From contig CAWJRG010000009.1 of NCBI GenBank assembly GCA_963845185.1, forward strand, positions 1 through 64,000: a DNA stretch of 64,000 bases. The letters are read 5' to 3'. Made by a program: the position numbers and the translations under genes. Below are positions 1 through 64,000 of this stretch, piece after piece. The notes below the pieces were generated by a model, which did not search any database, had not been told where the DNA came from, and was given only the letters and a program-made list of their open reading frames with translations. The stretch comes from an uncultured bacterium (GTDB lineage Bacteria; Oederibacteriota; PGYV01; CAWJRG01). How positions within the stretch are numbered: position 1 is the first letter of the stretch; every line of letters starts with the position of its first letter.

Positions 1-1618
1 GTGTCATAATGTTTTTGTAGTCTGAAACGATATTTGACAGATAAAAAATGGTATAATGTCTCCAGAAAACACATCAGAAAAGGAGACAAAAATGGCATAC
101 CGATATGGAGACCGAAGTCAGTTGACAATGTTTCCGCAGAGCATAGAAGAATATGTAGGGGAAGATGATCCTGTAAGGGCGTACGACGCGTTCGTAAAGG
201 CGTTGAAAATGGAAGAACTTGGGATAGTAATAGATGAAACGCAAATGGGAAATTCGGAATACGACCCTGAGGCTATGATAAAATTGCTGGTATACGGATA
301 TTCATACGGGACACGAAGTTCGAGAAAACTGGAAAGAGCGACGCATCATAATGTGTCTTTTATGTGGCTGCTGGGAGGATTGAAGCCGGATCATAAAACA
401 ATAGCAAGGTTTCGAAAAGACAACCGGGAAATGTTGAAAAACGTGATGAAACAAAGCGCAAAGATGTGTATGAAACTGGGATTGATAGAAGGAAACACGC
501 TATTTGTAGACGGGAGCAAGATAAGGGCGAACGCGTCGATAAATAACACATGGACAATGGAGCGGTGTGAAAAAAGGATAAAGAAGATAGAAGAAAAGAT
601 AGAAGCGATAATAAAGGAGAGCGAAAAGATAGACGAGGAAGAAAGCAGCGCTGAATCGCTGGTAAAGATGAAGGAAAAATTAAGAGGCAAAGAGAAATTA
701 AAAGCAAAGATAAAAGAGGTAATGGAAGAAATAAGGAACGAGGGGAAAAAGTCGATAAATACGACAGACAAGGAATGCGTGAAAGTAAAAGGGCGTCAGG
801 GAACGCATGCGGGATATAACGGGCAGATAGTGGTAGATGAAAGACACGGACTGATAGTGCATAGCGACGTAGTAAACGAAAGCAATGACCGCAAGCAATT
901 CGGGAGTCAGATTGAAGAAGCGGCGAAAACAGTTGAAAACAAATGCAAAAACGCGGGGATGCCGGATATGCCAGCATAGAAGAAATGAAAAAGATACACG
1001 ACAAAGACATAAATGTAATAGTACCTTCTCAGGAACAGGTAGAGAAAAAAGACATCGGGCCGTTTGGGAAAGATAAATTCCAATACGATTCAGAGAAAGA
1101 TACCTACACTTGTCCCGAAGGACAGATATTGACATGGCATAGTTTTGATAAAAAAAAGAATCTTGAAGTATATAGGTCTACTGAAGAAAAGGCTTGTATA
1201 GAATGTAAAAACTTTGGAGTATGCACCCGGTCTCCGAAGGGCAGAATGATAAAGAGGCTAAAAAACGAAGAACTAAAAATATTGCTTGAAGAAAAATATA
1301 AAACAAAAGAATCGCAGGATATTTTCAAGTTGAGAAAAGAGAAAGCAGAGTTGCCGTTCGGACATATTAAAAGAAATTTTGGAGTAAGCGGGTTTCTGCT
1401 GCGAGGGCTTGAAGGAGCAAGAGCTGAGATGGCGTTGTTCACAAGTTGTTTCAATATGGCTCGAATGATAAGCATTGTAGGTGTCAGGGAGTTGATTGCG
1501 CAGCTTGGATAGCAAGAAACATCGGGCCACGCAGGTTTTTTGTATAAAACAGGATATTTTGTAGATTTTTTAATTTACCTACGGCAATCAGCTGTGGACG
1601 GAGACTTATGACACAGTC
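1..1618 (+). mobile_element. IS1182-family insertion sequence (left end clipped by window edge)
   Basis: Window starts GTGTCATAA and 1606-1618 reads TTATGACACAGTC (reverse complement GACTGTGTCATAA), forming terminal inverted repeats around a DDE transposase. Confidence 0.85.
92..1512 (+). pseudogene. IS1182-family transposase, frameshifted near 950-960
   Basis: N-terminal YDPEAMIKLLVYGY/SSRKLER/PDHKTIARFR and VDGSKIRANAS motifs lie in ORF 56-979. DAGY, YTCPEG and RKEKAELPFGHIKR continue in ORF 943-1512. GGAG RBS precedes ATG 92. Confidence 0.85.
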
Positions 1619-1632
1619 TGAAAACCGGTGGT

Positions 1633-1770
1633 TTCCTCTCCCTCGACGGGAGAGGAAAAAGGAGAGGGTGAAGCAGCGGCAATAAGGCATTAACGTATGG
1701 GTGGAAGAAATATTTTTTTACTGCTACTTCACCCTCATCCCAATTTTTCCCCATCGAGGGGGGAAGGGGA
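1633..1770. repeat. Inverted pair of REP-like palindromic repeats (CCTCTCCC-n-GGGAGAGG...GAGGGTGAAG type)
   Basis: TTCCTCTCCC-TCGAC-GGGAGAGGAA..GGAGAGGGTGAAGCAG at 1633-1676, and an inverted, degenerate partner CTGCTACTTCACCCTC..TTCCCCATCGAGGGGGGAAGGGG at 1721-1770. Confidence 0.6.
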
Positions 1771-1817
1771 CGTTTTTGAATCCTCCAACAAAGCCGGAGG
1801 TAATTTATAATTATGTT

Positions 1818-1845
1818 ATAGGGACACGCCATGGCGTGTCTCTAT
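1818..1845. repeat. REP-like palindrome (GTAG/CTAC type)
   Basis: ATAGGGACACGCCATGGCGTGTCTCTAT, near-identical to 22907-22934. Confidence 0.8.
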
Positions 1846-1873
1846 GATTAATATCCGCAACGGTGGACAAAAC

Positions 1874-4530
1874 ATGGACAAGTACGAACCAAAAGTAATT
1901 GAAGACAGATGGTATTCTTTCTGGATGCAGAAAAGCTTTTTTAAGGGCGACAACGAATCCTCAAAAAAGCCTTTTTCGATAGTCATACCGCCGCCGAACG
2001 TGACAGGCTCGCTACACATGGGCCACGCGCTTAACAACACCCTTCAGGACATACTGGCCAGGTACAAAAGGCTGGCGGGTTACAATGTGATGTGGCTGCC
2101 GGGCTGCGACCACGCGGGCATAGCGACCCAGAACGTGGTGGAACGCGAACTGAAAAAAGAAGGCAAGAAGAAAACAGACCTGGGCAGGGAAGAATTTTTA
2201 AAAAGGGTCTGGGAGTGGAAGGATTTATACGGCAAGACAATAATGAAGCAGTTAAGGAAGCTCGGCTCTTCGCTTGACTGGTCCAGGGAACGTTTTACCA
2301 TGGACGAGGGCCTGTCAAACGCCGTGAAAGAAGTTTTTGTGAGCCTTTACAAAGAAGGGCTCATTTACAGGGGGGATTACATAGTCAACTGGTGCCCGAG
2401 GTGCCTGACCGCAATTTCAGACATCGAGGTAATACACAAGGAAATCAGCGGGCATTTATACCATATAAAATACCCTTACGCGGACAATACAGGATACATT
2501 GAAGTCGCGACAACAAGGCCCGAGACAATGCTCGGGGATACGGCTGTCGCGGTAAACCCTGAGGACGACAGGTATAAAAACATAAAGGAAGGCACGCTGG
2601 TGATTTTGCCGGAAACGGGCAGGCAGATACCTGTTATAAAGGATCCATACGTGGACAGGGAATTCGGCACCGGCGCGGTGAAAATAACGCCCGCGCACGA
2701 CCCGAACGACTTTGAAATAGGCGCGAGACACAAGCTCCCGGTAATTAACGTCATGCATGAAAACGCGAAGATGAACGAGAAAGCAGGCGTTGACGGCAAA
2801 TACAAGGATCTGGACAGGTTTGTGGCAAGGAACAAGCTTGTGGAGACATTAAAAGAGCAGGGCCTGCTTGTGAAAATAGAGGACCATAAGCACGCGGTCG
2901 GGCACTGTTACAGGTGCGACACCATTGTGGAGCCTTATGTTTCGACGCAGTGGTACGTGAAAATAAAGCCTTTGGCCGAGCCTGCAATAGAAATAGTGAA
3001 GAGCGGCGAGGTTAAGTTTGTCCCTGAAATGTGGAAAAAAGTTTATTTTGAATGGATGAACAATATTAAAGACTGGTGCATATCAAGGCAGCTGTGGTGG
3101 GGGCACAGGATACCGGCGTGGTACTGCGGCGACTGCAAGCATATAACAGTGGCAAAAGAAACGCCTGCAAAATGCGAAAAATGCGGAAGCACAAACATAA
3201 AGCAGGACGAGGATGTTCTGGACACGTGGTTTTCCTCGGGATTGTGGCCGTTTTCGACGCTGGGCTGGCCGGATGAGACAAAGGACCTCAAGGTGTTTTA
3301 CCCGACGTCGGTGCTCGTCACAAGCTGGGACATCCTGTTTTTCTGGGTGGCGAGGATGATAATGATGGGCATGAAATTCATGGGGAAACAGCCTTTTTAC
3401 CAGGTGGTCATCAACTCCCTTGTCTGCGACGCAGAGGGCAAGAAAATGAGCAAGTCGTTCGGCAACGTGGTTGACCCGCTCGACGTAATGGGCAATTACT
3501 CGACAGACGCGTTACGGTTTACCCTGACGTCGCTTGAGACCCAGACGAGGTACATATCTTTCAGCGAGGAAAGGCTCAAGGGCAACCACAACTTCATGAA
3601 CAAGATATGGAACGCGTCGAAATTCGTGATCACAAACATAAACGGCTGCCAGGAGACGGACCTGGCGCGAAAACAAAAGAATTAAAGCTGCCGGAAAAAT
3701 GGATATTGTCGGAAATGAACAAGCTGGTAAAACGCGTCACCGAAGACATGGAAAAATACAGGTTTTCGGACGCGGCACTTTCCGTATACGAGTTTTTCTG
3801 GCACACTTTCTGCGACTGGTACATAGAAATATCAAAGATAGAGCTGGCCGCGGAAAACTCCGCATATAAAAATACCGTGCAGAATGTCTTATTGACAGTG
3901 CTGAAAAACACCCTGATACTGATGCACCCCATAATGCCTTTTATTACCGAGGAAATTTACCAGAGCATTAATTTTAAAGGGAAAAAGCAAAGCATAATGA
4001 TTGAAACATGGCCCGAATACAGCCTGGATTTTGAATTTGACCAGCTCGGGGAAATGGACGATTTGCAGAAATACATATACACGATAAGGAATTTAAGGGG
4101 AGAGTATGAAATATCACCGGGCGAAAAAACCGATGTTTACATAGGCCAGGTCAAAAAGGATAATATACACAGGAAATACGAGGCAATAATAAAGCAGCTC
4201 GCGAAAACGGAAAAAATGCTGGACAATTACGAGCCTGAAAATTTTATACTGGCGAATGTAACAGACGCAAAAGGCGCGCTTATAGCCGTTGCCGGCATAA
4301 ACAAAAACGTGCTGAAAAATGTGGATGCCATAATAAAAAACAAGGAAAAAAGGATAACTGAGCTTGAAAAGGCAATAACCGGCATTAAAATCAAGCTGAA
4401 TAACCCGAAATTTTTAGAGCACGCGGCAAAGAAACTTATTGAGGAAGAGACAATTAAAATGGACACGTACACTGAAGAAACGGGAAAAATAAAGAAACAA
4501 ATCGAAAGCTTGGGCGGCAGGAATGCATAA
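1874..4530 (+). CDS. valS: Valine--tRNA ligase, split by a 1-nt frameshift near 3660
   Basis: [28 protein letters not shown] and KMSKS motifs in ORF 1844-3685. The anticodon-binding ([23 protein letters not shown]) and coiled-coil domains are in ORF 3607-4530. Confidence 0.95.
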
Positions 4531-5374
4531 ACTGCTGAAAAAAAACTTAAAACAGATAGACGCAATGATAGACATTGCCTTAAAGGAAGACATAGGAGAG
4601 GTTGACATAACCACGGAAATTACAATCCCTGCAGGGGTAAATGCCATAGGCGAGTTCGCGGCAAAGGACGAGGGCATCATCTGCGGACTGCCCGTAGCAA
4701 AAAGGATTTTCGAGAAGCTTGACAGGGAAGTAAAGGTTTATCTGCGGAAAAAAGACGGCCAGGTTATGCAGCACGGGGACGTGCTGGCAACAGTCAAGGG
4801 CAAGGCAAGGGCAATACTTGCGGGCGAGCGGACCGCGCTTAATTTCCTGCAGAGGCTGTCGGGAATCGCGACTGCGACAAAAAAGTTCGTGGACATAGCA
4901 AAACCGCGCAATATTACGATACTTGATACGCGCAAGACAACGCCGGGGCTGAGGATATTCGAAAAATACGCGGTTTTAATGGGCGGCGGGCAAAACCACA
5001 GGATGGGGCTGTATGACGCCGTGCTTATAAAGGACAACCATTTGCAGGTCGTGGACATTAGGGACGCTGCAAAAAACATGCGGCGGTGGATACCGAGAAA
5101 CATGAAAGTCGAGATAGAAATAGACGATTTGCTGCTTTTAGACGAGGCAATAGAAGCAAGGCCCGACATTATAATGCTTGACAACATGACGCCGGAGATG
5201 ATTGACAAGGCAGTGGAAAAAATAAAAGGCAGGGTAAAAATAGAGGTTTCGGGCGGGGTGAACCTCGATAACATAAAAGAACTTGTGAAAAGGAAAGTTG
5301 ATTACATATCAATAGGCTCGATAACCCACTCGCCAAAGGCGCTGGACATAAGCTTTAATTTTACAACCAAGTAG
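4523..5374 (+). CDS. nadC: Nicotinate-nucleotide diphosphorylase (carboxylating)
   Basis: ERTALNFLQRLSGIAT, DTRKTTPG, NHRMGLYDAVLIKDNH and IMLDNM motifs. Confidence 0.95.
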   Translation: MHKLLKKNLKQIDAMIDIALKEDIGEVDITTEITIPAGVNAIGEFAAKDEGIICGLPVAKRIFEKLDREVKVYLRKKDGQVMQHGDVLATVKGKARAILAGERTALNFLQRLSGIATATKKFVDIAKPRNITILDTRKTTPGLRIFEKYAVLMGGGQNHRMGLYDAVLIKDNHLQVVDIRDAAKNMRRWIPRNMKVEIEIDDLLLLDEAIEARPDIIMLDNMTPEMIDKAVEKIKGRVKIEVSGGVNLDNIKELVKRKVDYISIGSITHSPKALDISFNFTTK

Positions 5375-5405
5375 TATTCCCCCTTCTTCAGAGAGAGGCA
5401 GCAAG

Positions 5406-7019
5406 GAGTCTGTCTCAAAACTCTTTTAAACGCCTTGCATTGCCTACACTTATCGCGTTTTTTAGCCCCTATCTTTATTATTTCTCTTCTTTTCGATTTG
5501 TGGTTCTTTTCTTGTCAGGTTGCGAACCTTAATTTAACCTTACCTTCCCTCCACAAGGCATACATTGTCTTTATGTTATGGGCGGCGCATATAAAAGACC
5601 ATTGTGTTTTTACGCTTTCGATTCCTCTAACACTAAATCTTGTAAAACCAAGTACGTTTTTTATACGTCCCAATAATGGCTCAACTATTGTTTTTCTCTT
5701 TCGAAGCTGTTCTTTCCAGTTATTGACCCTAGCTTCTTCTCTGTATATTGACACTATCTCCTCATACTCATGCTTATTTGCTTCTATTATCCTTCCGGAT
5801 TTTACCTTGCTGCATTCGTATTTATAAATACAATCCCTATGATCCCCGCATCGGTATATCATTGTCTCTTTTCCGTTTTTCTTCTTCCTTATACTGGTAT
5901 ATTCAAGCCTGCCATTTTTAGGACATACATATTCGTTTTTTTCTTTGTCGTATTTAAAATGCGCTTTGCCATACGGCCTATCGCTGTCATCCTCCGGCAA
6001 GTTAACAATTATATTCCTTTTTTCTTCTTTGGCTTTTGCCAGTTCTTCCGGTGAATAATACCCTCCATCCGCAAGCGTTACTCCTGATTTTTGTCCGGTA
6101 TTCGACTCTGCTTTTTCTATCATATCATTCAGCATGTGAGCATCCGATTCCTTGTTTGTCACATTCTCTGCCACAATTATCTGTTTCTTTGCGTCCACAA
6201 CAACCTGTGAGTTATATGCCTGTTGCAGTCCTTTACCTCTTGTCATCATGAACCGGCTGTCTCTATCTGTGGGGTTTTCAGTTGTTTTTCCTTCACTTTT
6301 CATACGTTCTATATGTTCTCTTATTACCTGACGCAGTTTCTCCTTTTCCTGCAATTCTTTTGGCATTCCGCACTTACTTTTGTCCTCTTCATCGTCTTGT
6401 TCGTCATTTTTCTCAATTTCCACCATTATTTTGTCTATTTCTCTGTCTAATTCTTGTATTTTTTTATTCATGTCTTTTATTGTTTTGGTCTTTTCCTTAT
6501 TTACATCTGCCTGTATTTTTGTGCCGTCCACGGCTTGAATTTCAAAACCAACCAAATTGTTGTTTGTTGCCACACGCACCGTCTCCTTCAGTAAAACCCT
6601 TATCTGCTCTTTATTTCCTTTAAAAAATCTCCATAGCGTATTATGGTCGGGATGATTATTCCCGGTTATCCATATCATCCCCATTGAATCGTAAGTCATT
6701 TTTTCAACTTTTCTGCTGCTCTTTTTTCCTTCCAGTATGCCGTACATCCATGCCCCAAGTAAAAGATCTACAAAATATCCCGGTCTTCCGGTTTCTTCTT
6801 CCATTTTAAAACCCATCTCTTCAAGCGGTAATTCTTCTACGAATTCTACGACAAATCGAGCTAAATGATCTTTTGAAACCCAATCTTCTATTGCCGGTGG
6901 CAGTAGATACATTTGATTTCTATCGGCTCTTATCGTTGGCATTTGGTTTCTCCTTCGCTAAATTTTGAAACCATTATACCATTTATGTCAAAGAATTAAG
7001 AGGCTTTTGAGACAGACTC
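5406..7019 (-). mobile_element. IS1182-family insertion sequence
   Basis: Terminal inverted repeats GAGTCTGTCTCAAAA (5406-5420) and TTTTGAGACAGACTC (7005-7019) flank an intact transposase. The exact boundary is ambiguous because the flanks are also inverted repeats. Confidence 0.9.
5515..6942 (-). CDS. IS1182-family DDE transposase
   Basis: LLPPAIEDW, SSRKVE, PDHNTLWRF, VDGTKIQA, LADGGY, YVCP and RKTIVEPLLGRIK motifs. Confidence 0.92.
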   Translation of the reverse strand: MPTIRADRNQMYLLPPAIEDWVSKDHLARFVVEFVEELPLEEMGFKMEEETGRPGYFVDLLLGAWMYGILEGKKSSRKVEKMTYDSMGMIWITGNNHPDHNTLWRFFKGNKEQIRVLLKETVRVATNNNLVGFEIQAVDGTKIQADVNKEKTKTIKDMNKKIQELDREIDKIMVEIEKNDEQDDEEDKSKCGMPKELQEKEKLRQVIREHIERMKSEGKTTENPTDRDSRFMMTRGKGLQQAYNSQVVVDAKKQIIVAENVTNKESDAHMLNDMIEKAESNTGQKSGVTLADGGYYSPEELAKAKEEKRNIIVNLPEDDSDRPYGKAHFKYDKEKNEYVCPKNGRLEYTSIRKKKNGKETMIYRCGDHRDCIYKYECSKVKSGRIIEANKHEYEEIVSIYREEARVNNWKEQLRKRKTIVEPLLGRIKNVLGFTRFSVRGIESVKTQWSFICAAHNIKTMYALWREGKVKLRFAT

Positions 7020-7128
7020 CTTGCCGCCTCTCTACAAATGCTTTTAACGCAATCATTACGAAACTTTTTGGTGTTTTAGTTGTCTAATCATCAGTTTAAA
7101 AATACAGCTTTTAAGGAGGATTTAACTG

Positions 7129-8430
7129 ATGAAAAAACAAAAGGTTCTCATGGTTTTAGGCTTGGCTTTTATCCTTCTTGCATCATTCAGCTGCAAGTCG
7201 CACAATCCATCGGCAATAACACCCATCCAGCCGCCGCAGCAGGCGCATGCCGCAATCGTTCAGGAGCCTCCCGGTGACGGGAACAATGATTTTACCTTTG
7301 ATCTTTATCACCAGATAAATTCTTCAAACAGCAACGTATTTTTCTCGCCTTTCAGCATTTATACGGCGCTATCGATGACTTATGAAGGCGCGAAAAATGA
7401 AACTGCGTATGAAATGGCAAAGGTTCTTTATTTGCAGCAGGATAATGCCACGCGCTGGCAGAATTTCACGAATTTAATCAGAGAAATAAACAACCCGAAC
7501 AAGAATTACACTCTAAGCACTGCCAATAATCTCTGGCTGGAACAGAACTTTCAGTTTTATCAGAGTTTCCTAAACGCAGTAGAGACGTACTACAGCGCTT
7601 CTGCCACGGCCATGGATTTTTTAAATAACCCAACCGGGTGCATGCAGACAATCAACAACGCGGTAGCAAATGAAACCAACAACAAGATTACCAACCTGCT
7701 GCCTGCAGGAAGCATTACCCCGGAAACAGAGCTTGTCCTGACCAACGCGATATATTTTTATGCCACGTGGCAGAACCAGTTCGATCCGAATAACACCATG
7801 CCTTATCTTTTTACGACAAGTTCCGGCTCAACAGAGACGGTGCAGATGATGAAACAGACTTTGTCGGCAAATGTTGAGAATTATTATGGGGTCGCGCAGG
7901 TTATGGAGCTGCCTTACGTGAACAAGGAAGTGTCGATGTTTATATTCCTTCCGCCTGCAGGCGCTATGGATAGTCTTGATGCAAATATGACAGGCGCCAA
8001 GATGAACGCATGGCTGGCAGCAAGGCCGGCAACAGTCACTTCAACAGCGCAAGTTGTGCTGTCAGTTCCAAAATTTACAGTGAACACCACATATAATGCC
8101 ATGGCAGATACTTTATCCGCAATGGGCATGCCTACGCCTTTTTCGCAGTCGGCTGCAGATTTTTCAGGCATGTCGCCGGCTGTTGGCCCTAATTTTAACC
8201 TTTACATTTCCAAGGTTATACACAAAGCATATGTTTCAGTAGCTGAAAAAGGCACAGAAGCTGCGGCAGCAACTGCAGTAATTGTAGTTGGCATTACTTG
8301 CGTTAGTTATCAGCCAGTTGTCCAATATGTTTACTTTACCGTTGACCATCCGTTCATATTCATGATAAGGGAAAATACATCAAATACGATATTATTCATC
8401 GGCAAGGTCAATGACCCGAACGCGGGATAA
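7129..8430 (+). CDS. Serpin family protease inhibitor, lipoprotein (copy 1)
   Basis: Lipobox-like signal (LASFSC), NVFFSPFSI, LVLTNAIYF, hinge EKGTEAAAAT and FTVDHPFIFMI motifs. Confidence 0.95.
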   Translation: MKKQKVLMVLGLAFILLASFSCKSHNPSAITPIQPPQQAHAAIVQEPPGDGNNDFTFDLYHQINSSNSNVFFSPFSIYTALSMTYEGAKNETAYEMAKVLYLQQDNATRWQNFTNLIREINNPNKNYTLSTANNLWLEQNFQFYQSFLNAVETYYSASATAMDFLNNPTGCMQTINNAVANETNNKITNLLPAGSITPETELVLTNAIYFYATWQNQFDPNNTMPYLFTTSSGSTETVQMMKQTLSANVENYYGVAQVMELPYVNKEVSMFIFLPPAGAMDSLDANMTGAKMNAWLAARPATVTSTAQVVLSVPKFTVNTTYNAMADTLSAMGMPTPFSQSAADFSGMSPAVGPNFNLYISKVIHKAYVSVAEKGTEAAAATAVIVVGITCVSYQPVVQYVYFTVDHPFIFMIRENTSNTILFIGKVNDPNAG

Positions 8431-8457
8431 GCTGTAAAATTAGGGAGGTTTAAAGTA

Positions 8458-9747
8458 ATGAATAAGCAAAAGGTTCTCATGGTTTTAGGTCTGGCTTTAA
8501 TTCTTTTTGCATCATTCAGTTGCAAGTCACACAACCCTTCGGCAATAACGCCGATCCAGCAGCAGCAACAGCAACAGGTGCAGTCTGCAGTAATACAGGA
8601 ACCGCCTGCCGAGGGGGACAATGATTTTACCTTTGATTTGTACCACCAGATAAATTCAGACAGCGCAAACGTATTTTTCTCGCCGTTCAGCATATATGAC
8701 GCGCTTGCCATGACCTATGAAGGCGCAAAGGGAGAGACAGCGGGCCAGATGGCAAAGGTGCTTTACCTTCAGCAGGACAACAACACGCGCTGGCAGGCTT
8801 TCGCGGGTTTAATCGCAGAAATAAACAACCCGGCCAAGAATTACACGCTCAGCACAGCAAACAACCTCTGGCTTGAGCAGGATTATCCTTTTGTGCCGGG
8901 CTTTTTAAACACAGTTGAGACATACTACAGCGCTTCTGCCACGGCAATGGATTTTGTGGGCAACCCGAGCGGCTGCATGCAGACAATAAACACGGCTGTA
9001 GCGAATGAGACCAACAACAAGATTACAAACCTGCTTCCAAACGGAAGCATTACAGATAAAACCGTGCTTGTCCTAACAAACGCGATATATTTTTACGCCA
9101 CATGGCTGAACCAGTTCAACGTGGCGAACACCACTCCGACTGCTTTTACGGCAAGTTCCGGCGCAACAGAACAGCCGGATACCATGCACGAGACTATTGC
9201 TGCCAATGTGGAGAATTATTATGGGGTTGCGGCGGCAATGGAACTGCCTTACGTGAATAAGGAAGTATCGATGTTCATATTCCTCCCGCCTGCAGGAGGC
9301 ATGGCAAGCCTTGACACTTACATGACAGGCGCAAAGATGGACTCGTGGCTGGCGGCACGGCCCGCGACAGTCACTTCGACAGCGCAGGTCGTGGTTTCGC
9401 TGCCGAAATTTACAGTGAACACCACGTATGACGGCATGGGCGATACTTTAAAAAATATGGGCATGACTGATGCTTTTTTGCCGGGAACCGCTGATTTTAC
9501 AGGCATATCAACCGTGGGGCACCTTTATATTTCCAGGGTTATACATAAGGCGTATGTTTCTGTGGCTGAAAAGGGCACAGAAGCAGCGGCGGCAACAGCA
9601 GTAATTATCGCGCAGACATCGTGCGTAACTGCGCCCCCTAAGTATATTTATTTTACAGTGAACCATCCGTTCATATTCATGATACGTGAAAATACGTCAA
9701 ACACGATATTATTCATCGGCAAGGTTAATGACCCGAACGCGGGTTAA
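8458..9747 (+). CDS. Serpin family protease inhibitor, lipoprotein (copy 2)
   Basis: Paralog of the upstream serpin with the same motifs and a Q7 tract after the signal peptide. Confidence 0.95.
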   Translation: MNKQKVLMVLGLALILFASFSCKSHNPSAITPIQQQQQQQVQSAVIQEPPAEGDNDFTFDLYHQINSDSANVFFSPFSIYDALAMTYEGAKGETAGQMAKVLYLQQDNNTRWQAFAGLIAEINNPAKNYTLSTANNLWLEQDYPFVPGFLNTVETYYSASATAMDFVGNPSGCMQTINTAVANETNNKITNLLPNGSITDKTVLVLTNAIYFYATWLNQFNVANTTPTAFTASSGATEQPDTMHETIAANVENYYGVAAAMELPYVNKEVSMFIFLPPAGGMASLDTYMTGAKMDSWLAARPATVTSTAQVVVSLPKFTVNTTYDGMGDTLKNMGMTDAFLPGTADFTGISTVGHLYISRVIHKAYVSVAEKGTEAAAATAVIIAQTSCVTAPPKYIYFTVNHPFIFMIRENTSNTILFIGKVNDPNAG

Positions 9748-9772
9748 TCGGCATAAATTATTGCATTGAAAT

Positions 9773-9800
9773 AAGCCCGGGGCCGAATGCTCCGGGCTTT
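9773..9800 (+). terminator. Probable intrinsic terminator after the serpins
   Basis: AAGCCCGGGGC-CGAAT-GCTCCGGGCTTT hairpin. Confidence 0.65.
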
Positions 9801-9813
9801 ACAATTCGAAAAC

Positions 9814-9907
9814 AAAAGGGCTCCGCACACCTTGATATACCCCTTATATCATTTGCCATCTGCAGAGATGGCTCACACCTAACAAACAACACCGGAGCCC
9901 TTTTTTT
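9814..9907. ncRNA. Candidate structured small RNA (three-way junction)
   Basis: Closing stem AAAAGGGCTCCG/CGGAGCCCTTTT encloses the hairpins TGATATA-CCCCT-TATATCA and GCCATC-TGCAGA-GATGGC. Confidence 0.4.
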
Positions 9908-9910
9908 ATA

Positions 9911-10085
9911 CCTCTTTTAACAAAGGGGGCCAGGGGGATTTTAAATAGTTTTTAAATGCCGGTTTCAAATTATAATCCCCCGCCCCTTGCGGAGTTCGAT
10001 ATCCCAGTGGGATGTTGAACGGGAGAATTCATCTTTGAATCTTCATAATATGCTTTTCTCCCTAAGGGTCTGGGTGAGGGGTGCC
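9911..10085. repeat. Cluster of degenerate GC-rich palindromic intergenic repeats
   Basis: CCTCTTT-TAAC-AAAGGGGGCCAGGGGGATT, AATCCCCCGCCCC and TCTCCCTAAGGGTCTGGGTGAGGGG resemble the 1633-1770 type. Confidence 0.4.
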
Positions 10086-10168
10086 CTTGTTTTTTATCTT
10101 TAGTTTTCCGCTTCCTGTTACCTTGCATATCAAATGTTAAATAAAATAATCAGTTAAATAAAATAATC

Positions 10169-10197
10169 TTGAATAAGCCTGCCTGAAGGAGTATATT
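10169..10197 (+). promoter_or_regulatory. sigma70-type promoter upstream of leader element copy 1
   Basis: TTGAAT-17 nt-TATATT, with a further TATAAT at 10201. Confidence 0.5.
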
Positions 10198-10210
10198 TTT
10201 TATAATATTA

Positions 10211-10308
10211 ATACCGCTTGTCCTCAGCCTTGGGCTTCGGACTTGAGCGGGTACTAAGATATCGTAATGTTTTGCCTGTGCCTGTCGACGGCTTGGCAAA
10301 ACAAACGC
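10211..10308 (+). ncRNA. Two-hairpin leader element, copy 1 (minimal form)
   Basis: P1 ATACCGCTTGTCC..GGACTTGAGCGGGTAC plus P2 CGTAATGTTTTGCC..GCC-TGTCGAC-GGC..GGCAAAACAAACG. Homologous to 17947, 19061, 19231 and 31587. Confidence 0.7.
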
Positions 10309-10329
10309 TATCATAAGAGGGAAGCGGTT

Positions 10330-10899
10330 ATGAAAATACGGATATTCAGTTTTCTTGCCCTGTTTTTGGCACTATCATTTTCCTTGTCTGCCATGGATTT
10401 CAAGACAGTGGAAAAATATGTCAAAAAACAGGGGTTTAGCATTGTAGATAGCAAAAATCTCAGCAGGCATTGTTTTAATAAGGCAAAAGCCCTGGATACT
10501 GAATCGCCCATTGCGTTTGAAATAGATTACAATAATAACGGCAGGAATGAATGGGTCGTTTTCATGGAAAAAATTGTTGAAAGCAGGGATCCGCACGGAA
10601 AATCAAAATACACGGTGCACAGGAAAATCCTGATATTATTTGATGAGCCAAAAGGCATAAGGGAAGTCTGCCTGGAAAATTTTAATTATGTGCACCTGGG
10701 CAAAAATGAAATTTACCCGATAGATTTTGTTGTTGAAAAATACACGGAAAATACGATAAAAGACCATGAAAAAGGCAGGACTATTATAATCAAGCTTAAG
10801 AACCCGGTAATATACGCAGCGCAGTGCGAAGGCTCGTCGTATTATGTCCTGAATACCGGCGGGAAATACAGCTACAAAAAAATATGGGTTTCTGACTGA
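10330..10899 (+). CDS. Hypothetical secreted protein
   Basis: ATG 10330 after GAGGG. Signal peptide MKIRIFSFLALFLALSFSLSA and a DYNNNGRNE loop. Confidence 0.7.
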   Translation: MKIRIFSFLALFLALSFSLSAMDFKTVEKYVKKQGFSIVDSKNLSRHCFNKAKALDTESPIAFEIDYNNNGRNEWVVFMEKIVESRDPHGKSKYTVHRKILILFDEPKGIREVCLENFNYVHLGKNEIYPIDFVVEKYTENTIKDHEKGRTIIIKLKNPVIYAAQCEGSSYYVLNTGGKYSYKKIWVSD

Positions 10900-11211
10900 C
10901 AAGTGACAATCCCAAATTCCAACCATAAGCCATTCACTATTGTTAAGGCTTATGGCCCTGTGCCGGAATGTAATGACTGGTACAGGGATCCCAAATCCCA
11001 AACTTTCCCCCCGAAATATGGTATAATTTTTTAAACAGGGAGCGGTACCATATTCAGCAATATTCCCGCTGCGCGGGATTTTTAGGAGCAATTTTCGTGG
11101 GAAAAAGTACGGAAAGTTCAACGCCGAAAGTGAAAAAGAAATAAATTATCAATTGCCAATTTTAAATATATTATTAGCGGCAGTTAAATAAAAACAAAAG
11201 GCGAATGGAAA

Positions 11212-12387
11212 ATGAAAAAATCAATATTTTTTACGATTTTAGTATTATTGCTTATTTTTTCCGCGTGCTCAAAGAAGAAAAGCAGCCCTACCGGGCCCGG
11301 TGAGACAGACACGCCGGATATTGCCAATACGCAGACAGCCGTGGCTGGCAGCCTGACAAAAACAATTACTCCGACTTTGACGATAAGCGCCACGAATACA
11401 CAATCCGCAACAATAACACAGACATTCACAATAACGCAAACGTACACAATATCTGCAACATTTACAATATCGCCGACAATAACGCAAACAAGCATAATAC
11501 CGTGCAGCGCCTGGACGCAGGCAGCGCCTGCGGCGGCATTCTCGCCGGCACGGTATGGACATGCAAGCGTGGTGTTTAACAATTACATGTGGGTAATAGG
11601 GGGATTTGACGGCACGAATTACCTGAACGACGCATGGTATTCGGGCGACGGCTCGACATGGACACAAATGACACAATCAAACGCTTTCCTGCCTGCAAGG
11701 GATTTTTACGCAAGCATGGTATATAACAACCAGATATGGGTAATAGGAGGCAGGGGCAATTTTTATGACCTGCTTAACGACGTATGGTACTCAGGCGACG
11801 GCGCAAACTGGGCATGCGCGACCATAGCAGCTGCGTTTAACGGAAGGGACAGCCATACAGGCGTTGTTTATAATAACCTGATGTGGGTAATAGGAGGCAT
11901 TGATTGCAATTCCAGCAGGTATAACGACGTATGGTACTCGGGCGACGGTATAAACTGGGGATGCACCACAACTGCAGCCGCGTTTCCGGCAAGAGACGGG
12001 CATGCATGCGTGGTATTTAATAATAAAATATGGGTTATAGCCGGAAGCTCGGCCAGCGGCGCGCTGAGCGACGTATGGTATTCCAGCGACTGCAAAAACT
12101 GGGCACAGGCTGCAGCGTCGGCAGGATTCGGCGCCAGGTACTGGTTCGCGAGCGCGGTATATGACAATAAAATATGGGTGACAGGCGGAAACCCGAACGG
12201 GCAATATTATAACGACGTATGGTATTCAGGCGACGGAGCATCATGGGCCGAAGCGACAGTGTCGGCAGGTTTCAGCGCAAGGGAGGGGCACACAAGCCTG
12301 GCTTTTAACAATGAATTGTGGGTGACAGGCGGGCTTGAGTACAGCGGGACCATGCTGAACGATGCCTGGTATTCATCGGCGCAGTAG
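11212..12387 (+). CDS. Lipoprotein with Thr-rich linker and Kelch-like beta-propeller
   Basis: Lipobox FSAC, TxT-rich linker, and six repeats of R.GH...VFNN.MWVIGG...NDVWYS.DG..W. Confidence 0.85.
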   Translation: MKKSIFFTILVLLLIFSACSKKKSSPTGPGETDTPDIANTQTAVAGSLTKTITPTLTISATNTQSATITQTFTITQTYTISATFTISPTITQTSIIPCSAWTQAAPAAAFSPARYGHASVVFNNYMWVIGGFDGTNYLNDAWYSGDGSTWTQMTQSNAFLPARDFYASMVYNNQIWVIGGRGNFYDLLNDVWYSGDGANWACATIAAAFNGRDSHTGVVYNNLMWVIGGIDCNSSRYNDVWYSGDGINWGCTTTAAAFPARDGHACVVFNNKIWVIAGSSASGALSDVWYSSDCKNWAQAAASAGFGARYWFASAVYDNKIWVTGGNPNGQYYNDVWYSGDGASWAEATVSAGFSAREGHTSLAFNNELWVTGGLEYSGTMLNDAWYSSAQ

Positions 12388-12412
12388 GGCACAGGCAAAG
12401 GAGAAAACAAGG

Positions 12413-13999
12413 GTGAATGCAAAAAAGGTTTTATTATTATCTGCAGTGTTGTTCCTTATTTCCGGGAAAACAGCAGTTCCATATCCATGGAACGCCACAT
12501 ATCCATACGGCATGCAGGCAACCAACGCGAGCTCTAGCCAGGTGCAGGCCATATATGACGATTGGGCAAGCGAGTGCATAACTTCAAGCGGCGCAGGCGG
12601 ATACCGCAGGGTGCAAACCCCGGGAAATACCCCGCCTATTGACCCGCCTGCCACTGATTCAATATCAGAGGGAATAGGCTATGGAATGTTGTTTGCAGTG
12701 TATTTTTCAGACCAGCCTTTATTTAACGATTTGTGGAACTATGAGAAGCTCCACCTTGATTCAGACGGGCTCATGAACTGGGACATAACCGACACAGGCG
12801 CAGTACGCGGGTACAACTCTGCCACAGACGGCGACCAGGACATAGCTTTTAGCCTTGTCATGGCAGACAGGGAGTGGGGTTCAGGGACGTATTGCTATCT
12901 TACAAATGCAGCTGTTGAAATAACAAAATTAAAAACTTACGACTGCGATGCGTCGGACTATCATTTAAAACCCGATGACATGTGGGATGGCGTTGAATTT
13001 CCATGCTATTATATGCCTGCATGGTATACTGAGTTTGGGGTTGTAAACCCGTCTGAGGCGTCTTTCTGGGCAAACGTAGAAAACAAATGCAACTCAAACC
13101 TTGCAGCAGGCAGAAATCAAAACACAGGGCTCGTCGCGGAAAACCTGAACCATGACGGCACTGTGTATGGCGCCAATACATACTGGTATAATTCCTGCCG
13201 GGTGCCGTGGAGGTACGCCATAGACTATGCATGGAACGGCGACTCATTTAGCCAGACAGAAACAAACATGCTTGCCGTATTTTTCAACAACATAGGCCCG
13301 TCGAACATACTCGACGGCTATGACGTGGCGACAGGAGCGGCCACAGGCACGGATAATAATTCGGCTTTTGTAGGGCCGGCTGCATGCTCGCTGATGTCGC
13401 TGAGCCAGACTGCCTCAAACCAGAACAGTTTAAATGGTTTTTATACATGGTTGAATAATTACGGATATGACGGGTATTATTACGACGGCGCGCTCGCTAT
13501 AATGTCCATGCTTTTAATGTCCGGCAATTTCCCCAAATCTTTTTATACGCCGACAATCACGCCTGTTGTCTCACCTACGCCGACTTCGACAATTTCGCCC
13601 GTGCTTTCCCCGACGCCGACATACACCATAACGCCTGTTCCGCAGCCTACGCTGACGCCGGCGCCTTATTATCCGGCAAAAGGATTAATGATTTATCCGG
13701 ACCCGCTGAACAGGGTAAACGGCCTGCAGAACATGACGCTCAGGGTAAACCTGTCAAAACAGGAAACTTACGTGTGGATAAGGGTCTATACTTTCGCGAT
13801 GAGGAAGGTATTTGAAGGCTATGAAACAGTGCCAAACACAACAGCGGCAGGATGGCAGGACATACCGCTTGTAAACACAAGGAATTATCTTATCAGCACA
13901 GGCGCGGCAAACGGGCTGTATTATTATACTGTCTGCGATTTGCAAAACGGGAACCTGAACCGGATAAGCCAGGCAGAAACTTTTATAATATTGCGGTAA
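12413..13999 (+). CDS. Glycoside hydrolase family 8 with PT linker and C-terminal Ig-like/sorting domain (copy 1)
   Basis: SEGIGYGM, GLMNW, SATDGD and YNSCRVPWR motifs. GTG start after GGAG, chosen by analogy with copy 2. Confidence 0.9.
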   Translation: MNAKKVLLLSAVLFLISGKTAVPYPWNATYPYGMQATNASSSQVQAIYDDWASECITSSGAGGYRRVQTPGNTPPIDPPATDSISEGIGYGMLFAVYFSDQPLFNDLWNYEKLHLDSDGLMNWDITDTGAVRGYNSATDGDQDIAFSLVMADREWGSGTYCYLTNAAVEITKLKTYDCDASDYHLKPDDMWDGVEFPCYYMPAWYTEFGVVNPSEASFWANVENKCNSNLAAGRNQNTGLVAENLNHDGTVYGANTYWYNSCRVPWRYAIDYAWNGDSFSQTETNMLAVFFNNIGPSNILDGYDVATGAATGTDNNSAFVGPAACSLMSLSQTASNQNSLNGFYTWLNNYGYDGYYYDGALAIMSMLLMSGNFPKSFYTPTITPVVSPTPTSTISPVLSPTPTYTITPVPQPTLTPAPYYPAKGLMIYPDPLNRVNGLQNMTLRVNLSKQETYVWIRVYTFAMRKVFEGYETVPNTTAAGWQDIPLVNTRNYLISTGAANGLYYYTVCDLQNGNLNRISQAETFIILR

Positions 14000-14075
14000 G
14001 CCTTAGGCCTGTCTGAAAATAGACGGTGTCACCCCTTGCTTGTTGCTAATTTAAACCGGATTGAACGGAATGGCG

Positions 14076-14120
14076 GAGGGTGAAAGATGAAAACGCACGA
14101 AGCTGGGCCTGGCACCTTTC
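14076..14120 (+). repeat. ~45-bp direct repeat, copy A
   Basis: GAGGGTGAAAGATGAAAACGCACGAAGCTGGGCCTGGCACCTTTC, similar to 14748-14790. Confidence 0.65.
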
Positions 14121-14202
14121 TTGTTCCTTTAGCAATTGGTCTTGAAAAGATAAAAATTAACCTGTATTATTACCCAAATACACTGAATAAAGGAGGTAAA
14201 TT

Positions 14203-14724
14203 ATGAAATTCTTTAAAAATATCACATGGTCGTTTTTTATACTGGTAATTTTATGCGCGTTTCTGCCTTTTGCCAATGTATCGTGCTCGGGCAAGCAGGT
14301 CGCGACCATGACCGGCGCAAGCCTTTGCACAGGCACAAAAATAAGCTTTGCCGGGCATGAGCAGGATGTAAAACCTGAGCCCAGGGTGATTGCTGTGTAC
14401 GCGCTCTGCCTGATATCCGGGATTTTGCTTCTGCTGAAAAAGACCCGTAAAGCATTTGCTTTTGCGATGATATCAAGCCTTGCATGTTTTGGGCTCCTGT
14501 CGTGGTGTAAGCTTATAACGGACCAGATGGTAAAACAAAACCCCGGAAGCTGGTCGCTGTCCTATGATACAGGCTGTTATGCGACAATAATACTGCTCGC
14601 CTTATGCCTGATCTTCAGCGCCATTTTTGCATTCCGGCGCAGCGATGAAAAACCTGTTGAAACCGGCGTTCAAAATAATGGGGATAAGGAACCGGGAACA
14701 GGGAATGAAAGCAGCGGGATGTAA
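14203..14724 (+). CDS. Hypothetical membrane protein (about 4 TM)
   Basis: GGAGG RBS, hydrophobic segments, and an upstream TTGAAA-17-TATTAT promoter-like site. Confidence 0.75.
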   Translation: MKFFKNITWSFFILVILCAFLPFANVSCSGKQVATMTGASLCTGTKISFAGHEQDVKPEPRVIAVYALCLISGILLLLKKTRKAFAFAMISSLACFGLLSWCKLITDQMVKQNPGSWSLSYDTGCYATIILLALCLIFSAIFAFRRSDEKPVETGVQNNGDKEPGTGNESSGM

Positions 14725-14747
14725 GATTGTAAGGCTGGAGGATTGAA

Positions 14748-14790
14748 GAGGTGAAGGATGAAAACGCACGAAGCAAGGCCTGATACTTTC
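14748..14790 (+). repeat. ~45-bp direct repeat, copy B
   Basis: GAGGTGAAGGATGAAAACGCACGAAGCAAGGCCTGATACTTTC. Confidence 0.65.
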
Positions 14791-14838
14791 CTGACTTCTC
14801 TATATGTTTGAACAGGTGCCCTTCGGCAGGCATTAAAC

Positions 14839-14866
14839 GTTGGGACGTTTTGCAAAACGTCTCTAC
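14839..14866. repeat. REP-like palindrome (GTAG/CTAC type)
   Basis: GTTGGGACGTTTTGCAAAACGTCTCTAC. Confidence 0.7.
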
Positions 14867-14918
14867 GTAAAAACAAACGAAAGAACAAAGGCAGGCACGG
14901 GCAAAGGAGAAAACAAGG

Positions 14919-16448
14919 TTGAATTTAAAAAAGGTTTTGTTATTATCTGCAGCTTTGTTCCTTATTTCCGGGAAAACAGCAGTTCCATATCCATGGAACG
15001 TGACATATCCGTACGGCATGCAGGCAACCAACGCGAGCTCTGCGCAGGTGCAGGCCATATATAACGCATGGGCAAGCGCCTGCATAACCTCAAGCGGCGC
15101 AGGCGGATACCGCAGGGTGCAAAACCCGGGAAATACCCCGCCTACAGACCCGCCTGCCACCGACTCTGTGTCGGAAGGCATAGGCTACGGCATGATAATG
15201 GCCGTGTATTTTTCGGACCAGTCCCTGCTGAATGATTTATGGAATTATGAGAAAATTTATATTGATTCAGACGGGCTCATGAACTGGGATATAGCCGACA
15301 CAGGCACAGTAAGCGGGTACGGCTCGGCTACGGACGGTGATGAAGACATAGCTTTTAGCCTTGTCATGGCTGGCAGGGAATGGGGCTCGTCAGGCACGTA
15401 TAATTACATATCGCTTGCCGCAGCTGAAATAACAAAACTAAAAAATTACGACTGCAGCGCGTCGGACTATCATTTAAAACCCGGGGACGGGTGGGATGAT
15501 TGTGAATTTCCTTCGTATTACATGCCTGCCTGGTACACTGAGTTTGGGGTCGTAAACCCGGGTGAGGCGTCTTTCTGGGCAAACGTAGAAAACAAATGCA
15601 ACTCAAACCTTGCAACAGGCATAAATCCAGGCACGGGGCTCGTCGCGGAAACCCTGAATCATAACGGCACTGTATACGGTACAAACACATACGGCTATAA
15701 TTCCTGCAGGGTGCCGTGGAGATACGCCATTGATTACGTGTGGAACGGCGATCCGGCGGCCCAGACAGAAACAGGCCTGCTGGCGGCATTTTTTAACAAC
15801 ATAGGGCCGGCAAACATACTTGACGGTTATGATGTGGCGACAGGCGCGGCTAACGGCTTATATAATGATTCGGCTTTTGTCGGGCCCGCAGGATGCTCGC
15901 TGATGTCGCTGAGCCAGACTGCCTCAAACCAGAACAGTTTAAATGGTTTTTATACCTGGCTGAATAATTACGGATATGACGGTTATTATTATGATGGAGC
16001 GCTCGCGGTAATGTCCATGCTTTTAATGTCCGGCAATTTCCCCAAATATTTTTATACGCCGACAATCACGCCTGTTGTCTCACCGACACCGCAGCCTGCG
16101 CTGACGCCGGCGCCTTATTATCCGGCAAAAGGATTAATGATTTATCCCAACCCGCTGAACAGGGCAAACGGCCTGCAGAACATGACGCTCAGGATAAACC
16201 TGTCAAAACAGGAAACTTATGTGTGGATAAGGGTCTATACTTTCGCGATGAGGAAGGTATTTGAAGGCTATGAAACAGTGCCAAACGCAACAGCGGCGGG
16301 ATGGCAGGATATACCGCTTGTAAACACAAGGAATTATCTTATCAGCACAGGCGCGGCAAACGGGCTGTATTATTATACTGTCTGTGATTTGCAAAACGGG
16401 AACCTGAACCGGATAAGCCAGGCAGAAACTTTTATAATATTGCGGTAA
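14919..16448 (+). CDS. Glycoside hydrolase family 8 with PT linker and C-terminal Ig-like/sorting domain (copy 2)
   Basis: Close paralog of 12413-13999. TTG start after GGAG. Confidence 0.9.
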   Translation: MNLKKVLLLSAALFLISGKTAVPYPWNVTYPYGMQATNASSAQVQAIYNAWASACITSSGAGGYRRVQNPGNTPPTDPPATDSVSEGIGYGMIMAVYFSDQSLLNDLWNYEKIYIDSDGLMNWDIADTGTVSGYGSATDGDEDIAFSLVMAGREWGSSGTYNYISLAAAEITKLKNYDCSASDYHLKPGDGWDDCEFPSYYMPAWYTEFGVVNPGEASFWANVENKCNSNLATGINPGTGLVAETLNHNGTVYGTNTYGYNSCRVPWRYAIDYVWNGDPAAQTETGLLAAFFNNIGPANILDGYDVATGAANGLYNDSAFVGPAGCSLMSLSQTASNQNSLNGFYTWLNNYGYDGYYYDGALAVMSMLLMSGNFPKYFYTPTITPVVSPTPQPALTPAPYYPAKGLMIYPNPLNRANGLQNMTLRINLSKQETYVWIRVYTFAMRKVFEGYETVPNATAAGWQDIPLVNTRNYLISTGAANGLYYYTVCDLQNGNLNRISQAETFIILR

Positions 16449-16526
16449 GCCTAAGGGCTGTCTCTACCAAAACAAACATAAACCATTTGCTTGTGCCTGA
16501 AAATTGGGCGAAAAGGAAAAGCATAT

Positions 16527-17420
16527 ATGAAAAAAATTCCGGTTGCTTTATTTATTATAATTGCGATTTTAATGATGTGCGGATTTAAAAAATATTCATC
16601 TTCATGGGGAACTTTGGGAAGCGGCAACGGGCAGTTTAATTATCTTGGCGGGATAGCGCTGGACAGCAGCGGCAACGTGTATGTTTCGGACTATATGAAT
16701 TACAGGGTGCAGAAATTCAGCGCTGCGGGCGCGTATATGACACAATGGGGCGGCGGAGGGAACGGCAACGGGAAGTTTGATTTGCCCACGGGAATAGCGG
16801 TGGACAGCAGCGGTAATGTGTATGTTGTGGACGGCAATAACAGGCTCCAAAAATTCAGCAGGACCGGGAAATTTTTGACACAATGGGGCAGTTACGGGAA
16901 AGACCCCGGGCAGTTTTTTAATCCCCTGGGAGTGGCGGTGGACAGCAGCGGAGACGTATATGTTACAAACGCCGATAACAGGATACAGAAATTCAGCAAG
17001 ACCGGGAAATATATTATGCAATGGGGCAGTTATGGAGTATTCTGCGGGAAGGTTGACAAGCCTGTCGGCATAGCAATAGGCAGCAACGGGAACGTGTATA
17101 TTGCCGATTCGGGCAATGACAGGATAGAAATATTCAGCAACAAGGGCGCGTATTTAAGGGAATTGGGCGAAAATGGGACAGGCGAAGGCCAGCTTAACAA
17201 GCCTTACGGGGTGGCTTTGGACAGCAGCGGCAACGTATATGTCGCGGACACGTATAATAACAGGATACAGGAATTCAGCAATGAAGGGGCATATGTGGCG
17301 CAATGGGGCAGTTTTGAAAGCTGGCAATTTAACAAGCCCATCGGGGTGGCAGTGGACAGCAGCGGCAGTGTGTATGTCGCGGACTCGGGGAACAACAGGA
17401 TACATGTATTCCACCCGTAG
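16527..17420 (+). CDS. Secreted NHL-repeat six-bladed beta-propeller
   Basis: Signal peptide followed by repeats of F..P.GIAVDSSGNVYV.D..NNRIQKF. Confidence 0.9.
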   Translation: MKKIPVALFIIIAILMMCGFKKYSSSWGTLGSGNGQFNYLGGIALDSSGNVYVSDYMNYRVQKFSAAGAYMTQWGGGGNGNGKFDLPTGIAVDSSGNVYVVDGNNRLQKFSRTGKFLTQWGSYGKDPGQFFNPLGVAVDSSGDVYVTNADNRIQKFSKTGKYIMQWGSYGVFCGKVDKPVGIAIGSNGNVYIADSGNDRIEIFSNKGAYLRELGENGTGEGQLNKPYGVALDSSGNVYVADTYNNRIQEFSNEGAYVAQWGSFESWQFNKPIGVAVDSSGSVYVADSGNNRIHVFHP

Positions 17421-17547
17421 GGATGAAGCGATTTGGGATTTGGAATTTGGTATGGATTCAAAATTTTAACGGTAAAGAAAAGAAGTGAACTTTGAAGAGA
17501 ATTTATCCGTCTAATTTTAAGAGGTTTAAGTGGAAACAAGGTGGAAA

Positions 17548-17805
17548 ATGGATGATAATTACCTGAAAATCATAAAACAACTTGGGGTTGTGTATAAGGA
17601 TCGTTTAATTGACCATATTGAATACAGGAGGCTTGTAAGAAAAATAGACGCCCAAAGCAATGATTTAAAAAACTCGAAAAAATTAAGCAGCAGCCTGGAT
17701 ACAATAATTAATTTAAAGGAAGACTTAAAACAGGGCAAAATAACGGAAAAATTTTTCATTTGCGAAAAGGACAGGCTACTGAATGAAATAAATGATTATA
17801 TTTAA
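17548..17805 (+). CDS. Small hypothetical protein
   Basis: ATG after AAGGTGG. 85-aa helical-looking ORF. Confidence 0.45.
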   Translation: MDDNYLKIIKQLGVVYKDRLIDHIEYRRLVRKIDAQSNDLKNSKKLSSSLDTIINLKEDLKQGKITEKFFICEKDRLLNEINDYI

Positions 17806-17905
17806 AAAATGGCGCTGCATGTTTTAAATCAGATGTGTAAAGCGGATTTACTTGTTTTATACGCCTTTTTGGAGCATACTCAATATATGATAGTTTATGA
17901 GAACG

Positions 17906-17936
17906 GCCATGATGACGGCTTGACAGAATAAACGCT
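17906..17936 (+). ncRNA. Truncated leader element (3' half of P2 only)
   Basis: GCC-ATGATGAC-GGCTTGACAGAATAAACGC followed by the same ATGATATCAAGCA spacer seen at 19220. Confidence 0.55.
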
Positions 17937-17946
17937 ATGATATCAA

Positions 17947-18175
17947 GCATTGCTTGTCCTTGGCCTGCCGGCCTCGGACTTGAGCGGCTTGACAGAGTTT
18001 GATTTTGAAAGCGTCAACAGAGAAGCAAAATCATTACTCTGACAAGTCCATGCAACGCATGGAGTGCGTAATATTTTGTCAGGGTAGCTTTTATAATGAT
18101 GATTAATGGAAACTACCCGTCAAATAGTCCACAGGACTATTTGACCCTGTTTGAGGGCTTGACAAAATAAACGCT
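17947..18175 (+). ncRNA. Two-hairpin leader element, copy 2 (carries inserts X and Y)
   Basis: P1 core GCTTGTCC..GGACTTGAGCGG, insert X at 17988-18063, and P2 GCGTAATATTTTGTCA..TGACAAAATAAACGC with insert Y at 18082-18145. Ends just before AAGGAG. Confidence 0.7.
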
Positions 18176-18190
18176 ATCAAGGAGATAAAC

Positions 18191-18889
18191 ATGAAAACAC
18201 AATTCACAAAGAACAGGTTCAGGCCAATGCTGGCAGGACTGCTTTGCCCACTGTTTTTAATAATTATTTTCAGCCTTTTGGCCGCGAGGGATGTGCGCAA
18301 TGAAGGCACCCAAAGCAACAGCGTGCACAGCAGCAGTACGCACAGCAGTAGCGTGCACAGCGGCAATGTGCGCAGTGGAGGAGTAAGCAGCGCGAACTGG
18401 CACAACGGTGGCGTAAGCAGCGCGAACTGGCATAACGGTGGCGTAAGCAATGCTAACTGGCATAATGGAGGCGTTCACAGCGGATACTGGCACAATGGAG
18501 GCACGCACGGCGGGTACTGGCACAATGGAAGCTGGTACAGGTGGCACGGAACGTACTGGATAGGAGGCATTCCTTATTACTATTACTATAACCCTTACTA
18601 CTCTGACGAGTACTGCGAAGTAGTACCGGATGGATATATTGTTGTGCCGGCACCGGTTGTAAGTTCGGACCAGCAGGAAGCAGAGCCCGATGCTTCCAAC
18701 CCGGCCCAGGAACCTCCGCAAACACAGGAAAAATCACCAAACAAAATTATAATAAACATACCAAATTCACACGGCGGTTTTACGCCCGTAACCCTTAAAA
18801 AATACAAAAAGGGGTATATAGGCCCGCAGGGTGAATTTTACGATGGCAAGCCGACCGTTAAACAGTTACAAGTATTGTACGGGGATTAA
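18191..18889 (+). CDS. Hypothetical exported low-complexity repeat protein
   Basis: AAGGAG RBS, N-terminal hydrophobic helix, 5/10-residue WHNGG repeats, a Tyr-rich stretch and a small C-terminal domain. Confidence 0.75.
   Translation: MKTQFTKNRFRPMLAGLLCPLFLIIIFSLLAARDVRNEGTQSNSVHSSSTHSSSVHSGNVRSGGVSSANWHNGGVSSANWHNGGVSNANWHNGGVHSGYWHNGGTHGGYWHNGSWYRWHGTYWIGGIPYYYYYNPYYSDEYCEVVPDGYIVVPAPVVSSDQQEAEPDASNPAQEPPQTQEKSPNKIIINIPNSHGGFTPVTLKKYKKGYIGPQGEFYDGKPTVKQLQVLYGD
18317..18547 (+). repeat. Coding tandem repeats (15/30-bp period)
   Basis: AGCAGCGCGAACTGGCA(C/T)AACGGTGGCGTA units encoding SSANWHNGGV, preceded by 15-bp S.VHS units. Confidence 0.8.
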
Positions 18890-19060
18890 CAGGTATATAA
18901 GGAACCCGTATAAAAAAGTCATATAATTTATATTACTGAAGTCAGTCTCAGATCATTCCTTTTTGTGTGGTAACTGCTAATAAATATTGCAATATGGGGG
19001 ATTTCACAATATAATCAATAAGGCTGCAGATTTTGCCGGCCACTGTTAATTTATCAATCA

Positions 19061-19220
19061 ATACCGCTTGTCCCTCACAAGTTCGGGACTGGAGCGGCTT
19101 GACAGAGTTTGATTTTGCAAGCGTCAACAGAGAAGCATAATCATTACTCTGACAAGTCCATGCAACGCATGGAGTGCGTAATACTTTGCCAGCACCTTTG
19201 GCTTGACAAAATAAACGAAA
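19061..19220 (+). ncRNA. Two-hairpin leader element, copy 3a (insert X)
   Basis: ATACCGCTTGTCC..GGACTGGAGCGG, insert X at 19098-19173, and a short P2. Confidence 0.7.
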
Positions 19221-19230
19221 TGATATCAAG

Positions 19231-19390
19231 CACCCCTTGTCCTCGGCCTTGGGGCTTCGGACTTGAGCGGGTACATGATTTCGTAATACTTTGCTGGGTA
19301 GCTTTTACATGATGACTTATGGTAACTACCAGTCAAATAGTCCGCAGGACTATTTGACTGCCTTCGACGGCTTGGCAAAATAAACGAAAT
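19231..19390 (+). ncRNA. Two-hairpin leader element, copy 3b (insert Y)
   Basis: CTTGTCC..GGACTTGAGCGGGTAC, then ATTTCGTAATACTTTGC..GGCAAAATAAACGAAAT with insert Y at 19296-19358. Ends just before GGGAGG. Confidence 0.7.
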
Positions 19391-19403
19391 TAAGGGAGGT
19401 TTT

Positions 19404-20387
19404 ATGAAAGCGATTGTATACACAAAATACGGACCGCCGGATGTCCTTGAGTTCAGGGAAGTGAAAAAACCTGAGCCCTGGAATAATGAAGTGCTTGTAA
19501 GAATTCAGGCGGCATCATTAAACGCGGCTGACTGGCATCTTTTGAGGGCTGACCCGTTCATAACCCGCCTGTTTTCAGGGCTTTTGTGGCCGAAATACAC
19601 TATACTCGGAGCTGACATAGCAGGGCGGGTCGAAGCTGTCGGCAAAGACGTAAAGCAGTTTAAGCCGGACGAGGATGTATTCGGGGATTTATTCAGGAGC
19701 GGCTTTGGCGGTTTCGCGGAATATGCAATCGCCAGGGAAGAGGCATTAGCGCCGAAACCTGTCGGCTTGACATTTGAGGAAGCAGCGGCAGTGCCTGTGG
19801 CTGCAGTCACTGCTTTGCAGGGCCTCCGCGACAAAGGGCATATCAAGCCGGGACAAAAGGTCCTGATTAACGGCGCGTCGGGCGGTGTCGGCACATTCGC
19901 GGTGCAGATTGCCAAATCATTCGGCGCAGAAGTTACAGCCGTGTGCAGCACTGGGAACATGGACCTGGCGCGGTCACTCGGCGCGGACCATGTCATTGAT
20001 TACAACAGGGAAGATTTCACCAAAAACGGGCAGCAATATGATTTGATTCTTGCCGCCAACGGATATCATCCGATTTCAGACTACAAGCGCGCGTTAAGCG
20101 CCAAAGGCACTTATGTCATGAGCGGAGGTTCGGGCGCCCAGATGTTCCAGGCCATGCTCATGGGGCCGTGGATTTCAATGACCGGGGAAAAGAAAATGAT
20201 CGGCCTGTCAGCGGCATCAAACCAAAAAGATTTGCTTTTTATAAAAGGGCTTATTGAAGCTGGTAAAGTAAAACCAGTCATAGACAGGCGTTACCCTTTA
20301 AGCAAGGTCGCCGAAGCTTTCCAGTACCTTGAACAAGGTCACGCGCGGGGGAAAGTGGTAATAGATATTGAAAATTATAAGCCATAA
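19404..20387 (+). CDS. NAD(P)-dependent MDR-family oxidoreductase (Zn-independent, quinone reductase-like)
   Basis: MKAIVYTKYGPPDVL, VLINGASGGVGTFAVQIAK and GHARGKVVI motifs. Confidence 0.92.
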   Translation: MKAIVYTKYGPPDVLEFREVKKPEPWNNEVLVRIQAASLNAADWHLLRADPFITRLFSGLLWPKYTILGADIAGRVEAVGKDVKQFKPDEDVFGDLFRSGFGGFAEYAIAREEALAPKPVGLTFEEAAAVPVAAVTALQGLRDKGHIKPGQKVLINGASGGVGTFAVQIAKSFGAEVTAVCSTGNMDLARSLGADHVIDYNREDFTKNGQQYDLILAANGYHPISDYKRALSAKGTYVMSGGSGAQMFQAMLMGPWISMTGEKKMIGLSAASNQKDLLFIKGLIEAGKVKPVIDRRYPLSKVAEAFQYLEQGHARGKVVIDIENYKP

Positions 20388-20430
20388 GCCGCCCGCCGGC
20401 GCTCAGGTTTTGGGTTCCCGGGAGTAAAAA

Positions 20431-21465
20431 ATGATTATTCAGTCCCTTATAATAATGCTTCTGGTTTTCATCCTGCCTTTTTTGATAAAAAAAGCAGAGG
20501 AAGAGCTTGAAATATTTTTTTTCATAATGGGCATTCTGGCCGTAAGCGTAACAAGACAGTGGAGCCCGGCTTTGATAAAGGAGGCATTTATCGAGCCGGT
20601 AAAAATTACCGCTGCGGTATTAATTGCGGGCATGCTTTTTAAGTTGCTGCAAAAATCCATTGCGAAAAATATAAATAAAATCCTGGAAAAAACTGGGATT
20701 AAATTTTTTGCGTTTTTCATAGTCGCGGGATTGGGCCTGGCTTCAAGCGTGATAACGGTCATAGCAGCCGCCCTGATACTCGTCGAAATAATAAGCCATT
20801 TAAAACTCGGCAAAAAAGACGAAACCAGGCTTGTCATACTTACATGTTTTTCAATAGGGATTGGCGCCGCGCTCACGCCCATGGGCGAGCCGCTTGCGAC
20901 AATCATAACCGGCAAACTAAGTGGCCCGCCTTACCATGCCGGTTTCTGGTTTCTTTTCAAGAATCTGTGGCTTTATGTAGTGCCCTGCATATTATTTTTA
21001 GCCGGCCTGGCTGTGAAAATGACGGGAAAGAGCCGTAAAAGCAGCAAAGGATTAAAGGAAAACAGGGAAGAGGAAATAAAAGACATTTTAACAAGGGCCG
21101 GGAAAATATACCTTTTTATTGTATCGCTTGTATTTTTGGGTGCCGGGTTTAAGCCGGTTATAGATGGCTATGTCTCGAAAATACCCTATTATTTTATTTA
21201 CTGGATAAATCTTGTATCTGCCATACTCAACAACTCAACACTGGCAGCAGCTGAAATAGGGCCGTCAATGGCCATAAACCAGGTCAATGCCGCCATACTG
21301 GCCCTGATAACAGCCGGAGGGATGCTGGTGCCGGGGAACATACCGAATATCATAGCGGCAAATAAACTGAAAATAAAAAACAAGGAATGGGCCGCGCTCG
21401 GCGTGCCGCTGGGCCTCGGCATAATGACTGTATATTTTGTTGTTATACTGGCACAAGCAAGGTAA
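20431..21465 (+). CDS. DUF1646-family membrane protein (putative cation transporter)
   Basis: IGIGAALTPMGEPLATI, SAILNNSTLAAAEI and GGMLVPGNIPNII motifs. Confidence 0.8.
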   Translation: MIIQSLIIMLLVFILPFLIKKAEEELEIFFFIMGILAVSVTRQWSPALIKEAFIEPVKITAAVLIAGMLFKLLQKSIAKNINKILEKTGIKFFAFFIVAGLGLASSVITVIAAALILVEIISHLKLGKKDETRLVILTCFSIGIGAALTPMGEPLATIITGKLSGPPYHAGFWFLFKNLWLYVVPCILFLAGLAVKMTGKSRKSSKGLKENREEEIKDILTRAGKIYLFIVSLVFLGAGFKPVIDGYVSKIPYYFIYWINLVSAILNNSTLAAAEIGPSMAINQVNAAILALITAGGMLVPGNIPNIIAANKLKIKNKEWAALGVPLGLGIMTVYFVVILAQAR

Positions 21466-21608
21466 AATAAATTATTAGTTAAGCCATAAATAACACGCTA
21501 TAGCCCGGGTTTTGTGTTGAAATTCACTAAAGAAAAAGAAGAATGGGTTTATAAGCAGAACGAATACAGCCTTAACAAGAATAAAAGAGATGAGAGGAAA
21601 ATAAAATT

Positions 21609-22355
21609 TTGAATAAAATTAATGTTGAAAATATAAAAAAGAAAATAAACAATAACAGAATACTGAATAACTTTGTCTTTTTTTCTGAAATTGATTCAAC
21701 AAACCGCTATCTAATCCAAAACAGGCACAAGACAGGCACTATTGCTTTGGCGGAAACGCAGATATCAGGGTACGGCAAACGCGGGGCAGAGTGGGAATCA
21801 TCTAAAGGCGGGCTGTGGTTTTCTTTTGTCATAAATGAAAGCATCAAGAAACCATATATTTACATAGTGTTAATTTCAGTTGCCATCTTGGACAGTTTAA
21901 CAAAATACAAAATAAGCGCAAAAATAAAATGGCCGAATGACATACTTGTTAATGGAAAAAAAGTGGCAGGCATATTAATAGAAAACGACGTTTATTCAAA
22001 AAAGCTCGTGGCGGGAATAGGCATAGACGTAAACAATGACATTGACAGCAGGCTGTCGGCACATGCAGGGGCGCTGAAAGACGTTTATGGTAAAGAAATG
22101 GATTTAAGCGCGCTGTTTGTCATGATAATAAAAAGGATTGATTATTACCTTGGGAACATAAAAAAATACAGACGCGCTGCAATTATAAAGTGGATAAAAA
22201 ATCAGGTTGATGTAAAAGGGAAGGAAATAAAGGTTTTAGAAGGAAGTAAAATCATTAAAGGCAGGGTTGTTTCTGTTTTGCGCGACGGAAGCATAAAGCT
22301 GGCGGCTAAGGACGGAAAAATAAAAACAGTTTCAGCCGAAATATTTTTTATATAA
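21609..22355 (+). CDS. birA: Biotin--[acetyl-CoA-carboxylase] ligase (no HTH domain)
   Basis: IDSTN, AETQ..GYGKRG..W, KWPNDI..NGKKVAGILIE and GIGIDVN motifs. Confidence 0.9.
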   Translation: MNKINVENIKKKINNNRILNNFVFFSEIDSTNRYLIQNRHKTGTIALAETQISGYGKRGAEWESSKGGLWFSFVINESIKKPYIYIVLISVAILDSLTKYKISAKIKWPNDILVNGKKVAGILIENDVYSKKLVAGIGIDVNNDIDSRLSAHAGALKDVYGKEMDLSALFVMIIKRIDYYLGNIKKYRRAAIIKWIKNQVDVKGKEIKVLEGSKIIKGRVVSVLRDGSIKLAAKDGKIKTVSAEIFFI

Positions 22356-22886
22356 TTTTTTATCGTCAAATATATTTTTTAAAACCAGAATCCCCGCAAT
22401 TGTTTTTGAATCCTTTATCCTTCCTGAAAAAACCATATCCACAGCACTGGCAAGGGTAGTCACAAACGGAGTTATCTGCTCGTCTTCGTCAAGATTTTGT
22501 TTTGATTTTTCCAGGCTGTAAGCGATGAATATTGCCATGACTTCGTTCGATGTGCCCGGGGCAAGGAAAAATTTCGTGATTTCCTTTATCCTGCCCGCGG
22601 TATAACCAATCTCTTCGGTAAGCTCGCGTAGGGCGCATGACATGAAAGATTCCCTGTCATCCCTTGTGCCTGCGGGGAATTCATAAATATATCCGCCTGC
22701 TGCATAGCGGTATTGATTGATAAGTACTATTTTTTTCTTTTTGATATCAAGGATAGGGATGATAAGTACTGAACCTGGGTGTTTTATCAGTTCGCGGACA
22801 ATTGTTTTTTTGCCCATTTTGATAGTATCTTTTGAAAGGTTTACCACGCGGCCCTTATATATCTGCTCGCTTTTTAATAGTTTCAT
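22332..22886 (-). CDS. NUDIX hydrolase (ADP-ribose pyrophosphatase-like)
   Basis: RELIKHPGSV, QYRY, EFPAG...ALRELTEEIG and IKDSKT motifs. Has its own AAGAGG RBS and ATG at 22886, in frame with the upstream gene. Confidence 0.88.
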   Translation of the reverse strand: MKLLKSEQIYKGRVVNLSKDTIKMGKKTIVRELIKHPGSVLIIPILDIKKKKIVLINQYRYAAGGYIYEFPAGTRDDRESFMSCALRELTEEIGYTAGRIKEITKFFLAPGTSNEVMAIFIAYSLEKSKQNLDEDEQITPFVTTLASAVDMVFSGRIKDSKTIAGILVLKNIFDDKKLYKKYFG

Positions 22887-23492
22887 GTTTACCTCTTTTG
22901 TTAATTGTAGAGACACGCCATGGCGTGTCTCTATAGTTATTATTACTTCTTTTTCCGTCACTATGTAATCCATTTTTACATCATGCTTTTTGGCATGGGT
23001 TTTCTTTACAATCTGGCTTGAAAAAGCAAGCGCGACTTTTAAAGTCTTGGCAGGGAGCTGCTTCAGGAATTTATCGAAAAATCCCTTGCCGAACCCAATG
23101 CGGTTTCCATGCCTGTCAAAAGCAATGCCGGGCACAATAATTAGGTCAAGATTTTTCAGGGTTTTTATCCTTATTTTCCTTACGGGCTCAGGTATGCCGA
23201 ATGCAGCAGGCTTACATTCCATATTCCTGTCCATGAGCATGGGAGTGATTTGGCTGCCGCATACGCAGGGCACGTAAACTTTGGATTTGTTATCAGAAAA
23301 TAGCTTAAAGAAAGGTCCGGTTTTTACTTCGCTCTGCACGCTCATATATATCATTACGTGCCTGAAGAGATGCAGTTTTGATTTAAAGGCAGCGCAAAAA
23401 TTGCGGAATATGGCAAGGCTGCGCTTTTTTATAACCTGCGCAGGGATTTTATCCCGTATTTTTTTTGTTTTTTTGCGTACTATGTGCTTCAT
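22887..23492 (-). CDS. 5-formyltetrahydrofolate cyclo-ligase (reads through in frame into the NUDIX gene)
   Basis: SEVKT, FGIPEP, IIVPGIAFDRHGNRIGFGKGFFDKFL and HDVKMDYIVTE motifs. Confidence 0.9.
22907..22934. repeat. REP-like palindrome (GTAG type)
   Basis: GTAGAGACACGCCATGGCGTGTCTCTAT. Confidence 0.85.
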
Positions 23493-23498
23493 GCGGGT

Positions 23499-23527
23499 AT
23501 AATACAATGGCAAAAGTCAAAAGTCAA
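23499..23527 (-). promoter_or_regulatory. sigma70 promoter predicting a leaderless transcript
   Basis: Minus strand TTGACT-17 nt-TATTAT, then 6 nt, then ATG 23492 with no SD sequence. Confidence 0.6.
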
Positions 23528-23550
23528 ACAGCAAAGCTGAATTAACCTGT

Positions 23551-23578
23551 TGCAATATTGGATATAAGCAATATAATA
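23551..23578 (+). promoter_or_regulatory. sigma70 promoter (divergent)
   Basis: TTGCAA followed about 17 nt later by TATAAT, upstream of 23647. Confidence 0.55.
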
Positions 23579-23646
23579 GTAAAAATAAAGCGGCAAGTTT
23601 AATAAAACTAATCACAAACAATAAATTCAACACAAGGAGGATTTTT

Positions 23647-24825
23647 ATGGGAGAAAAACGGAAAGGACTGGTTTTCAGGGCAATAGGCAATGGCACTGTT
23701 TATTTTTTAAAGAATGTCCATCTTGTTTTGCTGGCTTTTATCCCAATGATAGCCTTGAATTTGGTTTTTATGCTTGGAGACCAGTCGAAAATGGCGGCAG
23801 GCATGGCTATGGGGAAATTCCCGCCATGGTTTTTTATTTTTATCCTGTTTAATATGCTGTATACGATGTGGGTTTTTAATTTTCTTGCCATTCACATCGC
23901 TTCAAAGCCATATATATTGGACCTCAACATAAAAAACCAGGCACTGGTCGCATTAAAAAGGCTGCCCGGGACTTTTTTAGTTGGGGTAATGTACGGTGTT
24001 TCTGTGATGTTTTGTTTCTTATTGTTAATAATACCGGCAATAATTGTCGGGTGCCTCTGGTCCATGGTCCCGTTCGTTTACGTTTTTTATGGCGGGATCA
24101 TCAAATCATTTAAGGAAGGCAGGGAAATAATCAAGGGCCGTTTCTGGAGCATCTTTCTTTTGCTTTTTATTTCCGTGATTATCGCGTTTATCTTGTTAAT
24201 AACAGCATATTATTTCACAGGGTTCGCAGGTTACAATATAATCAATCAACTGCTTTATTTTGCAATTTCCATTATAGTCAGCATATCTTATTTCTGGATG
24301 CTTGCCCTGTACAAGGGAATAAAAGAAGAAAAGGATTTCAAGCATGACGAAGACAGGAAAGGGAAGTCGGGATTTTATAAGACAATCCTGGTACTGACGT
24401 CAATAGTATTTGTGGCGTTTGCGTCATTTTACGGGTACATGTTTACCGTTATGATTCCAAATATGGCCCTGAAAACAGGAATGGAAACAAAAATAGAGGG
24501 CAATAAAACAACCACATACATAAAGGGCGTACCGCAGACCAGCATAGAACAAAAAAGCAGGGGAGTAGTCACGTATACTTATTATTATAAAAACGGCAGT
24601 ATAAAGACGGAAATGAGCATGAAATTCTTTTCGATAACCGGGCAAACAAAAGAGTATTATGAAAACGGAAAAATAAAATCAGTGAAAACTTATGATAAGG
24701 GCAAATTAAACGGGGAAAGCCTCGAATACGACGAAAACGGGCAATTAAGCAAGAAGTGCGAATATAAGGACAATAATATTGTCAACTGCGAGGAAATAAA
24801 GGCAAAAACAATTAGAAAATTATAA
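23647..24825 (+). CDS. Multi-pass membrane protein with C-terminal MORN-variant (YwqK-like) repeats
   Basis: About 7 TM segments followed by YYKNG/YYENG/YDENG repeats. GGAGG RBS. Confidence 0.75.
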   Translation: MGEKRKGLVFRAIGNGTVYFLKNVHLVLLAFIPMIALNLVFMLGDQSKMAAGMAMGKFPPWFFIFILFNMLYTMWVFNFLAIHIASKPYILDLNIKNQALVALKRLPGTFLVGVMYGVSVMFCFLLLIIPAIIVGCLWSMVPFVYVFYGGIIKSFKEGREIIKGRFWSIFLLLFISVIIAFILLITAYYFTGFAGYNIINQLLYFAISIIVSISYFWMLALYKGIKEEKDFKHDEDRKGKSGFYKTILVLTSIVFVAFASFYGYMFTVMIPNMALKTGMETKIEGNKTTTYIKGVPQTSIEQKSRGVVTYTYYYKNGSIKTEMSMKFFSITGQTKEYYENGKIKSVKTYDKGKLNGESLEYDENGQLSKKCEYKDNNIVNCEEIKAKTIRKL

Positions 24826-24899
24826 TTTGCAGCCGGACTGTGTGGAACGTGCGGCGTTAACCCTTCGAGCATGAAGGTGAACTGCAAAAAGAGGAAAAA

Positions 24900-26231
24900 A
24901 TGAAAAATAATTTTACAGTATTGATACTTGGAAGGGAAAACGTGGGCAAATCGTCCATTTTTAACAAGATTATCAGGCAGCAGAGGGCAATAGTGGATGA
25001 CATGCCGGGCGTAACCAGGGACAGGATATACGGGGAAGTATACTGGGACAGGAAAAGGTTTACCGCGGTCGATACGGGCGGCATATTATTCGACGACAAG
25101 AACGTCATAAAAAGCATAATAATAAAAGACATTGAGAAAATAATAAAAGACGCTGACCTTGCAATGCTGGTTGTGGACGCGCAGGCGGGTATTTTGCCGG
25201 ACGACAGAAGGATATTTGATTTCATTAAAAGGCATACTGACAAGTACATCGTCGTGGTCAACAAAGCAGACAATGAAAAATTAATCAACGAGTCCTATGA
25301 GTTTTACAACCTGGGCGTAGACAAGATATTCCCGATCTCGGCTGCGCATTCGTTCGCGATAGACGACGTGCTCGACTACATAGCCGCGCTGGTGCCGGAG
25401 GAAAAAATAGACGAGAAAAGCAAAGACGACATCATAAAACTGGCCATAGTCGGCAAGGAAAACGTCGGCAAATCGCTTTTGTTCAACACCATAATAAACG
25501 AGGAGCGCGCAATAGTCACGGACATCCCGGGCACGACCAGGGATTCCATTGACTCGATGGTTGAGATAAACAACTCGTTTTTCCTCGTGATAGACACTGC
25601 CGGCGTAAAAAAGAGGAAGAACATAAGGGAAAAAGTCGAAGCGTTCGGCATGGGCAGGACTTTTGTAAACATAAAAAGGGCGGACATGGTAATCCACGTG
25701 ATTGACGCCATAGAGGGAATACAGGAAATCGACAAGAGGATAATAGGGTACGCTTTTGAGAATTATAAGGCCATGATAATTGCCGTGAACAAATGGGACC
25801 TTGTCGCGGCAAAAGACAGGGAAAGAATAAGGATAGAGTACATCGAGTACGTGAAGGCCAATTTCAAGTTCATAGATTTTGTGCCGATAATTTTCATCTC
25901 TGCCTTGCAGAAAATGGGCATGGACCAGCTCATTGATATTGTAATTTATGTCGAAAACCAGTATAATTTCAGGGTGAAAACCTCGATGCTGAACAGGGTT
26001 TTCCAGGAGGCTGTGTATGAAAAACAGCCTTCGGACAAGAGAGGCTCGCTTAAAGTTTATTACATGACGCAGGTCGCGGTCAGGCCTCCGACTTTTGTTA
26101 TTTTTGTGAACCGCAAGAAAAAACTGCATTTCAGTTATTTGAGGTATTTAGAGAACCAGATGAGGCGGCATTTCGGGTTTGAAGGCGTGCCGTTGAAAAT
26201 CAAAATCAGGGAAAAAGGAAAGGATGCATAA
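24900..26231 (+). CDS. der: Ribosome biogenesis GTPase Der
   Basis: Two G domains (NVGKS, GVTRD/GTTRD, DTGG/DTAG, NKAD/NKWD) and a C-terminal KH-like domain (YLRYLENQMR..FGFEGVP). Confidence 0.97.
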   Translation: MKNNFTVLILGRENVGKSSIFNKIIRQQRAIVDDMPGVTRDRIYGEVYWDRKRFTAVDTGGILFDDKNVIKSIIIKDIEKIIKDADLAMLVVDAQAGILPDDRRIFDFIKRHTDKYIVVVNKADNEKLINESYEFYNLGVDKIFPISAAHSFAIDDVLDYIAALVPEEKIDEKSKDDIIKLAIVGKENVGKSLLFNTIINEERAIVTDIPGTTRDSIDSMVEINNSFFLVIDTAGVKKRKNIREKVEAFGMGRTFVNIKRADMVIHVIDAIEGIQEIDKRIIGYAFENYKAMIIAVNKWDLVAAKDRERIRIEYIEYVKANFKFIDFVPIIFISALQKMGMDQLIDIVIYVENQYNFRVKTSMLNRVFQEAVYEKQPSDKRGSLKVYYMTQVAVRPPTFVIFVNRKKKLHFSYLRYLENQMRRHFGFEGVPLKIKIREKGKDA

Positions 26232-26864
26232 ATGCATTTAATTACAGGATTGATATTAACGATAGTGGTTTCCTATGTTGCCGGCTCGATACCGACCGGA
26301 TATATTATCGCGAAGAAATTAAAGGGCATTGACATAAGGAAGGAAGGCAGCGGCAATATAGGCGCGACGAACGTAAGAAGGATAATGGGCATGAAATGGT
26401 TTTTTATAGTGCTCGCGCTCGACGCTTTTAAGGGGTTTTTGCCGGTCTTTGTTTTTTCGCTCATTTACAAGGGTACCTATCCGTTCCTGCCTGTAATTGC
26501 AGGCGTGTGCGCCATGCTGGGGCACACTTTCACGATATTTCTGAATTTCAAGGGCGGAAAGGGAGTGGCAACAGGGCTGGGCGTATTCCTGGCGCTTGCG
26601 CCGTTCAGCATCCTCACGGCCTTATTGGCTTTTGTAATCGTGTTGTTCGCGTTCGGATACATATCAGTAGGCTCAATGACTGCGGCGGTATTGCTGCCGT
26701 TCCTTGTTTACATATACGGCGAGACAGGATATCTTTACCTGGTATTCTTTTTTTCCTTATTAGCCGCAATATTTGTTGTTTACAAGCACAAGGATAATAT
26801 CAAAAGGCTTATTGACGGCACTGAAAGCAAGTTTGAGTATAAAAAGGAGCAAAGCGCCAAATGA
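26232..26864 (+). CDS. plsY: Glycerol-3-phosphate acyltransferase PlsY
   Basis: GSIPTG, GSGNIGATNV, FKGGKGVAT and HKDNIKRL motifs. Confidence 0.96.
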   Translation: MHLITGLILTIVVSYVAGSIPTGYIIAKKLKGIDIRKEGSGNIGATNVRRIMGMKWFFIVLALDAFKGFLPVFVFSLIYKGTYPFLPVIAGVCAMLGHTFTIFLNFKGGKGVATGLGVFLALAPFSILTALLAFVIVLFAFGYISVGSMTAAVLLPFLVYIYGETGYLYLVFFFSLLAAIFVVYKHKDNIKRLIDGTESKFEYKKEQSAK

Positions 26865-27868
26865 AGGTTTCGGTCATAGGCGCCGGCGGTTGGGGCACGA
26901 CTTTAGCCGTGCTTTTATACGAAAAAGGCAATGAAGTCATGCTATGGGAGTATTTCCCGGATTATGCAAGGGTACTTACGGAGACGCGCGAAAATATCAA
27001 GTTTTTAAAAGGCATAAAGATTCCCGAAAAGATTGATATCACGATTGACCTGCAACGCTGCGTGGAGCAGGCCGAAACAGTGGTAATGGCAGTGCCGTCG
27101 CACGCTTTAAGGCAGACGCTGGAAAAAATACAAGGATTTGATTATAAAAAAAAGTTCTTTATAAGCTGCATTAAAGGCATCGAGCAGAAATCGCTTATGA
27201 GGATGTCGCAGGTCATGAAGGATGTCCTTGGCAAGGTGAAGTTCGCCGTCATATCAGGGCCGTCGCACGCGGAAGAAGTTTCAAGAAAAATCCCGACTGC
27301 AGTGGTTGCGGCTTCGGAAAAATTGTCCATGGCAGCCCGGGCGCAGGAGTTGTTTTATACTGATGATTTGCGGGTTTATACAAACAGGGATGTGGCAGGC
27401 GTTGAGCTGGGCGGCAGCGTGAAAAATGTCATTGCCATAGCCGCAGGAATACTTGACGGGCTTGGCGCGGGCGCGAACACAAAAGCAGCGCTTATCACGA
27501 GGGGCCTTGCAGAAATGAAAAGGCTTGGCAAAGCGCTTGGCGCAAAGGAAACGACTTTTTTCGGCCTGTCGGGGCTGGGAGACCTGGTGGTTACTTGCGA
27601 AAGCAGGTTCTCAAGGAACAGGGCAGTGGGAGAGCAGCTCGGCAAAGGCAAAAAATTAAAGGAAATACTCGCAGGCATGGACATGGTGGCAGAAGGAGTC
27701 AAGACAACCGAGTCGGTTTACATGATGGCAGAAAAGCACAAAGTCGAGATGCCGATAACAAGGGAAACATACGAGGTATTATATAAAGACAAACCGGCAA
27801 AGCAGTCCATCAGGGATCTAATGACAAGGAAACTTAAGTCAGAGGAAGAATTTCTTAATGAAAAATAG
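26861..27868 (+). CDS. gpsA: NAD(P)H-dependent glycerol-3-phosphate dehydrogenase
   Basis: GAGGWGT, SGPSHA, KNVIAIAAG and GLGDLVVTC.SRFSRN motifs. Confidence 0.97.
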   Translation: MKVSVIGAGGWGTTLAVLLYEKGNEVMLWEYFPDYARVLTETRENIKFLKGIKIPEKIDITIDLQRCVEQAETVVMAVPSHALRQTLEKIQGFDYKKKFFISCIKGIEQKSLMRMSQVMKDVLGKVKFAVISGPSHAEEVSRKIPTAVVAASEKLSMAARAQELFYTDDLRVYTNRDVAGVELGGSVKNVIAIAAGILDGLGAGANTKAALITRGLAEMKRLGKALGAKETTFFGLSGLGDLVVTCESRFSRNRAVGEQLGKGKKLKEILAGMDMVAEGVKTTESVYMMAEKHKVEMPITRETYEVLYKDKPAKQSIRDLMTRKLKSEEEFLNEK

Positions 27869-27884
27869 AACAGTTTAATGTTTA

Positions 27885-27916
27885 AAGTTAAAAGTTGAAC
27901 GTTGAACGTTGAACGT
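27885..27916. repeat. Heptamer tandem repeat (GTTGAAC-like)
   Basis: AAAGTTAAAAGTTGAACGTTGAACGTTGAACG. Confidence 0.6.
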
Positions 27917-27953
27917 AAATATTAAGCATGAAACATTAAACAAGGAGGAAACG

Positions 27954-28307
27954 ATGGAGATTAGAGAGAAAAAGTTTTACCCGATAAGGGAAGTGGCTCA
28001 AATCACAGAGGTGGCGGAATCGGTCATAAGGTTCTGGGAGCAGAATTTTGAGGAATTAAACCCGCTGAAAAACAGGGTCGGCCAGAGGAAATACACAAAA
28101 AAAGATATAGATGTAATTTTGCTTATTAAAAAGCTCCTTTACGAGGATGAGTATAAGATAGCCGGGGCACAGAGGAAACTGAAGGAGCTTATAAGCGCGG
28201 CAGACGGGGAGCAGATGGAGCTTTTTCCTTTCCAGGAAAAACTGAAAGACGAGAAATTAAAGGAAATAAGGAAAGAACTGACTGAAGTGCTGACAATACT
28301 GCAATAA
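27954..28307 (+). CDS. MerR-family transcriptional regulator (type found next to tRNA-Pro)
   Basis: FYPIREVA..VIRFWE..F..LNP.KNR.GQRKY..LLY...YKIAGA pattern. GGAGG RBS. Confidence 0.9.
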   Translation: MEIREKKFYPIREVAQITEVAESVIRFWEQNFEELNPLKNRVGQRKYTKKDIDVILLIKKLLYEDEYKIAGAQRKLKELISAADGEQMELFPFQEKLKDEKLKEIRKELTEVLTILQ

Positions 28308-28481
28308 ATTTACAATTCGGGATGAAACATGCTTACAGGCATAATAGACGAGATGAAAAAACTCAAACCTTTTTAAACTCTGAACTTTAAACCGAAAATT
28401 TTAATCTAATCAGGCAAATGTGCTTAATTTCGTGTTGAAGTATAATATAAATAATGTTAAAATGCCTTCGCTGAATTTTTT

Positions 28482-28545
28482 AATCCCGCTCCGCGAAAAT
28501 CCCCGCCGGTAGAGGCGGGGATTGATAGCGCTTCGGGGAGGGAGC
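28482..28545. repeat. Orphan GC-rich hairpin resembling an IS200/IS605-type end
   Basis: CGCGAAAATCCCCGCC-GGTAGA-GGCGGGGATTGATAGCG, with no transposase nearby. Confidence 0.4.
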
Positions 28546-28586
28546 ATATTAGAGAATTTTTTAAAGTTGCTCCACTTTAACGGTAT

Positions 28587-28663
28587 CGGGGCGTAGCGCA
28601 GGTGGCTAGCGCACTCGCTTGGGGTGCGAGAGGTCGCCCGTTCAAATCGGGTCGCCCCGACCA
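28587..28663 (+). tRNA. tRNA-Pro(GGG)
   Basis: CGGGGCG acceptor, anticodon arm CTCGC-TTGGGGT-GCGAG, TTCAAAT T-loop and encoded CCA. Confidence 0.97.
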
Positions 28664-28705
28664 TTTTAAATATTCGAAATATATTTGCAGACGGGCTGAA
28701 AAGTC

Positions 28706-29347
28706 ATGGACTATGCTTTTTTGAAAGAAAAAATGATAAAGCAGCAGATCGAAGCGCGCGGAATAAACGATAAAAAAGTTATCGCTGCAATCCGTGCAGT
28801 GCCCAGGCATGAATTTGTGCCTGAACAGGACATGGATTACGCTTATGACGACGCGCCGCTGCCGGTGGGCTGCGGGCAGACAATATCACAGCCGTATATA
28901 GTAGCTCTTATGACAGAAATGCTCGAAATAAAACCGGACAGCAGGGTGCTGGAGATAGGCACCGGTTCAGGATACCAGACAGCAGTGCTTTCCAAAATGG
29001 CAAAGGAAGTCTTTACCATCGAACTTGTGGAAATTCTTTCATCCCGAGCAAAAGATACGATAGAAAACCTGAAAATCAGCAATGTCCATTTTAGAGCAGG
29101 AGACGGCTCGCCGGGATGGCCTGAATCCGCGCCATATAACAGAATAATAGTAACTGCTGCCGCGCCTGATGTACCGGCAGCGCTTGAGAATCAGCTTGAT
29201 AAGAACGACGGGATTTTAATCGCGCCTGTGGGCAACATGCTTATCCAGAAACTCGTTAAAATAAAATATGTTAAATTGAAAAAAGAAGAAACAGAAGGAA
29301 TAAACGTTGTTTTTGTCCCGTTGCACGGGCAATACGGATTCAAATGA
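28706..29347 (+). CDS. pcm: Protein-L-isoaspartate O-methyltransferase
   Basis: VPRHEFV, GQTISQPYIVA, VLEIGTGSGYQTA and IIVTAAA motifs. Confidence 0.96.
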   Translation: MDYAFLKEKMIKQQIEARGINDKKVIAAIRAVPRHEFVPEQDMDYAYDDAPLPVGCGQTISQPYIVALMTEMLEIKPDSRVLEIGTGSGYQTAVLSKMAKEVFTIELVEILSSRAKDTIENLKISNVHFRAGDGSPGWPESAPYNRIIVTAAAPDVPAALENQLDKNDGILIAPVGNMLIQKLVKIKYVKLKKEETEGINVVFVPLHGQYGFK

Positions 29348-29353
29348 AACGGT

Positions 29354-29430
29354 CGGGGCGTAGCGCAGGTGGCTAGCGCGCCTGCTTCGGGAGCAGGAGG
29401 TCGCTGGTTCAAATCCAGTCGCCCCGACCA
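29354..29430 (+). tRNA. tRNA-Pro(CGG)
   Basis: Anticodon arm CCTGC-TTCGGGA-GCAGG, GGTTCAAATCC T-arm and encoded CCA. Confidence 0.97.
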
Positions 29431-29488
29431 GATTTAAGCGGTTTAAACTGGTTCGGGACATTTAACATTTATAATCCTGGGAGCACAA

Positions 29489-30175
29489 ATGAAAAAAGCA
29501 GTTTTGATTTTCATCGTCATAATACTCGCATTTAACTTTATAAAAGCAGACAGTGTGGATGTAAATCATTTCCTTATTGGGCCTTCGGTAAACGGGGAGA
29601 GCGGGTTTATTTATAACCCTTCAAGCTATGTCCTCGGCAACAACATGCTCTCGCTCGGCATACATTCATATTTTTTTAAGGCCAATTACGGCCTGTTCAA
29701 TTTTCTTGAAGCGGGCTTGAAATTCAACATCGGAACTTCCTCTGAAATCCTGGACATACTTAAAACAAGCAGCGTAAATCTAAAGGTAAAATTCCTTGAG
29801 GAAGAAAAATATTTTGTGAGCATCGCCGGCGGAGTGGAGGAAATACCGATAGCATTTTATAATCTTTTTACCGATAATCCGTTCAGGCCTTATGTAGCAG
29901 TGTCAAAGAAGATTTACGACATGAATTTTACGGCGGGATATATGGCCAAAAGGGGAAAGGGCATATTCGCGGACGCAAGCAAGGTGATAGACGATACGGT
30001 ATTAGCAATAGCAGAATACGACGGCGAGCACTACAATGCAGGGGTCAAGATAAGCCTAAATTATAATTTTAATATTGAAGTTTTCGTCAGGGAAATAGAC
30101 CGGATGAATACGATAAAAGAACTTGGCCAGTTTTTAAGGGATTATTTTATTTTCGGGATTACTTACATACAATAA
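29489..30175 (+). CDS. Hypothetical exported protein, probable outer-membrane beta-barrel (YjbH-like)
   Basis: Signal peptide, alternating beta-strand pattern, AEYDG..YNAG and a C-terminal FGITY. Confidence 0.6.
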   Translation: MKKAVLIFIVIILAFNFIKADSVDVNHFLIGPSVNGESGFIYNPSSYVLGNNMLSLGIHSYFFKANYGLFNFLEAGLKFNIGTSSEILDILKTSSVNLKVKFLEEEKYFVSIAGGVEEIPIAFYNLFTDNPFRPYVAVSKKIYDMNFTAGYMAKRGKGIFADASKVIDDTVLAIAEYDGEHYNAGVKISLNYNFNIEVFVREIDRMNTIKELGQFLRDYFIFGITYIQ

Positions 30176-30188
30176 AAAGGGAAATATA

Positions 30189-30480
30189 ATGGCGGGAAGA
30201 GAAGGGTTTTCATATAACGGTAACAGGACGCGTGCAGGGAGTCGGTTACAGGTATTATTGCAGGAATGCGGCCGGAGGCATGGGCCTTAAGGGATATGTA
30301 ATGAATATGCCGGATGGAAACGTGGAAATACAGGTTTTTGGCAACAAGGAAAAAGTTGAGGATTTTATTTCGGAAATTACAAGCAGGGGCAGAGGATTTA
30401 TAATAGAAGGGATACAGACAGAAGAAATACCTGTTGACACAAACTACAGGGATTTCGGAATAAAATTTCACCCGTACTGA
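30189..30480 (+). CDS. acyP: Acylphosphatase (start codon is 1 nt out of frame)
   Basis: VTGRVQGVGYR and GYVMNMPDGNVE motifs. The only nearby ATG (30189) is offset by one extra base at GCGGGAA. Confidence 0.85.
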
Positions 30481-30572
30481 CCAATACAGAACAGAGGGAT
30501 CCATGAAGAAGAAAAAAGGCAAAAAGAAAAGGGCTGCAGAGCAAAGAAGTAAAGAATGTTTTAAAGGGCAAA

Positions 30573-31559
30573 ATGACGGGTAAAGAAACCATGGCGGAAA
30601 TTGAAAAAGACGAACCGAAAATACCTGAAATCCTGCAAAACGAGCAAATATTGCCTGAAGAAACAGCGGGTTCGGAAAACGCAGAGGAAAGCGGCGGGTC
30701 AGAAGAAACCGAAACAGGGGACAGAAGCAGCGCGGACGGCAGGGATTCCCTTTATATTTATTTTGACGATATAAGAAAAGAAAAAATACTGACTGAAAAA
30801 GAAGAAAAAGAAGTCATAAGAAAAGCTCAAAAAGGCGATAAAAAGGCAAGGGAGAGGCTCATAAAAGCGAATCTGCGGCTTGTCGTCAAAATGGCAAAAA
30901 GATACGAGTATTTCAGGATATCCCTTGTGGACATTATCGAAGAAGGAAATATCGGGCTTGTAAAGGCAATAGAAAAATTCATACCCTCGAAAGGGTTCAG
31001 GTTTTCCACATATGCCACATGGTGGATTAAGCAGGCAATAAACAGGGCAATATCAAACCAGAGAAATACGATAAGGATACCGGTACACATCATAGATATT
31101 TATTACAAGTATTTAAAATTCATGAGCAAGGGGATGAAAAATACAGGTACTGCGCCTTCGAAAGAAGCGGCTGCCAAAAAATTAAAAATATCGCCTGTAA
31201 GGTTAAATGAAATACTAAACGTAATGAAATCACCCAAGTCACTCGAGCATGAATATGAAAAAGAAGACAGCGAGTCCACAAGGACATTAAAAGATACGAT
31301 AGAAGACACAAGCGTGGTAAAGCCCGACGATGACTTTTTTGAAAAGGACAAAAAAGAAAGCCTGTTAAAAGTAATTTTCGGCTTAAGGCCAAAAGAACAG
31401 CAGGTTTTGATATACAGGTACGGCCTTAACAACGGGGAAGCCATGACGCTCGAGCAAATCGGGAAAAAGATGCGGCTAACAAGGGAAAGAATAAGGCAGA
31501 TAGAAATGACGGCGCTGAGAAAAATGAGGTTCCTGCTTAAAAGGCGGGACGTAGTATAA
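30573..31559 (+). CDS. sigma70-family group 1/2 (RpoS-like) sigma factor
   Basis: ANLRLVV, EEGNIGLVKAIEKF, GFRFSTYATWWIKQAI, TIRIPVH and LTRERIRQIE motifs. Lacks region 1.1. Start uncertain. Confidence 0.9.
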   Translation: MTGKETMAEIEKDEPKIPEILQNEQILPEETAGSENAEESGGSEETETGDRSSADGRDSLYIYFDDIRKEKILTEKEEKEVIRKAQKGDKKARERLIKANLRLVVKMAKRYEYFRISLVDIIEEGNIGLVKAIEKFIPSKGFRFSTYATWWIKQAINRAISNQRNTIRIPVHIIDIYYKYLKFMSKGMKNTGTAPSKEAAAKKLKISPVRLNEILNVMKSPKSLEHEYEKEDSESTRTLKDTIEDTSVVKPDDDFFEKDKKESLLKVIFGLRPKEQQVLIYRYGLNNGEAMTLEQIGKKMRLTRERIRQIEMTALRKMRFLLKRRDVV

Positions 31560-31586
31560 TGCAATAAACCTTTAATTTAAAATAGA

Positions 31587-31681
31587 ATACCGCTCGTTCA
31601 AGGCAGTAGCCTTGAACTGGACCGGGTATAAGACTCCGAAAGATTTTGCCTTAGCTGTTGACGCTCGGCGAAATCAACGGA
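31587..31681 (+). ncRNA. Two-hairpin leader element, copy 4 (diverged, apt leader)
   Basis: ATACCGCTCGTTC-AAGGC..GCCTT-GAACTGGACCGGGTAT plus TCCGAAAGATTTTGCC..GC-TGTTGAC-GC..GGCGAAATCAACGGA, then AAGGAG. Confidence 0.65.
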
Positions 31682-31696
31682 CTCTAAGGAGCAAAC

Positions 31697-32215
31697 ATGG
31701 AAAAAGAACTGAAAAAAGTCATAAGGGATGTGCCGGATTTCCCGAAACTGGGCATTATTTTCAAGGACCTAACCCCTGTCTTAAAAGACAGGAAAATATT
31801 TAAAAAGCTGATTGATTTTTTTTATAAGAGATATAAAAATAAAAGTATCGATAAAGTTGTCTGCGTGGAAGCTAGAGGGTTCCTGATAGGGGCACCCCTT
31901 GCTTATAAACTCGGCAAGCCTTTGATACCCGCAAGAAAACCCGGTAAGCTTCCGGGAAAGACTTTGAAAATCGAATACAGCCTTGAATATGGCACAGACG
32001 CACTGGAAATCCTAAGCGATGCCATTGATGAAGGCGACAAAGTGCTGATAATAGACGATTTGCTTGCCACGGGCGGCACGACAGCGGCTGTTTCCCAGCT
32101 TGTTGAAAAATTCGGCGCAGAGGTCGCGGAGCTTGCTTTTATAGTAGAACTTGACTTTTTAAAGGGCAGGGAAAAACTGGGCAAATACAAAGTCTTTTCG
32201 ATAGTACATTATTAA
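31697..32215 (+). CDS. apt: Adenine phosphoribosyltransferase
   Basis: IRDVPDFPK.GIIFKD, EARGF, YSLEYG and IIDDLLATGGT motifs. Confidence 0.97.
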   Translation: MEKELKKVIRDVPDFPKLGIIFKDLTPVLKDRKIFKKLIDFFYKRYKNKSIDKVVCVEARGFLIGAPLAYKLGKPLIPARKPGKLPGKTLKIEYSLEYGTDALEILSDAIDEGDKVLIIDDLLATGGTTAAVSQLVEKFGAEVAELAFIVELDFLKGREKLGKYKVFSIVHY

Positions 32216-32248
32216 TTTAAACAAAATAAGGCTGAACCGGAGGAAAAA

Positions 32249-33451
32249 TTGATAAGTTTTGAGGAGCAATTAAAGACAATAAAACGGGGCGTTGCCGACA
32301 TAGTGACGGAAAGCGAGCTTGAGGCAAAACTTAAAAAATCAATAAAACAAAATAAACCTTTAATAATAAAACTCGGGATCGACCCCAACGCTTCCGATAT
32401 ACACCTGGGGCATACAGTAGCTTTAAACAAATTAAGGCAATTTCAAAACCTCGGCCATAAAGTCGTATTGATAATCGGTGATTATACAGCCATGATAGGA
32501 GACCCGAGCGGAAGGATGAGTGAAAGGCCGCAGCTTGACCATGATACAATAATGAAAAATCTTGCCACTTACAAGGAGCAGGCTTATAAAATACTCGACA
32601 AAGACAAGCTTGAGATTGTTTTCAACGGGGCGTGGTTTGAAAAATTAAATTTTCAGGATGTCATAAAACTCGTTTCGAAATTTACGCTCGCCCAGATGCT
32701 TGAGCATGATTATTTCGACAAGCGATTCAAGGGAGGCCTTCCTTTAAGCATGCATGAACTGCTTTATCCCATGATGCAGGGTTATGATTCTGTAATGATT
32801 AAAGCAGACATCGAATTAGGCGGCACAGACCAGAGATTCAATGTTATTGCCGGAAGATACCTGCAAAAAGAGTCCGGACAGGAAAGCCAGGTAGGGCTTT
32901 TTACGCCTATCCTTGCGGGGCTTGACGGTAAGAATAAAATGAGCAAGTCGCTCAATAATTATATAGGCATAAGCGACAAACCCGAAGACATGTACGGTAA
33001 GGCAATGTCCATCCCCGATGAATTGATAATCCAGTATTTTGAACTTGTGACGGATATCGAGATGGAAGAAATAAATAAAATGGAAAAATCAATGAAGGAA
33101 GGCACCAACCCGCGCGACATAAAGAAAAAACTGGCGCATGAAATAGTAAAAAGGTTCCACACAGAGGCAGCTGCGAATGCGGCGGAAGAGAACTTTTCCA
33201 GGGTATTTTCCGACAGGGAAATGCCCGAAAAAATCGAGGAGTTTAAAGTTACCGAGGAAAAAATACCCGTTGTAAGATTATTGACCATGACAAAACTGGC
33301 CAAAAGTAATTCGGAAGCCCAGAGGCTGATAAGCCAGGGCGGGGTTTATGTAAACAAAGAAAGAGTCGATGATTATAAAAAGGAAATTCATATAAAAGAA
33401 CCGCTTATACTCAAGGTTGGGAAAAGGAAATTTTTGAAGATTGTCCGTTAA
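32249..33451 (+). CDS. tyrS: Tyrosine--tRNA ligase
   Basis: GIDP..HLGH, IGDPSG, MQGYDS, ELGGTDQ, KMSKS and a C-terminal S4 domain. TTG start after GGAGG. Confidence 0.97.
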   Translation: MISFEEQLKTIKRGVADIVTESELEAKLKKSIKQNKPLIIKLGIDPNASDIHLGHTVALNKLRQFQNLGHKVVLIIGDYTAMIGDPSGRMSERPQLDHDTIMKNLATYKEQAYKILDKDKLEIVFNGAWFEKLNFQDVIKLVSKFTLAQMLEHDYFDKRFKGGLPLSMHELLYPMMQGYDSVMIKADIELGGTDQRFNVIAGRYLQKESGQESQVGLFTPILAGLDGKNKMSKSLNNYIGISDKPEDMYGKAMSIPDELIIQYFELVTDIEMEEINKMEKSMKEGTNPRDIKKKLAHEIVKRFHTEAAANAAEENFSRVFSDREMPEKIEEFKVTEEKIPVVRLLTMTKLAKSNSEAQRLISQGGVYVNKERVDDYKKEIHIKEPLILKVGKRKFLKIVR

Positions 33452-33493
33452 TGTATTTGCGGGGTTAATACCCCGGCGCAGAAAAGGTGGAAA

Positions 33494-33994
33494 ATGATAA
33501 AAAGGTACCGTTACTGCCCTTACTGCAAAGGCAGGCTCGACTATAAATCAACCCAAGGGCTTAAATTAAAACACTGCACTAAATGCGACAGGATATTTTA
33601 CGATAACCCAGCAACCGGCGTCGCAATCCTTGTAGAAAAAGACAAAAAAATTCTTTTTGTAAAAAGAAACGTAGTACCCAAAAAGAACAGGTGGGCTTTA
33701 CCGGGCGGGTTTATTGAGCAGGGAGAAACCATAGAAAAAGCCGCTTTGAGGGAATTAAAAGAAGAATGCAACCTGGAAGGCAAAAACGTAAAGATATTAT
33801 CAATATTCGCGGAGCAAACCTCGATTTTCGGAACTGTAATAGCTGTGGGAGTACTCATAACATCTGCCGCTGGCAACGTAAAAGCCGGCGATGACGCTAA
33901 AGAAGCAAAATTTTTCAGCATCGATAAAATGCCTAAAATAGCTTTTAAATCCCACAAATTTTTTGTGGATAAATACATAAAGGATAAATTATGA
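33494..33994 (+). CDS. NUDIX hydrolase with N-terminal zinc ribbon
   Basis: YCPYC..CTKC, WALPGGF.E.GETIE.AALRELKEE and AGDDA motifs. Confidence 0.9.
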   Translation: MIKRYRYCPYCKGRLDYKSTQGLKLKHCTKCDRIFYDNPATGVAILVEKDKKILFVKRNVVPKKNRWALPGGFIEQGETIEKAALRELKEECNLEGKNVKILSIFAEQTSIFGTVIAVGVLITSAAGNVKAGDDAKEAKFFSIDKMPKIAFKSHKFFVDKYIKDKL

Positions 33995-35253
33995 GGATAA
34001 TAGTAGATTTGCACATACATTCAAAATATTCAAGAGCAACAAGCCGCGACATGGACATAATAAATGTCGCAAAATGGGCGGAAAAAAAAGGCATTGATAT
34101 AATAGCCAGCGGGGATTTTCAGCACCCAAAATACTTGGGCGAGCTAAAAAGTAACCTGGTAGAAGCCGAGCCCGGGCTTTATAAAATTAAGAATGCAAAT
34201 ATAAAGGCAAGGGTGATTTTAAGCACTGAAATATCAAATATATTCAAACAGGGTGGTAAGGTGAGAAAAATCCACTCGCTCGTAATAATGCCTACTATTG
34301 AAGATGCCTCGAAATTGTCCCAGGTCCTCGCGACAAAAGGCAATACAACGGCGGATGGCAGGCCTATTTTCGGGTTTTCCGTAAAAGAGCTTTGCAAAAT
34401 TGTATTTGACGTTTCAAAAGACGCGCTTTTTATACCAGCGCATGTATGGACGCCGTGGTTTTCGGTTTTTGGCTCAAAATCGGGGTTCAACAGTATTGAG
34501 GAATGCTTTGAAGAAGAATCGGAAAATATCAAGGCGCTTGAAACGGGACTCTCATCGGACGCATCCATGAACTGGAGAATATCCGGACTCGACAAAAAAA
34601 CCCTTGTTTCGAATTCAGACGCGCATTCCCCGAGGAAAATAGGCAGGGAAGCAAATGTTTTTGACGCCAGGATTGATTATTATGAAATAAAAAAGATAAT
34701 AGAAACAAAAGACAAAAAGAAATTCCTTTATACAATAGAGTTTTTTCCCGAGGAAGGCAAATACCATTATGACGGGCACAGATTGTGCGGTATAAGCATG
34801 CACCCGAGGGAATCCATAGTAAAAAACAATAGGTGTCCTGTATGTTTCAAACCGCTAACCCTGGGCGTCCTTCATAGGGTGGAGGAACTCGCGGACAGGC
34901 CATGGAATTACGTGCCGCAAAACGCGCCGGAGCAAAGGCACTTGATACCGCTTGAGGAGGTTATTGCCGATGCTTTGGGAACAAGTGCTGCAAGCAAAAA
35001 AACTCAGGAAATGTATGAAAAGGCGCTTATAAAAGGCGGAACCGAATTCGAAATACTGCTGGACAGGAGCTTTGACGAACTTACGAAAATTCTGGACTAT
35101 AAAACGGCCGAAGGTATAATCAAGATGAGAATGGGAAAAGTAAATGTCGCGCCCGGATATGACGGGGAATACGGGAAAATAAGTATTTTCAGGGATATAG
35201 ACAAGTTTGATGATAAAACAAAAAAAATGCAAATGAAACTTTTCGAGGAATAA
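33991..35253 (+). CDS. Endonuclease Q family protein (PHP domain plus zinc finger)
   Basis: DLHIHSKYSRATS, PAHVWTPW, ETGLSSD, SNSDAHS, GKYHYDGHR.C, CPVC..GVLHRV and PGYDGEYG motifs. Confidence 0.9.
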   Translation: MRIIVDLHIHSKYSRATSRDMDIINVAKWAEKKGIDIIASGDFQHPKYLGELKSNLVEAEPGLYKIKNANIKARVILSTEISNIFKQGGKVRKIHSLVIMPTIEDASKLSQVLATKGNTTADGRPIFGFSVKELCKIVFDVSKDALFIPAHVWTPWFSVFGSKSGFNSIEECFEEESENIKALETGLSSDASMNWRISGLDKKTLVSNSDAHSPRKIGREANVFDARIDYYEIKKIIETKDKKKFLYTIEFFPEEGKYHYDGHRLCGISMHPRESIVKNNRCPVCFKPLTLGVLHRVEELADRPWNYVPQNAPEQRHLIPLEEVIADALGTSAASKKTQEMYEKALIKGGTEFEILLDRSFDELTKILDYKTAEGIIKMRMGKVNVAPGYDGEYGKISIFRDIDKFDDKTKKMQMKLFEE

Positions 35254-35254
35254 A

Positions 35255-36292
35255 GTGAAAAATTTTTTTAAAAATCTGATTGCCTTTGTAATAATTGCGC
35301 TTATATCAGGAAATATTATTTTGAATTTTAAATTAAGGGAAATAATAAAGTCATTCGACCCGGATATTTATGCTTCGTTCGCGCTTGTCTTAATACCTGA
35401 CAGGGTAACGCTTTTTAACGTTGCGGGCGGGAATTTCCACATTTGGGCATTGACTGCGGCGGTAAATTTTAACGCGCTTTTAAAAAAGGACTTCAACAGG
35501 ATAGTGCACAGCGTTTCGATTTACGGGCTGGCCGTTGATTTCATAAATTATAAAGATGAGGACCAACAAAAACATCAGCAGGCAATAAGCAATTCTTTTG
35601 CGATACCTTTCTGCAGATATTTTAAAATATTATGGAGCCGGATATCCTATATAGACCTTGAAAACAACACCGAATTTAAAATAACCAACATAAACGGCAA
35701 CAGTACTTTTACTCCTGGAAAAATCGAAAGCGAAGACACGCTTGCCTTCAATGGCCAGGGCTGGATTTTCGGGAACCCAAACGACAAAGTATTCCTAAAA
35801 TTTTATTTTTATCCCTACTATAAAAACAAGTTTTTTTTGAACGTATTCGCCAGCAAAATAAATGCGCGGCTGTTTGAACCAATGTTTAAAAGCAACAACC
35901 TGAAAATTCTGGACGGAATGATTAATTTTGTTGTGCAGATAAAAGGCGAAATGAGAAAAATATCTGTCAATAATATCATGGATTTTAACAACCTGAAAGT
36001 CAGGGAAGATGTTTTTATCGACCCGAAAGCATTTTTGGGGCTTTCCGTGGAACAGATGGTGGATTTTCTTAAGGATTCCAAAGGAGATTTCTATGTAAAT
36101 TTTTCCTTTGATATTGAAGACAGTGAATTCCTGAAAATATTTGAATATTACGGTGATCATTTTAAAGCATCGCTTGTGGACAGGGTAAAACTCGGCGCTA
36201 TTACAGCGCCTGCAAGACAAATAAAAGACCTGATATGGAATCTTACGGGAGAGAATATTTTTAGGATACTCAATATATTCGGAATAAAGTAA
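35255..36292 (+). CDS. Hypothetical membrane-anchored protein (AsmA/DUF748-like beta-rich)
   Basis: N-terminal TM helix, beta-rich body and operonic spacing. Confidence 0.55.
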   Translation: MKNFFKNLIAFVIIALISGNIILNFKLREIIKSFDPDIYASFALVLIPDRVTLFNVAGGNFHIWALTAAVNFNALLKKDFNRIVHSVSIYGLAVDFINYKDEDQQKHQQAISNSFAIPFCRYFKILWSRISYIDLENNTEFKITNINGNSTFTPGKIESEDTLAFNGQGWIFGNPNDKVFLKFYFYPYYKNKFFLNVFASKINARLFEPMFKSNNLKILDGMINFVVQIKGEMRKISVNNIMDFNNLKVREDVFIDPKAFLGLSVEQMVDFLKDSKGDFYVNFSFDIEDSEFLKIFEYYGDHFKASLVDRVKLGAITAPARQIKDLIWNLTGENIFRILNIFGIK

Positions 36293-36324
36293 AATTTCAG
36301 AATTTGAAATGGAGGAAAACGAGA

Positions 36325-36990
36325 ATGCGCGCGAGAAACCGTTATGTACTAGAAAACAGGGCTGACGAAAGCTGGCGGATGTTCAGAATAATGTCGGAAT
36401 TCGTGGAAGGTTTTGAGGAACTCGGGATGATTGGCGATGCCGTTTCCATATTCGGTTCGGCACGCGAGAAAAAGGCATCAAAAATTTACAAGGCGGCAGA
36501 GAAAACAGCATACCTGCTCGCGAAAAACAATTACGCTATAATAACTGGCGGCGGTGGTGGAATAATGGAAGCCGGTAACAAAGGCGCCGCAAAAGCAAAA
36601 GGGATTTCAATCGGTTTAAATATCGAATTGCCGCACGAACAGAAGCCGAATAAATACTCCAACATTAAACTGGGTTTCAGGTATTTTTTTGTACGTAAAG
36701 TAATGTTTGTAAAATATGCAAGCGCCTTTGTGGTTTTCCCTGGGGGATTCGGCACGATGGATGAACTTTTTGAAGCTGCGACACTTATTCAGACGGAGAA
36801 AATAAAACCTTTCCCGATAGTGCTTTACGGAAACTATTACTGGAAGCCTTTTTTGCAGTGGATAAAAACAAATTTAATTGCCGGTGGTTTTATCGACTTG
36901 AAGGATATTGAAATTTTTCACACAGCAGACACCCCGGAGGAAGTTATAAAAATTATAGCAAAAAAGACAAAAATAGCGGATGAAAATTAA
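36325..36990 (+). CDS. LOG family (TIGR00730) nucleotide monophosphate nucleosidase
   Basis: SIFGSAR, ITGGGGGIMEA, FRYFFVRKVMF and PGGFGTMDE motifs. Confidence 0.93.
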   Translation: MRARNRYVLENRADESWRMFRIMSEFVEGFEELGMIGDAVSIFGSAREKKASKIYKAAEKTAYLLAKNNYAIITGGGGGIMEAGNKGAAKAKGISIGLNIELPHEQKPNKYSNIKLGFRYFFVRKVMFVKYASAFVVFPGGFGTMDELFEAATLIQTEKIKPFPIVLYGNYYWKPFLQWIKTNLIAGGFIDLKDIEIFHTADTPEEVIKIIAKKTKIADEN

Positions 36991-37699
36991 AGCGATTTTT
37001 TTTGACGCGGGCGAGACGCTCATATACAGAAACCCGTCGCTTGTTACCATTGCGCACCGCTGCCTGAAAAAATATAATTTTAAAATCAAAAAAGACCTGC
37101 TGGCGCACTCTATAAACAAAGCTGCGCTGGGAATGAGGAAAATTGTTGAAACAGGTAGGGTACGCGACTCGAAAAAATGGGAAATTTATATAAACAACCT
37201 TTTTAAGGAATTAAATATAAATAAACCAGAGCTTATGCTCGAACTGAGAAAAAGGCTTAGAGACGGCACAAGCTTTAGGCCTTTTAAAGACGCCGTGATG
37301 GTTGTTGATACGCTAAAAAAATACGGCATCAAGACCGGGGTTATATCAAACGCTTCAGCCCAGCTTGAAAAAATACTTAAAAGAGCCGGGCTTTTTAACA
37401 GGTTTGATTATATTATAATATCCGAAAAAGCAGGGGTAGAAAAGCCGAATAAAAAAATATTCAGAAAAGCTTTAAAAGAATCAGGTTTAAAGGCATGCGA
37501 GACCGTTTATATCGGCGATAATTATATAGCTGATATTATCGGGGCTAAAAAATCAGGCATAACGCCAGTCTGGGTGAAAAGAAAGACGAAAAATGCTGAA
37601 TTTTCTTTTGCCGGAGCTGTTGGCGAAGATGATAAAATACTACGGATAAGTAATTTAAAGGAAATTATTAAACTAATTAAAAAAGAGGGATGGATTTGA
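36980..37699 (+). CDS. HAD-superfamily hydrolase
   Basis: FFDAGETL, ISN, EKP and IGDNYIADIIGA motifs. Confidence 0.9.
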   Translation: MKIKAIFFDAGETLIYRNPSLVTIAHRCLKKYNFKIKKDLLAHSINKAALGMRKIVETGRVRDSKKWEIYINNLFKELNINKPELMLELRKRLRDGTSFRPFKDAVMVVDTLKKYGIKTGVISNASAQLEKILKRAGLFNRFDYIIISEKAGVEKPNKKIFRKALKESGLKACETVYIGDNYIADIIGAKKSGITPVWVKRKTKNAEFSFAGAVGEDDKILRISNLKEIIKLIKKEGWI

Positions 37700-38637
37700 C
37701 ATCAATAGTAGTAGCTACAAGGTCTTTAAAAGCAGAGATGCTGATTCTTAAAAATATAGGCGCTGAATACAAGCAAGAGATAGTTCTTGTGTCTGGGAAA
37801 TGCCCGTCTTTTCAGCGGAATAAAGGAGTGGAGGCGGCATCTGGCAGTATCATATATTTCATCGACGATGATTCGGTGCCGATGGGCGATGTATTCCGTA
37901 AAGCACAAAAAATTTTTGACAGGGATGAAAAAGTTGCGGTGGTTGGCGGGCCTGCCGTGGCAACTCAAGGCGACACATTTATGCAAAAGACATTCGGCGA
38001 GGTCCTTGGCACGAAATGGGCGACCGGCAAAAGCATGGCGAGATATAAAAAAGCCGGAAAGCAGAGAGAAACAAGCGAGAAAGAAATGATACTTTGCAAT
38101 ATGTTTGTTAGAAAAGAAATCATGGAAAAGTTCGGAGGTTTTAACGAAAACCTTTATCCCAATGAAGAAAATGAATTTTTAAACAAAGTGCAGTCGAAGG
38201 GTTATAAGATTATATACGACCCGGATATTTACGTATCAAGAAGCCACAGGGATACCATCGGGGATTTTTTTATGCAGTGCTTCACGTACGGCAGGGGAAG
38301 AGCGGAACAGGTGCTTACATTTTTTTCGTCTGGGGATATTGTTAATTTTATTCCTGCGCTTTTTGTCATGTATCTTGTTTTCATAAATGTTTCAAGGTAC
38401 GGCGGAATTCTTAATATGCCGCTGTATCTTTACCTTGCCTTGACTGCCACTTTCTCAATAAAAGCTGCAGTTGATTTAAGAAATATACCATCTTTTTTTA
38501 TTTTTTTATTTGAGTTTCCTATGGTGCATGTTGCTTACGGTTGCGGCTTTATCTACGGATTTTTTAAGCATATTGTTTCAAGGGGAAAAAAGGCAATAAA
38601 CAGGCAGATTGAAATAAAGGTAATAAAGGGAAAATAA
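37690..38637 (+). CDS. Glycosyltransferase family 2 with C-terminal TM helices
   Basis: QRNKG, YFIDDD, GGFNE.LYPNEE and YGRGR motifs. Confidence 0.88.
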   Translation: MDLTSIVVATRSLKAEMLILKNIGAEYKQEIVLVSGKCPSFQRNKGVEAASGSIIYFIDDDSVPMGDVFRKAQKIFDRDEKVAVVGGPAVATQGDTFMQKTFGEVLGTKWATGKSMARYKKAGKQRETSEKEMILCNMFVRKEIMEKFGGFNENLYPNEENEFLNKVQSKGYKIIYDPDIYVSRSHRDTIGDFFMQCFTYGRGRAEQVLTFFSSGDIVNFIPALFVMYLVFINVSRYGGILNMPLYLYLALTATFSIKAAVDLRNIPSFFIFLFEFPMVHVAYGCGFIYGFFKHIVSRGKKAINRQIEIKVIKGK

Positions 38638-38639
38638 AA

Positions 38640-39707
38640 GTGAAAATACTTGTTTTATGTTCTCAGGCGAAAAATACAGGTGCAAAACTGCGCGCTGAAT
38701 ATATATTCCGATATTTAAAAAAGGCAGGCGCCGACGCCGATTATATATTACCTCCCTTAAACAGTATGCCTTTTATGTTTGATTTTTTACTTACGATATT
38801 CTATTACTTTTTTAAACTAATGAACAGAAGGCCGGATATTGTTTATATTTTAAAGCCTTACCCCAATACCGTGCTGCCGGCTTTGATGCTTAAACCCCGC
38901 GGAGCAAAACTGATAATTGACATAGATGACCTTGACCATGGTTACAGGTCCGGAGCAGTCTCGCATTTAATAAAATGGATGCAGCAAAAACTAACAAAAG
39001 CGGCAGACCTTATCACCTCGCATAACGATGAACTGATCAAACTCATAAAAAAAGAGCACCCGGCATACAGGGATAAAATATATAAACTCAAGCAATGCGT
39101 GGATTTGGAAATATTTTCCAGCCGGGCCGTTGATAAGGTAAAAGTAAAATACATAAAAAAAGAATATTCGGGAAAAATAATCCTTTTTTACATGGCGCAC
39201 TTAAATATAGCAAGCTGTTTGGATGAAATAATAGACGCGGTTTCCAGACTGAAAAGAAAAAACACCGTGTTGCTGGTTGCTGGCGGCGGGCCCATGTATG
39301 GCAATTACAAAAGGCTGGCGGAAAGAAAAGCAAAAAGCATGGTAGTTTTTCTAGGGCCAATGCCGCAGCATCAGGCGGTTAATTATATAGCGGCATCCGA
39401 TTTATGCCTTGTATATTACAGGAATTCGCTTGTAAACAAGTACAGGGCCTCAATGAAAATAAGGGAGTATCTGGCGCTATCCAAAAATATAGTGGCGGAT
39501 AGCGTAGGGGAAATAAAGAATTTTAGAAAACTCGTTTATTTAAGCGCACCGGCTGTGGGGGCGTATGCTGCTGAAATTGAAAAGCGGACAAAAACACTTG
39601 ATAACAGGGCAAAAAAGGGGTATAAATTTATACAAAAGGAATATAACTGGGACAGGGAAATCCGATTATTTTATGTATTCTTAAAAAAGAGCCTGTTACA
39701 AATTTAA
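38640..39707 (+). CDS. Glycosyltransferase family 4-like
   Basis: DIDD, VAGGGP, ASDLCL, SMKIREYLA and YNW motifs. Confidence 0.82.
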   Translation: MKILVLCSQAKNTGAKLRAEYIFRYLKKAGADADYILPPLNSMPFMFDFLLTIFYYFFKLMNRRPDIVYILKPYPNTVLPALMLKPRGAKLIIDIDDLDHGYRSGAVSHLIKWMQQKLTKAADLITSHNDELIKLIKKEHPAYRDKIYKLKQCVDLEIFSSRAVDKVKVKYIKKEYSGKIILFYMAHLNIASCLDEIIDAVSRLKRKNTVLLVAGGGPMYGNYKRLAERKAKSMVVFLGPMPQHQAVNYIAASDLCLVYYRNSLVNKYRASMKIREYLALSKNIVADSVGEIKNFRKLVYLSAPAVGAYAAEIEKRTKTLDNRAKKGYKFIQKEYNWDREIRLFYVFLKKSLLQI

Positions 39708-39758
39708 AAGTGATAATAACAGGGATACTGCCTGCTGTAAAGCAGTGAGGAGCAAGAA

Positions 39759-40754
39759 GTGCAGACAGAAGCCAGATTTTATAAAAAGGAACCTGTAGGG
39801 AAAACAAGATGTGTGTTATGCCCGCACCGCTGTTTTATTGCAAATAACAAAGAAGGTATTTGCAAAGTAAGGATAAATAAAGACGGGATTTTATACTCCA
39901 AAATATATGGAGAAGTTGCCACCTATGCCATGGATCCCATTGAAAAAAAGCCGCTTTATCATTTCTATCCGGGCAGTCAAATATTTTCAATAGGGACATG
40001 GGGATGCAATTTAAAGTGCACGTTCTGCCAAAATTGGACAATATCGCAACAGGAAGTTCCAACCGAAAATTTTTCCTCCCAGGAGATTGTAAATATAGCA
40101 ATAAAGGAAAATTCATTAGGCATTGCCTATACTTATAATGAACCGTTTATATGGTATGAGTATGTTTATGATACGGCAAAAATTGCCAAAGAAAAAGGTT
40201 TAAAAAATGTACTTGTAACAAACGGCTTTGTCAATGAAGACCCTTTAAAAGAAATATTTCCCTTGATTGACGCAATGAATATTGATTTAAAAGCAAGCAA
40301 TGAAGGCTTTTATAGGGAAATATGCAGCGGCCAGCTGCCACCGGTTATGAGGACCATTAAGTTATCATACAACGCAGGCATACATACTGAAATAACAAAC
40401 CTTATAATCCCGACATTAAATGACAAGGATGATGAAATAGCCGCGATAGTAGACTGGATTGCCGGGATTTCAAAAGACATTCCTTTGCATTTTTCCAGGT
40501 ATTATCCGCAATATCTAATGAACATTGACCCGACAGATATTTCCACATTAAAGAAAGCTTATGATATAGCCAAACAAAAACTAAATTATGTTTATCTGGG
40601 AAATGTTCCTGTGGATAAGGAGGAGGGCAATACTATTTGCCCAAACTGCAAAAAAGAACTTATAAAAAGAGAAATGTACAATATAAGCATTACCGGCATG
40701 AATGCGGACAATTGTAAATTTTGTAAAACAAAGATTTATGGAAAATTTGAATGA
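39759..40754 (+). CDS. amrS: AmmeMemoRadiSam system radical SAM enzyme
   Basis: CVLCPHRC, DPIEKKPLYHFYPG, GCNLKCTFCQNW and LHFSRYYP motifs. Confidence 0.93.
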   Translation: MQTEARFYKKEPVGKTRCVLCPHRCFIANNKEGICKVRINKDGILYSKIYGEVATYAMDPIEKKPLYHFYPGSQIFSIGTWGCNLKCTFCQNWTISQQEVPTENFSSQEIVNIAIKENSLGIAYTYNEPFIWYEYVYDTAKIAKEKGLKNVLVTNGFVNEDPLKEIFPLIDAMNIDLKASNEGFYREICSGQLPPVMRTIKLSYNAGIHTEITNLIIPTLNDKDDEIAAIVDWIAGISKDIPLHFSRYYPQYLMNIDPTDISTLKKAYDIAKQKLNYVYLGNVPVDKEEGNTICPNCKKELIKREMYNISITGMNADNCKFCKTKIYGKFE

Positions 40755-41386
40755 GACATAGCAATCCTAATTTGAGAAAGAAATATGATAAATACGAATG
40801 GAAACAGAGCGGGATTATCCTGGCCTCGTCCTCGCCCCGCAGGATAGGCCTACTAAAAAAACACAATATTAAATTTAAAATTATAAGGCATAAAATTAAC
40901 GAAAAAAAGATAATGAAATTTATCAAATCAAAAGATCCGTACAGGATAGCGCAGGCAATAGCTTTTGAAAAAGCAATGTCTGTGGCGTGCAGGAAAAAAT
41001 CAGGGATTGTACTGGGGGCTGACACAATAGTAGTGGCAGGAAGGGAAATAATAGGCAAACCGTCATCGGCAAACGATGCCATAAGAATATTAAAGGTTTT
41101 AAGCGGTACGACGCACAGAGTAATTACAGCGCTTGTTTTTATTGATACCGGCGACGGGAAGACGCTTATTACCCACGATGAATCATTTGTAACTTTCAAA
41201 AAACTGGATTTAAAACAAATGAAAGATTATATCAAAAAAAATAATGTCCTTGACAAGGCCGGTGCATACGCAATCCAGGAAGGCGCGGATCCGTTTATAA
41301 ATAAGATAAGAGGTTCATATTATAACATTGTCGGGCTACCGATAGAGAAAGTAAAAAGTATTTTAAGAAATTGGAAAAAGTTGTAG
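40751..41386 (+). CDS. maf: Maf family nucleoside triphosphate pyrophosphatase
   Basis: ILASSSPRR, GADTIV, GKP, DKAGAYAIQ and NIVGLP motifs. Confidence 0.94.
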   Translation: MRHSNPNLRKKYDKYEWKQSGIILASSSPRRIGLLKKHNIKFKIIRHKINEKKIMKFIKSKDPYRIAQAIAFEKAMSVACRKKSGIVLGADTIVVAGREIIGKPSSANDAIRILKVLSGTTHRVITALVFIDTGDGKTLITHDESFVTFKKLDLKQMKDYIKKNNVLDKAGAYAIQEGADPFINKIRGSYYNIVGLPIEKVKSILRNWKKL

Positions 41387-41458
41387 TTAAATGACCTGAT
41401 AGAGTTAAAATTTGGTTGAACCTATTGCAAGAGTTTCAAAAATTAAATTTGGAATTGA

Positions 41459-42922
41459 TCACAGATTTTTTTCATATATTTCAACTTTAGTCTCTTTTTT
41501 GAGGAAGGCAATGAAATCTTTATAAAGTTGCTTGAATTTCAACTGTTTTAAACCCGATTCAATATCATCCGTCTCTTTTATAAATGCCTTTTCATCATAA
41601 GGAGTGTAATCTTCTTCTACCACATTGAACAGGTAATAACCATTTTTACCATTTATTACATCGGACATATCATTTAAATTCATATCAAATACAATATCTT
41701 TAAAGTCGTCGGAATCTATTTCCTTTGATTTGGATTCAATGTTTATCCAGGATGATGTCAGCAAGCTTGTATTATTTTTTACTGAAACTTTCTCAAAATC
41801 ATCAGGAGTTTTTATTTCTTCTTTCAAAGCTTTAATTTTAGATTGAGCTATTTTCATACCTTCCTGTTTCAACAACTCCTCCCGGACTTTTGTTTTAGTA
41901 TTTTCGAATGTCGGTTCAAAGCCGGATTCTTTATCCAAACACTTTATAACGTGAAAGCCGAATTTTGTTTTTGTAACATCACTTATCCCGCCTTTTTTAA
42001 GGTTAAAAGCAACTTTTTCAAACTCGGGTAATGTCATACCTTTTGATAGCCAACCAAGTTCTCCGCCTTTAGATGCAGAACCGGGATCCCTTGAATATTT
42101 TTTTGCAAGGGCTTCAAAAGATTCTCCGGACTTTGCTTTTTTTTCTATTTCCTGCGCAAGTTTTAAAGCTGCTTCTTCGGTCAGCCCAGTCGGTGAGGAA
42201 GGCGATGCATCGGGAATAATAAGTATGTGCGACACTTTGACCCTGTCTGGTTTTTCATAATCTTTTCTATGCATAGCATAATAATCTCTCATGAGATCAT
42301 CAGTAAGTTTGATGTCTTTTGTATAATCTTTATAATTAAAGTAAATATATTTTATTTTTAATCTTCTATGGCGCTTTAAGAAATAATTTTTTTCCTCGTC
42401 TTTAGTAAATTTTATCTGGGAAAGAAGGAAATTTTTTAATTTGGTTACAATCAAGTATTGCTTCTGCTGGCTTTCAAACTGCTCGGTTGTTATCCTGTTA
42501 TTCTGCAGTATCTGAAAATATTTTTTTGAGTCGAATTGCTTGTCGGTTTGAAATGCCTGAATGTTCATTATTGACTGCGCAATCTCGTCGTCGTTTGTTG
42601 ATATATTGACTTTTTGCGCATATCCAAGCAAAAGCATTTTTTCAATTATTTCATCGAGGGTCTCTTTTTTAAGCTGTTTTTCTTCTTCGTCAGATATTTT
42701 TTCGCCTGCTTCTGACATTGATTCCTGCTTGTTTTGCCATGCATCAGCAAGCGTCGAATATGAAATTTCCTGCTTGCCTACAACCGCAATAGTATCTGGA
42801 TTTACACCACCAGTTATAGCGCCTTTCATACCCCATAAAGCGAAGATTGTAACGAGAAAAGCAGATAGGACTACCCAAAGAATAGTTTTGGTATTATATC
42901 TAAACCAATTCATCATAAGCAT
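41459..42922 (-). CDS. SurA/PpiD-like parvulin peptidyl-prolyl isomerase
   Basis: N-terminal TM, SurA-N domain, VSHILI, FEALAKKYS.DPGSASKGGELG and TKFGFHVI motifs. Confidence 0.9.
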   Translation of the reverse strand: MLMMNWFRYNTKTILWVVLSAFLVTIFALWGMKGAITGGVNPDTIAVVGKQEISYSTLADAWQNKQESMSEAGEKISDEEEKQLKKETLDEIIEKMLLLGYAQKVNISTNDDEIAQSIMNIQAFQTDKQFDSKKYFQILQNNRITTEQFESQQKQYLIVTKLKNFLLSQIKFTKDEEKNYFLKRHRRLKIKYIYFNYKDYTKDIKLTDDLMRDYYAMHRKDYEKPDRVKVSHILIIPDASPSSPTGLTEEAALKLAQEIEKKAKSGESFEALAKKYSRDPGSASKGGELGWLSKGMTLPEFEKVAFNLKKGGISDVTKTKFGFHVIKCLDKESGFEPTFENTKTKVREELLKQEGMKIAQSKIKALKEEIKTPDDFEKVSVKNNTSLLTSSWINIESKSKEIDSDDFKDIVFDMNLNDMSDVINGKNGYYLFNVVEEDYTPYDEKAFIKETDDIESGLKQLKFKQLYKDFIAFLKKETKVEIYEKNL

Positions 42923-43137
42923 AAGAAAACACCTCAGTATCTAAAATATAATTTGCAATTCAAAACGAAAATATGCAAATAAAACTGGACTATTATAGAG
43001 AATTTTGGCAATAAAAGCAATGAAAATTTCAATACAAGGGCGGCTAAATTCGGTTTATTTTAATCTCTTTCAGAATTTTTTATAAAATATGTAATAATAG
43101 AATTTGAAAATGCCCTTATAAATAAGCGCAAAAATTA

Positions 43138-44904
43138 TTACGGTTTACTAATTAAATAATTTTCCAACGTCATATATTTTAAGCCTGAATTTTCGAAAGT
43201 AAAAATTGCCTGTTCGAGTGACCACAAAAGCGGGTATCCGTGTATATTAAAAGAAGTATTCAGCAGACCACCCATGCCGGTAGCTTCTTCGTAATACTTG
43301 AGCAATCTATATAGATTCGGATTGTCGCTTTTTTCCACTAGTTGAGGCCTTAAGGTTTTATCTTTGGGATGAATGGCAGCTTTCAAATGTTCCTGAGCCA
43401 ATTCAGTCGAATCAAAGCAGGTTATCATATATTTACTGCTGTGCCCGACTTTCGGTTTCAGCATGGCCCATTCTTTAATATATCGTTCGGCCCATTCCAC
43501 AAGTATTGTTGGTGCAAAAGGCATTCGGGAATCCCTCATTTTTATCATTTTATTTATTATATAAATGGTTTTTAAATCGCTGGCGTTACCCATTATGCAC
43601 CTGTTACATAAGGAACGCGCACCCCATTCGCCTGTGCCATTAAACCTTGCAACCACTTCAAAGTTTTTAAGCAGCTTTACTGTTTCCAGTTCTATATCAT
43701 CAAAATACAATATTTTATATTTGAAATCGTATTTTTTTTGCTTCAAAAAGGTTTCAACTTCGCTGTTTATATATTTAAAGCCTTTGAACATAAGTTCATC
43801 GGATTTTAAATTTAAATTTTTATTAAAATAGGGGAGAGCGGCGCAACCTAAAACCATGCTTTCTTCACCGCAAGAAGGCATAAAGTAAACCCTGTCAATC
43901 TCCTGAAGCTCCTGTACCTTTTTGTTCAGTTTTACATTCATGAAAATACCTCCGGTACAGGCAATCGATTTAATACCGGTCTTTTTTATTGCTGCCTTTA
44001 TCCAATTAATGACTATGTCTTCTAGAAAATGCTGTAAACCTGCGGATATGTTTTCGGAGGTTTCTCCTGTAAAATTTTCCTTAAAAAATATTGAAGCTGA
44101 ATTCAAATTGAATTTTGAAGAAAATACCAAATTTTCCTTATCAAAAAAAATATTTTCTGCTAATTTATCGTAGATTTTTTTGTATTGTTCTTCTTCGCTG
44201 ACATAGGCGGCAAGTCCCATAACTTCATATTCGTGTTCGTTTTTCTTCATACCTACAAAAGCTGTTGCCTCAGTATATAAAAGTCCAAGTGAGGCTGGGG
44301 TAATGCTGTTTGCAATATTTATAATTTTTTTGGAGATACCATTATATATATAAATTTTTGCAAAATAGCCATCGCCTCCGCTATCCATTGAAAAAATTAA
44401 GATATTTTTATCGAAATTTTGTAAGTTGTAAAAATAAACCACGCTCAATACATTAGAAAGATGATGATCGTAATAAAGTACTTTTTTATTGGATACATTG
44501 TAATTTTTACTCAAATAATTATTAATTGCTTTTTTAGATTTGGGGGATATGATTTCACGCGTTATAAACTTTTTTACAATATAAAAAAATTGTTGCAAAA
44601 ATGCAAGCTTATATGCCAAAAAAATAAATACTTTGTTAAATGTATTATTTTCAATCGTATTCATGGCCGGCTTTTTGGCGGTGGTGGGTGTATATTCGAA
44701 TAAAACTTCGATGAAAGGGAAGGTGAAATAATCCACTTTTTTAAAGTCATATAGTTTCATAAGGTAATCAAGACTTTTATGTGGAAATCCCATTTGGTTT
44801 TTTATATAGCTAAATTTTTCTTCATGTATGACTTTTTTACATATCCCGTCTTCAAAATATGAAACTGTAGCATTATGCCCGGGATAAATAGCGATCACAT
44901 TCAT
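43138..44904 (-). CDS. Carbamoyltransferase (NodU/CmcH/TobZ family)
   Basis: GHNAT, HEEKF, EVMGLAAY, GGIFMNVKLN, EWGARSLCNR, MPFAP, HPKDKTLRPQ and LNTSFNIHG motifs. Confidence 0.9.
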   Translation of the reverse strand: MNVIAIYPGHNATVSYFEDGICKKVIHEEKFSYIKNQMGFPHKSLDYLMKLYDFKKVDYFTFPFIEVLFEYTPTTAKKPAMNTIENNTFNKVFIFLAYKLAFLQQFFYIVKKFITREIISPKSKKAINNYLSKNYNVSNKKVLYYDHHLSNVLSVVYFYNLQNFDKNILIFSMDSGGDGYFAKIYIYNGISKKIINIANSITPASLGLLYTEATAFVGMKKNEHEYEVMGLAAYVSEEEQYKKIYDKLAENIFFDKENLVFSSKFNLNSASIFFKENFTGETSENISAGLQHFLEDIVINWIKAAIKKTGIKSIACTGGIFMNVKLNKKVQELQEIDRVYFMPSCGEESMVLGCAALPYFNKNLNLKSDELMFKGFKYINSEVETFLKQKKYDFKYKILYFDDIELETVKLLKNFEVVARFNGTGEWGARSLCNRCIMGNASDLKTIYIINKMIKMRDSRMPFAPTILVEWAERYIKEWAMLKPKVGHSSKYMITCFDSTELAQEHLKAAIHPKDKTLRPQLVEKSDNPNLYRLLKYYEEATGMGGLLNTSFNIHGYPLLWSLEQAIFTFENSGLKYMTLENYLISKP

Positions 44905-45299
44905 AATATTACTATAAACCTCCTTGTGATTTCATAATAATTTATACGAAATAAATTGAAAATACAAAATAATACATATTTAGGATTAAAAATATACCAC
45001 GTTCGTGTGTGGAAAACTATGGAAAATTATAGTATATAAAGAACAAAAATCTATTAATATCACGCACGTGAATGAACGATGAGAGTTTATTTTTAATCAA
45101 TAATAGCATTCCTATACTGAAATAACTTTATTCTTTACAATCTTATTATTTCATTATATCATTTTAAAAGTTGTTATTGCATTGTTAAAGACAGAAATAG
45201 TTGAATAATCCGAGGGATTATTCAACTGATACGGCATTTTTGTTTGAAAATTTTCCGAGTCCGAATTGTAAAATTGGGCTCCGTAGGTGGTTTAATAGC

Positions 45300-46433
45300 A
45301 TGATTCCATTTAATAGACCAGCTTATACAGGGAAAGAATCGGATTATATAATTGAGGCAGTTAAAACCGGGAAAATAAGTGGAAATGGTGTTTTTGCAAA
45401 AAAATGTTGCGCTTTTCTTCAGGAAAAATTGAGGGCAAAAAAGGCAATGCTTACAACTTCCTGTACCCATGCCCTGGAAATGTCATCCTTGCTTGCTAAA
45501 ATTAAAAAGGGTGATGAGGTAATCATGCCTTCTTATACCTTTACGTCTACAGCTACTGCTTTTGTGTTACGCGGAGCGAAAATTATCTTTGTTGACATAA
45601 AAAAGAATACAATGAATATTGATGAGAAGCTAATTGAAGCGGCAATAACGAAAAAAACTAAAGTTATAGTTCCCGTTCATTACGCCGGAGTTTCTTGCGA
45701 AATGAATGAAATAATGGCACTCGCAAAAAAGAAAAATCTCGTGGTGGTAGAGGATGCGGCGCAGGGAATGATGTCTAAATACAGGGGAAAATTTCTTGGA
45801 ACAATTGGCGATATTGGATGTTTTAGTTTTCACGAAACGAAAAATTATACATGCGGCGAAGGCGGGGCAATTTTCATAAACGATAAGAGTTATGTTGAAA
45901 GAGCAGAAATTATCATGGAAAAAGGTACGAATAGGAACAAGTTTTTCCGCGGGGAAGTTGATAAGTATACATGGGTAGATGTCGGTTCATCTTATTTATT
46001 ATCGGAAATAAATGCCGCATACCTATGGGCACAACTTGAAAAAGCTGTCGTTATTAATATTAGCCGTTTAAAAATATGGAATTTCTACTCTGAATCATTA
46101 AAACCTCTTAAAGAAAGAGGATTAATTGAACTCCCTTATATTCCAGATCATTGCCAACATAACGGACATATGTTTTATTTGAAAACTAAGAATCTTGAAG
46201 AAAGAAGCAATTTAATTAATTATTTGAAAGATAAAGGAATTATGGCAATTTTTCATTATGTTCCACTGCATTCTTCACCTGCCGGAAAAAAATTTGGACG
46301 TTTTGCGGGAATAGATGTTAATACTACAAAAGAGAGTGAAAGGCTTTTGCGGCTGCCGCTATACTTTGGATTAAAAGAAAAGGAAGCTGATTACATAATT
46401 TCTAATATTAAAGATTTTTTTAAGAATGCATGA
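45300..46433 (+). CDS. wecE: dTDP-4-amino-4,6-dideoxygalactose transaminase
   Basis: MIPFN.P, TSCTHALEM, EDAAQG, FSFHETKNY.CGEGG, EKGTNR..FFRG.VDKYTW and FHYVPLH motifs. Confidence 0.93.
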   Translation: MIPFNRPAYTGKESDYIIEAVKTGKISGNGVFAKKCCAFLQEKLRAKKAMLTTSCTHALEMSSLLAKIKKGDEVIMPSYTFTSTATAFVLRGAKIIFVDIKKNTMNIDEKLIEAAITKKTKVIVPVHYAGVSCEMNEIMALAKKKNLVVVEDAAQGMMSKYRGKFLGTIGDIGCFSFHETKNYTCGEGGAIFINDKSYVERAEIIMEKGTNRNKFFRGEVDKYTWVDVGSSYLLSEINAAYLWAQLEKAVVINISRLKIWNFYSESLKPLKERGLIELPYIPDHCQHNGHMFYLKTKNLEERSNLINYLKDKGIMAIFHYVPLHSSPAGKKFGRFAGIDVNTTKESERLLRLPLYFGLKEKEADYIISNIKDFFKNA

Positions 46434-46469
46434 CAGCTATGATATTTATAATATATTAGGAGTTTAACA

Positions 46470-47201
46470 GTGGAACAATATATAAGCAAAATAGATACTG
46501 AACGGTTTGGATTTAAAATAGCAAAAATAGACTACTTTAAAGAGCCGGTTGCCAATGTTCTTGTTGATTTTAGGGAAAATGATGTTAAAATGGTAATTGG
46601 ACGTGTAAAAAGCTCGGACATTGTAAAATTAAATGAATTGGAAAATAATGGATTTCGAATAATGGATGTGCAAGTGACTTATAGGTGTGATATAAAAGAT
46701 TTTAAACAAAATCAATCAGGCAAAACTGAATCTGTTAATTTACGCAAATATACAGAAAATGACGTTGAACAAATTGTTAGAATTGCAGAAGAAGCGTTTG
46801 ATAATTATGGGCATTATGCTGCCGATGCCAAGCTTGATAGAAAAAAGTGCTGCGAAATCTATAAGGATTGGGCATTAAGAAGTTGCCTTGATAAAAATGT
46901 GGCAGATACGATATTTGTTGCCGAACTAAATGGTAGTGTGATGGGTTTTGCTACGTTTAAAGTCAATAAAGAAAAAGGCATGAAGTATGCATCGTGTGGA
47001 CTCGGGGCAGTTAATTCAAAGTACCGGGGTCGTGGGATATATCAGGCAATAATAAATCGGGCTTTAGAGTGGGGGGCGGAAGAGAATCTTGTATGGGAAG
47101 AATACAGTTGCCTAATTTATAATTTTTCTGTAAATAGATCGTATATTAATGCCGGTTTTAAACCTGTAGATTCATTTATTACATTACACTGTTGGCTTTG
47201 A
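46470..47201 (+). CDS. GNAT acetyltransferase, WecD-like
   Basis: Follows wecE. DTERFG, GHYAAD, Y.DW and AV..KYRGRGI motifs. Confidence 0.75.
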   Translation: MEQYISKIDTERFGFKIAKIDYFKEPVANVLVDFRENDVKMVIGRVKSSDIVKLNELENNGFRIMDVQVTYRCDIKDFKQNQSGKTESVNLRKYTENDVEQIVRIAEEAFDNYGHYAADAKLDRKKCCEIYKDWALRSCLDKNVADTIFVAELNGSVMGFATFKVNKEKGMKYASCGLGAVNSKYRGRGIYQAIINRALEWGAEENLVWEEYSCLIYNFSVNRSYINAGFKPVDSFITLHCWL

Positions 47202-47261
47202 TTTAGAAATCTCGGAGTTTTGGAAAAAAAGCTGAGATTATTAATATAAACAGGAGTAATA

Positions 47262-48215
47262 ATGACAAAACTTTCTTTCGTTATACCATGTTACGGCTCA
47301 GAGAAAACGATAGGTCATGTAGTTGAGGAGATAAAAAGGACCGTTGAAATAAAAAATGATTATATTTATGAGATTATATTAGTAAATGACCATTCTCCTG
47401 ACGGCGTTTTTACCGTAATAAGAGAATTATGCAAGGAAGATCCCAAGGTAAAAGCAGTCAGCCTGACACGAAATTTTGGGCAGCAAGCTGCTTTAATGGC
47501 CGGGCAGAATCAAGTCACGGGGGATATAGTTATATGCCTTGATGATGACGGACAATCGCCTGTTAATGAATTGCATAGATTGTTAGATAAACTTAATGAA
47601 GGATATGATGTTGTATACGCCGGTTATGGCACGAAAAAACAATCAATGTTAAAAAATTTCGGGAGTTGGCTTAATTTAAGAATGGTTGAAATACTTTTAA
47701 ATAGACCCAGAAAAATTAAATTATCAAGTTATTTTGTAATGCGCCGTTTGATTTCAGATGAAATGATAAAGTATAAAAATCCTTATCCTTACAATATTGG
47801 ACTTATTCTTTCAATAACCCGCAAAATAGCAAGCATAGACTGTGAAGACAGGGAAAGATTAAACGGTAAAAGCGGTTATACTTTTGCGAAACTTGTAGGA
47901 ATATGGCTTGATGGTTTTACGAATTTTTCTGTTCAACCGCTAAGAGTAGCCACGGTTCTCGGCGGTATTTGCGGAGCTTTTGGCTTTGGATTTGGGATAT
48001 ATACGGTAATACATAAAATTATGAATCCTGATATACCGGCAGGGTACAGCGCTATTATCTCAATGATTTCATTTATAGGGGGCATGATTTTACTCATGCT
48101 TGGAATGATAGGCGAATATATAGGGAGAATTTTTATAAGCATAAATAAGATTCCACAGTATGTAATAAATGAAAAAATAAATATTGAACAAGAAAATAAT
48201 TCTGACAAATCGTAA
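47262..48215 (+). CDS. Polyprenyl-phosphate glycosyltransferase (ArnC/GtrB-like GT2)
   Basis: VIPCY, VNDHSPD, RNFGQQAA, LDDDGQ, two C-terminal TMs and GEYIGRIF. Confidence 0.9.
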   Translation: MTKLSFVIPCYGSEKTIGHVVEEIKRTVEIKNDYIYEIILVNDHSPDGVFTVIRELCKEDPKVKAVSLTRNFGQQAALMAGQNQVTGDIVICLDDDGQSPVNELHRLLDKLNEGYDVVYAGYGTKKQSMLKNFGSWLNLRMVEILLNRPRKIKLSSYFVMRRLISDEMIKYKNPYPYNIGLILSITRKIASIDCEDRERLNGKSGYTFAKLVGIWLDGFTNFSVQPLRVATVLGGICGAFGFGFGIYTVIHKIMNPDIPAGYSAIISMISFIGGMILLMLGMIGEYIGRIFISINKIPQYVINEKINIEQENNSDKS

Positions 48216-48463
48216 AACTAACAGAGTATTACCATATAATATAATTAAGCGAATTTTATTATGGGTAAAGCAAAATTTAAGCAATTATATTCTTTTTAAC
48301 CTGTATTTTGAATAAATTCTTGCTGAGAAAATGGAATGAGAAATTTATGATATATTTTTATTTAACAAAAATAAAAAATAAGTTAGCAAAAAAGAAAGAT
48401 TTAAACTAAAATATGCTATAATATTTAGCATGCATGAAGCAAAAAATCAATACGGAGGTTGCA

Positions 48464-51115
48464 ATGTTTAAAAAAAATTGGTTGATATTTGCAATTGCAA
48501 TAATAATATTGGCTGTAGCAGCGCAGGTTTTAATTCTTAAAAATTTACTTACACAAGCAGTAACACTTTGGTTTTTTGCAGTGATGATATTTTCTATAGT
48601 GATACTAAAAAATCAAAAAATCATTTTTTTAAAGGAAGGAATAACTGAAATTTTGGCAGTTATTTCTGTAGTTATTGCAATTTTAGCGACTATAATAGTT
48701 AAATATATGGCAACTGTAGCTTTATTATTATATTTTACAGCTGCGGTATTTTTGTTTTTTTCAAAATCAAAAAACAGCGGATTTTGGGAACAGGGTCAGC
48801 TAAAAAATGAAAGAAATGGAATTGAAAAATGGGAACCGTGGTTTGTAGCACTTCTTTTGATTTATACAGTATTGCTTAGGTTTTTATTTCTTAATGATAT
48901 TCCGGTAGGTATTGCGGGGCAGGAAGTTACGCAAATGAGCGAAGTAGGTATTATGGCGGGTAATATGCATAATTATTATTGGCATGGAGGAGGGGGCGCC
49001 GAATGGCCCAGCATGACAATGTATCAAGCGCTTGGTTTTGCCAATATATTTGGCTGGAATATAGGTAATTTTAGGTTGGCAAGCGCTACATGGGGATTGT
49101 TTTATGTAATGGTTCTATATTTTTTAATACGTTCATTATTTTCACCTGCTGCGGCCGCTTTTGTTTCATTATTATTTTCGTCACATCCATTTGAAATAAC
49201 AATATCAAGAGAATTTACGCCTATTGCAATAATGTATGCTTCAATGCTATTGGCGACATGGCTGTTTATTACAGCTATTAGGAAGAAAAAGTGGTATTTA
49301 TTTGGTTTGTCTGGACTTATACTCGGATTTACCCTTCATGGCTATATGCCGGGAAGAATATTACCGGCTGTCTTTGCTCTTTGGGGCATTTACTTATGGA
49401 TATTTAAAAGGGAACTAGGGATTAAAATAAAACATTTTGCCATAATGCTGGCCGGTTTCCTAATAAGCGCAGGGCCTATTTTTTATTTTGCGTATAAAAA
49501 CCCAGGACTTTATTGGAGTTATTTTAATTCTGTTAACCCGAATTCACATGGAAAACTCCTTGATTACATCAAATATTATCTTGCAAATATCCCAACCTAT
49601 GCCGGAGCATTTCATGTCAGAGGCGATGTTTCTCCTTCTTATACTGTTCCATGTAAAAATTTGCTTGAGCCTGTTGCCGCAACTTTGTTTCCTTTAGGAC
49701 TATTTCTTGCTCTTTTTATGCTGTTTACACCAATAGGTATTTATCTTATTATTTTTTTCGTTTTATCATTAGCTCCTGCTATGCTAGGTACGGGCGGCAG
49801 TGGTCATCCCGGGTTAACCCGCATGTCAGGCGTATTCTCGCCTATTTATATAATGATTGCTTTTGCTTTTGAAAGAATAAAAATTATTTTTATCGGGATT
49901 AATGCAAAATATAAAAAAATTATTTTTATTCTTTTGGCCGTAATAGCCGTTTTTATAGGTTCTTTTAACGGAGTGCATGAATACTTTTTTCAAACGACCA
50001 ACAACAGGGAGTTCAGAGAGGCACAAAGATACGGGTATTATCTTGCTAATAAAGAGTTGCGTGAATCAAAGAATGAAAATGCGATTATTTCAACACAATT
50101 CGTATATTTTTTCATGCCGAAAAAAACATATGAAAAAGCGCTGCTTCCTGAAGATTTTCTGCTGCTTGACCCGGCGACAGATAATTTATTATTAATAGAG
50201 CCTTATCTTGAAGGGATTGGTCCTTATTTAAAGGATTTTTTCCCGGATGCAAAGATTAAAGTTTACAGCGAACCTAAGGAGAATATTGGCAAATATTGTT
50301 ACAGTTCAGTTGGAGAGCCGTACAACCCGTACACATATCTTACTAAAGTAAATATTCCAGCGACAGATATAAAGGATTTTGAATCACTTTTAAATGTTAA
50401 AACAGGTGAACGAGTTTCTGTTTTTGACACCAATTTTGGAAAGACTAATACTGGAAAATTAGTGAAACTTAAAGGCGCCTTTATCCTAAGAAAAGATGAA
50501 TCAAAGGCCGAGATAAAAATCAGCTGGCCTGGGTGGAAGATTATATCGGACAACGTAATATCAAACGGGAAAGCAGTATTTAAAACTTTTGGAGTCAATT
50601 ATTTTACAATCGAAGGAACAGTGCCGAATACTTCGGGAGCAATTCCAATTGAATTAAATTTCGAGGATGGAGGCAAAAATGCAAAAAACAGATTTTTTGC
50701 ATTAGATGAAGATTACGGATTAAAAATGAAGTTTTATGAAGATGCAAAAGCCCCTTTTAATAAACCTATAAATTACATGAAAAATATCATATTTCCTTAT
50801 TACAGATTTTTTGACACATATTGCGAGGGTTTGCACGTTCCTTTTATGGTTGTACTTGAAGGATATATAAAAGTTAAAAATGACGGAGAAGTTACACTGA
50901 AAGTGCAGCAACCGTGTTATGCCAAGGTTGTTTTAGACGGAAAGATTATGCAAAATTCGATAATAGGGGAGCAGGTTGTTAACCCTGCTCCAATTATGAT
51001 GAAAAAAGGCGAGATTCGTAAAATAAATATATTTTATACAGCTTATGGAAGTGAAATAGATAGAACATTTATTATGAAATTGCCGGATTCAATCGCATTG
51101 GTTATAGATAGATAA
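48464..51115 (+). CDS. GT-C (ArnT/PMT-like) membrane glycosyltransferase with C-terminal PA14-like region
   Basis: Multi-TM core (LRF..L..IP.G, RLASA.WG) followed by an extracytoplasmic beta-rich domain. GGAGG RBS before ATG 48464. Confidence 0.75.
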   Translation: MFKKNWLIFAIAIIILAVAAQVLILKNLLTQAVTLWFFAVMIFSIVILKNQKIIFLKEGITEILAVISVVIAILATIIVKYMATVALLLYFTAAVFLFFSKSKNSGFWEQGQLKNERNGIEKWEPWFVALLLIYTVLLRFLFLNDIPVGIAGQEVTQMSEVGIMAGNMHNYYWHGGGGAEWPSMTMYQALGFANIFGWNIGNFRLASATWGLFYVMVLYFLIRSLFSPAAAAFVSLLFSSHPFEITISREFTPIAIMYASMLLATWLFITAIRKKKWYLFGLSGLILGFTLHGYMPGRILPAVFALWGIYLWIFKRELGIKIKHFAIMLAGFLISAGPIFYFAYKNPGLYWSYFNSVNPNSHGKLLDYIKYYLANIPTYAGAFHVRGDVSPSYTVPCKNLLEPVAATLFPLGLFLALFMLFTPIGIYLIIFFVLSLAPAMLGTGGSGHPGLTRMSGVFSPIYIMIAFAFERIKIIFIGINAKYKKIIFILLAVIAVFIGSFNGVHEYFFQTTNNREFREAQRYGYYLANKELRESKNENAIISTQFVYFFMPKKTYEKALLPEDFLLLDPATDNLLLIEPYLEGIGPYLKDFFPDAKIKVYSEPKENIGKYCYSSVGEPYNPYTYLTKVNIPATDIKDFESLLNVKTGERVSVFDTNFGKTNTGKLVKLKGAFILRKDESKAEIKISWPGWKIISDNVISNGKAVFKTFGVNYFTIEGTVPNTSGAIPIELNFEDGGKNAKNRFFALDEDYGLKMKFYEDAKAPFNKPINYMKNIIFPYYRFFDTYCEGLHVPFMVVLEGYIKVKNDGEVTLKVQQPCYAKVVLDGKIMQNSIIGEQVVNPAPIMMKKGEIRKINIFYTAYGSEIDRTFIMKLPDSIALVIDR

Positions 51116-51180
51116 AATATTTATGATTTATTATAAAAATTAGAACAGGATATGAGCTAAAACTATAATATATAGAATTA

Positions 51181-51918
51181 TTATTTAATACCTGTTGCGA
51201 TTAAAAAGTGGCCGTGCCTTTTATCAATTAAGCACATGAGGTTGGAAAACCATCCCCAAAACGGAAGATAACCCCTTGTAAAAACTCTTACCTCTTTAAA
51301 TCCGACTTTTTGCAACATTTCTTTAAGGCATATAAAAGCAACGACTCTGACATGGCCAACTGTCCCGCTTACTTCAGAATATTTATTTATGAAGTTCTCG
51401 TCTTTTTTATCTTCCCTGTGCACGCCCAAAGGGTTTCCTATGCTCCAACCGTTGATATTAGTTATAGAAAAAGGCTGCCATCCGAAAACAAGCGACCATA
51501 TATTCACCCAGGAGGAAAGATTTTCGGTCATAACTATAAGCTGTCCAGAAGGCTTTAAACACCTGTAAGCTTCCTCCAAATAGAGGCGTGTATTGTGCAT
51601 ATGTTCTATGTTTTGGCTGGATAAAACAATATCAAAAAAATTATCCTGAAACCCCCATTTATTATTAAGGTCCCCTTTAATGCATTTAATACCTTTATTT
51701 TCCGACAAGATTCTGAATTCATCGACGTACTCAATGCCGAAAATTTCTTTTGGATTAATGATTGAGGCAAATTCAAGCGTTAAACTTCCATCGCCGCATC
51801 CAACATCAAGGAATTTTTCCGCATTTTTTTGTTTAATTAATTTTTTCCCCAGTTTATTACATTGGTTAAGGCCGTCTATAAACGATCTGGCAGCAGATTT
51901 TTTAATTAAATCAAGCAT
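51181..51918 (-). CDS. Class I SAM-dependent methyltransferase
   Basis: FLDVGCGDG, FDIV.SSQNIEH and RCLKPSG motifs. Confidence 0.9.
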   Translation of the reverse strand: MLDLIKKSAARSFIDGLNQCNKLGKKLIKQKNAEKFLDVGCGDGSLTLEFASIINPKEIFGIEYVDEFRILSENKGIKCIKGDLNNKWGFQDNFFDIVLSSQNIEHMHNTRLYLEEAYRCLKPSGQLIVMTENLSSWVNIWSLVFGWQPFSITNINGWSIGNPLGVHREDKKDENFINKYSEVSGTVGHVRVVAFICLKEMLQKVGFKEVRVFTRGYLPFWGWFSNLMCLIDKRHGHFLIATGIK

Positions 51919-52169
51919 AGATTACGCCTCATCGTGGATTTATTTTAAAATAAATAAAATTTTAGCATTAAACGAGTGATTATTCAATGAAAATATAAAG
52001 ATCCTCAAATAGTACAATGATTGAAAAAATATATAATTTAAGTTTATTAATAATATAGCTACTTTTGAAAAAACTGTTATTTTAAAGAAAAATAAAAACT
52101 GTTGCATGAAAATTAAATAATTGATATAATCTTTAAAATTACCAAATCTAATCAATGGAGGTTTTAAGC

Positions 52170-53138
52170 ATGGCAGCGAGAATAACAAGAAAAAAGAAGA
52201 TTGCGGAAAATACAGTGAAAGTTCAAAATCAACCGGCAAATAAAAGCAGTAATACGCCGGTAATTGTTGCAGTAATCGCGGTAGTTATGATTGTTTTAAT
52301 TGCTTTGGAACTTAATTTTGCACTTTCCAAAGAAGCCAAGATGAGCAAAAAGCCTGAACTGATAGCTTACTGGCACGGTGCATATAAAGGCATGTGGGGA
52401 ATAAATTTATGCGGCAATTACATTTATGCAATGGATCATGACCAAAACCAGGTACACAAATACAATAAAATGACCGGTGAACTTGTTGCGGTTTATACTG
52501 TCGCGAAACATGATCCTATGTGGGCGGCAGAAGATATGGAGGGAATCACGTATGTGGTTGCAAAGGATTCCAACACACTTTTAAAATTTGACGGTAAAAA
52601 ACCTGCAGGTACATTAGTCCTTGACGAAGTTAAGTCCCCTTGCAATATTGTGATAAACACAAAGGACATTTTATTTTTAACCGATACTTCCAACAGTAAA
52701 ATTTACAAATATGATTTAACAGGCAAAAAATTGGCTGAGTTTGGAGGTGCCGGGCAGGGTAAAGACCAATTTAAACAGGGAATTGGGCGAATTTTTATTG
52801 ACGCAAAAGATAACCTTTACGTTGAAACCTCCCCGATTGGTTTTGTAAAAGTTTTTAACCCGGACGGCAAATTCGTGAAAGAATGGAAGCTAGATATAAA
52901 GGCGCCTATAGGGTTCGAGAACCTGGCAATAGCACCGGACGGCAATATATATGTGAATGATTTCAACGGTTCGTTTGTACAGGTTTATAATCCAAACGGA
53001 AAATTAATAGGCAAATTTGACAGGGATTTGACCGGAAACTTCATAATAGTAGCTCCTGCGTCAATTACGGGGGGAAATGACGGGCAGATTTATGTGTGCA
53101 CCCACGATATCGGCGTATTTAAACCCATAAAATACTGA
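52170..53138 (+). CDS. Membrane-anchored NHL-repeat beta-propeller (copy 1)
   Basis: Basic N-terminus, one TM helix and NHL-like repeats. Paralog of 56747. Confidence 0.8.
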   Translation: MAARITRKKKIAENTVKVQNQPANKSSNTPVIVAVIAVVMIVLIALELNFALSKEAKMSKKPELIAYWHGAYKGMWGINLCGNYIYAMDHDQNQVHKYNKMTGELVAVYTVAKHDPMWAAEDMEGITYVVAKDSNTLLKFDGKKPAGTLVLDEVKSPCNIVINTKDILFLTDTSNSKIYKYDLTGKKLAEFGGAGQGKDQFKQGIGRIFIDAKDNLYVETSPIGFVKVFNPDGKFVKEWKLDIKAPIGFENLAIAPDGNIYVNDFNGSFVQVYNPNGKLIGKFDRDLTGNFIIVAPASITGGNDGQIYVCTHDIGVFKPIKY

Positions 53139-53174
53139 GTAATTAAGGATAAAAAGAGGAGAAGTTAAGCCCTT

Positions 53175-56100
53175 ATGCGTTCTATTGTAAAAACTATTTT
53201 TATTTTAATAAGTTTAGTATTTTTGATAATAGGCCAGATGCTGATTCTTAATGCACATAATTATAAGGGCGCTATTATATTATCCTCTTTTTTTATATTA
53301 TTTCTTTTTGCCGGCCTGACTGAAATATATTTAATAATATGGAAAAAAACAACTGCAGCGGCACATACGACCGTTGAAATTATCAAGAATTTTAATACCG
53401 CAAGAAAATCTAAAACAAAAGAAATTAAGGGGCAGTCTCAATCCAAAAGCGTAAAAAAAGAAAAACAAATTGAAACAGACCAGTATATCCATTTGAAAAT
53501 AGCAATTCCGAAAGTTATATTTATCATAATAGCAGGATTATTTGCGGTTATAGCACAGGTATTCCTGCTTTCGCAAAATTTCAAAATATTCACAGCCGTA
53601 TTATTTATAGCTTTGTTTTTCTTTGCCATCTTTCTGAAGATGCGAGAAAAAAAGGAAATTTACAAACTGAAATTAAGAAAAGGTTTATTTTTAGCGGCAC
53701 TGATTTCAGGTATTTTATTAATAATAGGCGGATGGATACTTCTTGTAAATTATAAAGTTATAATCCAAGAATGGGGAGTATTTTTGACCTTAATCGGAGT
53801 TTTATTTGTCTTTTTTGGGCTGCCGGAAAATGAAGAGGTTGATTATCTTAAGGAAACCGAAAGCGTAATACTGTTTGAAGAATATAAAATTTTAAATAAT
53901 TATATAGTAAAGGCCGCTTTGATACTGGCTGCTTTTATACTCGTTAAAATAGGCGACAGACTATTACACTCGCAGAATTTAAACATGATCGCATGGTGTT
54001 TATATCTGGCCGGATGGATCTGTGTATTTTTTGCCTTACCGCTTATTAATTTCAAGGAAAAATATTACGACAATAAGATCCTCAATATAATTAAACTGGC
54101 AGCGGTATTGATTGCTGTTTATATCGCCTATATGGCCCAGAAAAGTTTTGTAAGCAATAATGTTGTTCACGCGGTGCACTTATATTTCATCTCGGCTTTT
54201 ATATTTATTTTTGCAGTACCTACATATTCCAAGGAAGAAGAGGAAGATATAAAAATACCAAAATATTTTGAAGTAATTTATTTAATGGCGGTAACTGGAG
54301 CCGGTGTTTTCCTGCGGCTTTACGAGCTCAGTATAAGACCGTTTGGGGTCGAAAACGACGAAGCCGGCGGGTTTTTAGGGCATCTAATTGATGTTATGCA
54401 AGGAAAAATAGAATATAACGTGGGTAACAACGGAATACAATATAACGTAATGAACTTATTTGTGCATATATTCGGGGCTAACAGGATAGGAATGAAGATG
54501 CTTGGGGTTGCCGTCGGCCTGCTTGCAATACCGGCCGTATATTTCTTTATAAAAAAAGCCATTAATACAAAGGCTGCAATGTTTGTTACGGGTGTCTATA
54601 CAACGCTTAGAATAATACTTCATTACAGCAGGTCGGGTCACGGGACATTGTTGACGACGCTTGCTATCCCCGCGGCGCTTTTTTTTCTGTTAAATGCAAT
54701 GAAGAAAAAAGACAAAACAAATTATTTTCTTTCGGGTTTTTGCATGGGCCTTGGCTGGCATTCGCTTATGACTGTGTGGCTAATATCGCTTGTGCCGTTT
54801 ATATACTGGATAATAAAATCATTCACAACAAAAGCTTATTTTAAAAGAAACCTGATAGGTATTTTATCCTTTTGCCTCGGATTTTGGTTTTTTACTTCAA
54901 TGATGATACATAACTATTTTCTTTCAACGAATATGTATTTTTCGCGCATACATGAGGTGTCGGTATTCAGCAACGATTACAATGCCCCAAATAAAAATAT
55001 CGGGGCTGGCATAATGGATAATACAAAAAGAGTCCTGCTGATGTTTAATTATCAGGGGGATGCAAGGGAAAGGAATTCGGGAGGCAGGCCGTTTGACCCT
55101 ACTATTGATTTTTTCAGCGCTATGTTTTTTATGATAGGACTTATTTATTGCTCGTATTACGCCAGACATTATTTGTTTTTTATATTCATTTTGATATTTT
55201 ATTCCCAGGCAGCTGGTTCTATTTTTTCAGTCGAGGCGCCGAGCGCTATGAGGGCTTTCGGGACAATAATTTCGGTGCTTTTTTTCATCGGCATCATATT
55301 TGACCGTATCTGGGCGGCATTCTCAAGGGTTTTGAATAAACCGTTGAGGGCAGCCATTTTCCCAATAATGCTTTTTATACCCTTGTTTTTTATTGCAAAA
55401 GAAAATTATAACCAGTATTTTAACAGGTGGATAGGAGGGCTTGACGAACTTTCAACTGCGGCAGGCATGTATTCCCAGGAACTGGGGAAATCCTACAGAG
55501 TTTTTTTGGCCACGAGCCAATATTACCCGGGTCATCCGCCATATAAATTTTTCAGGGATTATAAAGTAAACCATTCCCCCGACGGGCTTGATATAATAAG
55601 GGATATGTCCCTTATAAACGACGAGAATTACGCAGTATTATTCCACTCCGACTTGTGGAATGTGCTGCCTTACTGGAAAAACAAATTTCCAAATGCAAAA
55701 ACCGAAAGCATAACGCACAGGCATTTTTTTAATAAAATGAAAAGCGATTCAGAGGGCTTTGGAAAATTTTTTGACTCATTTATTATAAGCAACGCAGAAA
55801 TACAAGCAATCAGGGGATTGCGCGGCACATATGCATATAAAAACGGGAAAACCGAAATAATAAACAATGACTCTCTTGAATTTGGAAAAGATAAGGCTGA
55901 TAATACGCCATACCGCGTGAAGTGGGAAGGCGATGTTTTTATACCGCTTTATGGAGACAGCTCTTTTCTCGCTATTGGCCATTCAGATGCAAAGCTGTTT
56001 ATTGACAATAAAAAAATCGATCTTGGCAAAACTTATAAATTCTCAAAAGGATTGCACAAAATAAAAGTCGAGGCCACAAGAGAATCAGCAAATGATACTT

Positions 56101-56630
56101 TCGGGCTTTCCTTGAATGTAAAAAGGCTGGAAGGATCCAGGGTCACAGGCGAAGAAAATTATAATATTACGAAAAGTTACCTTTACGAAAATTTTCTTGA
56201 CGGGCTGCACGGTTATTATTATACCGGCAAGCAATGGGATAAAGCGCCTATTGTAAGGGAAGAAAATAATCCTTATTTATGGTTTACCAGTTTTCTTTTG
56301 GAATATTTTCCTTCTTCAAAATGGCAGGGTACGCTAAAAATAAAAAAGGACGGACAGTATAAAATAACAGCTTCAAATAACGGTTATTTGAGAATAGTCA
56401 TAGATAAAAAATTTTATTGGGATTCGGGCGACGATAACGATGCCAAGGATTATTTTAAGGATAAAAACATGCAGAAGACGACCTTTTTTAATCTTAAAAA
56501 AGGAAAACATTTTATTCAAATATACTCAGTAAATGCCAGCATAATACAAATTTCATGGGACGAAGGCGAAAATGTTTCAACGCCGCTTGGCGGAGATATG
56601 CTTGAACCGGATTATTTAATTTCCGAATAG
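53175..56630 (+). CDS. Large GT-C (ArnT/PMT-like) glycosyltransferase with PA14-like domains (copy 1)
   Basis: Extended N-terminal TM region, LRLYEL..RPFGVENDE, SAMRAFG, and PA14-like GLRGTY/GLHGYYY..WQG segments. Confidence 0.78.
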   Translation: MRSIVKTIFILISLVFLIIGQMLILNAHNYKGAIILSSFFILFLFAGLTEIYLIIWKKTTAAAHTTVEIIKNFNTARKSKTKEIKGQSQSKSVKKEKQIETDQYIHLKIAIPKVIFIIIAGLFAVIAQVFLLSQNFKIFTAVLFIALFFFAIFLKMREKKEIYKLKLRKGLFLAALISGILLIIGGWILLVNYKVIIQEWGVFLTLIGVLFVFFGLPENEEVDYLKETESVILFEEYKILNNYIVKAALILAAFILVKIGDRLLHSQNLNMIAWCLYLAGWICVFFALPLINFKEKYYDNKILNIIKLAAVLIAVYIAYMAQKSFVSNNVVHAVHLYFISAFIFIFAVPTYSKEEEEDIKIPKYFEVIYLMAVTGAGVFLRLYELSIRPFGVENDEAGGFLGHLIDVMQGKIEYNVGNNGIQYNVMNLFVHIFGANRIGMKMLGVAVGLLAIPAVYFFIKKAINTKAAMFVTGVYTTLRIILHYSRSGHGTLLTTLAIPAALFFLLNAMKKKDKTNYFLSGFCMGLGWHSLMTVWLISLVPFIYWIIKSFTTKAYFKRNLIGILSFCLGFWFFTSMMIHNYFLSTNMYFSRIHEVSVFSNDYNAPNKNIGAGIMDNTKRVLLMFNYQGDARERNSGGRPFDPTIDFFSAMFFMIGLIYCSYYARHYLFFIFILIFYSQAAGSIFSVEAPSAMRAFGTIISVLFFIGIIFDRIWAAFSRVLNKPLRAAIFPIMLFIPLFFIAKENYNQYFNRWIGGLDELSTAAGMYSQELGKSYRVFLATSQYYPGHPPYKFFRDYKVNHSPDGLDIIRDMSLINDENYAVLFHSDLWNVLPYWKNKFPNAKTESITHRHFFNKMKSDSEGFGKFFDSFIISNAEIQAIRGLRGTYAYKNGKTEIINNDSLEFGKDKADNTPYRVKWEGDVFIPLYGDSSFLAIGHSDAKLFIDNKKIDLGKTYKFSKGLHKIKVEATRESANDTFGLSLNVKRLEGSRVTGEENYNITKSYLYENFLDGLHGYYYTGKQWDKAPIVREENNPYLWFTSFLLEYFPSSKWQGTLKIKKDGQYKITASNNGYLRIVIDKKFYWDSGDDNDAKDYFKDKNMQKTTFFNLKKGKHFIQIYSVNASIIQISWDEGENVSTPLGGDMLEPDYLISE

Positions 56631-56746
56631 GGGCGATATATGGGAGAATCAGATATTTATTTTCAAAATTTTTAATACCGATAAAAACAGTTGTTAGACA
56701 TTAAAATAACTGATATAATTAAAAAAATATTAAACGGAGGCAAAAA

Positions 56747-57721
56747 ATGGCAAAAAGAAAAATTGCAAGAAAGGCATCATTGAGAAAAGGCGAAATATCA
56801 AATGTTGAAGTCAAGAAAAAATCCTCAGTTAATAATGCATTTGTCCCGATAGTTGCCGCAGTAATAGTAATAGCGATAATAGTTTTAGAAATGATGGTCT
56901 CGATAAACAAAGAAAAACAAATGACTAAGAAACCTGAAATTGTAAAATATTGGACCGGCGTATATAAAGGGCCGTGGGGGATGATGATGTACGGCGACAA
57001 TTTTTATATAGCCGATCACGATCAGAGCCAGATGCAAAAATATAACAAGATGACAGGCGAATTGATTACTGCTTATACAATAGGGACCAATATAGAGCCA
57101 ATATGGGCGGCAGAGTCAAAAGCAGGGGACACTTACATAATAACCAGGAATTCAGGGATACTTTACAGATTTGCAGGGCAGAAAAAAATTGCGGAAATGA
57201 AGCTTGATGGCGTCAACAATCCTGTCAATATGGCAATAAACAGCAAGGATGTTTTATATATTTCCGAAGGGTCGACGGCCAAGGTTATAAAATTTGATTT
57301 AAATGGAGCTAAACATGGCGAATTCGGCGGCATAGGAGGAGGCAGCAGCCAGTTTAAGCAATCGATAGGTAGGCTTTTTATAGATTCGAAAGACAACATA
57401 CTGGTAATTGAACCGAGCGACATGATGGTAAAAGTTTTCAATTCAAAAGACCAATTTCTCAGGCAATGGAAAATAACAGTCCAAAAACCTTTTGGATTTG
57501 AGGGCCTTGCCACAACACCGGATGGCGATGTTTATGTGAATGATTATAACGGGTCCCAAATTCTTGTATATAACGAGCAAGGCAAACAAATAGGCAAATT
57601 CGACAGGGATTTGACGGGCAATTTTGTTATTTCATACCCGGCCTCAATATGCGGTGGCAATGACGGCTATGTTTATGTTTGCACTCATCATATAGCAATT
57701 TTCAAAGCTATTAAGTATTAA
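56747..57721 (+). CDS. Membrane-anchored NHL-repeat beta-propeller (copy 2)
   Basis: Paralog of 52170, sharing KYNKMTGEL, GKFDRDLTGNF and GGNDG..YVCTH. Confidence 0.8.
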   Translation: MAKRKIARKASLRKGEISNVEVKKKSSVNNAFVPIVAAVIVIAIIVLEMMVSINKEKQMTKKPEIVKYWTGVYKGPWGMMMYGDNFYIADHDQSQMQKYNKMTGELITAYTIGTNIEPIWAAESKAGDTYIITRNSGILYRFAGQKKIAEMKLDGVNNPVNMAINSKDVLYISEGSTAKVIKFDLNGAKHGEFGGIGGGSSQFKQSIGRLFIDSKDNILVIEPSDMMVKVFNSKDQFLRQWKITVQKPFGFEGLATTPDGDVYVNDYNGSQILVYNEQGKQIGKFDRDLTGNFVISYPASICGGNDGYVYVCTHHIAIFKAIKY

Positions 57722-57749
57722 TTAACAGATAAGCAAGAAAATTATTGGG

Positions 57750-60700
57750 ATGAACACAAAATATACACAGGCCATAGTAAAGTATTTTTTGATAATAATA
57801 AGCGTTGGTTTAATTATAACGGGACAAATACTTATTTTGGGGGGGAATAATTTTATCTGGGGTTTAATATTTTCCGGCTTTGCGATTATTTTATTTTTTT
57901 CCGCGATCAATTCTCGCTATTTACAAATACAGCCGGCCGTAAACAAGATAATTAATATAATAGCATCCATAATTAAGCAAATTATCAAAATAGAGGGAAT
58001 ACCGGAACGGGAAAAAAGCCAGCAAAAGCAAATATTAAAAAAGCAGGAAATTTTAAAACCTGTTGCGGAAAAAACAAGAATTCAGCCTTCCGTTGAAGAA
58101 AAGCAGAAACAAATTCCCGAAGAAATAAGTATTATAATCCCAAAGATTTTGTTTTTTATACTCGCCTTGCTGCTTGCCGCAGTTTCTCAGGTCTTTCTGC
58201 TGATGCATTCAATAAAAATGCTTATTTTTTTACTGATGATGGCGGTAATTAGTTTTTTTATTTTTTTTGGAATAAAAGGCACGAAAATAAACATAAGATT
58301 AACAGTTAAAGATATTTTAATATTTGCCCTTCGCCTTGCGGGAATTGCCTTAATTACAATAGGTTGGATTTTTTTAATAAAAAGCAGTGTAGTCACCCAG
58401 GAATGGGGAGTTGCTTTTACGGTGTCGGGGGTATTACTTTTGTTCATATTGCTCCCGGAAAATACAGATAAGGGCAACGGAAAAATAGATGAATTCCTTT
58501 TTTCAGCATACGATGAATCCGGGAAAGGATTGAAACACTCGCTGCTTGACTCGCCGGTATTTAAAACAATTCTTTTAATAGCAGCTTTTATACTTTTTAA
58601 AGCAGGCAGCGAATTAATCGCTGGGCCAAAGGGCTTTATAGGCCTTGGCCTTTATTTTTTGGCATTAATTTGCGTTTTTTTTATATTGCCGCTTTTCGGG
58701 TTTCCAGGGAAATATTTTAATAATAAATATGTAAATATATTGAAACTTATACTTGTGCTGACCGCGCTTTTCATTGCATACAAAGCGCAATGTTTATTTG
58801 TTGCCAACAGCCCTGATAAGGCAATATTCTGGTATTTTGCAGCGGCTTTAATATTTATTTTTGCATTTCCCGTCCATGTTTTTAAGGATGAAAATTATTC
58901 AGAAGAAGAAAAATTTCCAATCAAGATAGAAATTATATACCTCACTGTAGCGATACTGTTGGGCATATTTTTAATGACATACGAGCTTGATCTAAGGCCT
59001 TTCGGTCTTGAAAATGACGAAACGGGCGGTTTTATTGGGCATCTACTGGATAAAATTCACGGCAGGGCATCTTTCAACGTTGGAAATTACGGAATCTTGT
59101 ACAACTTGACGAACCTGATAGTGGCCATAATTGGCGTAAGCAGAATATCAATGAAGCTGCTCGGCGTTATACTTGGCATAATAGCGATACCGGCTATTTA
59201 CTTTTTTGTAAGAAAAGTAATAAGCACAAGGGCCGCGATGTTTATAACCGCCATTTTTATTTTTTTAAGGATAATACTTCATTACGAACGTTCGGGGCAC
59301 GGCACAATTTTGGCGACGATAGCAATACCGGCCGCCATATATTTTATGGTAAAAGCAATAGAGAAAAGGGATAAAGTAAGCTATTTCCTCGCGGGACTTG
59401 CAATCAGCCTTGGATGGCATTCGCTGATGACTGTTTTTCTTATAACCGTAATGCCGATTTTGTATTTTGCAATAAAAATAGCAACAGTGAAAGGGTTTTT
59501 AAGGAAAAATTATATCGGTTTGATCGCGTTTTTTCTGGGTTTCTGGATTTTTGCGTCCATGGACATGCACAATTATTTTATTTCCAACAGGATTTATTTC
59601 GCGAGAATAAATGAAGTATCTGTTTTTAGCAAGGACCCCAATGCCCCTAAAAATCCCGCGCAGGGCATATTAAACAATACCAAATCAGTGCTGCTTATGT
59701 TTAACCACATGGGCGATTTCAGGGAGAGAAATTCAGGAGGCAGAAATTACGAACCTACGATTGATTTTACAAGCGCGATGTTTTTTGCCCTGGGATTCAT
59801 TTATTGCCTGTACTACAGCAGGTACTCGCTGTATTTTATTGTTTTACTGATATTTTTTTCCCAGGCTGCAGGCTCGATATTTTCCATAGAAGCACCGAGC
59901 GCAATGAGGGCATTCGGCACAATCATACCTGTCTTTTTCTTTATCGGCATAATATTTGAAAAAATCCGGATTGCCTTTAAAGGAGTTTTTGGGAAAAAAT
60001 GGGAAATAGTATATCTTCCGATCATCTTAATTTTGCCGCTTTTTTTCATAGTAAAAGCCAATTATTACCAGTATTTCCAGAGATGGATAGGCGGCCTTGA
60101 CGAACTGGCAACAGCTGGCGGGATGTATTCTGAAAAAATAGGGAAGTCGTACAGAATATTTTTACACACTTCGCTTTATTATCCGGGGCATCCGCCTTAT
60201 AGATTTTACAGATGGGATTATAAAGTTAACAGCTCAAACCGCGTGCTTGACGGTCTTGAAAACCTGTCAATAATAACAGATGAAAATTATGCGGTTTTGC
60301 TGCAACCTGACACATGGGATGCCCTGCCTTACTGGCTGAAAAAATTTCCAGCCGCAAAACATGAAATTATTACACAGTCATATTTCAACAAAAAACTTAA
60401 AGGTAACGAAGGTTTTGGGAAATTTTTTGATTCGATACTCATAAGTAACAAGGAGATACAATCCATAAAAGGGCTCAAGGGCGAATATTATTACAGCGAC
60501 GGCCTGAAAAAAATAATAAATAATGATATTCCCGAGTTTACTGCCGACGACGCGGATAAAACGCCCTACAGAGTTGTGTGGAGCGGCGAGTTGCTGGTGC
60601 CTTATTACAGTTTGATTATGTTTGATAACAGGGGGACGGCTCCTGCCGAAATTTTTGTTGACAATCATAAAATAGACATGGGTAAAAACATTAAACTTGC

Positions 60701-61310
60701 AGCAGGTTTTCATAAATTTAAAATAGAAGCCCGAAGAAGGACGCGCGAAGACAGCATTATATTAAATCCCTTAATTTCCAGGGTAACGGGTTCAAAAGTC
60801 GGTACAGGAAGCTTTAAAATGAATAAAGATTCTTTATATTCATTCGGGATTGAAGGCCTGCACGAGTATTATTATTACAAGACCGGCATGTGGAATAAAA
60901 ATAATATCGCCGACGAGGAAATAACCCCATATATTTGGTTCAGCAACCTGAGCTGCGACCCGTACCCGGCCTTTAAATGGCAGGGGAAAATAAATATTGA
61001 AAAAGATGGTTCCTATAAAATATTTACACAAAGCAACGGTTATGTAAGGATAGAAATAGAAAAAAAGCAGTACTGGGATACGGGGGTGCCTGGAGATTAC
61101 GAGGCAAAGATCAACGATTTTTTTAAAAACGACAAAGCCATGAAAGTTAACAAGTTTAATTTAAGCAAAGGCGAACATAACATAGAAATATACTCGTATA
61201 CTTCAGGAATGATAAATTTGTTGTGGGATGAGGGGAATCAAAGCAACAGCGGCGTGTTCCTGCCGCCGGATATTTTAGAACCCGACTATCAAATAACTGA
61301 TTATAAATGA
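57750..61310 (+). CDS. Large GT-C (ArnT/PMT-like) glycosyltransferase with PA14-like domains (copy 2)
   Basis: Paralog of 53175, sharing RPFG.ENDE, RSGHGT, RERNSGGR, RWIGGLDEL and YYPGHPPY. Confidence 0.78.
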   Translation: MNTKYTQAIVKYFLIIISVGLIITGQILILGGNNFIWGLIFSGFAIILFFSAINSRYLQIQPAVNKIINIIASIIKQIIKIEGIPEREKSQQKQILKKQEILKPVAEKTRIQPSVEEKQKQIPEEISIIIPKILFFILALLLAAVSQVFLLMHSIKMLIFLLMMAVISFFIFFGIKGTKINIRLTVKDILIFALRLAGIALITIGWIFLIKSSVVTQEWGVAFTVSGVLLLFILLPENTDKGNGKIDEFLFSAYDESGKGLKHSLLDSPVFKTILLIAAFILFKAGSELIAGPKGFIGLGLYFLALICVFFILPLFGFPGKYFNNKYVNILKLILVLTALFIAYKAQCLFVANSPDKAIFWYFAAALIFIFAFPVHVFKDENYSEEEKFPIKIEIIYLTVAILLGIFLMTYELDLRPFGLENDETGGFIGHLLDKIHGRASFNVGNYGILYNLTNLIVAIIGVSRISMKLLGVILGIIAIPAIYFFVRKVISTRAAMFITAIFIFLRIILHYERSGHGTILATIAIPAAIYFMVKAIEKRDKVSYFLAGLAISLGWHSLMTVFLITVMPILYFAIKIATVKGFLRKNYIGLIAFFLGFWIFASMDMHNYFISNRIYFARINEVSVFSKDPNAPKNPAQGILNNTKSVLLMFNHMGDFRERNSGGRNYEPTIDFTSAMFFALGFIYCLYYSRYSLYFIVLLIFFSQAAGSIFSIEAPSAMRAFGTIIPVFFFIGIIFEKIRIAFKGVFGKKWEIVYLPIILILPLFFIVKANYYQYFQRWIGGLDELATAGGMYSEKIGKSYRIFLHTSLYYPGHPPYRFYRWDYKVNSSNRVLDGLENLSIITDENYAVLLQPDTWDALPYWLKKFPAAKHEIITQSYFNKKLKGNEGFGKFFDSILISNKEIQSIKGLKGEYYYSDGLKKIINNDIPEFTADDADKTPYRVVWSGELLVPYYSLIMFDNRGTAPAEIFVDNHKIDMGKNIKLAAGFHKFKIEARRRTREDSIILNPLISRVTGSKVGTGSFKMNKDSLYSFGIEGLHEYYYYKTGMWNKNNIADEEITPYIWFSNLSCDPYPAFKWQGKINIEKDGSYKIFTQSNGYVRIEIEKKQYWDTGVPGDYEAKINDFFKNDKAMKVNKFNLSKGEHNIEIYSYTSGMINLLWDEGNQSNSGVFLPPDILEPDYQITDYK

Positions 61311-61385
61311 CGGGGATGCGGAATTAATGGATTGATAATCGAGAGTGCAATGGAGTACGGCAAAAAATAAAAAGGAGATATTTAA

Positions 61386-62330
61386 TTGCCAAAACTTCTT
61401 TCAATCGTAATTACAACCTGCAATCGTTACGGAGACTTAATGGAATGCCTTGATTCGGTATTTAAGTCTGATTATGAAAACTATGAAATAATAGTAATTG
61501 ATGATGCTTCTACAGATAATACAAAAGACCTGACTGAAATAGTAATCAAGGCAAAATTCGGCATACACGAAAACCACGTTTCTGTAATTCACAACCCCGG
61601 CAATTTTAAAATGGTAAAATCGCGCAACATAGGCGCAAAAACCGCAAAAGGCAGATATGTATTGTTTATTGACGATGATAATATATTCAGCAATGATATG
61701 ATAAGCCTGCTTGTTAATTTTGCAGATAAGCATCCTGAATTCGGAATAATAGGGCCGAGCATGTATTATAAAAATGGCGAAAAGTTATACATGAACTACC
61801 AAAAAATAAATTTTTTTACCGGGAAAACTTGGGGGATTAAGGCAGAAGAATCGTCAAAAGAGTATTTCGAGACCGACGGCGTGCCGAACGTATTCCTCAT
61901 AAGAAAAGAAGTATTTGAGCAGGCCGGATATTTTGACGAAGCATTAATACAGACTTTTACCGAGCCTGATTTTGCTTTTAATGCCCTGAAATTCGGCTTT
62001 AAGAGCTGCATGGTGAAAAAGGCAAAAGTACTTCATAAAATCGAAGAAAAAGACAATCTAAGCCCCAGGGGGCTTGGCGGACAGTTTATACAAAAAGCGT
62101 ATTGCCTTATGAGAAACAGGACGGTGATAATCGCGCGGTACGCTAATCCGGTTCAGAAAACTATTTATTTTCTGTTTTTTTCATGGGCTTGGCCTTTGCT
62201 TTATTCCGGTTTAATGATAAAATCTAAAAGGGCAGATCTTATTAAACTTTACTGGGCAGGCTTTAGGGATGGAATAGGATATTTATTTACGGGAAAATTA
62301 AAAAACAGCCTGCCGGAACTTATGAAATGA
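61386..62330 (+). CDS. Glycosyltransferase family 2
   Basis: SIVITTCNR, VIDDASTD, SRNIG, LFIDDD and GYFDE motifs. TTG start after GGAG. Confidence 0.9.
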   Translation: MPKLLSIVITTCNRYGDLMECLDSVFKSDYENYEIIVIDDASTDNTKDLTEIVIKAKFGIHENHVSVIHNPGNFKMVKSRNIGAKTAKGRYVLFIDDDNIFSNDMISLLVNFADKHPEFGIIGPSMYYKNGEKLYMNYQKINFFTGKTWGIKAEESSKEYFETDGVPNVFLIRKEVFEQAGYFDEALIQTFTEPDFAFNALKFGFKSCMVKKAKVLHKIEEKDNLSPRGLGGQFIQKAYCLMRNRTVIIARYANPVQKTIYFLFFSWAWPLLYSGLMIKSKRADLIKLYWAGFRDGIGYLFTGKLKNSLPELMK

Positions 62331-62437
62331 AATAATCACTTTCTTTGATTTAAAAATTATTTGTAGAAAATTAGTATTGAGAAGGTTTGCAAGAAGCATT
62401 TATATTGCGCGGGGCGGAGGAGTTTGTAAAAGAATAA

Positions 62438-63925
62438 ATGGCTAAAATCACTTTTATATATCCTGATTTTGAGAGCTTGGGCGTTGAATACCTGATGGCA
62501 TCCTGTTTAAAAAACGGCCATGAGGCGGATTATGTTTTTTATCATGCCGAGGACATGTACGCGGGCGAAAAAGACAGGGTTGTCAATTTTTTAAGTGTAG
62601 CAAAAAAGATAGCCGGTACAAACCCGCATATTGCGGCATTTTCATGCGTGACAGACAATTACCGGTTCCAACTCGGCTGCGCGGAAGCGCTTAAAACAAT
62701 TATGCCTGATATAATAACAGTATTCGGCGGAGTTCATCCTACCATAGTGCCGGAGATTGTTTTAAAAGAAAAAGCAGTTGACTGCATTGCTGTCGGAGAA
62801 GCAGAAAATTCCTTTCAGGATTTTATCAAAAAATGCAGAATCGGCAAAAAAATCACATTACCCAGCCGGCCTGTAAAAGGCATTGTTTTTAAATTAAAAG
62901 GCAACACTGCCGGCGATTTTAAGGAAGGCAGGCTCCCGGACCTGAATAAACTGCCGTTTCCTTATAAAAAGCCGCTTTACACAAGGCTTAAGGCTTTTTC
63001 CCGAGAGTATTATATAATAACAGCCCGAGGCTGCCCCTATAACTGTTCGTATTGTTTTAACTCATATTTGCGGCATTTGCGGGGCGCAGGCATTATCCGG
63101 CAAAGGACGGTTGATAACGTGATTGCCGAGCTTTTACAGGCAAAACGCGAATATGCGCCAAGGCACGTCACTTTTTTGGACGATTGTTTTGCCATTGACG
63201 ATAAATGGCTCAAGGAGTTTTGCCGGCGCTATAAGAATGAAGTCAACCTGCCGTTTGCATGCATCATGATACCGCAGTATTTAAACAAAGAAAAAGTTCA
63301 GGCATTGAGTTCAGCGGGCTGTTATCATGTGCAGATAGGCATTCAATCGCTTAATAACAGGCTCTGCAACAACATCCTGCGGAGAAGGTCTGATAACATA
63401 AAAAGCGGTGAAGCTATACGCATGCTTAGAGACGCCGGGATTATGGTACAGGCCGATCATATGCTTGGCATTCCCAGAGATACACCGGCGATGGAAGAAG
63501 ATGCCGCGCTGTTTTATAATAAATTCCGGCCGAATATAATAAGCACTTTCTGGCTTAAGTATTACCCGAAAACCGGGATTATTGACAGCGCGAAGCAAAA
63601 AGGCATCCTAAACGCACAGGATATAAAAGCCGTAAACGAAGGTAATGCATTAACGAAAGAATCGCTGCATACCGGCGGCAGCATGAAAGACCCGAGCCCA
63701 TATTACGGCATTTACCTTTTATTAAATTATTTACCCTTATTGCCGTCATGGCTTGTGCGTTTTCTAATAAAACAAAAATTGTATAAAAAGCTGGCAATTA
63801 AAAATGCTTTTGTTTCATTTGTCTTACCGCGCTTTCTGCTTGCTGCCTTGCATAGAAAAGATTTTCGTGACAGGGGATATATGTACCGCTATTTAAATAA
63901 AAATTTCCTGCAAAAGGCAAGATAG
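62438..63925 (+). CDS. Cobalamin-binding radical SAM protein
   Basis: ESLGVEYL, FGGVHPT, VGEAE, ARGCPYNCSYC and RTVDNVIAE motifs. Confidence 0.92.
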   Translation: MAKITFIYPDFESLGVEYLMASCLKNGHEADYVFYHAEDMYAGEKDRVVNFLSVAKKIAGTNPHIAAFSCVTDNYRFQLGCAEALKTIMPDIITVFGGVHPTIVPEIVLKEKAVDCIAVGEAENSFQDFIKKCRIGKKITLPSRPVKGIVFKLKGNTAGDFKEGRLPDLNKLPFPYKKPLYTRLKAFSREYYIITARGCPYNCSYCFNSYLRHLRGAGIIRQRTVDNVIAELLQAKREYAPRHVTFLDDCFAIDDKWLKEFCRRYKNEVNLPFACIMIPQYLNKEKVQALSSAGCYHVQIGIQSLNNRLCNNILRRRSDNIKSGEAIRMLRDAGIMVQADHMLGIPRDTPAMEEDAALFYNKFRPNIISTFWLKYYPKTGIIDSAKQKGILNAQDIKAVNEGNALTKESLHTGGSMKDPSPYYGIYLLLNYLPLLPSWLVRFLIKQKLYKKLAIKNAFVSFVLPRFLLAALHRKDFRDRGYMYRYLNKNFLQKAR

Positions 63926-64000
63926 CGTGTGGAAACTCAAAAAGAGAGATGGTGAAATGAAAATAAAATACAGGGAATTAATAATACCAGCCGCCACACT

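Follow-up and report, generated by a model that had tools for sequence, protein, structure and literature searches.

A dispersed two-hairpin repeat located directly upstream of Shine–Dalgarno sequences in an uncultured bacterium of the candidate phylum FCPU426/Goldbacteria

What are the folded repeats that stand in front of several genes in this DNA, and do they regulate these genes or spread among them? The window, a stretch of 64,000 nt from contig CAWJRG010000009.1, had been described in a preliminary account as carrying five full copies and one fragment of a two-hairpin element, and two interpretations had been offered: a new family of cis-regulatory RNAs or a mobile hairpin element that had been domesticated. 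Taken as a whole, this interpretation is partly supported. The reading favored here, which is given a probability of about 0.6, is that the copies represent a non-autonomous, modular, structured repeat that acts as a self-contained leader module and spares the Shine–Dalgarno sequence (SD).

The sequences of the five copies and the fragment are indeed present where they had been placed (Table 1). A covariance model built from 42 simple copies (R1), which was run without filters across the entire window, matches these copies only. The two proposed hairpins, P1 and P2, stand, but the long copies hold two further hairpin modules, C and D. The five positions are correct as well; at 17947, the 5′ strand of P1 is degenerate. 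The three composite copies give weaker, split R1 matches (17946-18178, 19060-19221, and 19229-19320). The 3′ ends of the arrays are located 0 to 6 nt before the SD of the next gene, in agreement with the close spacing that had been claimed. The σ70 promoter that had been proposed in front of copy 1 was not borne out: it matches 9 of 12 consensus positions, and the three promoter-like sites of the region do not exceed the number in shuffled sequences (mean 1.9, sd 1.3). A promoter fused to the element was considered and rejected. The sequence upstream of the element is heterogeneous among copies and no promoter is built in; the apt copy has no promoter-like site on the plus strand, and a gap separates the site near 19061 from the element.

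Table 1. Copies of the element and neighboring features in the window.
Feature	Position	Strand	Details
Simple copy 1	10211..10312	+	P1 10211-10254, P2 10258-10312; R1 match 10210-10316, 94.5 bits
SD of copy 1	about 10317-10322	+	Purine-rich; ATG 10330
Gene downstream of copy 1	ATG 10330	+	189-aa protein without Pfam family
Fragment, family D16	17912..17947	+	P2 3′ half and tail ending ATGATATCAAG, linker of tandem units
Composite copy	17947..18178	+	P1 with degenerate 5′ strand, module C (17986-18067), P2 with module D (18082-18147) in its loop; z = −7.2
SD AAGGAG and start	18179..18193	+	SD 18179-18184, ATG 18191; gene encodes 232-aa protein without Pfam family
Promoter-like TTGCAA-17-TATAAT	18987..19015	+	10/12 match; 45 nt 5′ of the 19061 copy, not fused to the element
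Composite copy	19061..19229	+	P1, module C (19096-19177), P2, joining tail ATGATATCAA
Composite copy, in tandem with 19061 copy	19230..19391	+	P1, P2 enclosing module D (19296-19358); P2 3′ end at about 19391, then AAGGGAGG; 42.4 bits
SD AAGGGAGG and start	19392..19406	+	SD 19392-19399, ATG 19404; gene encodes zinc-type alcohol dehydrogenase family protein
Simple copy before apt	31587..31684	+	P1 31587-31629, P2 31631-31684; R1 match 31586-31688, 93.5 bits; flanked by sigma-70-family gene (30573-31559) and apt
apt SD AAGGAG and start	31686..31699	+	SD 31686-31691, ATG 31697; like element-free apt leaders of relatives

The element had not been matched to any known RNA class, and the Rfam search that had been proposed as a check leaves this novelty in place. 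At the gathering score the whole window yields one tRNA only and nothing on the element, which also remains without a match when positions 10000-32000 are searched at E ≤ 10. No group II intron model of Rfam matches the copies in the window, and in 20 loci of relatives every match is far below the gathering score.

That pairing survives sequence change is confirmed by the alignment of the 42 copies. In this alignment 92.1% of the cells are paired, compared to 82.5% in 500 shuffles, none of which reaches the observed value, and the fraction drops to 30 to 42% when the pairing partners are slid by one to three columns. Changes on both sides are found in 22 of 36 pairs, and in a second covariation test (92% of cells paired versus 66.6% shuffled, 0/500) in 34 of 36, counts that overstate the independent events because the copies of a subfamily are kin by descent. 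The folding energy lies well below that of shuffled sequences (mean z = −4.9). P1 covaries overall, but two of its pairs are poorly kept across the genome, with Watson–Crick pairs in 57/107 copies for G8:C42 and 72/107 for C9:G41. Each hairpin contains a small conserved asymmetric internal loop (U/UUG in P1 and 5′-UAA/AA-3′ in P2). The P2 loop had been called invariant, and both 5′ A residues and the 3′ AA, listed together with the next C, are fixed in 42/42 copies. The loops are retained across the families of the order, and such strong conservation suggests a specific binding partner, which would be superfluous if the element were a plain insulator.

The family extends far beyond the five copies initially recognized. 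The repeat is roughly 100 bases long, and at least 144 covariance-model matches (E ≤ 1e-3, no more than 150 candidates being scored) are found in the 3.5-Mb genome (G000), where an nhmmer search finds 165 distinct matches. The 3′ end is retained in 139 of these, and 89 of the 139 are followed by an SD, a start codon, and an ORF of 60 aa or more. For 84 of these 89, which are in sense orientation, the start codon lies 14 to 23 nt downstream, most often at 19 nt. The copies form subfamilies, tandem arrays, and nested modules, and the element is limited to a single order within the candidate phylum FCPU426/Goldbacteria. Some copies begin at model positions 13-21 and were considered as 5′-truncated products of reverse transcription; many of them are preceded by module D, so that they represent another architecture and not a truncation. 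The preliminary description had named random orientation and position, or absent covariation, as signs of a neutral repeat. As orientation and position are non-random and covariation is strong, this refutation did not come about, and the element is likely a structured RNA module that is co-transcribed with its neighbors, as judged from sequence.

The SD is part of the host gene, and the element was inserted just 5′ of it, since the stretch from SD to ATG matches element-free homologs. In argG, AAGGAGAACAAA is common to G000 and its relative G014, and in ilvD, AGGAGGcTTATTATG can be compared to AGGAGGaTTATTATG of the relatives G004 and G018. Upstream of the element in metK, the native promoter remains together with a leader of 42 nt. 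The murG frame extends 13 codons into the element that precedes murC, while in relatives the murC SD lies within the 3′ end of murG. In a pair of paralogs of which one carries the element and the other does not, homology begins at AAGGGAGTA. The stretch at 31686..31699 in the window is read in the same way as the SD-to-ATG region of apt itself. As SDs are short and alike everywhere, the argument has five gene families and this one paralog pair as its basis. An SD that is brought along by the element had been conceivable, as subfamilies share TAAGGAG or AAGGGAGG, and was ruled out by the same ortholog and paralog comparisons. Ensemble predictions leave the SD accessible instead of sequestered. 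Its unpaired probability is 0.55 with the element (n = 72) versus 0.31 when the element is shuffled, being higher in 62 of 72 cases, and versus 0.45 in 150 element-free genes.

The genes behind the element are functionally unrelated. They comprise argG, metK, ilvD, pfk, rplC, atpB, nuoB, nuoL, secG, gatC, and murC as well as an aspartate/ornithine carbamoyltransferase-family gene and a GH5 cellulase; 12 of 64 downstream proteins belong to no family. Among 119 loci of apt, metK, argG, ilvD, and murC, R1 matches five, which are those of G000 itself, and none of the 114 loci of relatives. By this comparison, the insertions are lineage-specific at all five genes tested. A metagenome scan for the dehydrogenase at 19404 gave 80 loci with 61 to 75% identity and no element, which are distant homologs and silent on close relatives.

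These data bear directly on the riboswitch, thermometer, or other sensor that might gate the adjacent SD. Such a sensor could be expected to be structured, to covary strongly, and to adjoin the SD, as the element does, and in the minimum-energy fold of copy 1 the spacer 10317-10327 is able to pair with the 5′ strand of P1. This alternative pairing is seen in copy 1 alone and is not general among the copies, Rfam holds no match, and the SD is more accessible than in the controls. With at least 144 copies before unrelated genes and no retention at orthologs in relatives, the element is not a riboswitch, and a sensor of any kind is hardly credible. The family is a spreading structured element instead of a metabolite-sensing switch, and a gene-specific cis-regulator does not fit either. 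The alternative of a domesticated mobile hairpin element fits the copy number, the lineage-specific insertions, and the modular organization of the family. A DNA-level hairpin transposon of the REP/RAYT or IS200/IS605-PATE type would explain P1 and P2 as the recognition ends of a single-strand-DNA transposition system, with selection on the bottom strand and an incidental presence in mRNA. Unpaired conserved bases inside hairpins are typical of such ends and are present here, and 149 of 165 copies are in leading-strand orientation. The mismatches in G000 point in the same direction: A·C, which is G·T on the bottom strand, is counted 169 times and G·U 55 times, and for 76 of 107 copies the antisense strand gives the more stable fold, neither of which is predicted by a purely sense-RNA constraint. 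In relatives, however, the ratio is reversed (G·U 23, A·C 10), and P1 and P2 are dissimilar. Among the 16 copies in lagging-strand orientation, nine belong to the class with SD and start codon, so that orientation tracks the gene and not replication. Neither Y1_Tnp (PF01797) nor a TnpB domain (PF07282) was found in G000, which is 99.4% complete. Y1 occurs in 15 of 24 genomes of the order, namely in 6 of 11 with the element and 9 of 13 without it, and thus does not track the element. The transposon is therefore considered quite improbable. Terminal inverted repeats are absent, with at most 9/25 matches between the 5′ end and the reverse-complemented 3′ end at any shift. Target-site duplications are not apparent either: the best of 70 offset pairs gives identical 4-mers in 7/98 copies (control 1) and identical 6-mers in 3/98. 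Proteins near the repeated flanks at 528-533 kb and 916-920 kb of contig C9 were examined as possible transposases; these flanks hold ordinary genes and a segmental duplication. For the element, the analysis found neither an enzyme nor a mechanism of spread.

An RNA route was also considered, in which the element would be an SD-homing mobile RNA, a SINE-like “portable leader” formed when transcripts of stand-alone masters, such as the promoter-to-terminator units of a sister family (f10), are copied back directly 5′ of SDs. The mobilizer could be the reverse transcriptase of a co-resident group II intron. G000 has six copies of this intron, all at GGAGG-N5-6-ATGA sites and all separate from the repeat, together with the burst of at least 144 element copies. 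At E ≤ 1e-10, G013 is the sole further genome of the order with RVT_1. This route is regarded as very improbable. The insertion site of the intron differs from that of the element, and the genome of one relative (G001) has SD-adjacent element copies without a detected reverse transcriptase. In draft genomes, moreover, introns present in several copies are often lost from the assembly. In a further alternative, the loops would dock one RNA-binding protein or the ribosome, and about 100 mRNAs would be placed under a single translational control as a post-transcriptional regulon. Mobility would then be the means of gene recruitment, and stand-alone copies with terminators would serve as decoys. 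The model for these is CsrB/RsmZ, which are decoys for CsrA. This regulon is favored by the invariant loop residues and their retention across families, by the fixed distance of the module to the SD, and by the G·U excess in relatives, which fits selection on a sense RNA. Additionally, the sister family f10 of relatives has sRNA-like units, in which the module begins right at a −10-like TATTATA box and is followed by an A-run, a GC hairpin, and a T-run. At an intergenic TPR/RadC site the f10 module is found at the same place in four genomes of two genera, and fully compensated changes in the base helix of P2 distinguish these copies. Against the regulon, the analysis found no protein as a candidate, the targets share no functional theme, the SD is predicted to be open and not occluded, and all 114 loci of these genes in relatives lack the element, so that no conserved regulon exists. 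It is thus judged unlikely.

In the favored reading of an SD-sparing leader module, the element, which has multiplied to at least 144 copies in G000, would have been inserted into the short stretch immediately ahead of SDs that already existed, always in the sense direction. As a consequence of this placement, it is expected to form the last ~100 nt of the 5′ leader or intercistronic spacer. P1 and P2 would be kept by selection and would fold on themselves, so that the SD stays single-stranded. The element would be neutral or mildly helpful for the host, possibly as an insulator or decay barrier, and would not sense a ligand. In f10, where the module stands alone between the −10-like box and an intrinsic terminator, the unit looks like a small-RNA gene and may be the ancestral or master form. 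If this holds, about 3% of the organism's genes, including core genes such as metK, argG, ilvD, murC, rplC, atpB, and secG, have gained the same folded 100-nt block right before the ribosome-binding site. Such site precision is unusual for a repeat without inverted ends, target duplication, or a matching transposase. It raises the questions of how DNA is placed beside an SD and of how a self-contained structure just upstream affects translation and the lifetime of an mRNA. The module is small and portable, and any laboratory host would serve for testing its effect as a leader insulator. Relatives carry a stand-alone form, which is a candidate for a new small-RNA family in a phylum for which no published description of non-coding RNAs was found, the text of the Goldbacteria genome paper included.

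Several classes of bacterial repeats can be compared to the element. BOX of Streptococcus pneumoniae and ERIC/IRU of enterobacteria are modular hairpin repeats in transcribed intergenic DNA that carry blocks at fixed internal sites. They can have either orientation and are not known to keep a fixed distance to the SD, unlike the element, which is sense-oriented with its 3′ end 0 to 6 nt from the SD. With MITEs such as Correia/NEMIS it shares the short, non-autonomous, high-copy nature and, probably, the co-transcription with neighbors, but it has neither their terminal inverted repeats nor their target-site duplications. REP/RAYT and the IS200/IS605-derived PATEs are similarly hairpin-based, without an own gene and biased in orientation; they differ in that G000 has no Y1 transposase and that Y1 and the element are not linked across the order.

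The TAACTGA direct repeats of marine Beggiatoaceae are intergenic according to the title of their description (PMC4679880), and as short heptamers they contrast with a folded 100-nt module. By description, the closest known analog of the element is given by the Neisseria REP2 and Borrelia IR repeats. In the available text of Delihas (2011, PMC3184786), REP2 and the IR-A/IR-B repeats of Borrelia plasmids are dispersed, about 100 to 150 nt long, built from two internal stem-loops without terminal inverted repeats, and located directly upstream of ORFs, where they form the 5′ UTR. REP2 carries a promoter, RBS, and ATG, has 23 to 26 copies, and is tied to co-regulated contact-induced genes (PMC3184786). 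As far as this text describes REP2, the element resembles it in its position immediately 5′ of ORFs, its two internal stem-loops, and its lack of terminal inverted repeats. It differs in that it has no promoter of its own and uses the SD and ATG of the host, and that it is present in at least 144 copies with nested modules and a terminator-linked stand-alone form.

The five copies of the two-hairpin element (hairpins P1 and P2) and the fragment that the preliminary description had placed in the window were present as stated when the sequence was inspected. A covariance-model search of the whole window with filters off returned these copies only, and none matched Rfam at gathering score or at E ≤ 10. 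In a simple copy, P1 follows the layout (A/G)(T/C)ACCGCTTGTCC-[tip]-GGACTTGAGCGGGTA and P2 the layout CG-TAA-[9-bp stem]-[small tip]-[stem′]-AA-CG, with a further closing base helix of 5–7 bp. The three long copies harbor two additional hairpin modules, C and D. Each array ends at a ribosome-binding site, as claimed: a purine-rich Shine–Dalgarno site (SD) lies 0–6 nt beyond every array end and the start codon 12–18 nt beyond the P2 base. The σ70 promoter proposed in front of the first copy matches the consensus at 9/12 positions, but promoter-like sites in this region are not in excess (3 vs a shuffle mean of 1.9). A TTGCAA-17-TATAAT site is located 45 nt from the 19061 copy, and no plus-strand promoter-like site was found upstream of the apt copy. 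In the predicted minimum-energy fold of the first copy, the SD-to-start spacer (GAGGGAAGCGG, 10317–10327) pairs with the complementary P1 5′ strand (10211–10223), a pairing absent from the corresponding fold of the apt copy.

Coordinates of the element copies, their modules and associated features (C9 is the contig of the window; C1, C5, C6, C10 and C11 are further contigs of the same genome)
Feature	Coordinates	Remark
Element copy	10211-10308	first copy
Element fragment	near 17906-17936	
Element copy	17947-18175	long
Element copy	19061-19220	long
Element copy	19231-19390	long
Element copy	31587-31681	apt copy
Module C	17986-18067, 19096-19177	3′ of P1 3′ strand
Module D	18082-18147, 19296-19358	within P2 loop
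Kelch-repeat and NHL-repeat beta-propeller proteins	11212-12387, 16491-17420	in window
Second repeated block, examples	C5:35403, C9:671563, C9:676671, C1:208381, C5:32921, C9:656523	3′ of element
Other repeated hairpin block, examples	C6:76320-76379, C9:907472-907531, C10:198949-199008, C9:532443-532502	5′ of element
Group II introns	C9:700695, C9:811636(-), C9:845477(-), C10:383780(-), C10:832145, C11:62007(-)	RT-domain coordinates, outside window

Most direct-repeat families in the window stem from the ~140–147-nt internal periodicity of the Kelch- and NHL-repeat genes. The neighboring GH8 glycoside-hydrolase paralogues (12362–13999 and 14919–16448) share 300-nt blocks of 83 to 97% identity and are a recent tandem duplication. 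Two serpin genes (7129–8430 and 8458–9747) are likewise adjacent, with blocks 76 to 87% identical, and two tRNA genes 770 nt apart (28587–28660 and 29354–29427) are nearly identical in their acceptor, D, and T arms.

The view of a five-copy element gave way to that of a genome-wide family. The source genome (G000; 3.5 Mb, 11 contigs, 99.4% complete, the window being the first 64 kb of C9) contains 64 sites that fit a regular expression written for the 5′ strand of P1. With a profile built from 27 simple copies, nhmmer yields 191 matches at E < 0.01 and, after de-duplication, 165 distinct matches at E < 1e-5; R1, a covariance model built from 42 simple copies, gives at least 144 at E ≤ 1e-3. 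Modules C and D occur 11 and 41 times, respectively. At C9:916521–917175 (−), six full 100-nt units and a partial seventh form a tandem run; the units are nearly identical, and a 1099-aa gene follows ~190 nt downstream.

The reported compensatory changes were borne out in the 42-copy alignment, where 92.1% of cells are paired vs 82.5% after shuffling (reached by 0/500 shuffles) and 30 to 42% with the partners slid; both sides change in 22/36 pairs. Among the relatives (64 matches, 48 distinct rows, fitted to the model), 91.9% are paired vs 66.6% in shuffles, with double changes in 34/36 pairs and as many as five pair types occurring at a single P2-base position. The best case for real covariation is an orthologous locus flanked by a TPR gene and a RadC-family gene, where the element is antisense to both in G014, G020, and G023 (one genus) and in G019 (another genus). 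Its P2 base reads GTGCGAG, GTGTGAG, GTTAGAG, or GTGCCAG, each with a matching 3′ strand; the other 15 loci found via the same protein lack the element. In G000, mismatches are mostly A·C rather than G·U (169 vs 55) and concentrate in the outer P1 pairs, and the antisense strand is predicted to fold 2.2 kcal/mol better on average (more stable in 76/107 copies); neither result is what a simple constraint on sense RNA would produce in this genome. The relatives' copies show the reverse (G·U 23 vs A·C 10).

An SD, a start codon, and an ORF of ≥60 aa follow 89/139 matches that retain the model's 3′ end, and the start lies 14–23 nt past the AACG of P2 in 84 of these 89 (mode 19). The 165 de-duplicated matches comprise 84 followed by SD and start, 11 followed by another copy, 27 without a simple 3′ end, most of which carry inserted modules, and 43 “other.” Several of the latter still precede an SD whose ORF is short or unusual, as at C11:57317, where a 25-codon frame precedes a 575-aa gene. 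Since ~85% of the genes lie on the leading strand, orientation by itself is little informative; however, 9 of the 16 lagging-oriented copies belong to the SD-and-start class, so the orientation of the element follows the downstream gene. This leading-strand bias is unusually strong, and GC skew and gene strand switch sign at C9 ~700–750 kb and C10 ~750–800 kb. At its 5′ end, the element starts abruptly with the first base of NNACC. The heterogeneous flanks 5′ of it are merely A-rich (A at −1 in 79/119 copies), and no fixed promoter was found in them.

Homologous loci of apt, metK, argG, ilvD, and murC were taken from the 23 other genomes of the order. Of the 119 loci, R1 matches the five of G000 and 0/114 of the relatives. 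Gene order is kept at apt, which follows a sigma-70-family gene in G000; in most relatives the stretch upstream of apt looks, by eye, as if a similar gene ended there. At metK in G000, the conserved promoter and 42 nt of native leader remain in place upstream of the element. The SD-to-ATG stretch resembles that of element-free homologues: in argG, AAGGAGAACAAA is shared with G014, in ilvD, AGGAGGcTTATTATG compares with AGGAGGaTTATTATG in G004 and G018, and in apt, AAGGAGCAAAC with AAGGAGGCAAAA in G012. A G000 paralogue pair with and without the element is alignable from exactly AAGGGAGTA on. The murC SD of the relatives lies within the murG 3′ end, and in G000 the murG frame continues for 13 codons within the element, where it terminates. 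Together, these cases mark the SD as the host's own; that the element brings it is ruled out by the homologues and the paralogue pair. An upstream frame of ≥100 codons is abutted or truncated by 10/145 copies. The element lands just 5′ of the SD, even where a gene thereby loses its final codons, which points to targeted insertion more than mere tolerance.

Further repeats adjoin the element. A second repeated block, CTAT[A/G]AGTT...TTTTCAAT..., occupies the SD position after six G000 copies, and a similar TTTTCAATGAAA stretch lies 5′ of the SD of an element-free paralogue (C9:920138). Another hairpin block, ..CCCGC..GAAAA(T/C)CC(C)GCC..GGCGGG(G)AT..GATAGCGCT.., is found directly 5′ of several copies.

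Neither terminal inverted repeats nor target-site duplications were found at the copies, so they do not fit the definition of a MITE. A search of G000 for Y1 transposase and the TnpB domain found neither, and lacking Y1 the element does not fit that of a REP/PATE. Y1 occurs in 15/24 genomes of the order and does not track the element (6/11 positive vs 9/13 negative genomes). G000 also contains six near-identical group II introns, all 3′ of GGAGG-N5-6-ATGA and inserted past the first base of codon 2; the interrupted genes continue AAAAA... Among the other genomes of the order, RVT_1 is detected at E ≤ 1e-10 in G013 only. The intron is only a lead as a mover, because introns are often missing from draft assemblies and its insertion site is unlike that of the element. 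Spread without a transposase, by template switching at SD microhomology, would be an alternative that we infer. An AAGGAGG-N8-ATG sequence lies within the final ~50 nt of the intron, in frame with the interrupted gene, and might thus allow the host protein to be produced even if the intron is not spliced out. One intron copy interrupts a gene start that has a two-hairpin element upstream of it.

A gene-specific regulator is not borne out by the 64 downstream proteins scanned, which range over amino-acid and nucleotide synthesis, glycolysis, respiration, cell wall, ribosome, secretion, glycoside hydrolases, and repeat proteins, with 12 outside any family; this heterogeneity rules out a ligand-specific switch. 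In predicted ensembles of 72 leaders, the SD core is unpaired with a probability of 0.55, vs 0.31 with the element shuffled (real higher in 62/72, p = 2e-10) and 0.45 in 150 element-free genes (p = 0.014). The simplest reading would be a self-folding block that keeps the ribosome-binding site free, and it may also shield the message. The main rival is a specific partner of the element, at which its invariant small loops hint.

R1 matches 10/40 other genomes, a set that, like the order-wide searches, lies outside G000's own family and genus. All 10 belong to its order (families f2, f4, and f9, 1/1 each; f10, 7/8), and in the phylum's other orders 0/17 genomes match. A pattern scan of public genomes gave matches solely in “candidate division FCPU426” or unnamed MAGs. 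In f10, a −10-like TATTATA box precedes the module and an A-run, a GC hairpin, and a T-run follow it, which looks like the layout of a small-RNA gene. The f2 genome (G001) has the element upstream of GGAGG and ATG, like G000, and G003 and G021 harbor tandem units of P2 only.

The element is real, strongly structured, and high-copy. Its modular build is that of BOX and ERIC. No description was found by searching the literature on Goldbacteria/FCPU426 or on intergenic repeats at SD sites, and a search by terms within the Goldbacteria genome paper gave none either. It belongs to a rare kind of repeat that forms a leader beside the ribosome-binding site, and its distinguishing marks are insertion next to the SD without recognizable transposon features and a small-RNA-like form in relatives. 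By description, the nearest kind is that of Neisseria REP2 and Borrelia IR-A/IR-B, which, in the passages on them in Delihas 2011 (PMC3184786), have no inverted ends but two internal stem-loops and lie immediately upstream of ORFs, forming the 5′ UTR. As portrayed there, these repeats differ in carrying their own promoter, ribosome-binding site, and ATG, and in numbering 23–26 copies vs at least 144 in G000.

Follow-up and report, generated by a model that had tools for sequence, protein, structure and literature searches.

The question raised by this locus is why a hairpin leader should carry, at one exact base, a small insert that reads as one of the leader's own hairpins in reverse. The window, by which we mean the whole 64,000-nt stretch of an uncultured bacterium's DNA that was analysed, contains two such inserts, here called X. 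X is a lineage-specific accessory module of a hairpin leader that precedes the ribosome-binding sites (RBS) of more than 100 genes. The base leader is composed of two hairpins, P1 and P2, and an ORF start lies within 80 nt downstream of 115 of the 165 P2 copies. A first-pass annotation had described X as an inverted copy of the entire element nested inside itself, acting either as a mobile hairpin unit or as a built-in antisense loop. The features on which the analysis draws are the following, R1 being a covariance model (CM) of the P2 hairpin.

10257..10315, plus strand: canonical forward P2 of another leader without X, used as reference (CM 70.9 bits)
17912..17947, plus strand: stretch resembling the 3' half of P2, before unit 1 (repeat family D15)
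17948..17987, plus strand: P1 of unit 1, with its 5' strand, a variable apical hairpin GTCC..GGAC and the 3' strand to GAGCGG
17988..18046, minus strand: main hairpin of X copy 1, an inverted P2 (R1 positions 1-57 at 17988-18044)
18047..18063, plus strand: small hairpin of X copy 1, TCCATGC-AAC-GCATGGA, from folding; the P1 profile is blind to it
18064..18179, plus strand: forward P2 of unit 1, interrupted by two hairpin inserts (from folding and repeats D6 and I1)
18180-18184, plus strand: Shine-Dalgarno (SD) sequence AGGAG
18191-18889, plus strand: 232-aa ORF, its start resembling a signal peptide; no Pfam family
18987..19015, plus strand: highest-scoring sigma-70-like match before unit 2 (TTGCAA, 17 nt, TATAAT), 10/12, by consensus only
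19061..19097, plus strand: P1 of unit 2a
19098..19156, minus strand: main hairpin of X copy 2, an inverted P2 (R1 at 19098-19154, end to end)
19157..19173, plus strand: small hairpin of X copy 2
19171..19225, plus strand: degenerate forward P2 of unit 2a (CM 48.5 bits, 8 marked non-pairs)
19231..19399, plus strand: unit 2b, without X (repeats D6, D7 and I3)
19404-20387, plus strand: zinc-dehydrogenase-family ORF after unit 2b
31588..31687, plus strand: leader without X before the gene called apt (a putative name) in the first-pass annotation

The P1 of unit 1, a member of a family of 118 nhmmer hits, folds as a separate hairpin. The P2 that follows is divided into a 5' arm (18064-18081), the inserted hairpins C1 (18082-18118) and C2 (18119-18145), and the rest of the loop with the 3' arm (18146-18179); its loop is CCTGTTTGAGGGCT, not TGTTGAC, and neither HMM nor CM finds a contiguous P2 at 18064..18179. 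In unit 2a, P2 has a shortened linker, 8 non-standard pairs and a loop, AGCACCTTTGGCTT, that is not complementary to the X loop; the HMM match covers only 19176-19217 and the copy was therefore scored as partial. Unit 2b comprises P1 (19231-19273) with an uninterrupted GAGCGGGTA, the P2 5' arm (19274-19296), C1 and C2 hairpins (~19296-19358), the P2 3' part (19359-19393) and an SD (19394-19399). The apt leader has its P1 at 31588-31628 and its P2 at 31631-31687 (CM 55.2 bits). Among Rfam families, only a tRNA reaches its gathering score in the 64-kb window, and the best of four weak matches over 17850-19450 has 19.4 bits against a gathering score of 49.

The two X copies (17988-18063 and 19098-19173) share 74 of 76 bases (97% identity), each consisting of a 59-nt inverted P2-type hairpin and a 17-nt hairpin. 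In both cases the insert interrupts the P1 3' strand after ...GAGCGG and before GT(A/G), and the site is the bulged G of the P1 basal stem, which reads TACCGCT/AGCGG(G)TA in this leader family. Near identity and placement at the P1 bulge had been noted in the first-pass annotation and hold, with an AGCGG|X|GTA junction; leaders without X have an uninterrupted GAGCGGGTA at the same position.

Read backwards, X is a P2 hairpin. R1 was built from 41 forward P2 hairpins with no X copy included, and 11 of its 16 pairs show compensatory changes. Over its full length it matches the minus strand of X copy 1 (38.9 bits, E 3.7e-6) and of X copy 2 (33.7 bits, E 5e-5), with no plus-strand match in either at E<=10. 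Minus-sense matches of 25.9-56.7 bits were found in 14/14 full-length X copies, a range set outside the window by nine other genomic and three metagenomic copies; a truncated twelfth genomic copy gave none. The model tells the two orientations apart, because the true P2 at 10257..10315 gets 70.9 bits on its sense strand but 21.9 bits on the opposite one. With an HMM trained on 126 P2 copies, X excluded, 10 of the 12 X copies reach 10-21 bits (X copy 1 of the window, 12.7 bits), on the minus strand only, whereas the maximum over 1000 dinucleotide shuffles is 6.2 bits. By both models, the reverse complement of X is a complete P2, as had been proposed, and in the HMM it beats shuffled controls.

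The further claim that X also holds a P1-like core is not supported. A P1 HMM is silent in 12/12 X copies on both strands at E<=10000, and it gives weak matches in 17 of 1000 shuffles; all that is left of the supposed P1-like part is a 7-base GGACTTG match and the 17-nt hairpin. Since the P1 profile is silent across X, what X contains is an inverted P2 together with a small hairpin, and the idea of an inverted nested element stands for P2 but not for the whole element. Models from iterated nhmmer searches also matched X and may have absorbed X copies, and X-free models were used instead. Subtype HMMs, whose members were picked with loose regular expressions, contained much noise (47, 71 and 73 rows, some of them clearly false); they score X at 5-15 bits, no better, and were not relied on.

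Twelve X copies are present in the 3.5-Mb genome and three in related metagenome contigs. All 15 occupy one site in one orientation (12/12 genomic, 3/3 metagenomic), so that the insertion "in either orientation" suggested at first can be set aside. No stand-alone X was found, and X occurs in only one orientation. P1 lies directly 5' of X in 10/12 genomic and 3/3 metagenomic copies; in the remaining two genomic copies, P1 has degenerated or C1-C2 stands in place of its 5' half. In 12/12 genomic copies, X is followed after 51-254 nt by the start of an ORF (60 aa or longer) with an SD in front of it, and the functions of these genes are unrelated to one another. X was not found in 40 related genomes searched, nor by exact degenerate pattern in the genome-contig collection.

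Two of the metagenome contigs add a view of X over longer times. On one (L016), X occupies an orthologous locus next to a gene 87.5% identical and is off consensus at 2/76 positions, whereas the orthologous copy in this genome has decayed to 13/76. On the other (L017, genes ~76% identical), X has four differences, among them one compensatory pair, a C-G to U-A change in its small hairpin; here the element is antisense to both neighbouring ORFs. The site orthologous to the L017 X holds a degenerate P1-like hairpin without GAGCGG and without X, and is not a clean empty site.

The borders of X are sharp. Comparison of the filled GAGCGG|X|GTA with the empty GAGCGGGTA reveals no target-site duplication, and thus no base is duplicated by X. 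Mean pairwise identity among 10 full copies is 93.0% (45 pairs), while their 40-nt flanks are 68.4% and 53.1% alike, compared with 72.8% and 65.3% for random X-less elements. X is a discrete, sharply bounded unit whose flanks are no more alike than those of random family members. The proposal of a mobile hairpin unit therefore survives in part, for its discreteness and borders (93% within X against 68% and 53% in the flanks) but not for its free orientation (15/15 alike). The alignment of X copies shows conservation base by base, with loop and bulges included and compensatory changes being few, in contrast to P2, which evolves by covariation. High identity among X copies could also reflect recent spread rather than selection.

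The forward P2 beside X is affected in a consistent manner. A full-length P2 is present within 45 nt in 0/12 X-bearing leaders and in 81/111 leaders without X (Fisher p 8e-7, a value that overstates the case because X copies share ancestry and are not independent). Three of the eroded X-bearing copies lie within 10 kb on one contig, and in both groups a leader split by C1-C2 was counted as having no intact P2. Where a TGTTGAC loop lies downstream, 3/5 leaders with X and 0/38 without it lack the P2 5' arm, and the three deletions have different junctions. The three metagenome X copies have no same-unit P2, and R1 finds no intact same-unit P2 at the X loci. The forward P2 is thus absent in intact form from every X-bearing unit, and copies of X and P2 probably pair with or replace one another. 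A single other P2 in the genome is inverted relative to its P1, an in-place flip upstream of a gene at G000:C9:258787-258841, where the P2 match (61.3 bits) and the P1 are on different strands.

Inversion also makes the two hairpins complementary. The plus-strand loop of X, GTCAACA, is the complement of the P2 loop TGTTGAC, and X and P2 loops share 9-13 complementary bases. The 11-mer AGCGTCAACAG occurs at 18010-18020 (+), 19120-19130 (+) and 31655-31665 (-), three matches where 0.47 are expected and a number reached in 1 of 100 shuffles. The minus-strand site confirms the stated exact complement of the X loop in the apt copy, where the loop 11-mer reads CTGTTGACGCT. TGTTGAC loops near X numbered 7/12 by eye with the next units counted, against 59/164 overall, which is not convincing as an enrichment.

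Four X-bearing leaders were folded. For two of them (G000:C5:749298 and C9:653994) the predicted MFE structure joins the X 5' arm and loop to the loop and 3' arm of P2, in a helix reaching the nucleotide immediately upstream of the SD. For the other two (C10:122626 and C5:740352), in which X is predicted to stay closed, the long-range alternative is worse by 5.6 kcal/mol in one and 7.9 kcal/mol in the other. Kissing of X with an intact P2 tip in cis, part of the earlier antisense reading, was rejected, as no X-bearing unit has an intact P2; the complementarity on which that reading drew does hold (54/164 P2 copies). Because 0/12 X-bearing leaders keep an intact P2, the cis partner of X would be an eroded P2 and not the tip of a P2 hairpin.

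With moderate confidence, we propose that X is an accessory module, an inverted P2, that in cis either pairs with P2 or takes its place. X is homologous to P2 and inverted, with a fixed site and orientation and sharp borders. It may have originated as a flipped P2 hairpin, for which the one in-place flip elsewhere in the genome offers a precedent. Next to a forward P2, X would form an inverted repeat with arms of ~55 nt, which the cell may not tolerate, be it as a palindrome in DNA or as a long RNA duplex; for this reason, erosion of the resident P2 would have set in at its 5' arm. Once transcribed, what is left of P2 (loop and 3' arm) is predicted to pair with the loop and 5' half of X. Since the rebuilt X-P2 helix would end right at the Shine-Dalgarno, X may take over the job of the P2 5' arm. 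Site-specific insertion or very short conversion tracts could each have carried X to a dozen P1 copies.

An explanation at the level of DNA alone would regard X as a parasite, a non-autonomous palindrome of the MITE, PATE or REPIN type that inserts at GAGCGG^GTA with no RNA role, P2 erosion being the outcome of long-inverted-repeat instability. We consider this unlikely, although much of the evidence suits it. The borders are sharp and identical, X identity is high in diverse flanks, one target site is used in 15/15 copies with no target duplication, and one X copy is visibly decayed. Palindrome instability is established for long inverted repeats, and independent inner-arm deletions fit it. 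IS200/IS605-type elements use one target site without target duplication, and the fixed target, single orientation and lack of duplication at X resemble them, but an ancestral event followed by conversion gives the same pattern.

The genome itself speaks against such a parasite. PF01797 (Y1/HUH transposase) has 0 matches in this 99.4%-complete genome, while the same search, as a control, found it in 6/14 reference genomes. Integron integrase IntI is likewise not found, the best TIGR02249 match reaching 86 bits against a cut-off of 265, and the genome has only three tyrosine recombinases. IS110 and group II intron copies are present, but they have other targets, their ends are unrelated to X, and as a rule they are not flanked by the element. 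Of the companion enzymes that the first-pass annotation had put forward, the Y1/HUH transposase is missing, and an IS110 or reverse transcriptase flanked by the element is not the rule. A blastn search with X returned only X copies and partial P2 matches, no parent IS emerged from it or from the IS110 and group II intron copies, and no enzyme or mechanism placing X was found in the genome. The single orientation and the lack of a stand-alone X also count against a parasite, as does the L016 copy, which is near consensus at an old orthologous locus where a dead parasite would not be unless re-converted.

A broader form of the proposal would have X replace the P2 5' arm in cis, giving a switchable long-range helix with its end at the RBS, and also pair in trans with ~50 other leaders that have a complementary P2 loop, the dozen X transcripts serving as antisense regulators or sponges of a genome-wide network of leaders, a self-referential RNA regulon derived from a repeat. 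We regard this combination as quite improbable. Action in trans by itself, with a dozen X mRNAs pairing with many P2 mRNAs through kissing and then an extended duplex and so linking unrelated genes, appears highly doubtful. The 9-mer CTGTTGACG, complementary to the X loop, occurs in 54/164 forward P2 copies and an 11-mer in 10/164, and the predicted X:P2 duplex is more than 5 kcal/mol better than the separate hairpins for 17/122 P2 copies, compared with 0/122 for a sense-oriented control. Sequence conservation of X with few compensatory changes is the pattern of a multi-target antisense sequence. Yet this complementarity follows automatically from the inversion and is therefore no sign of selection; TGTTGAC is absent from about two thirds of P2 loops, and no theme is common to the functionally unrelated genes behind X and the possible targets.

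Very little weight falls on the simplest reading, in which X is an extra stabilising hairpin, all X leaders descend from one flipped-P2 variant and the likeness to P2 has no present meaning: isolated X does fold at -33.5 kcal/mol and forms an independent hairpin in both window leaders, and loops and bulges are the usual graft sites for this family's modules (e.g., C1-C2 in the P2 loop), but stability alone would allow P2-like covariation where X is conserved at each base, the reading leaves the recurrent loss of the P2 5' arm unexplained, and flanks of X copies no more alike than random family members argue against simple common descent of whole leaders.

Signals for the strand on which the element folds are conflicting or weak, and we treat them as equivocal. 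The P2 central stem has 9 G-U against 28 A-C oppositions on the sense strand. With RNA parameters, folding favours sense for P2 (65 vs 53 copies) and antisense for P1 (64 vs 44); with DNA parameters there is no significant strand difference for P2 and one of ~0.3 kcal/mol (p 0.012) for P1. Substitutions in X that keep a wobble pair number five on the plus strand and two on the minus strand (alignment by eye), too few to decide. A role of the P2 loop TTGACG as a -35 box, with X as an antisense promoter, was considered and dropped: the P2-3'-half-like -35/-10 stretch, whose sigma-70-like match at 17912..17947 (ATGACG, 18 nt, TATGAT; 9/12) is a consensus match, lies upstream of just 3/118 P1 copies, and the antisense -10 in X matches 3/6 positions by eye.

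Structured intergenic repeats are common in bacteria, and their function and spread are rarely understood. This leader repeat serves ~4% of genes by our own estimate (115 leaders, with 3,000 genes assumed). It gave rise to an inverted paralogue of its own hairpin, with the consequence that the forward hairpin is never intact beside it. We see in it a clean case of a hairpin flip, then palindrome erosion, in an uncultured lineage. X leaders are natural partner-swap variants and offer a testable handle on folded-RNA action. If pairing in trans were true, this would be an unusual way of building an antisense network. Literature searches on Goldbacteria repeats and on MITEs, Shine-Dalgarno sequences, intergenic repeats and hairpins turned up no paper on the element, judged by listing, and we regard the P1-P2 leader repeat of this lineage as undescribed.

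Several known systems share part of this design. Orientation alternates in BIMEs, the REP clusters of E. coli, and REPINs depend on the RAYT (Y1) transposase, whereas this genome has no Y1 transposase. BIMEs and REPIN doublets are alike to X in being short intergenic hairpin repeats near their own copies, often in opposite orientation. Such repeats affect mRNA stability (PMC3184786). REPs, unlike X, are ~35 nt, GC-rich and mostly 3' of genes; X, found 5' of genes, is nested inside another module at a single defined base and shuts out the forward copy. In CopA/CopT and RNAI/RNAII, complementary hairpin loops nucleate pairing that spreads into the stems. There the antisense RNA is transcribed separately from the same locus, whereas the antisense hairpin of X would, by its sequence, lie within the sense leader.

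The base P1-P2 leader can be likened, by description and not by sequence, to the leader repeats REP2 of Neisseria and IR-A/IR-B of Borrelia in the passages that treat them. REP2, unlike P1-P2, has ~26 copies and includes a promoter and ATG according to those passages, which mention no inverted nested module. BOX of Streptococcus pneumoniae has a modular build of boxA-boxB-boxC. In the passages concerned, it is one of the structured repeats between genes for which an action at the level of RNA is assumed, has its modules in one orientation and is thought to be mobilised by an IS (PMC3184786). The P1-P2 leader, unlike BOX, has no mobilising IS that we could find, and one of its modules is the inverted paralogue of another.

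The first hairpin of the repeated gene leader, P1, has the sequence TACCGCT-T-GTCC..variable..GGAC-TTG-AGCGG-G-TA and is interrupted in two leader units of the window by the 76-base insert X. The two inserts are identical at 74 of 76 bases, and each breaks the hairpin at exactly the junction AGCGG/GT(A/G). P1 copies lacking X retain an uninterrupted GAGCGGGTA (e.g., 10244-10252 and 19265-19273). X ends in a small 17-nt hairpin, TCCATGC-NNN-GCATGGA, with a compensatory C-G to U-A change in the copy on metagenome contig L017 (n = 1). No target duplication was found at the borders of X, and Rfam places no family over X or its leaders.

17988-18063, X of unit 1; P2 model match on the minus strand at 17988-18044
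19098-19173, X of unit 2a; P2 model match on the minus strand at 19098-19154
18010-18020 and 19120-19130, plus strand, the 11-mer AGCGTCAACAG within X
31655-31665, complement of AGCGTCAACAG in the leader of the gene named apt in the first-pass annotation

Blastn and a genome search recovered 12 copies of X in this 3.50 Mb genome (11 contigs, with the window as bases 1-64000 of contig C9): ten full length at 89–100% identity, one decayed, and one truncated. Truncation, at C5:742682, came about by deletion between the two copies of an 8-nt direct repeat, GCGAAGCA, carried within X. An exact degenerate pattern located three further copies on metagenome contigs and none in a collection of assembled-genome contigs, and none of the 40 relatives searched yielded X.

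The first-pass annotation had described X as an inverted copy of the leader, with a P1-like core followed by a complete P2, the second hairpin. The P2 portion of this description holds, but the P1 portion does not, as a P1 profile matched no copy of X on either strand. An HMM trained on 126 P2 copies outside X scored 10 of the 12 X copies at 10–21 bits, always on the minus strand, while 1000 dinucleotide shuffles of X reached at most 6.2 bits; the two copies missed are the decayed and the truncated one. A covariance model built from 41 P2 copies, none of them X, aligned end to end with both window copies on the minus strand (38.9 bits, E 3.7e-6, for unit 1; 33.7 bits, E 5e-5, for unit 2a), with no plus-strand match at E ≤ 10. 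This model distinguishes orientation, because true P2 scores 70.9 bits sense and 21.9 bits antisense. It also matched 9/9 remaining full-length genomic and 3/3 metagenomic copies on the strand opposite X (25.9–56.7 bits), and did not match the truncated copy. X and P2 share the outer stem, an asymmetric internal loop with 5' AAU opposite 3' AA, the central stem GAUUUUGC/GCAAAAUC and, at the tip, the heptaloop UGUUGAC. The first base of X is aligned to the end of the model, the ..UCAAG which in P2 normally abuts the Shine-Dalgarno (SD) sequence. The complementarity of AGCGTCAACAG to the apt leader was likewise borne out; counting complements, this 11-mer has 3 matches against 0.47 expected, a number reached by 1 of 100 shuffles.

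Iterated nhmmer searches of the whole genome gave 118 matches for P1 and 175 for P2, of which 164–165 do not fall in X, the count varying with the overlap margin applied. Downstream of 115 of 165 P2 copies, an ORF of ≥50 aa begins within 80 nt, mostly at 10–30 nt, and in tandem units another 15 copies are followed by a further P1. Compensatory changes occur in 11 of the 16 consensus pairs of the 41-copy alignment, and many copies carry optional hairpins, C1 and C2, inside the P2 loop. In one tandem array (C9:916576-917135), six P2 matches recur at intervals of exactly 100 nt. The P2 model has 122 matches in this genome vs 1–4 in each of four of the 40 relatives (G001, G003, G014 and G021, from other families of the order), so the hairpin would predate, or have crossed into, lineages where it never expanded.

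X and an intact forward P2 are mutually exclusive in any single unit. A full-length P2 (≥52 nt, ≥35 bits) lies within 45 nt downstream of 81/111 X-less P1 copies vs 0/12 X-bearing copies, of which six have a partial P2 and six none (Fisher p = 8e-7, an overstatement since the copies are related); P2 of the same unit is also absent from all three metagenome copies. Where the downstream loop is of the TGTTGAC type, 38/38 X-less leaders have 20 nt or more between the P1 junction and that loop. This distance is 13–15 nt in three of five X-bearing ones (14, 15, and 18 minus 5 X-tail bases counted in that flank), and the P2 5' arm is therefore gone from these three. Their deletion junctions, compared with the canonical sequence, differ from one another, and the 5' arms of the other two are degenerate. 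Within the window, P2 of unit 1 is split by C1-C2, that of unit 2a is shortened and mismatched, and both loops are non-complementary. X together with an intact P2 would constitute an inverted repeat with arms of ~55 nt and a spacer of ~35 nt, which the genome appears not to tolerate. A purely DNA-level account, in which a nested palindromic insert is combined with palindrome instability, is a serious rival to any role of X in RNA.

The complementarity of X to P2 is probably felt in cis. Predicted RNA folds of the window leaders place P1, X, the small hairpin and the remainder in separate hairpins (17946-18196, −94.2 kcal/mol, z −7.2; 19058-19232, −54.3 kcal/mol, z −3.7). Long-range pairing was examined in four X-bearing leaders in which the loop and 3' arm of P2 survive. 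Two of them, C5:749298 and C9:653994, have a minimum-energy fold in which the 5' arm and loop of X are paired to the loop and 3' arm of P2, to the last base before the SD. X is closed in the other two, where forcing its 3' arm open to give that pairing carries a penalty of 5.6 and 7.9 kcal/mol. X in the transcript probably pairs with, or replaces, the lost half of P2, which would preserve a helix abutting the ribosome-binding site. A role for X as a trans-acting antisense element is possible: in 54/164 P2 copies there is a 9-mer complementary to its loop, and an X duplex is predicted to be favoured by >5 kcal/mol in 17/122.

The proposal that X inserts in either orientation fails, as all 15 copies lie at one junction in one orientation relative to P1. 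For the 164 P2 matches outside X, a P1 within 150 nt is on the same strand in 107, absent in 56 and on the opposite strand in one. This lone exception (C9:258787-258841, minus strand, 61.3 bits) has been flipped in place and is still framed by its own outer-stem arms. Its leader (C9:258744-258841) has P1 on the plus strand, and the gene start is still at 258868. The genome holds a single conserved inverted module, always at one site, and one in-place flip, the latter indicating that a flip route to X exists. X itself probably originated as a flipped P2.

Nothing ties a Y1/HUH transposase, IS110 or reverse transcriptase (RT) element to X. No Y1 transposase was found in the genome (99.4% complete) and no integron integrase; tyrosine recombinases number only three. 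Among seven IS110-type matches is a 1288-bp element with five copies (C1:322287-323574 and loci L019-L022), four of them identical, located in a different repeat. Repeats of the GGGAGAGGG/GGGTGAGGGTGA type border several of these copies, suggesting that the element targets a repeat other than the leader. A group II intron-like element of ~1.93 kb with an RT is present in six near-identical copies (loci L024-L029):

C9:811164-813089
C9:699931-701863
C9:845005-846929
C10:383310-385233
C10:831360-833306
C11:61534-63458

Each starts GTGCG directly after an exon end ..GGAGG-N(4-6)-ATGA (SD, start codon and A), so the element seems to home into translation start regions. Only the C11 copy adjoins a leader, lying directly after it.

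The ORFs behind the 12 genomic X copies are mutually unrelated: a zinc dehydrogenase family protein, two NHL-repeat proteins, TPR, Kelch and CARDB/BatD proteins, a xanthine/uracil-type permease, a phosphoglucomutase family protein, DUF2569, and three outside any Pfam family. A ~1.5-kb segmental duplication (12388-13939 and 14894-16388, 83–97% identity) and tandem paralogous genes of ~1.3 kb (7111-9756) lie upstream of the NHL-repeat ORF preceding the first X-bearing leader of the window. Elsewhere in the window, tRNA-Pro genes with anticodons GGG (28587-28663) and CGG (29354-29430) lie 767 nt apart and are 84% alike; Rfam at its gathering threshold reports only the second.

The ten full X copies have a mean identity of 93.0% (minimum 88.2%) and their 40-nt flanks 68.4% (5') and 53.1% (3'), no more alike than the same flanks in random pairs of 89 X-less elements (72.8% and 65.3%). 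The gene behind X on metagenome contig L016 is 87.5% identical to that behind the decayed X at C10:582981, so X predates that split; these copies differ from the X consensus at 2/76 and 13/76 positions, respectively. X on L017 has four differences, beside genes ~76% identical to those of this genome. The matching site here is not a clean empty site, because its P1-like hairpin is degenerate, with neither GAGCGG nor X. Most X copies thus appear constrained or kept uniform, with at least one decaying.

The nearest described systems are REP clusters (BIMEs) and REPINs, the Neisseria REP2 and Borrelia IR leader repeats, and the modular pneumococcal BOX elements. Passages on these systems in the review PMC3184786 describe no repeat in which one module is nested, as an inverted paralogue, at a fixed base of another, and literature searches yielded nothing on repeats of this lineage. 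X is homologous to P2, inverted, sharply bordered, at a fixed site and exclusive of P2. We place X and its leader with the structured intergenic repeats, a known class, and rate X as a variant new to that class.
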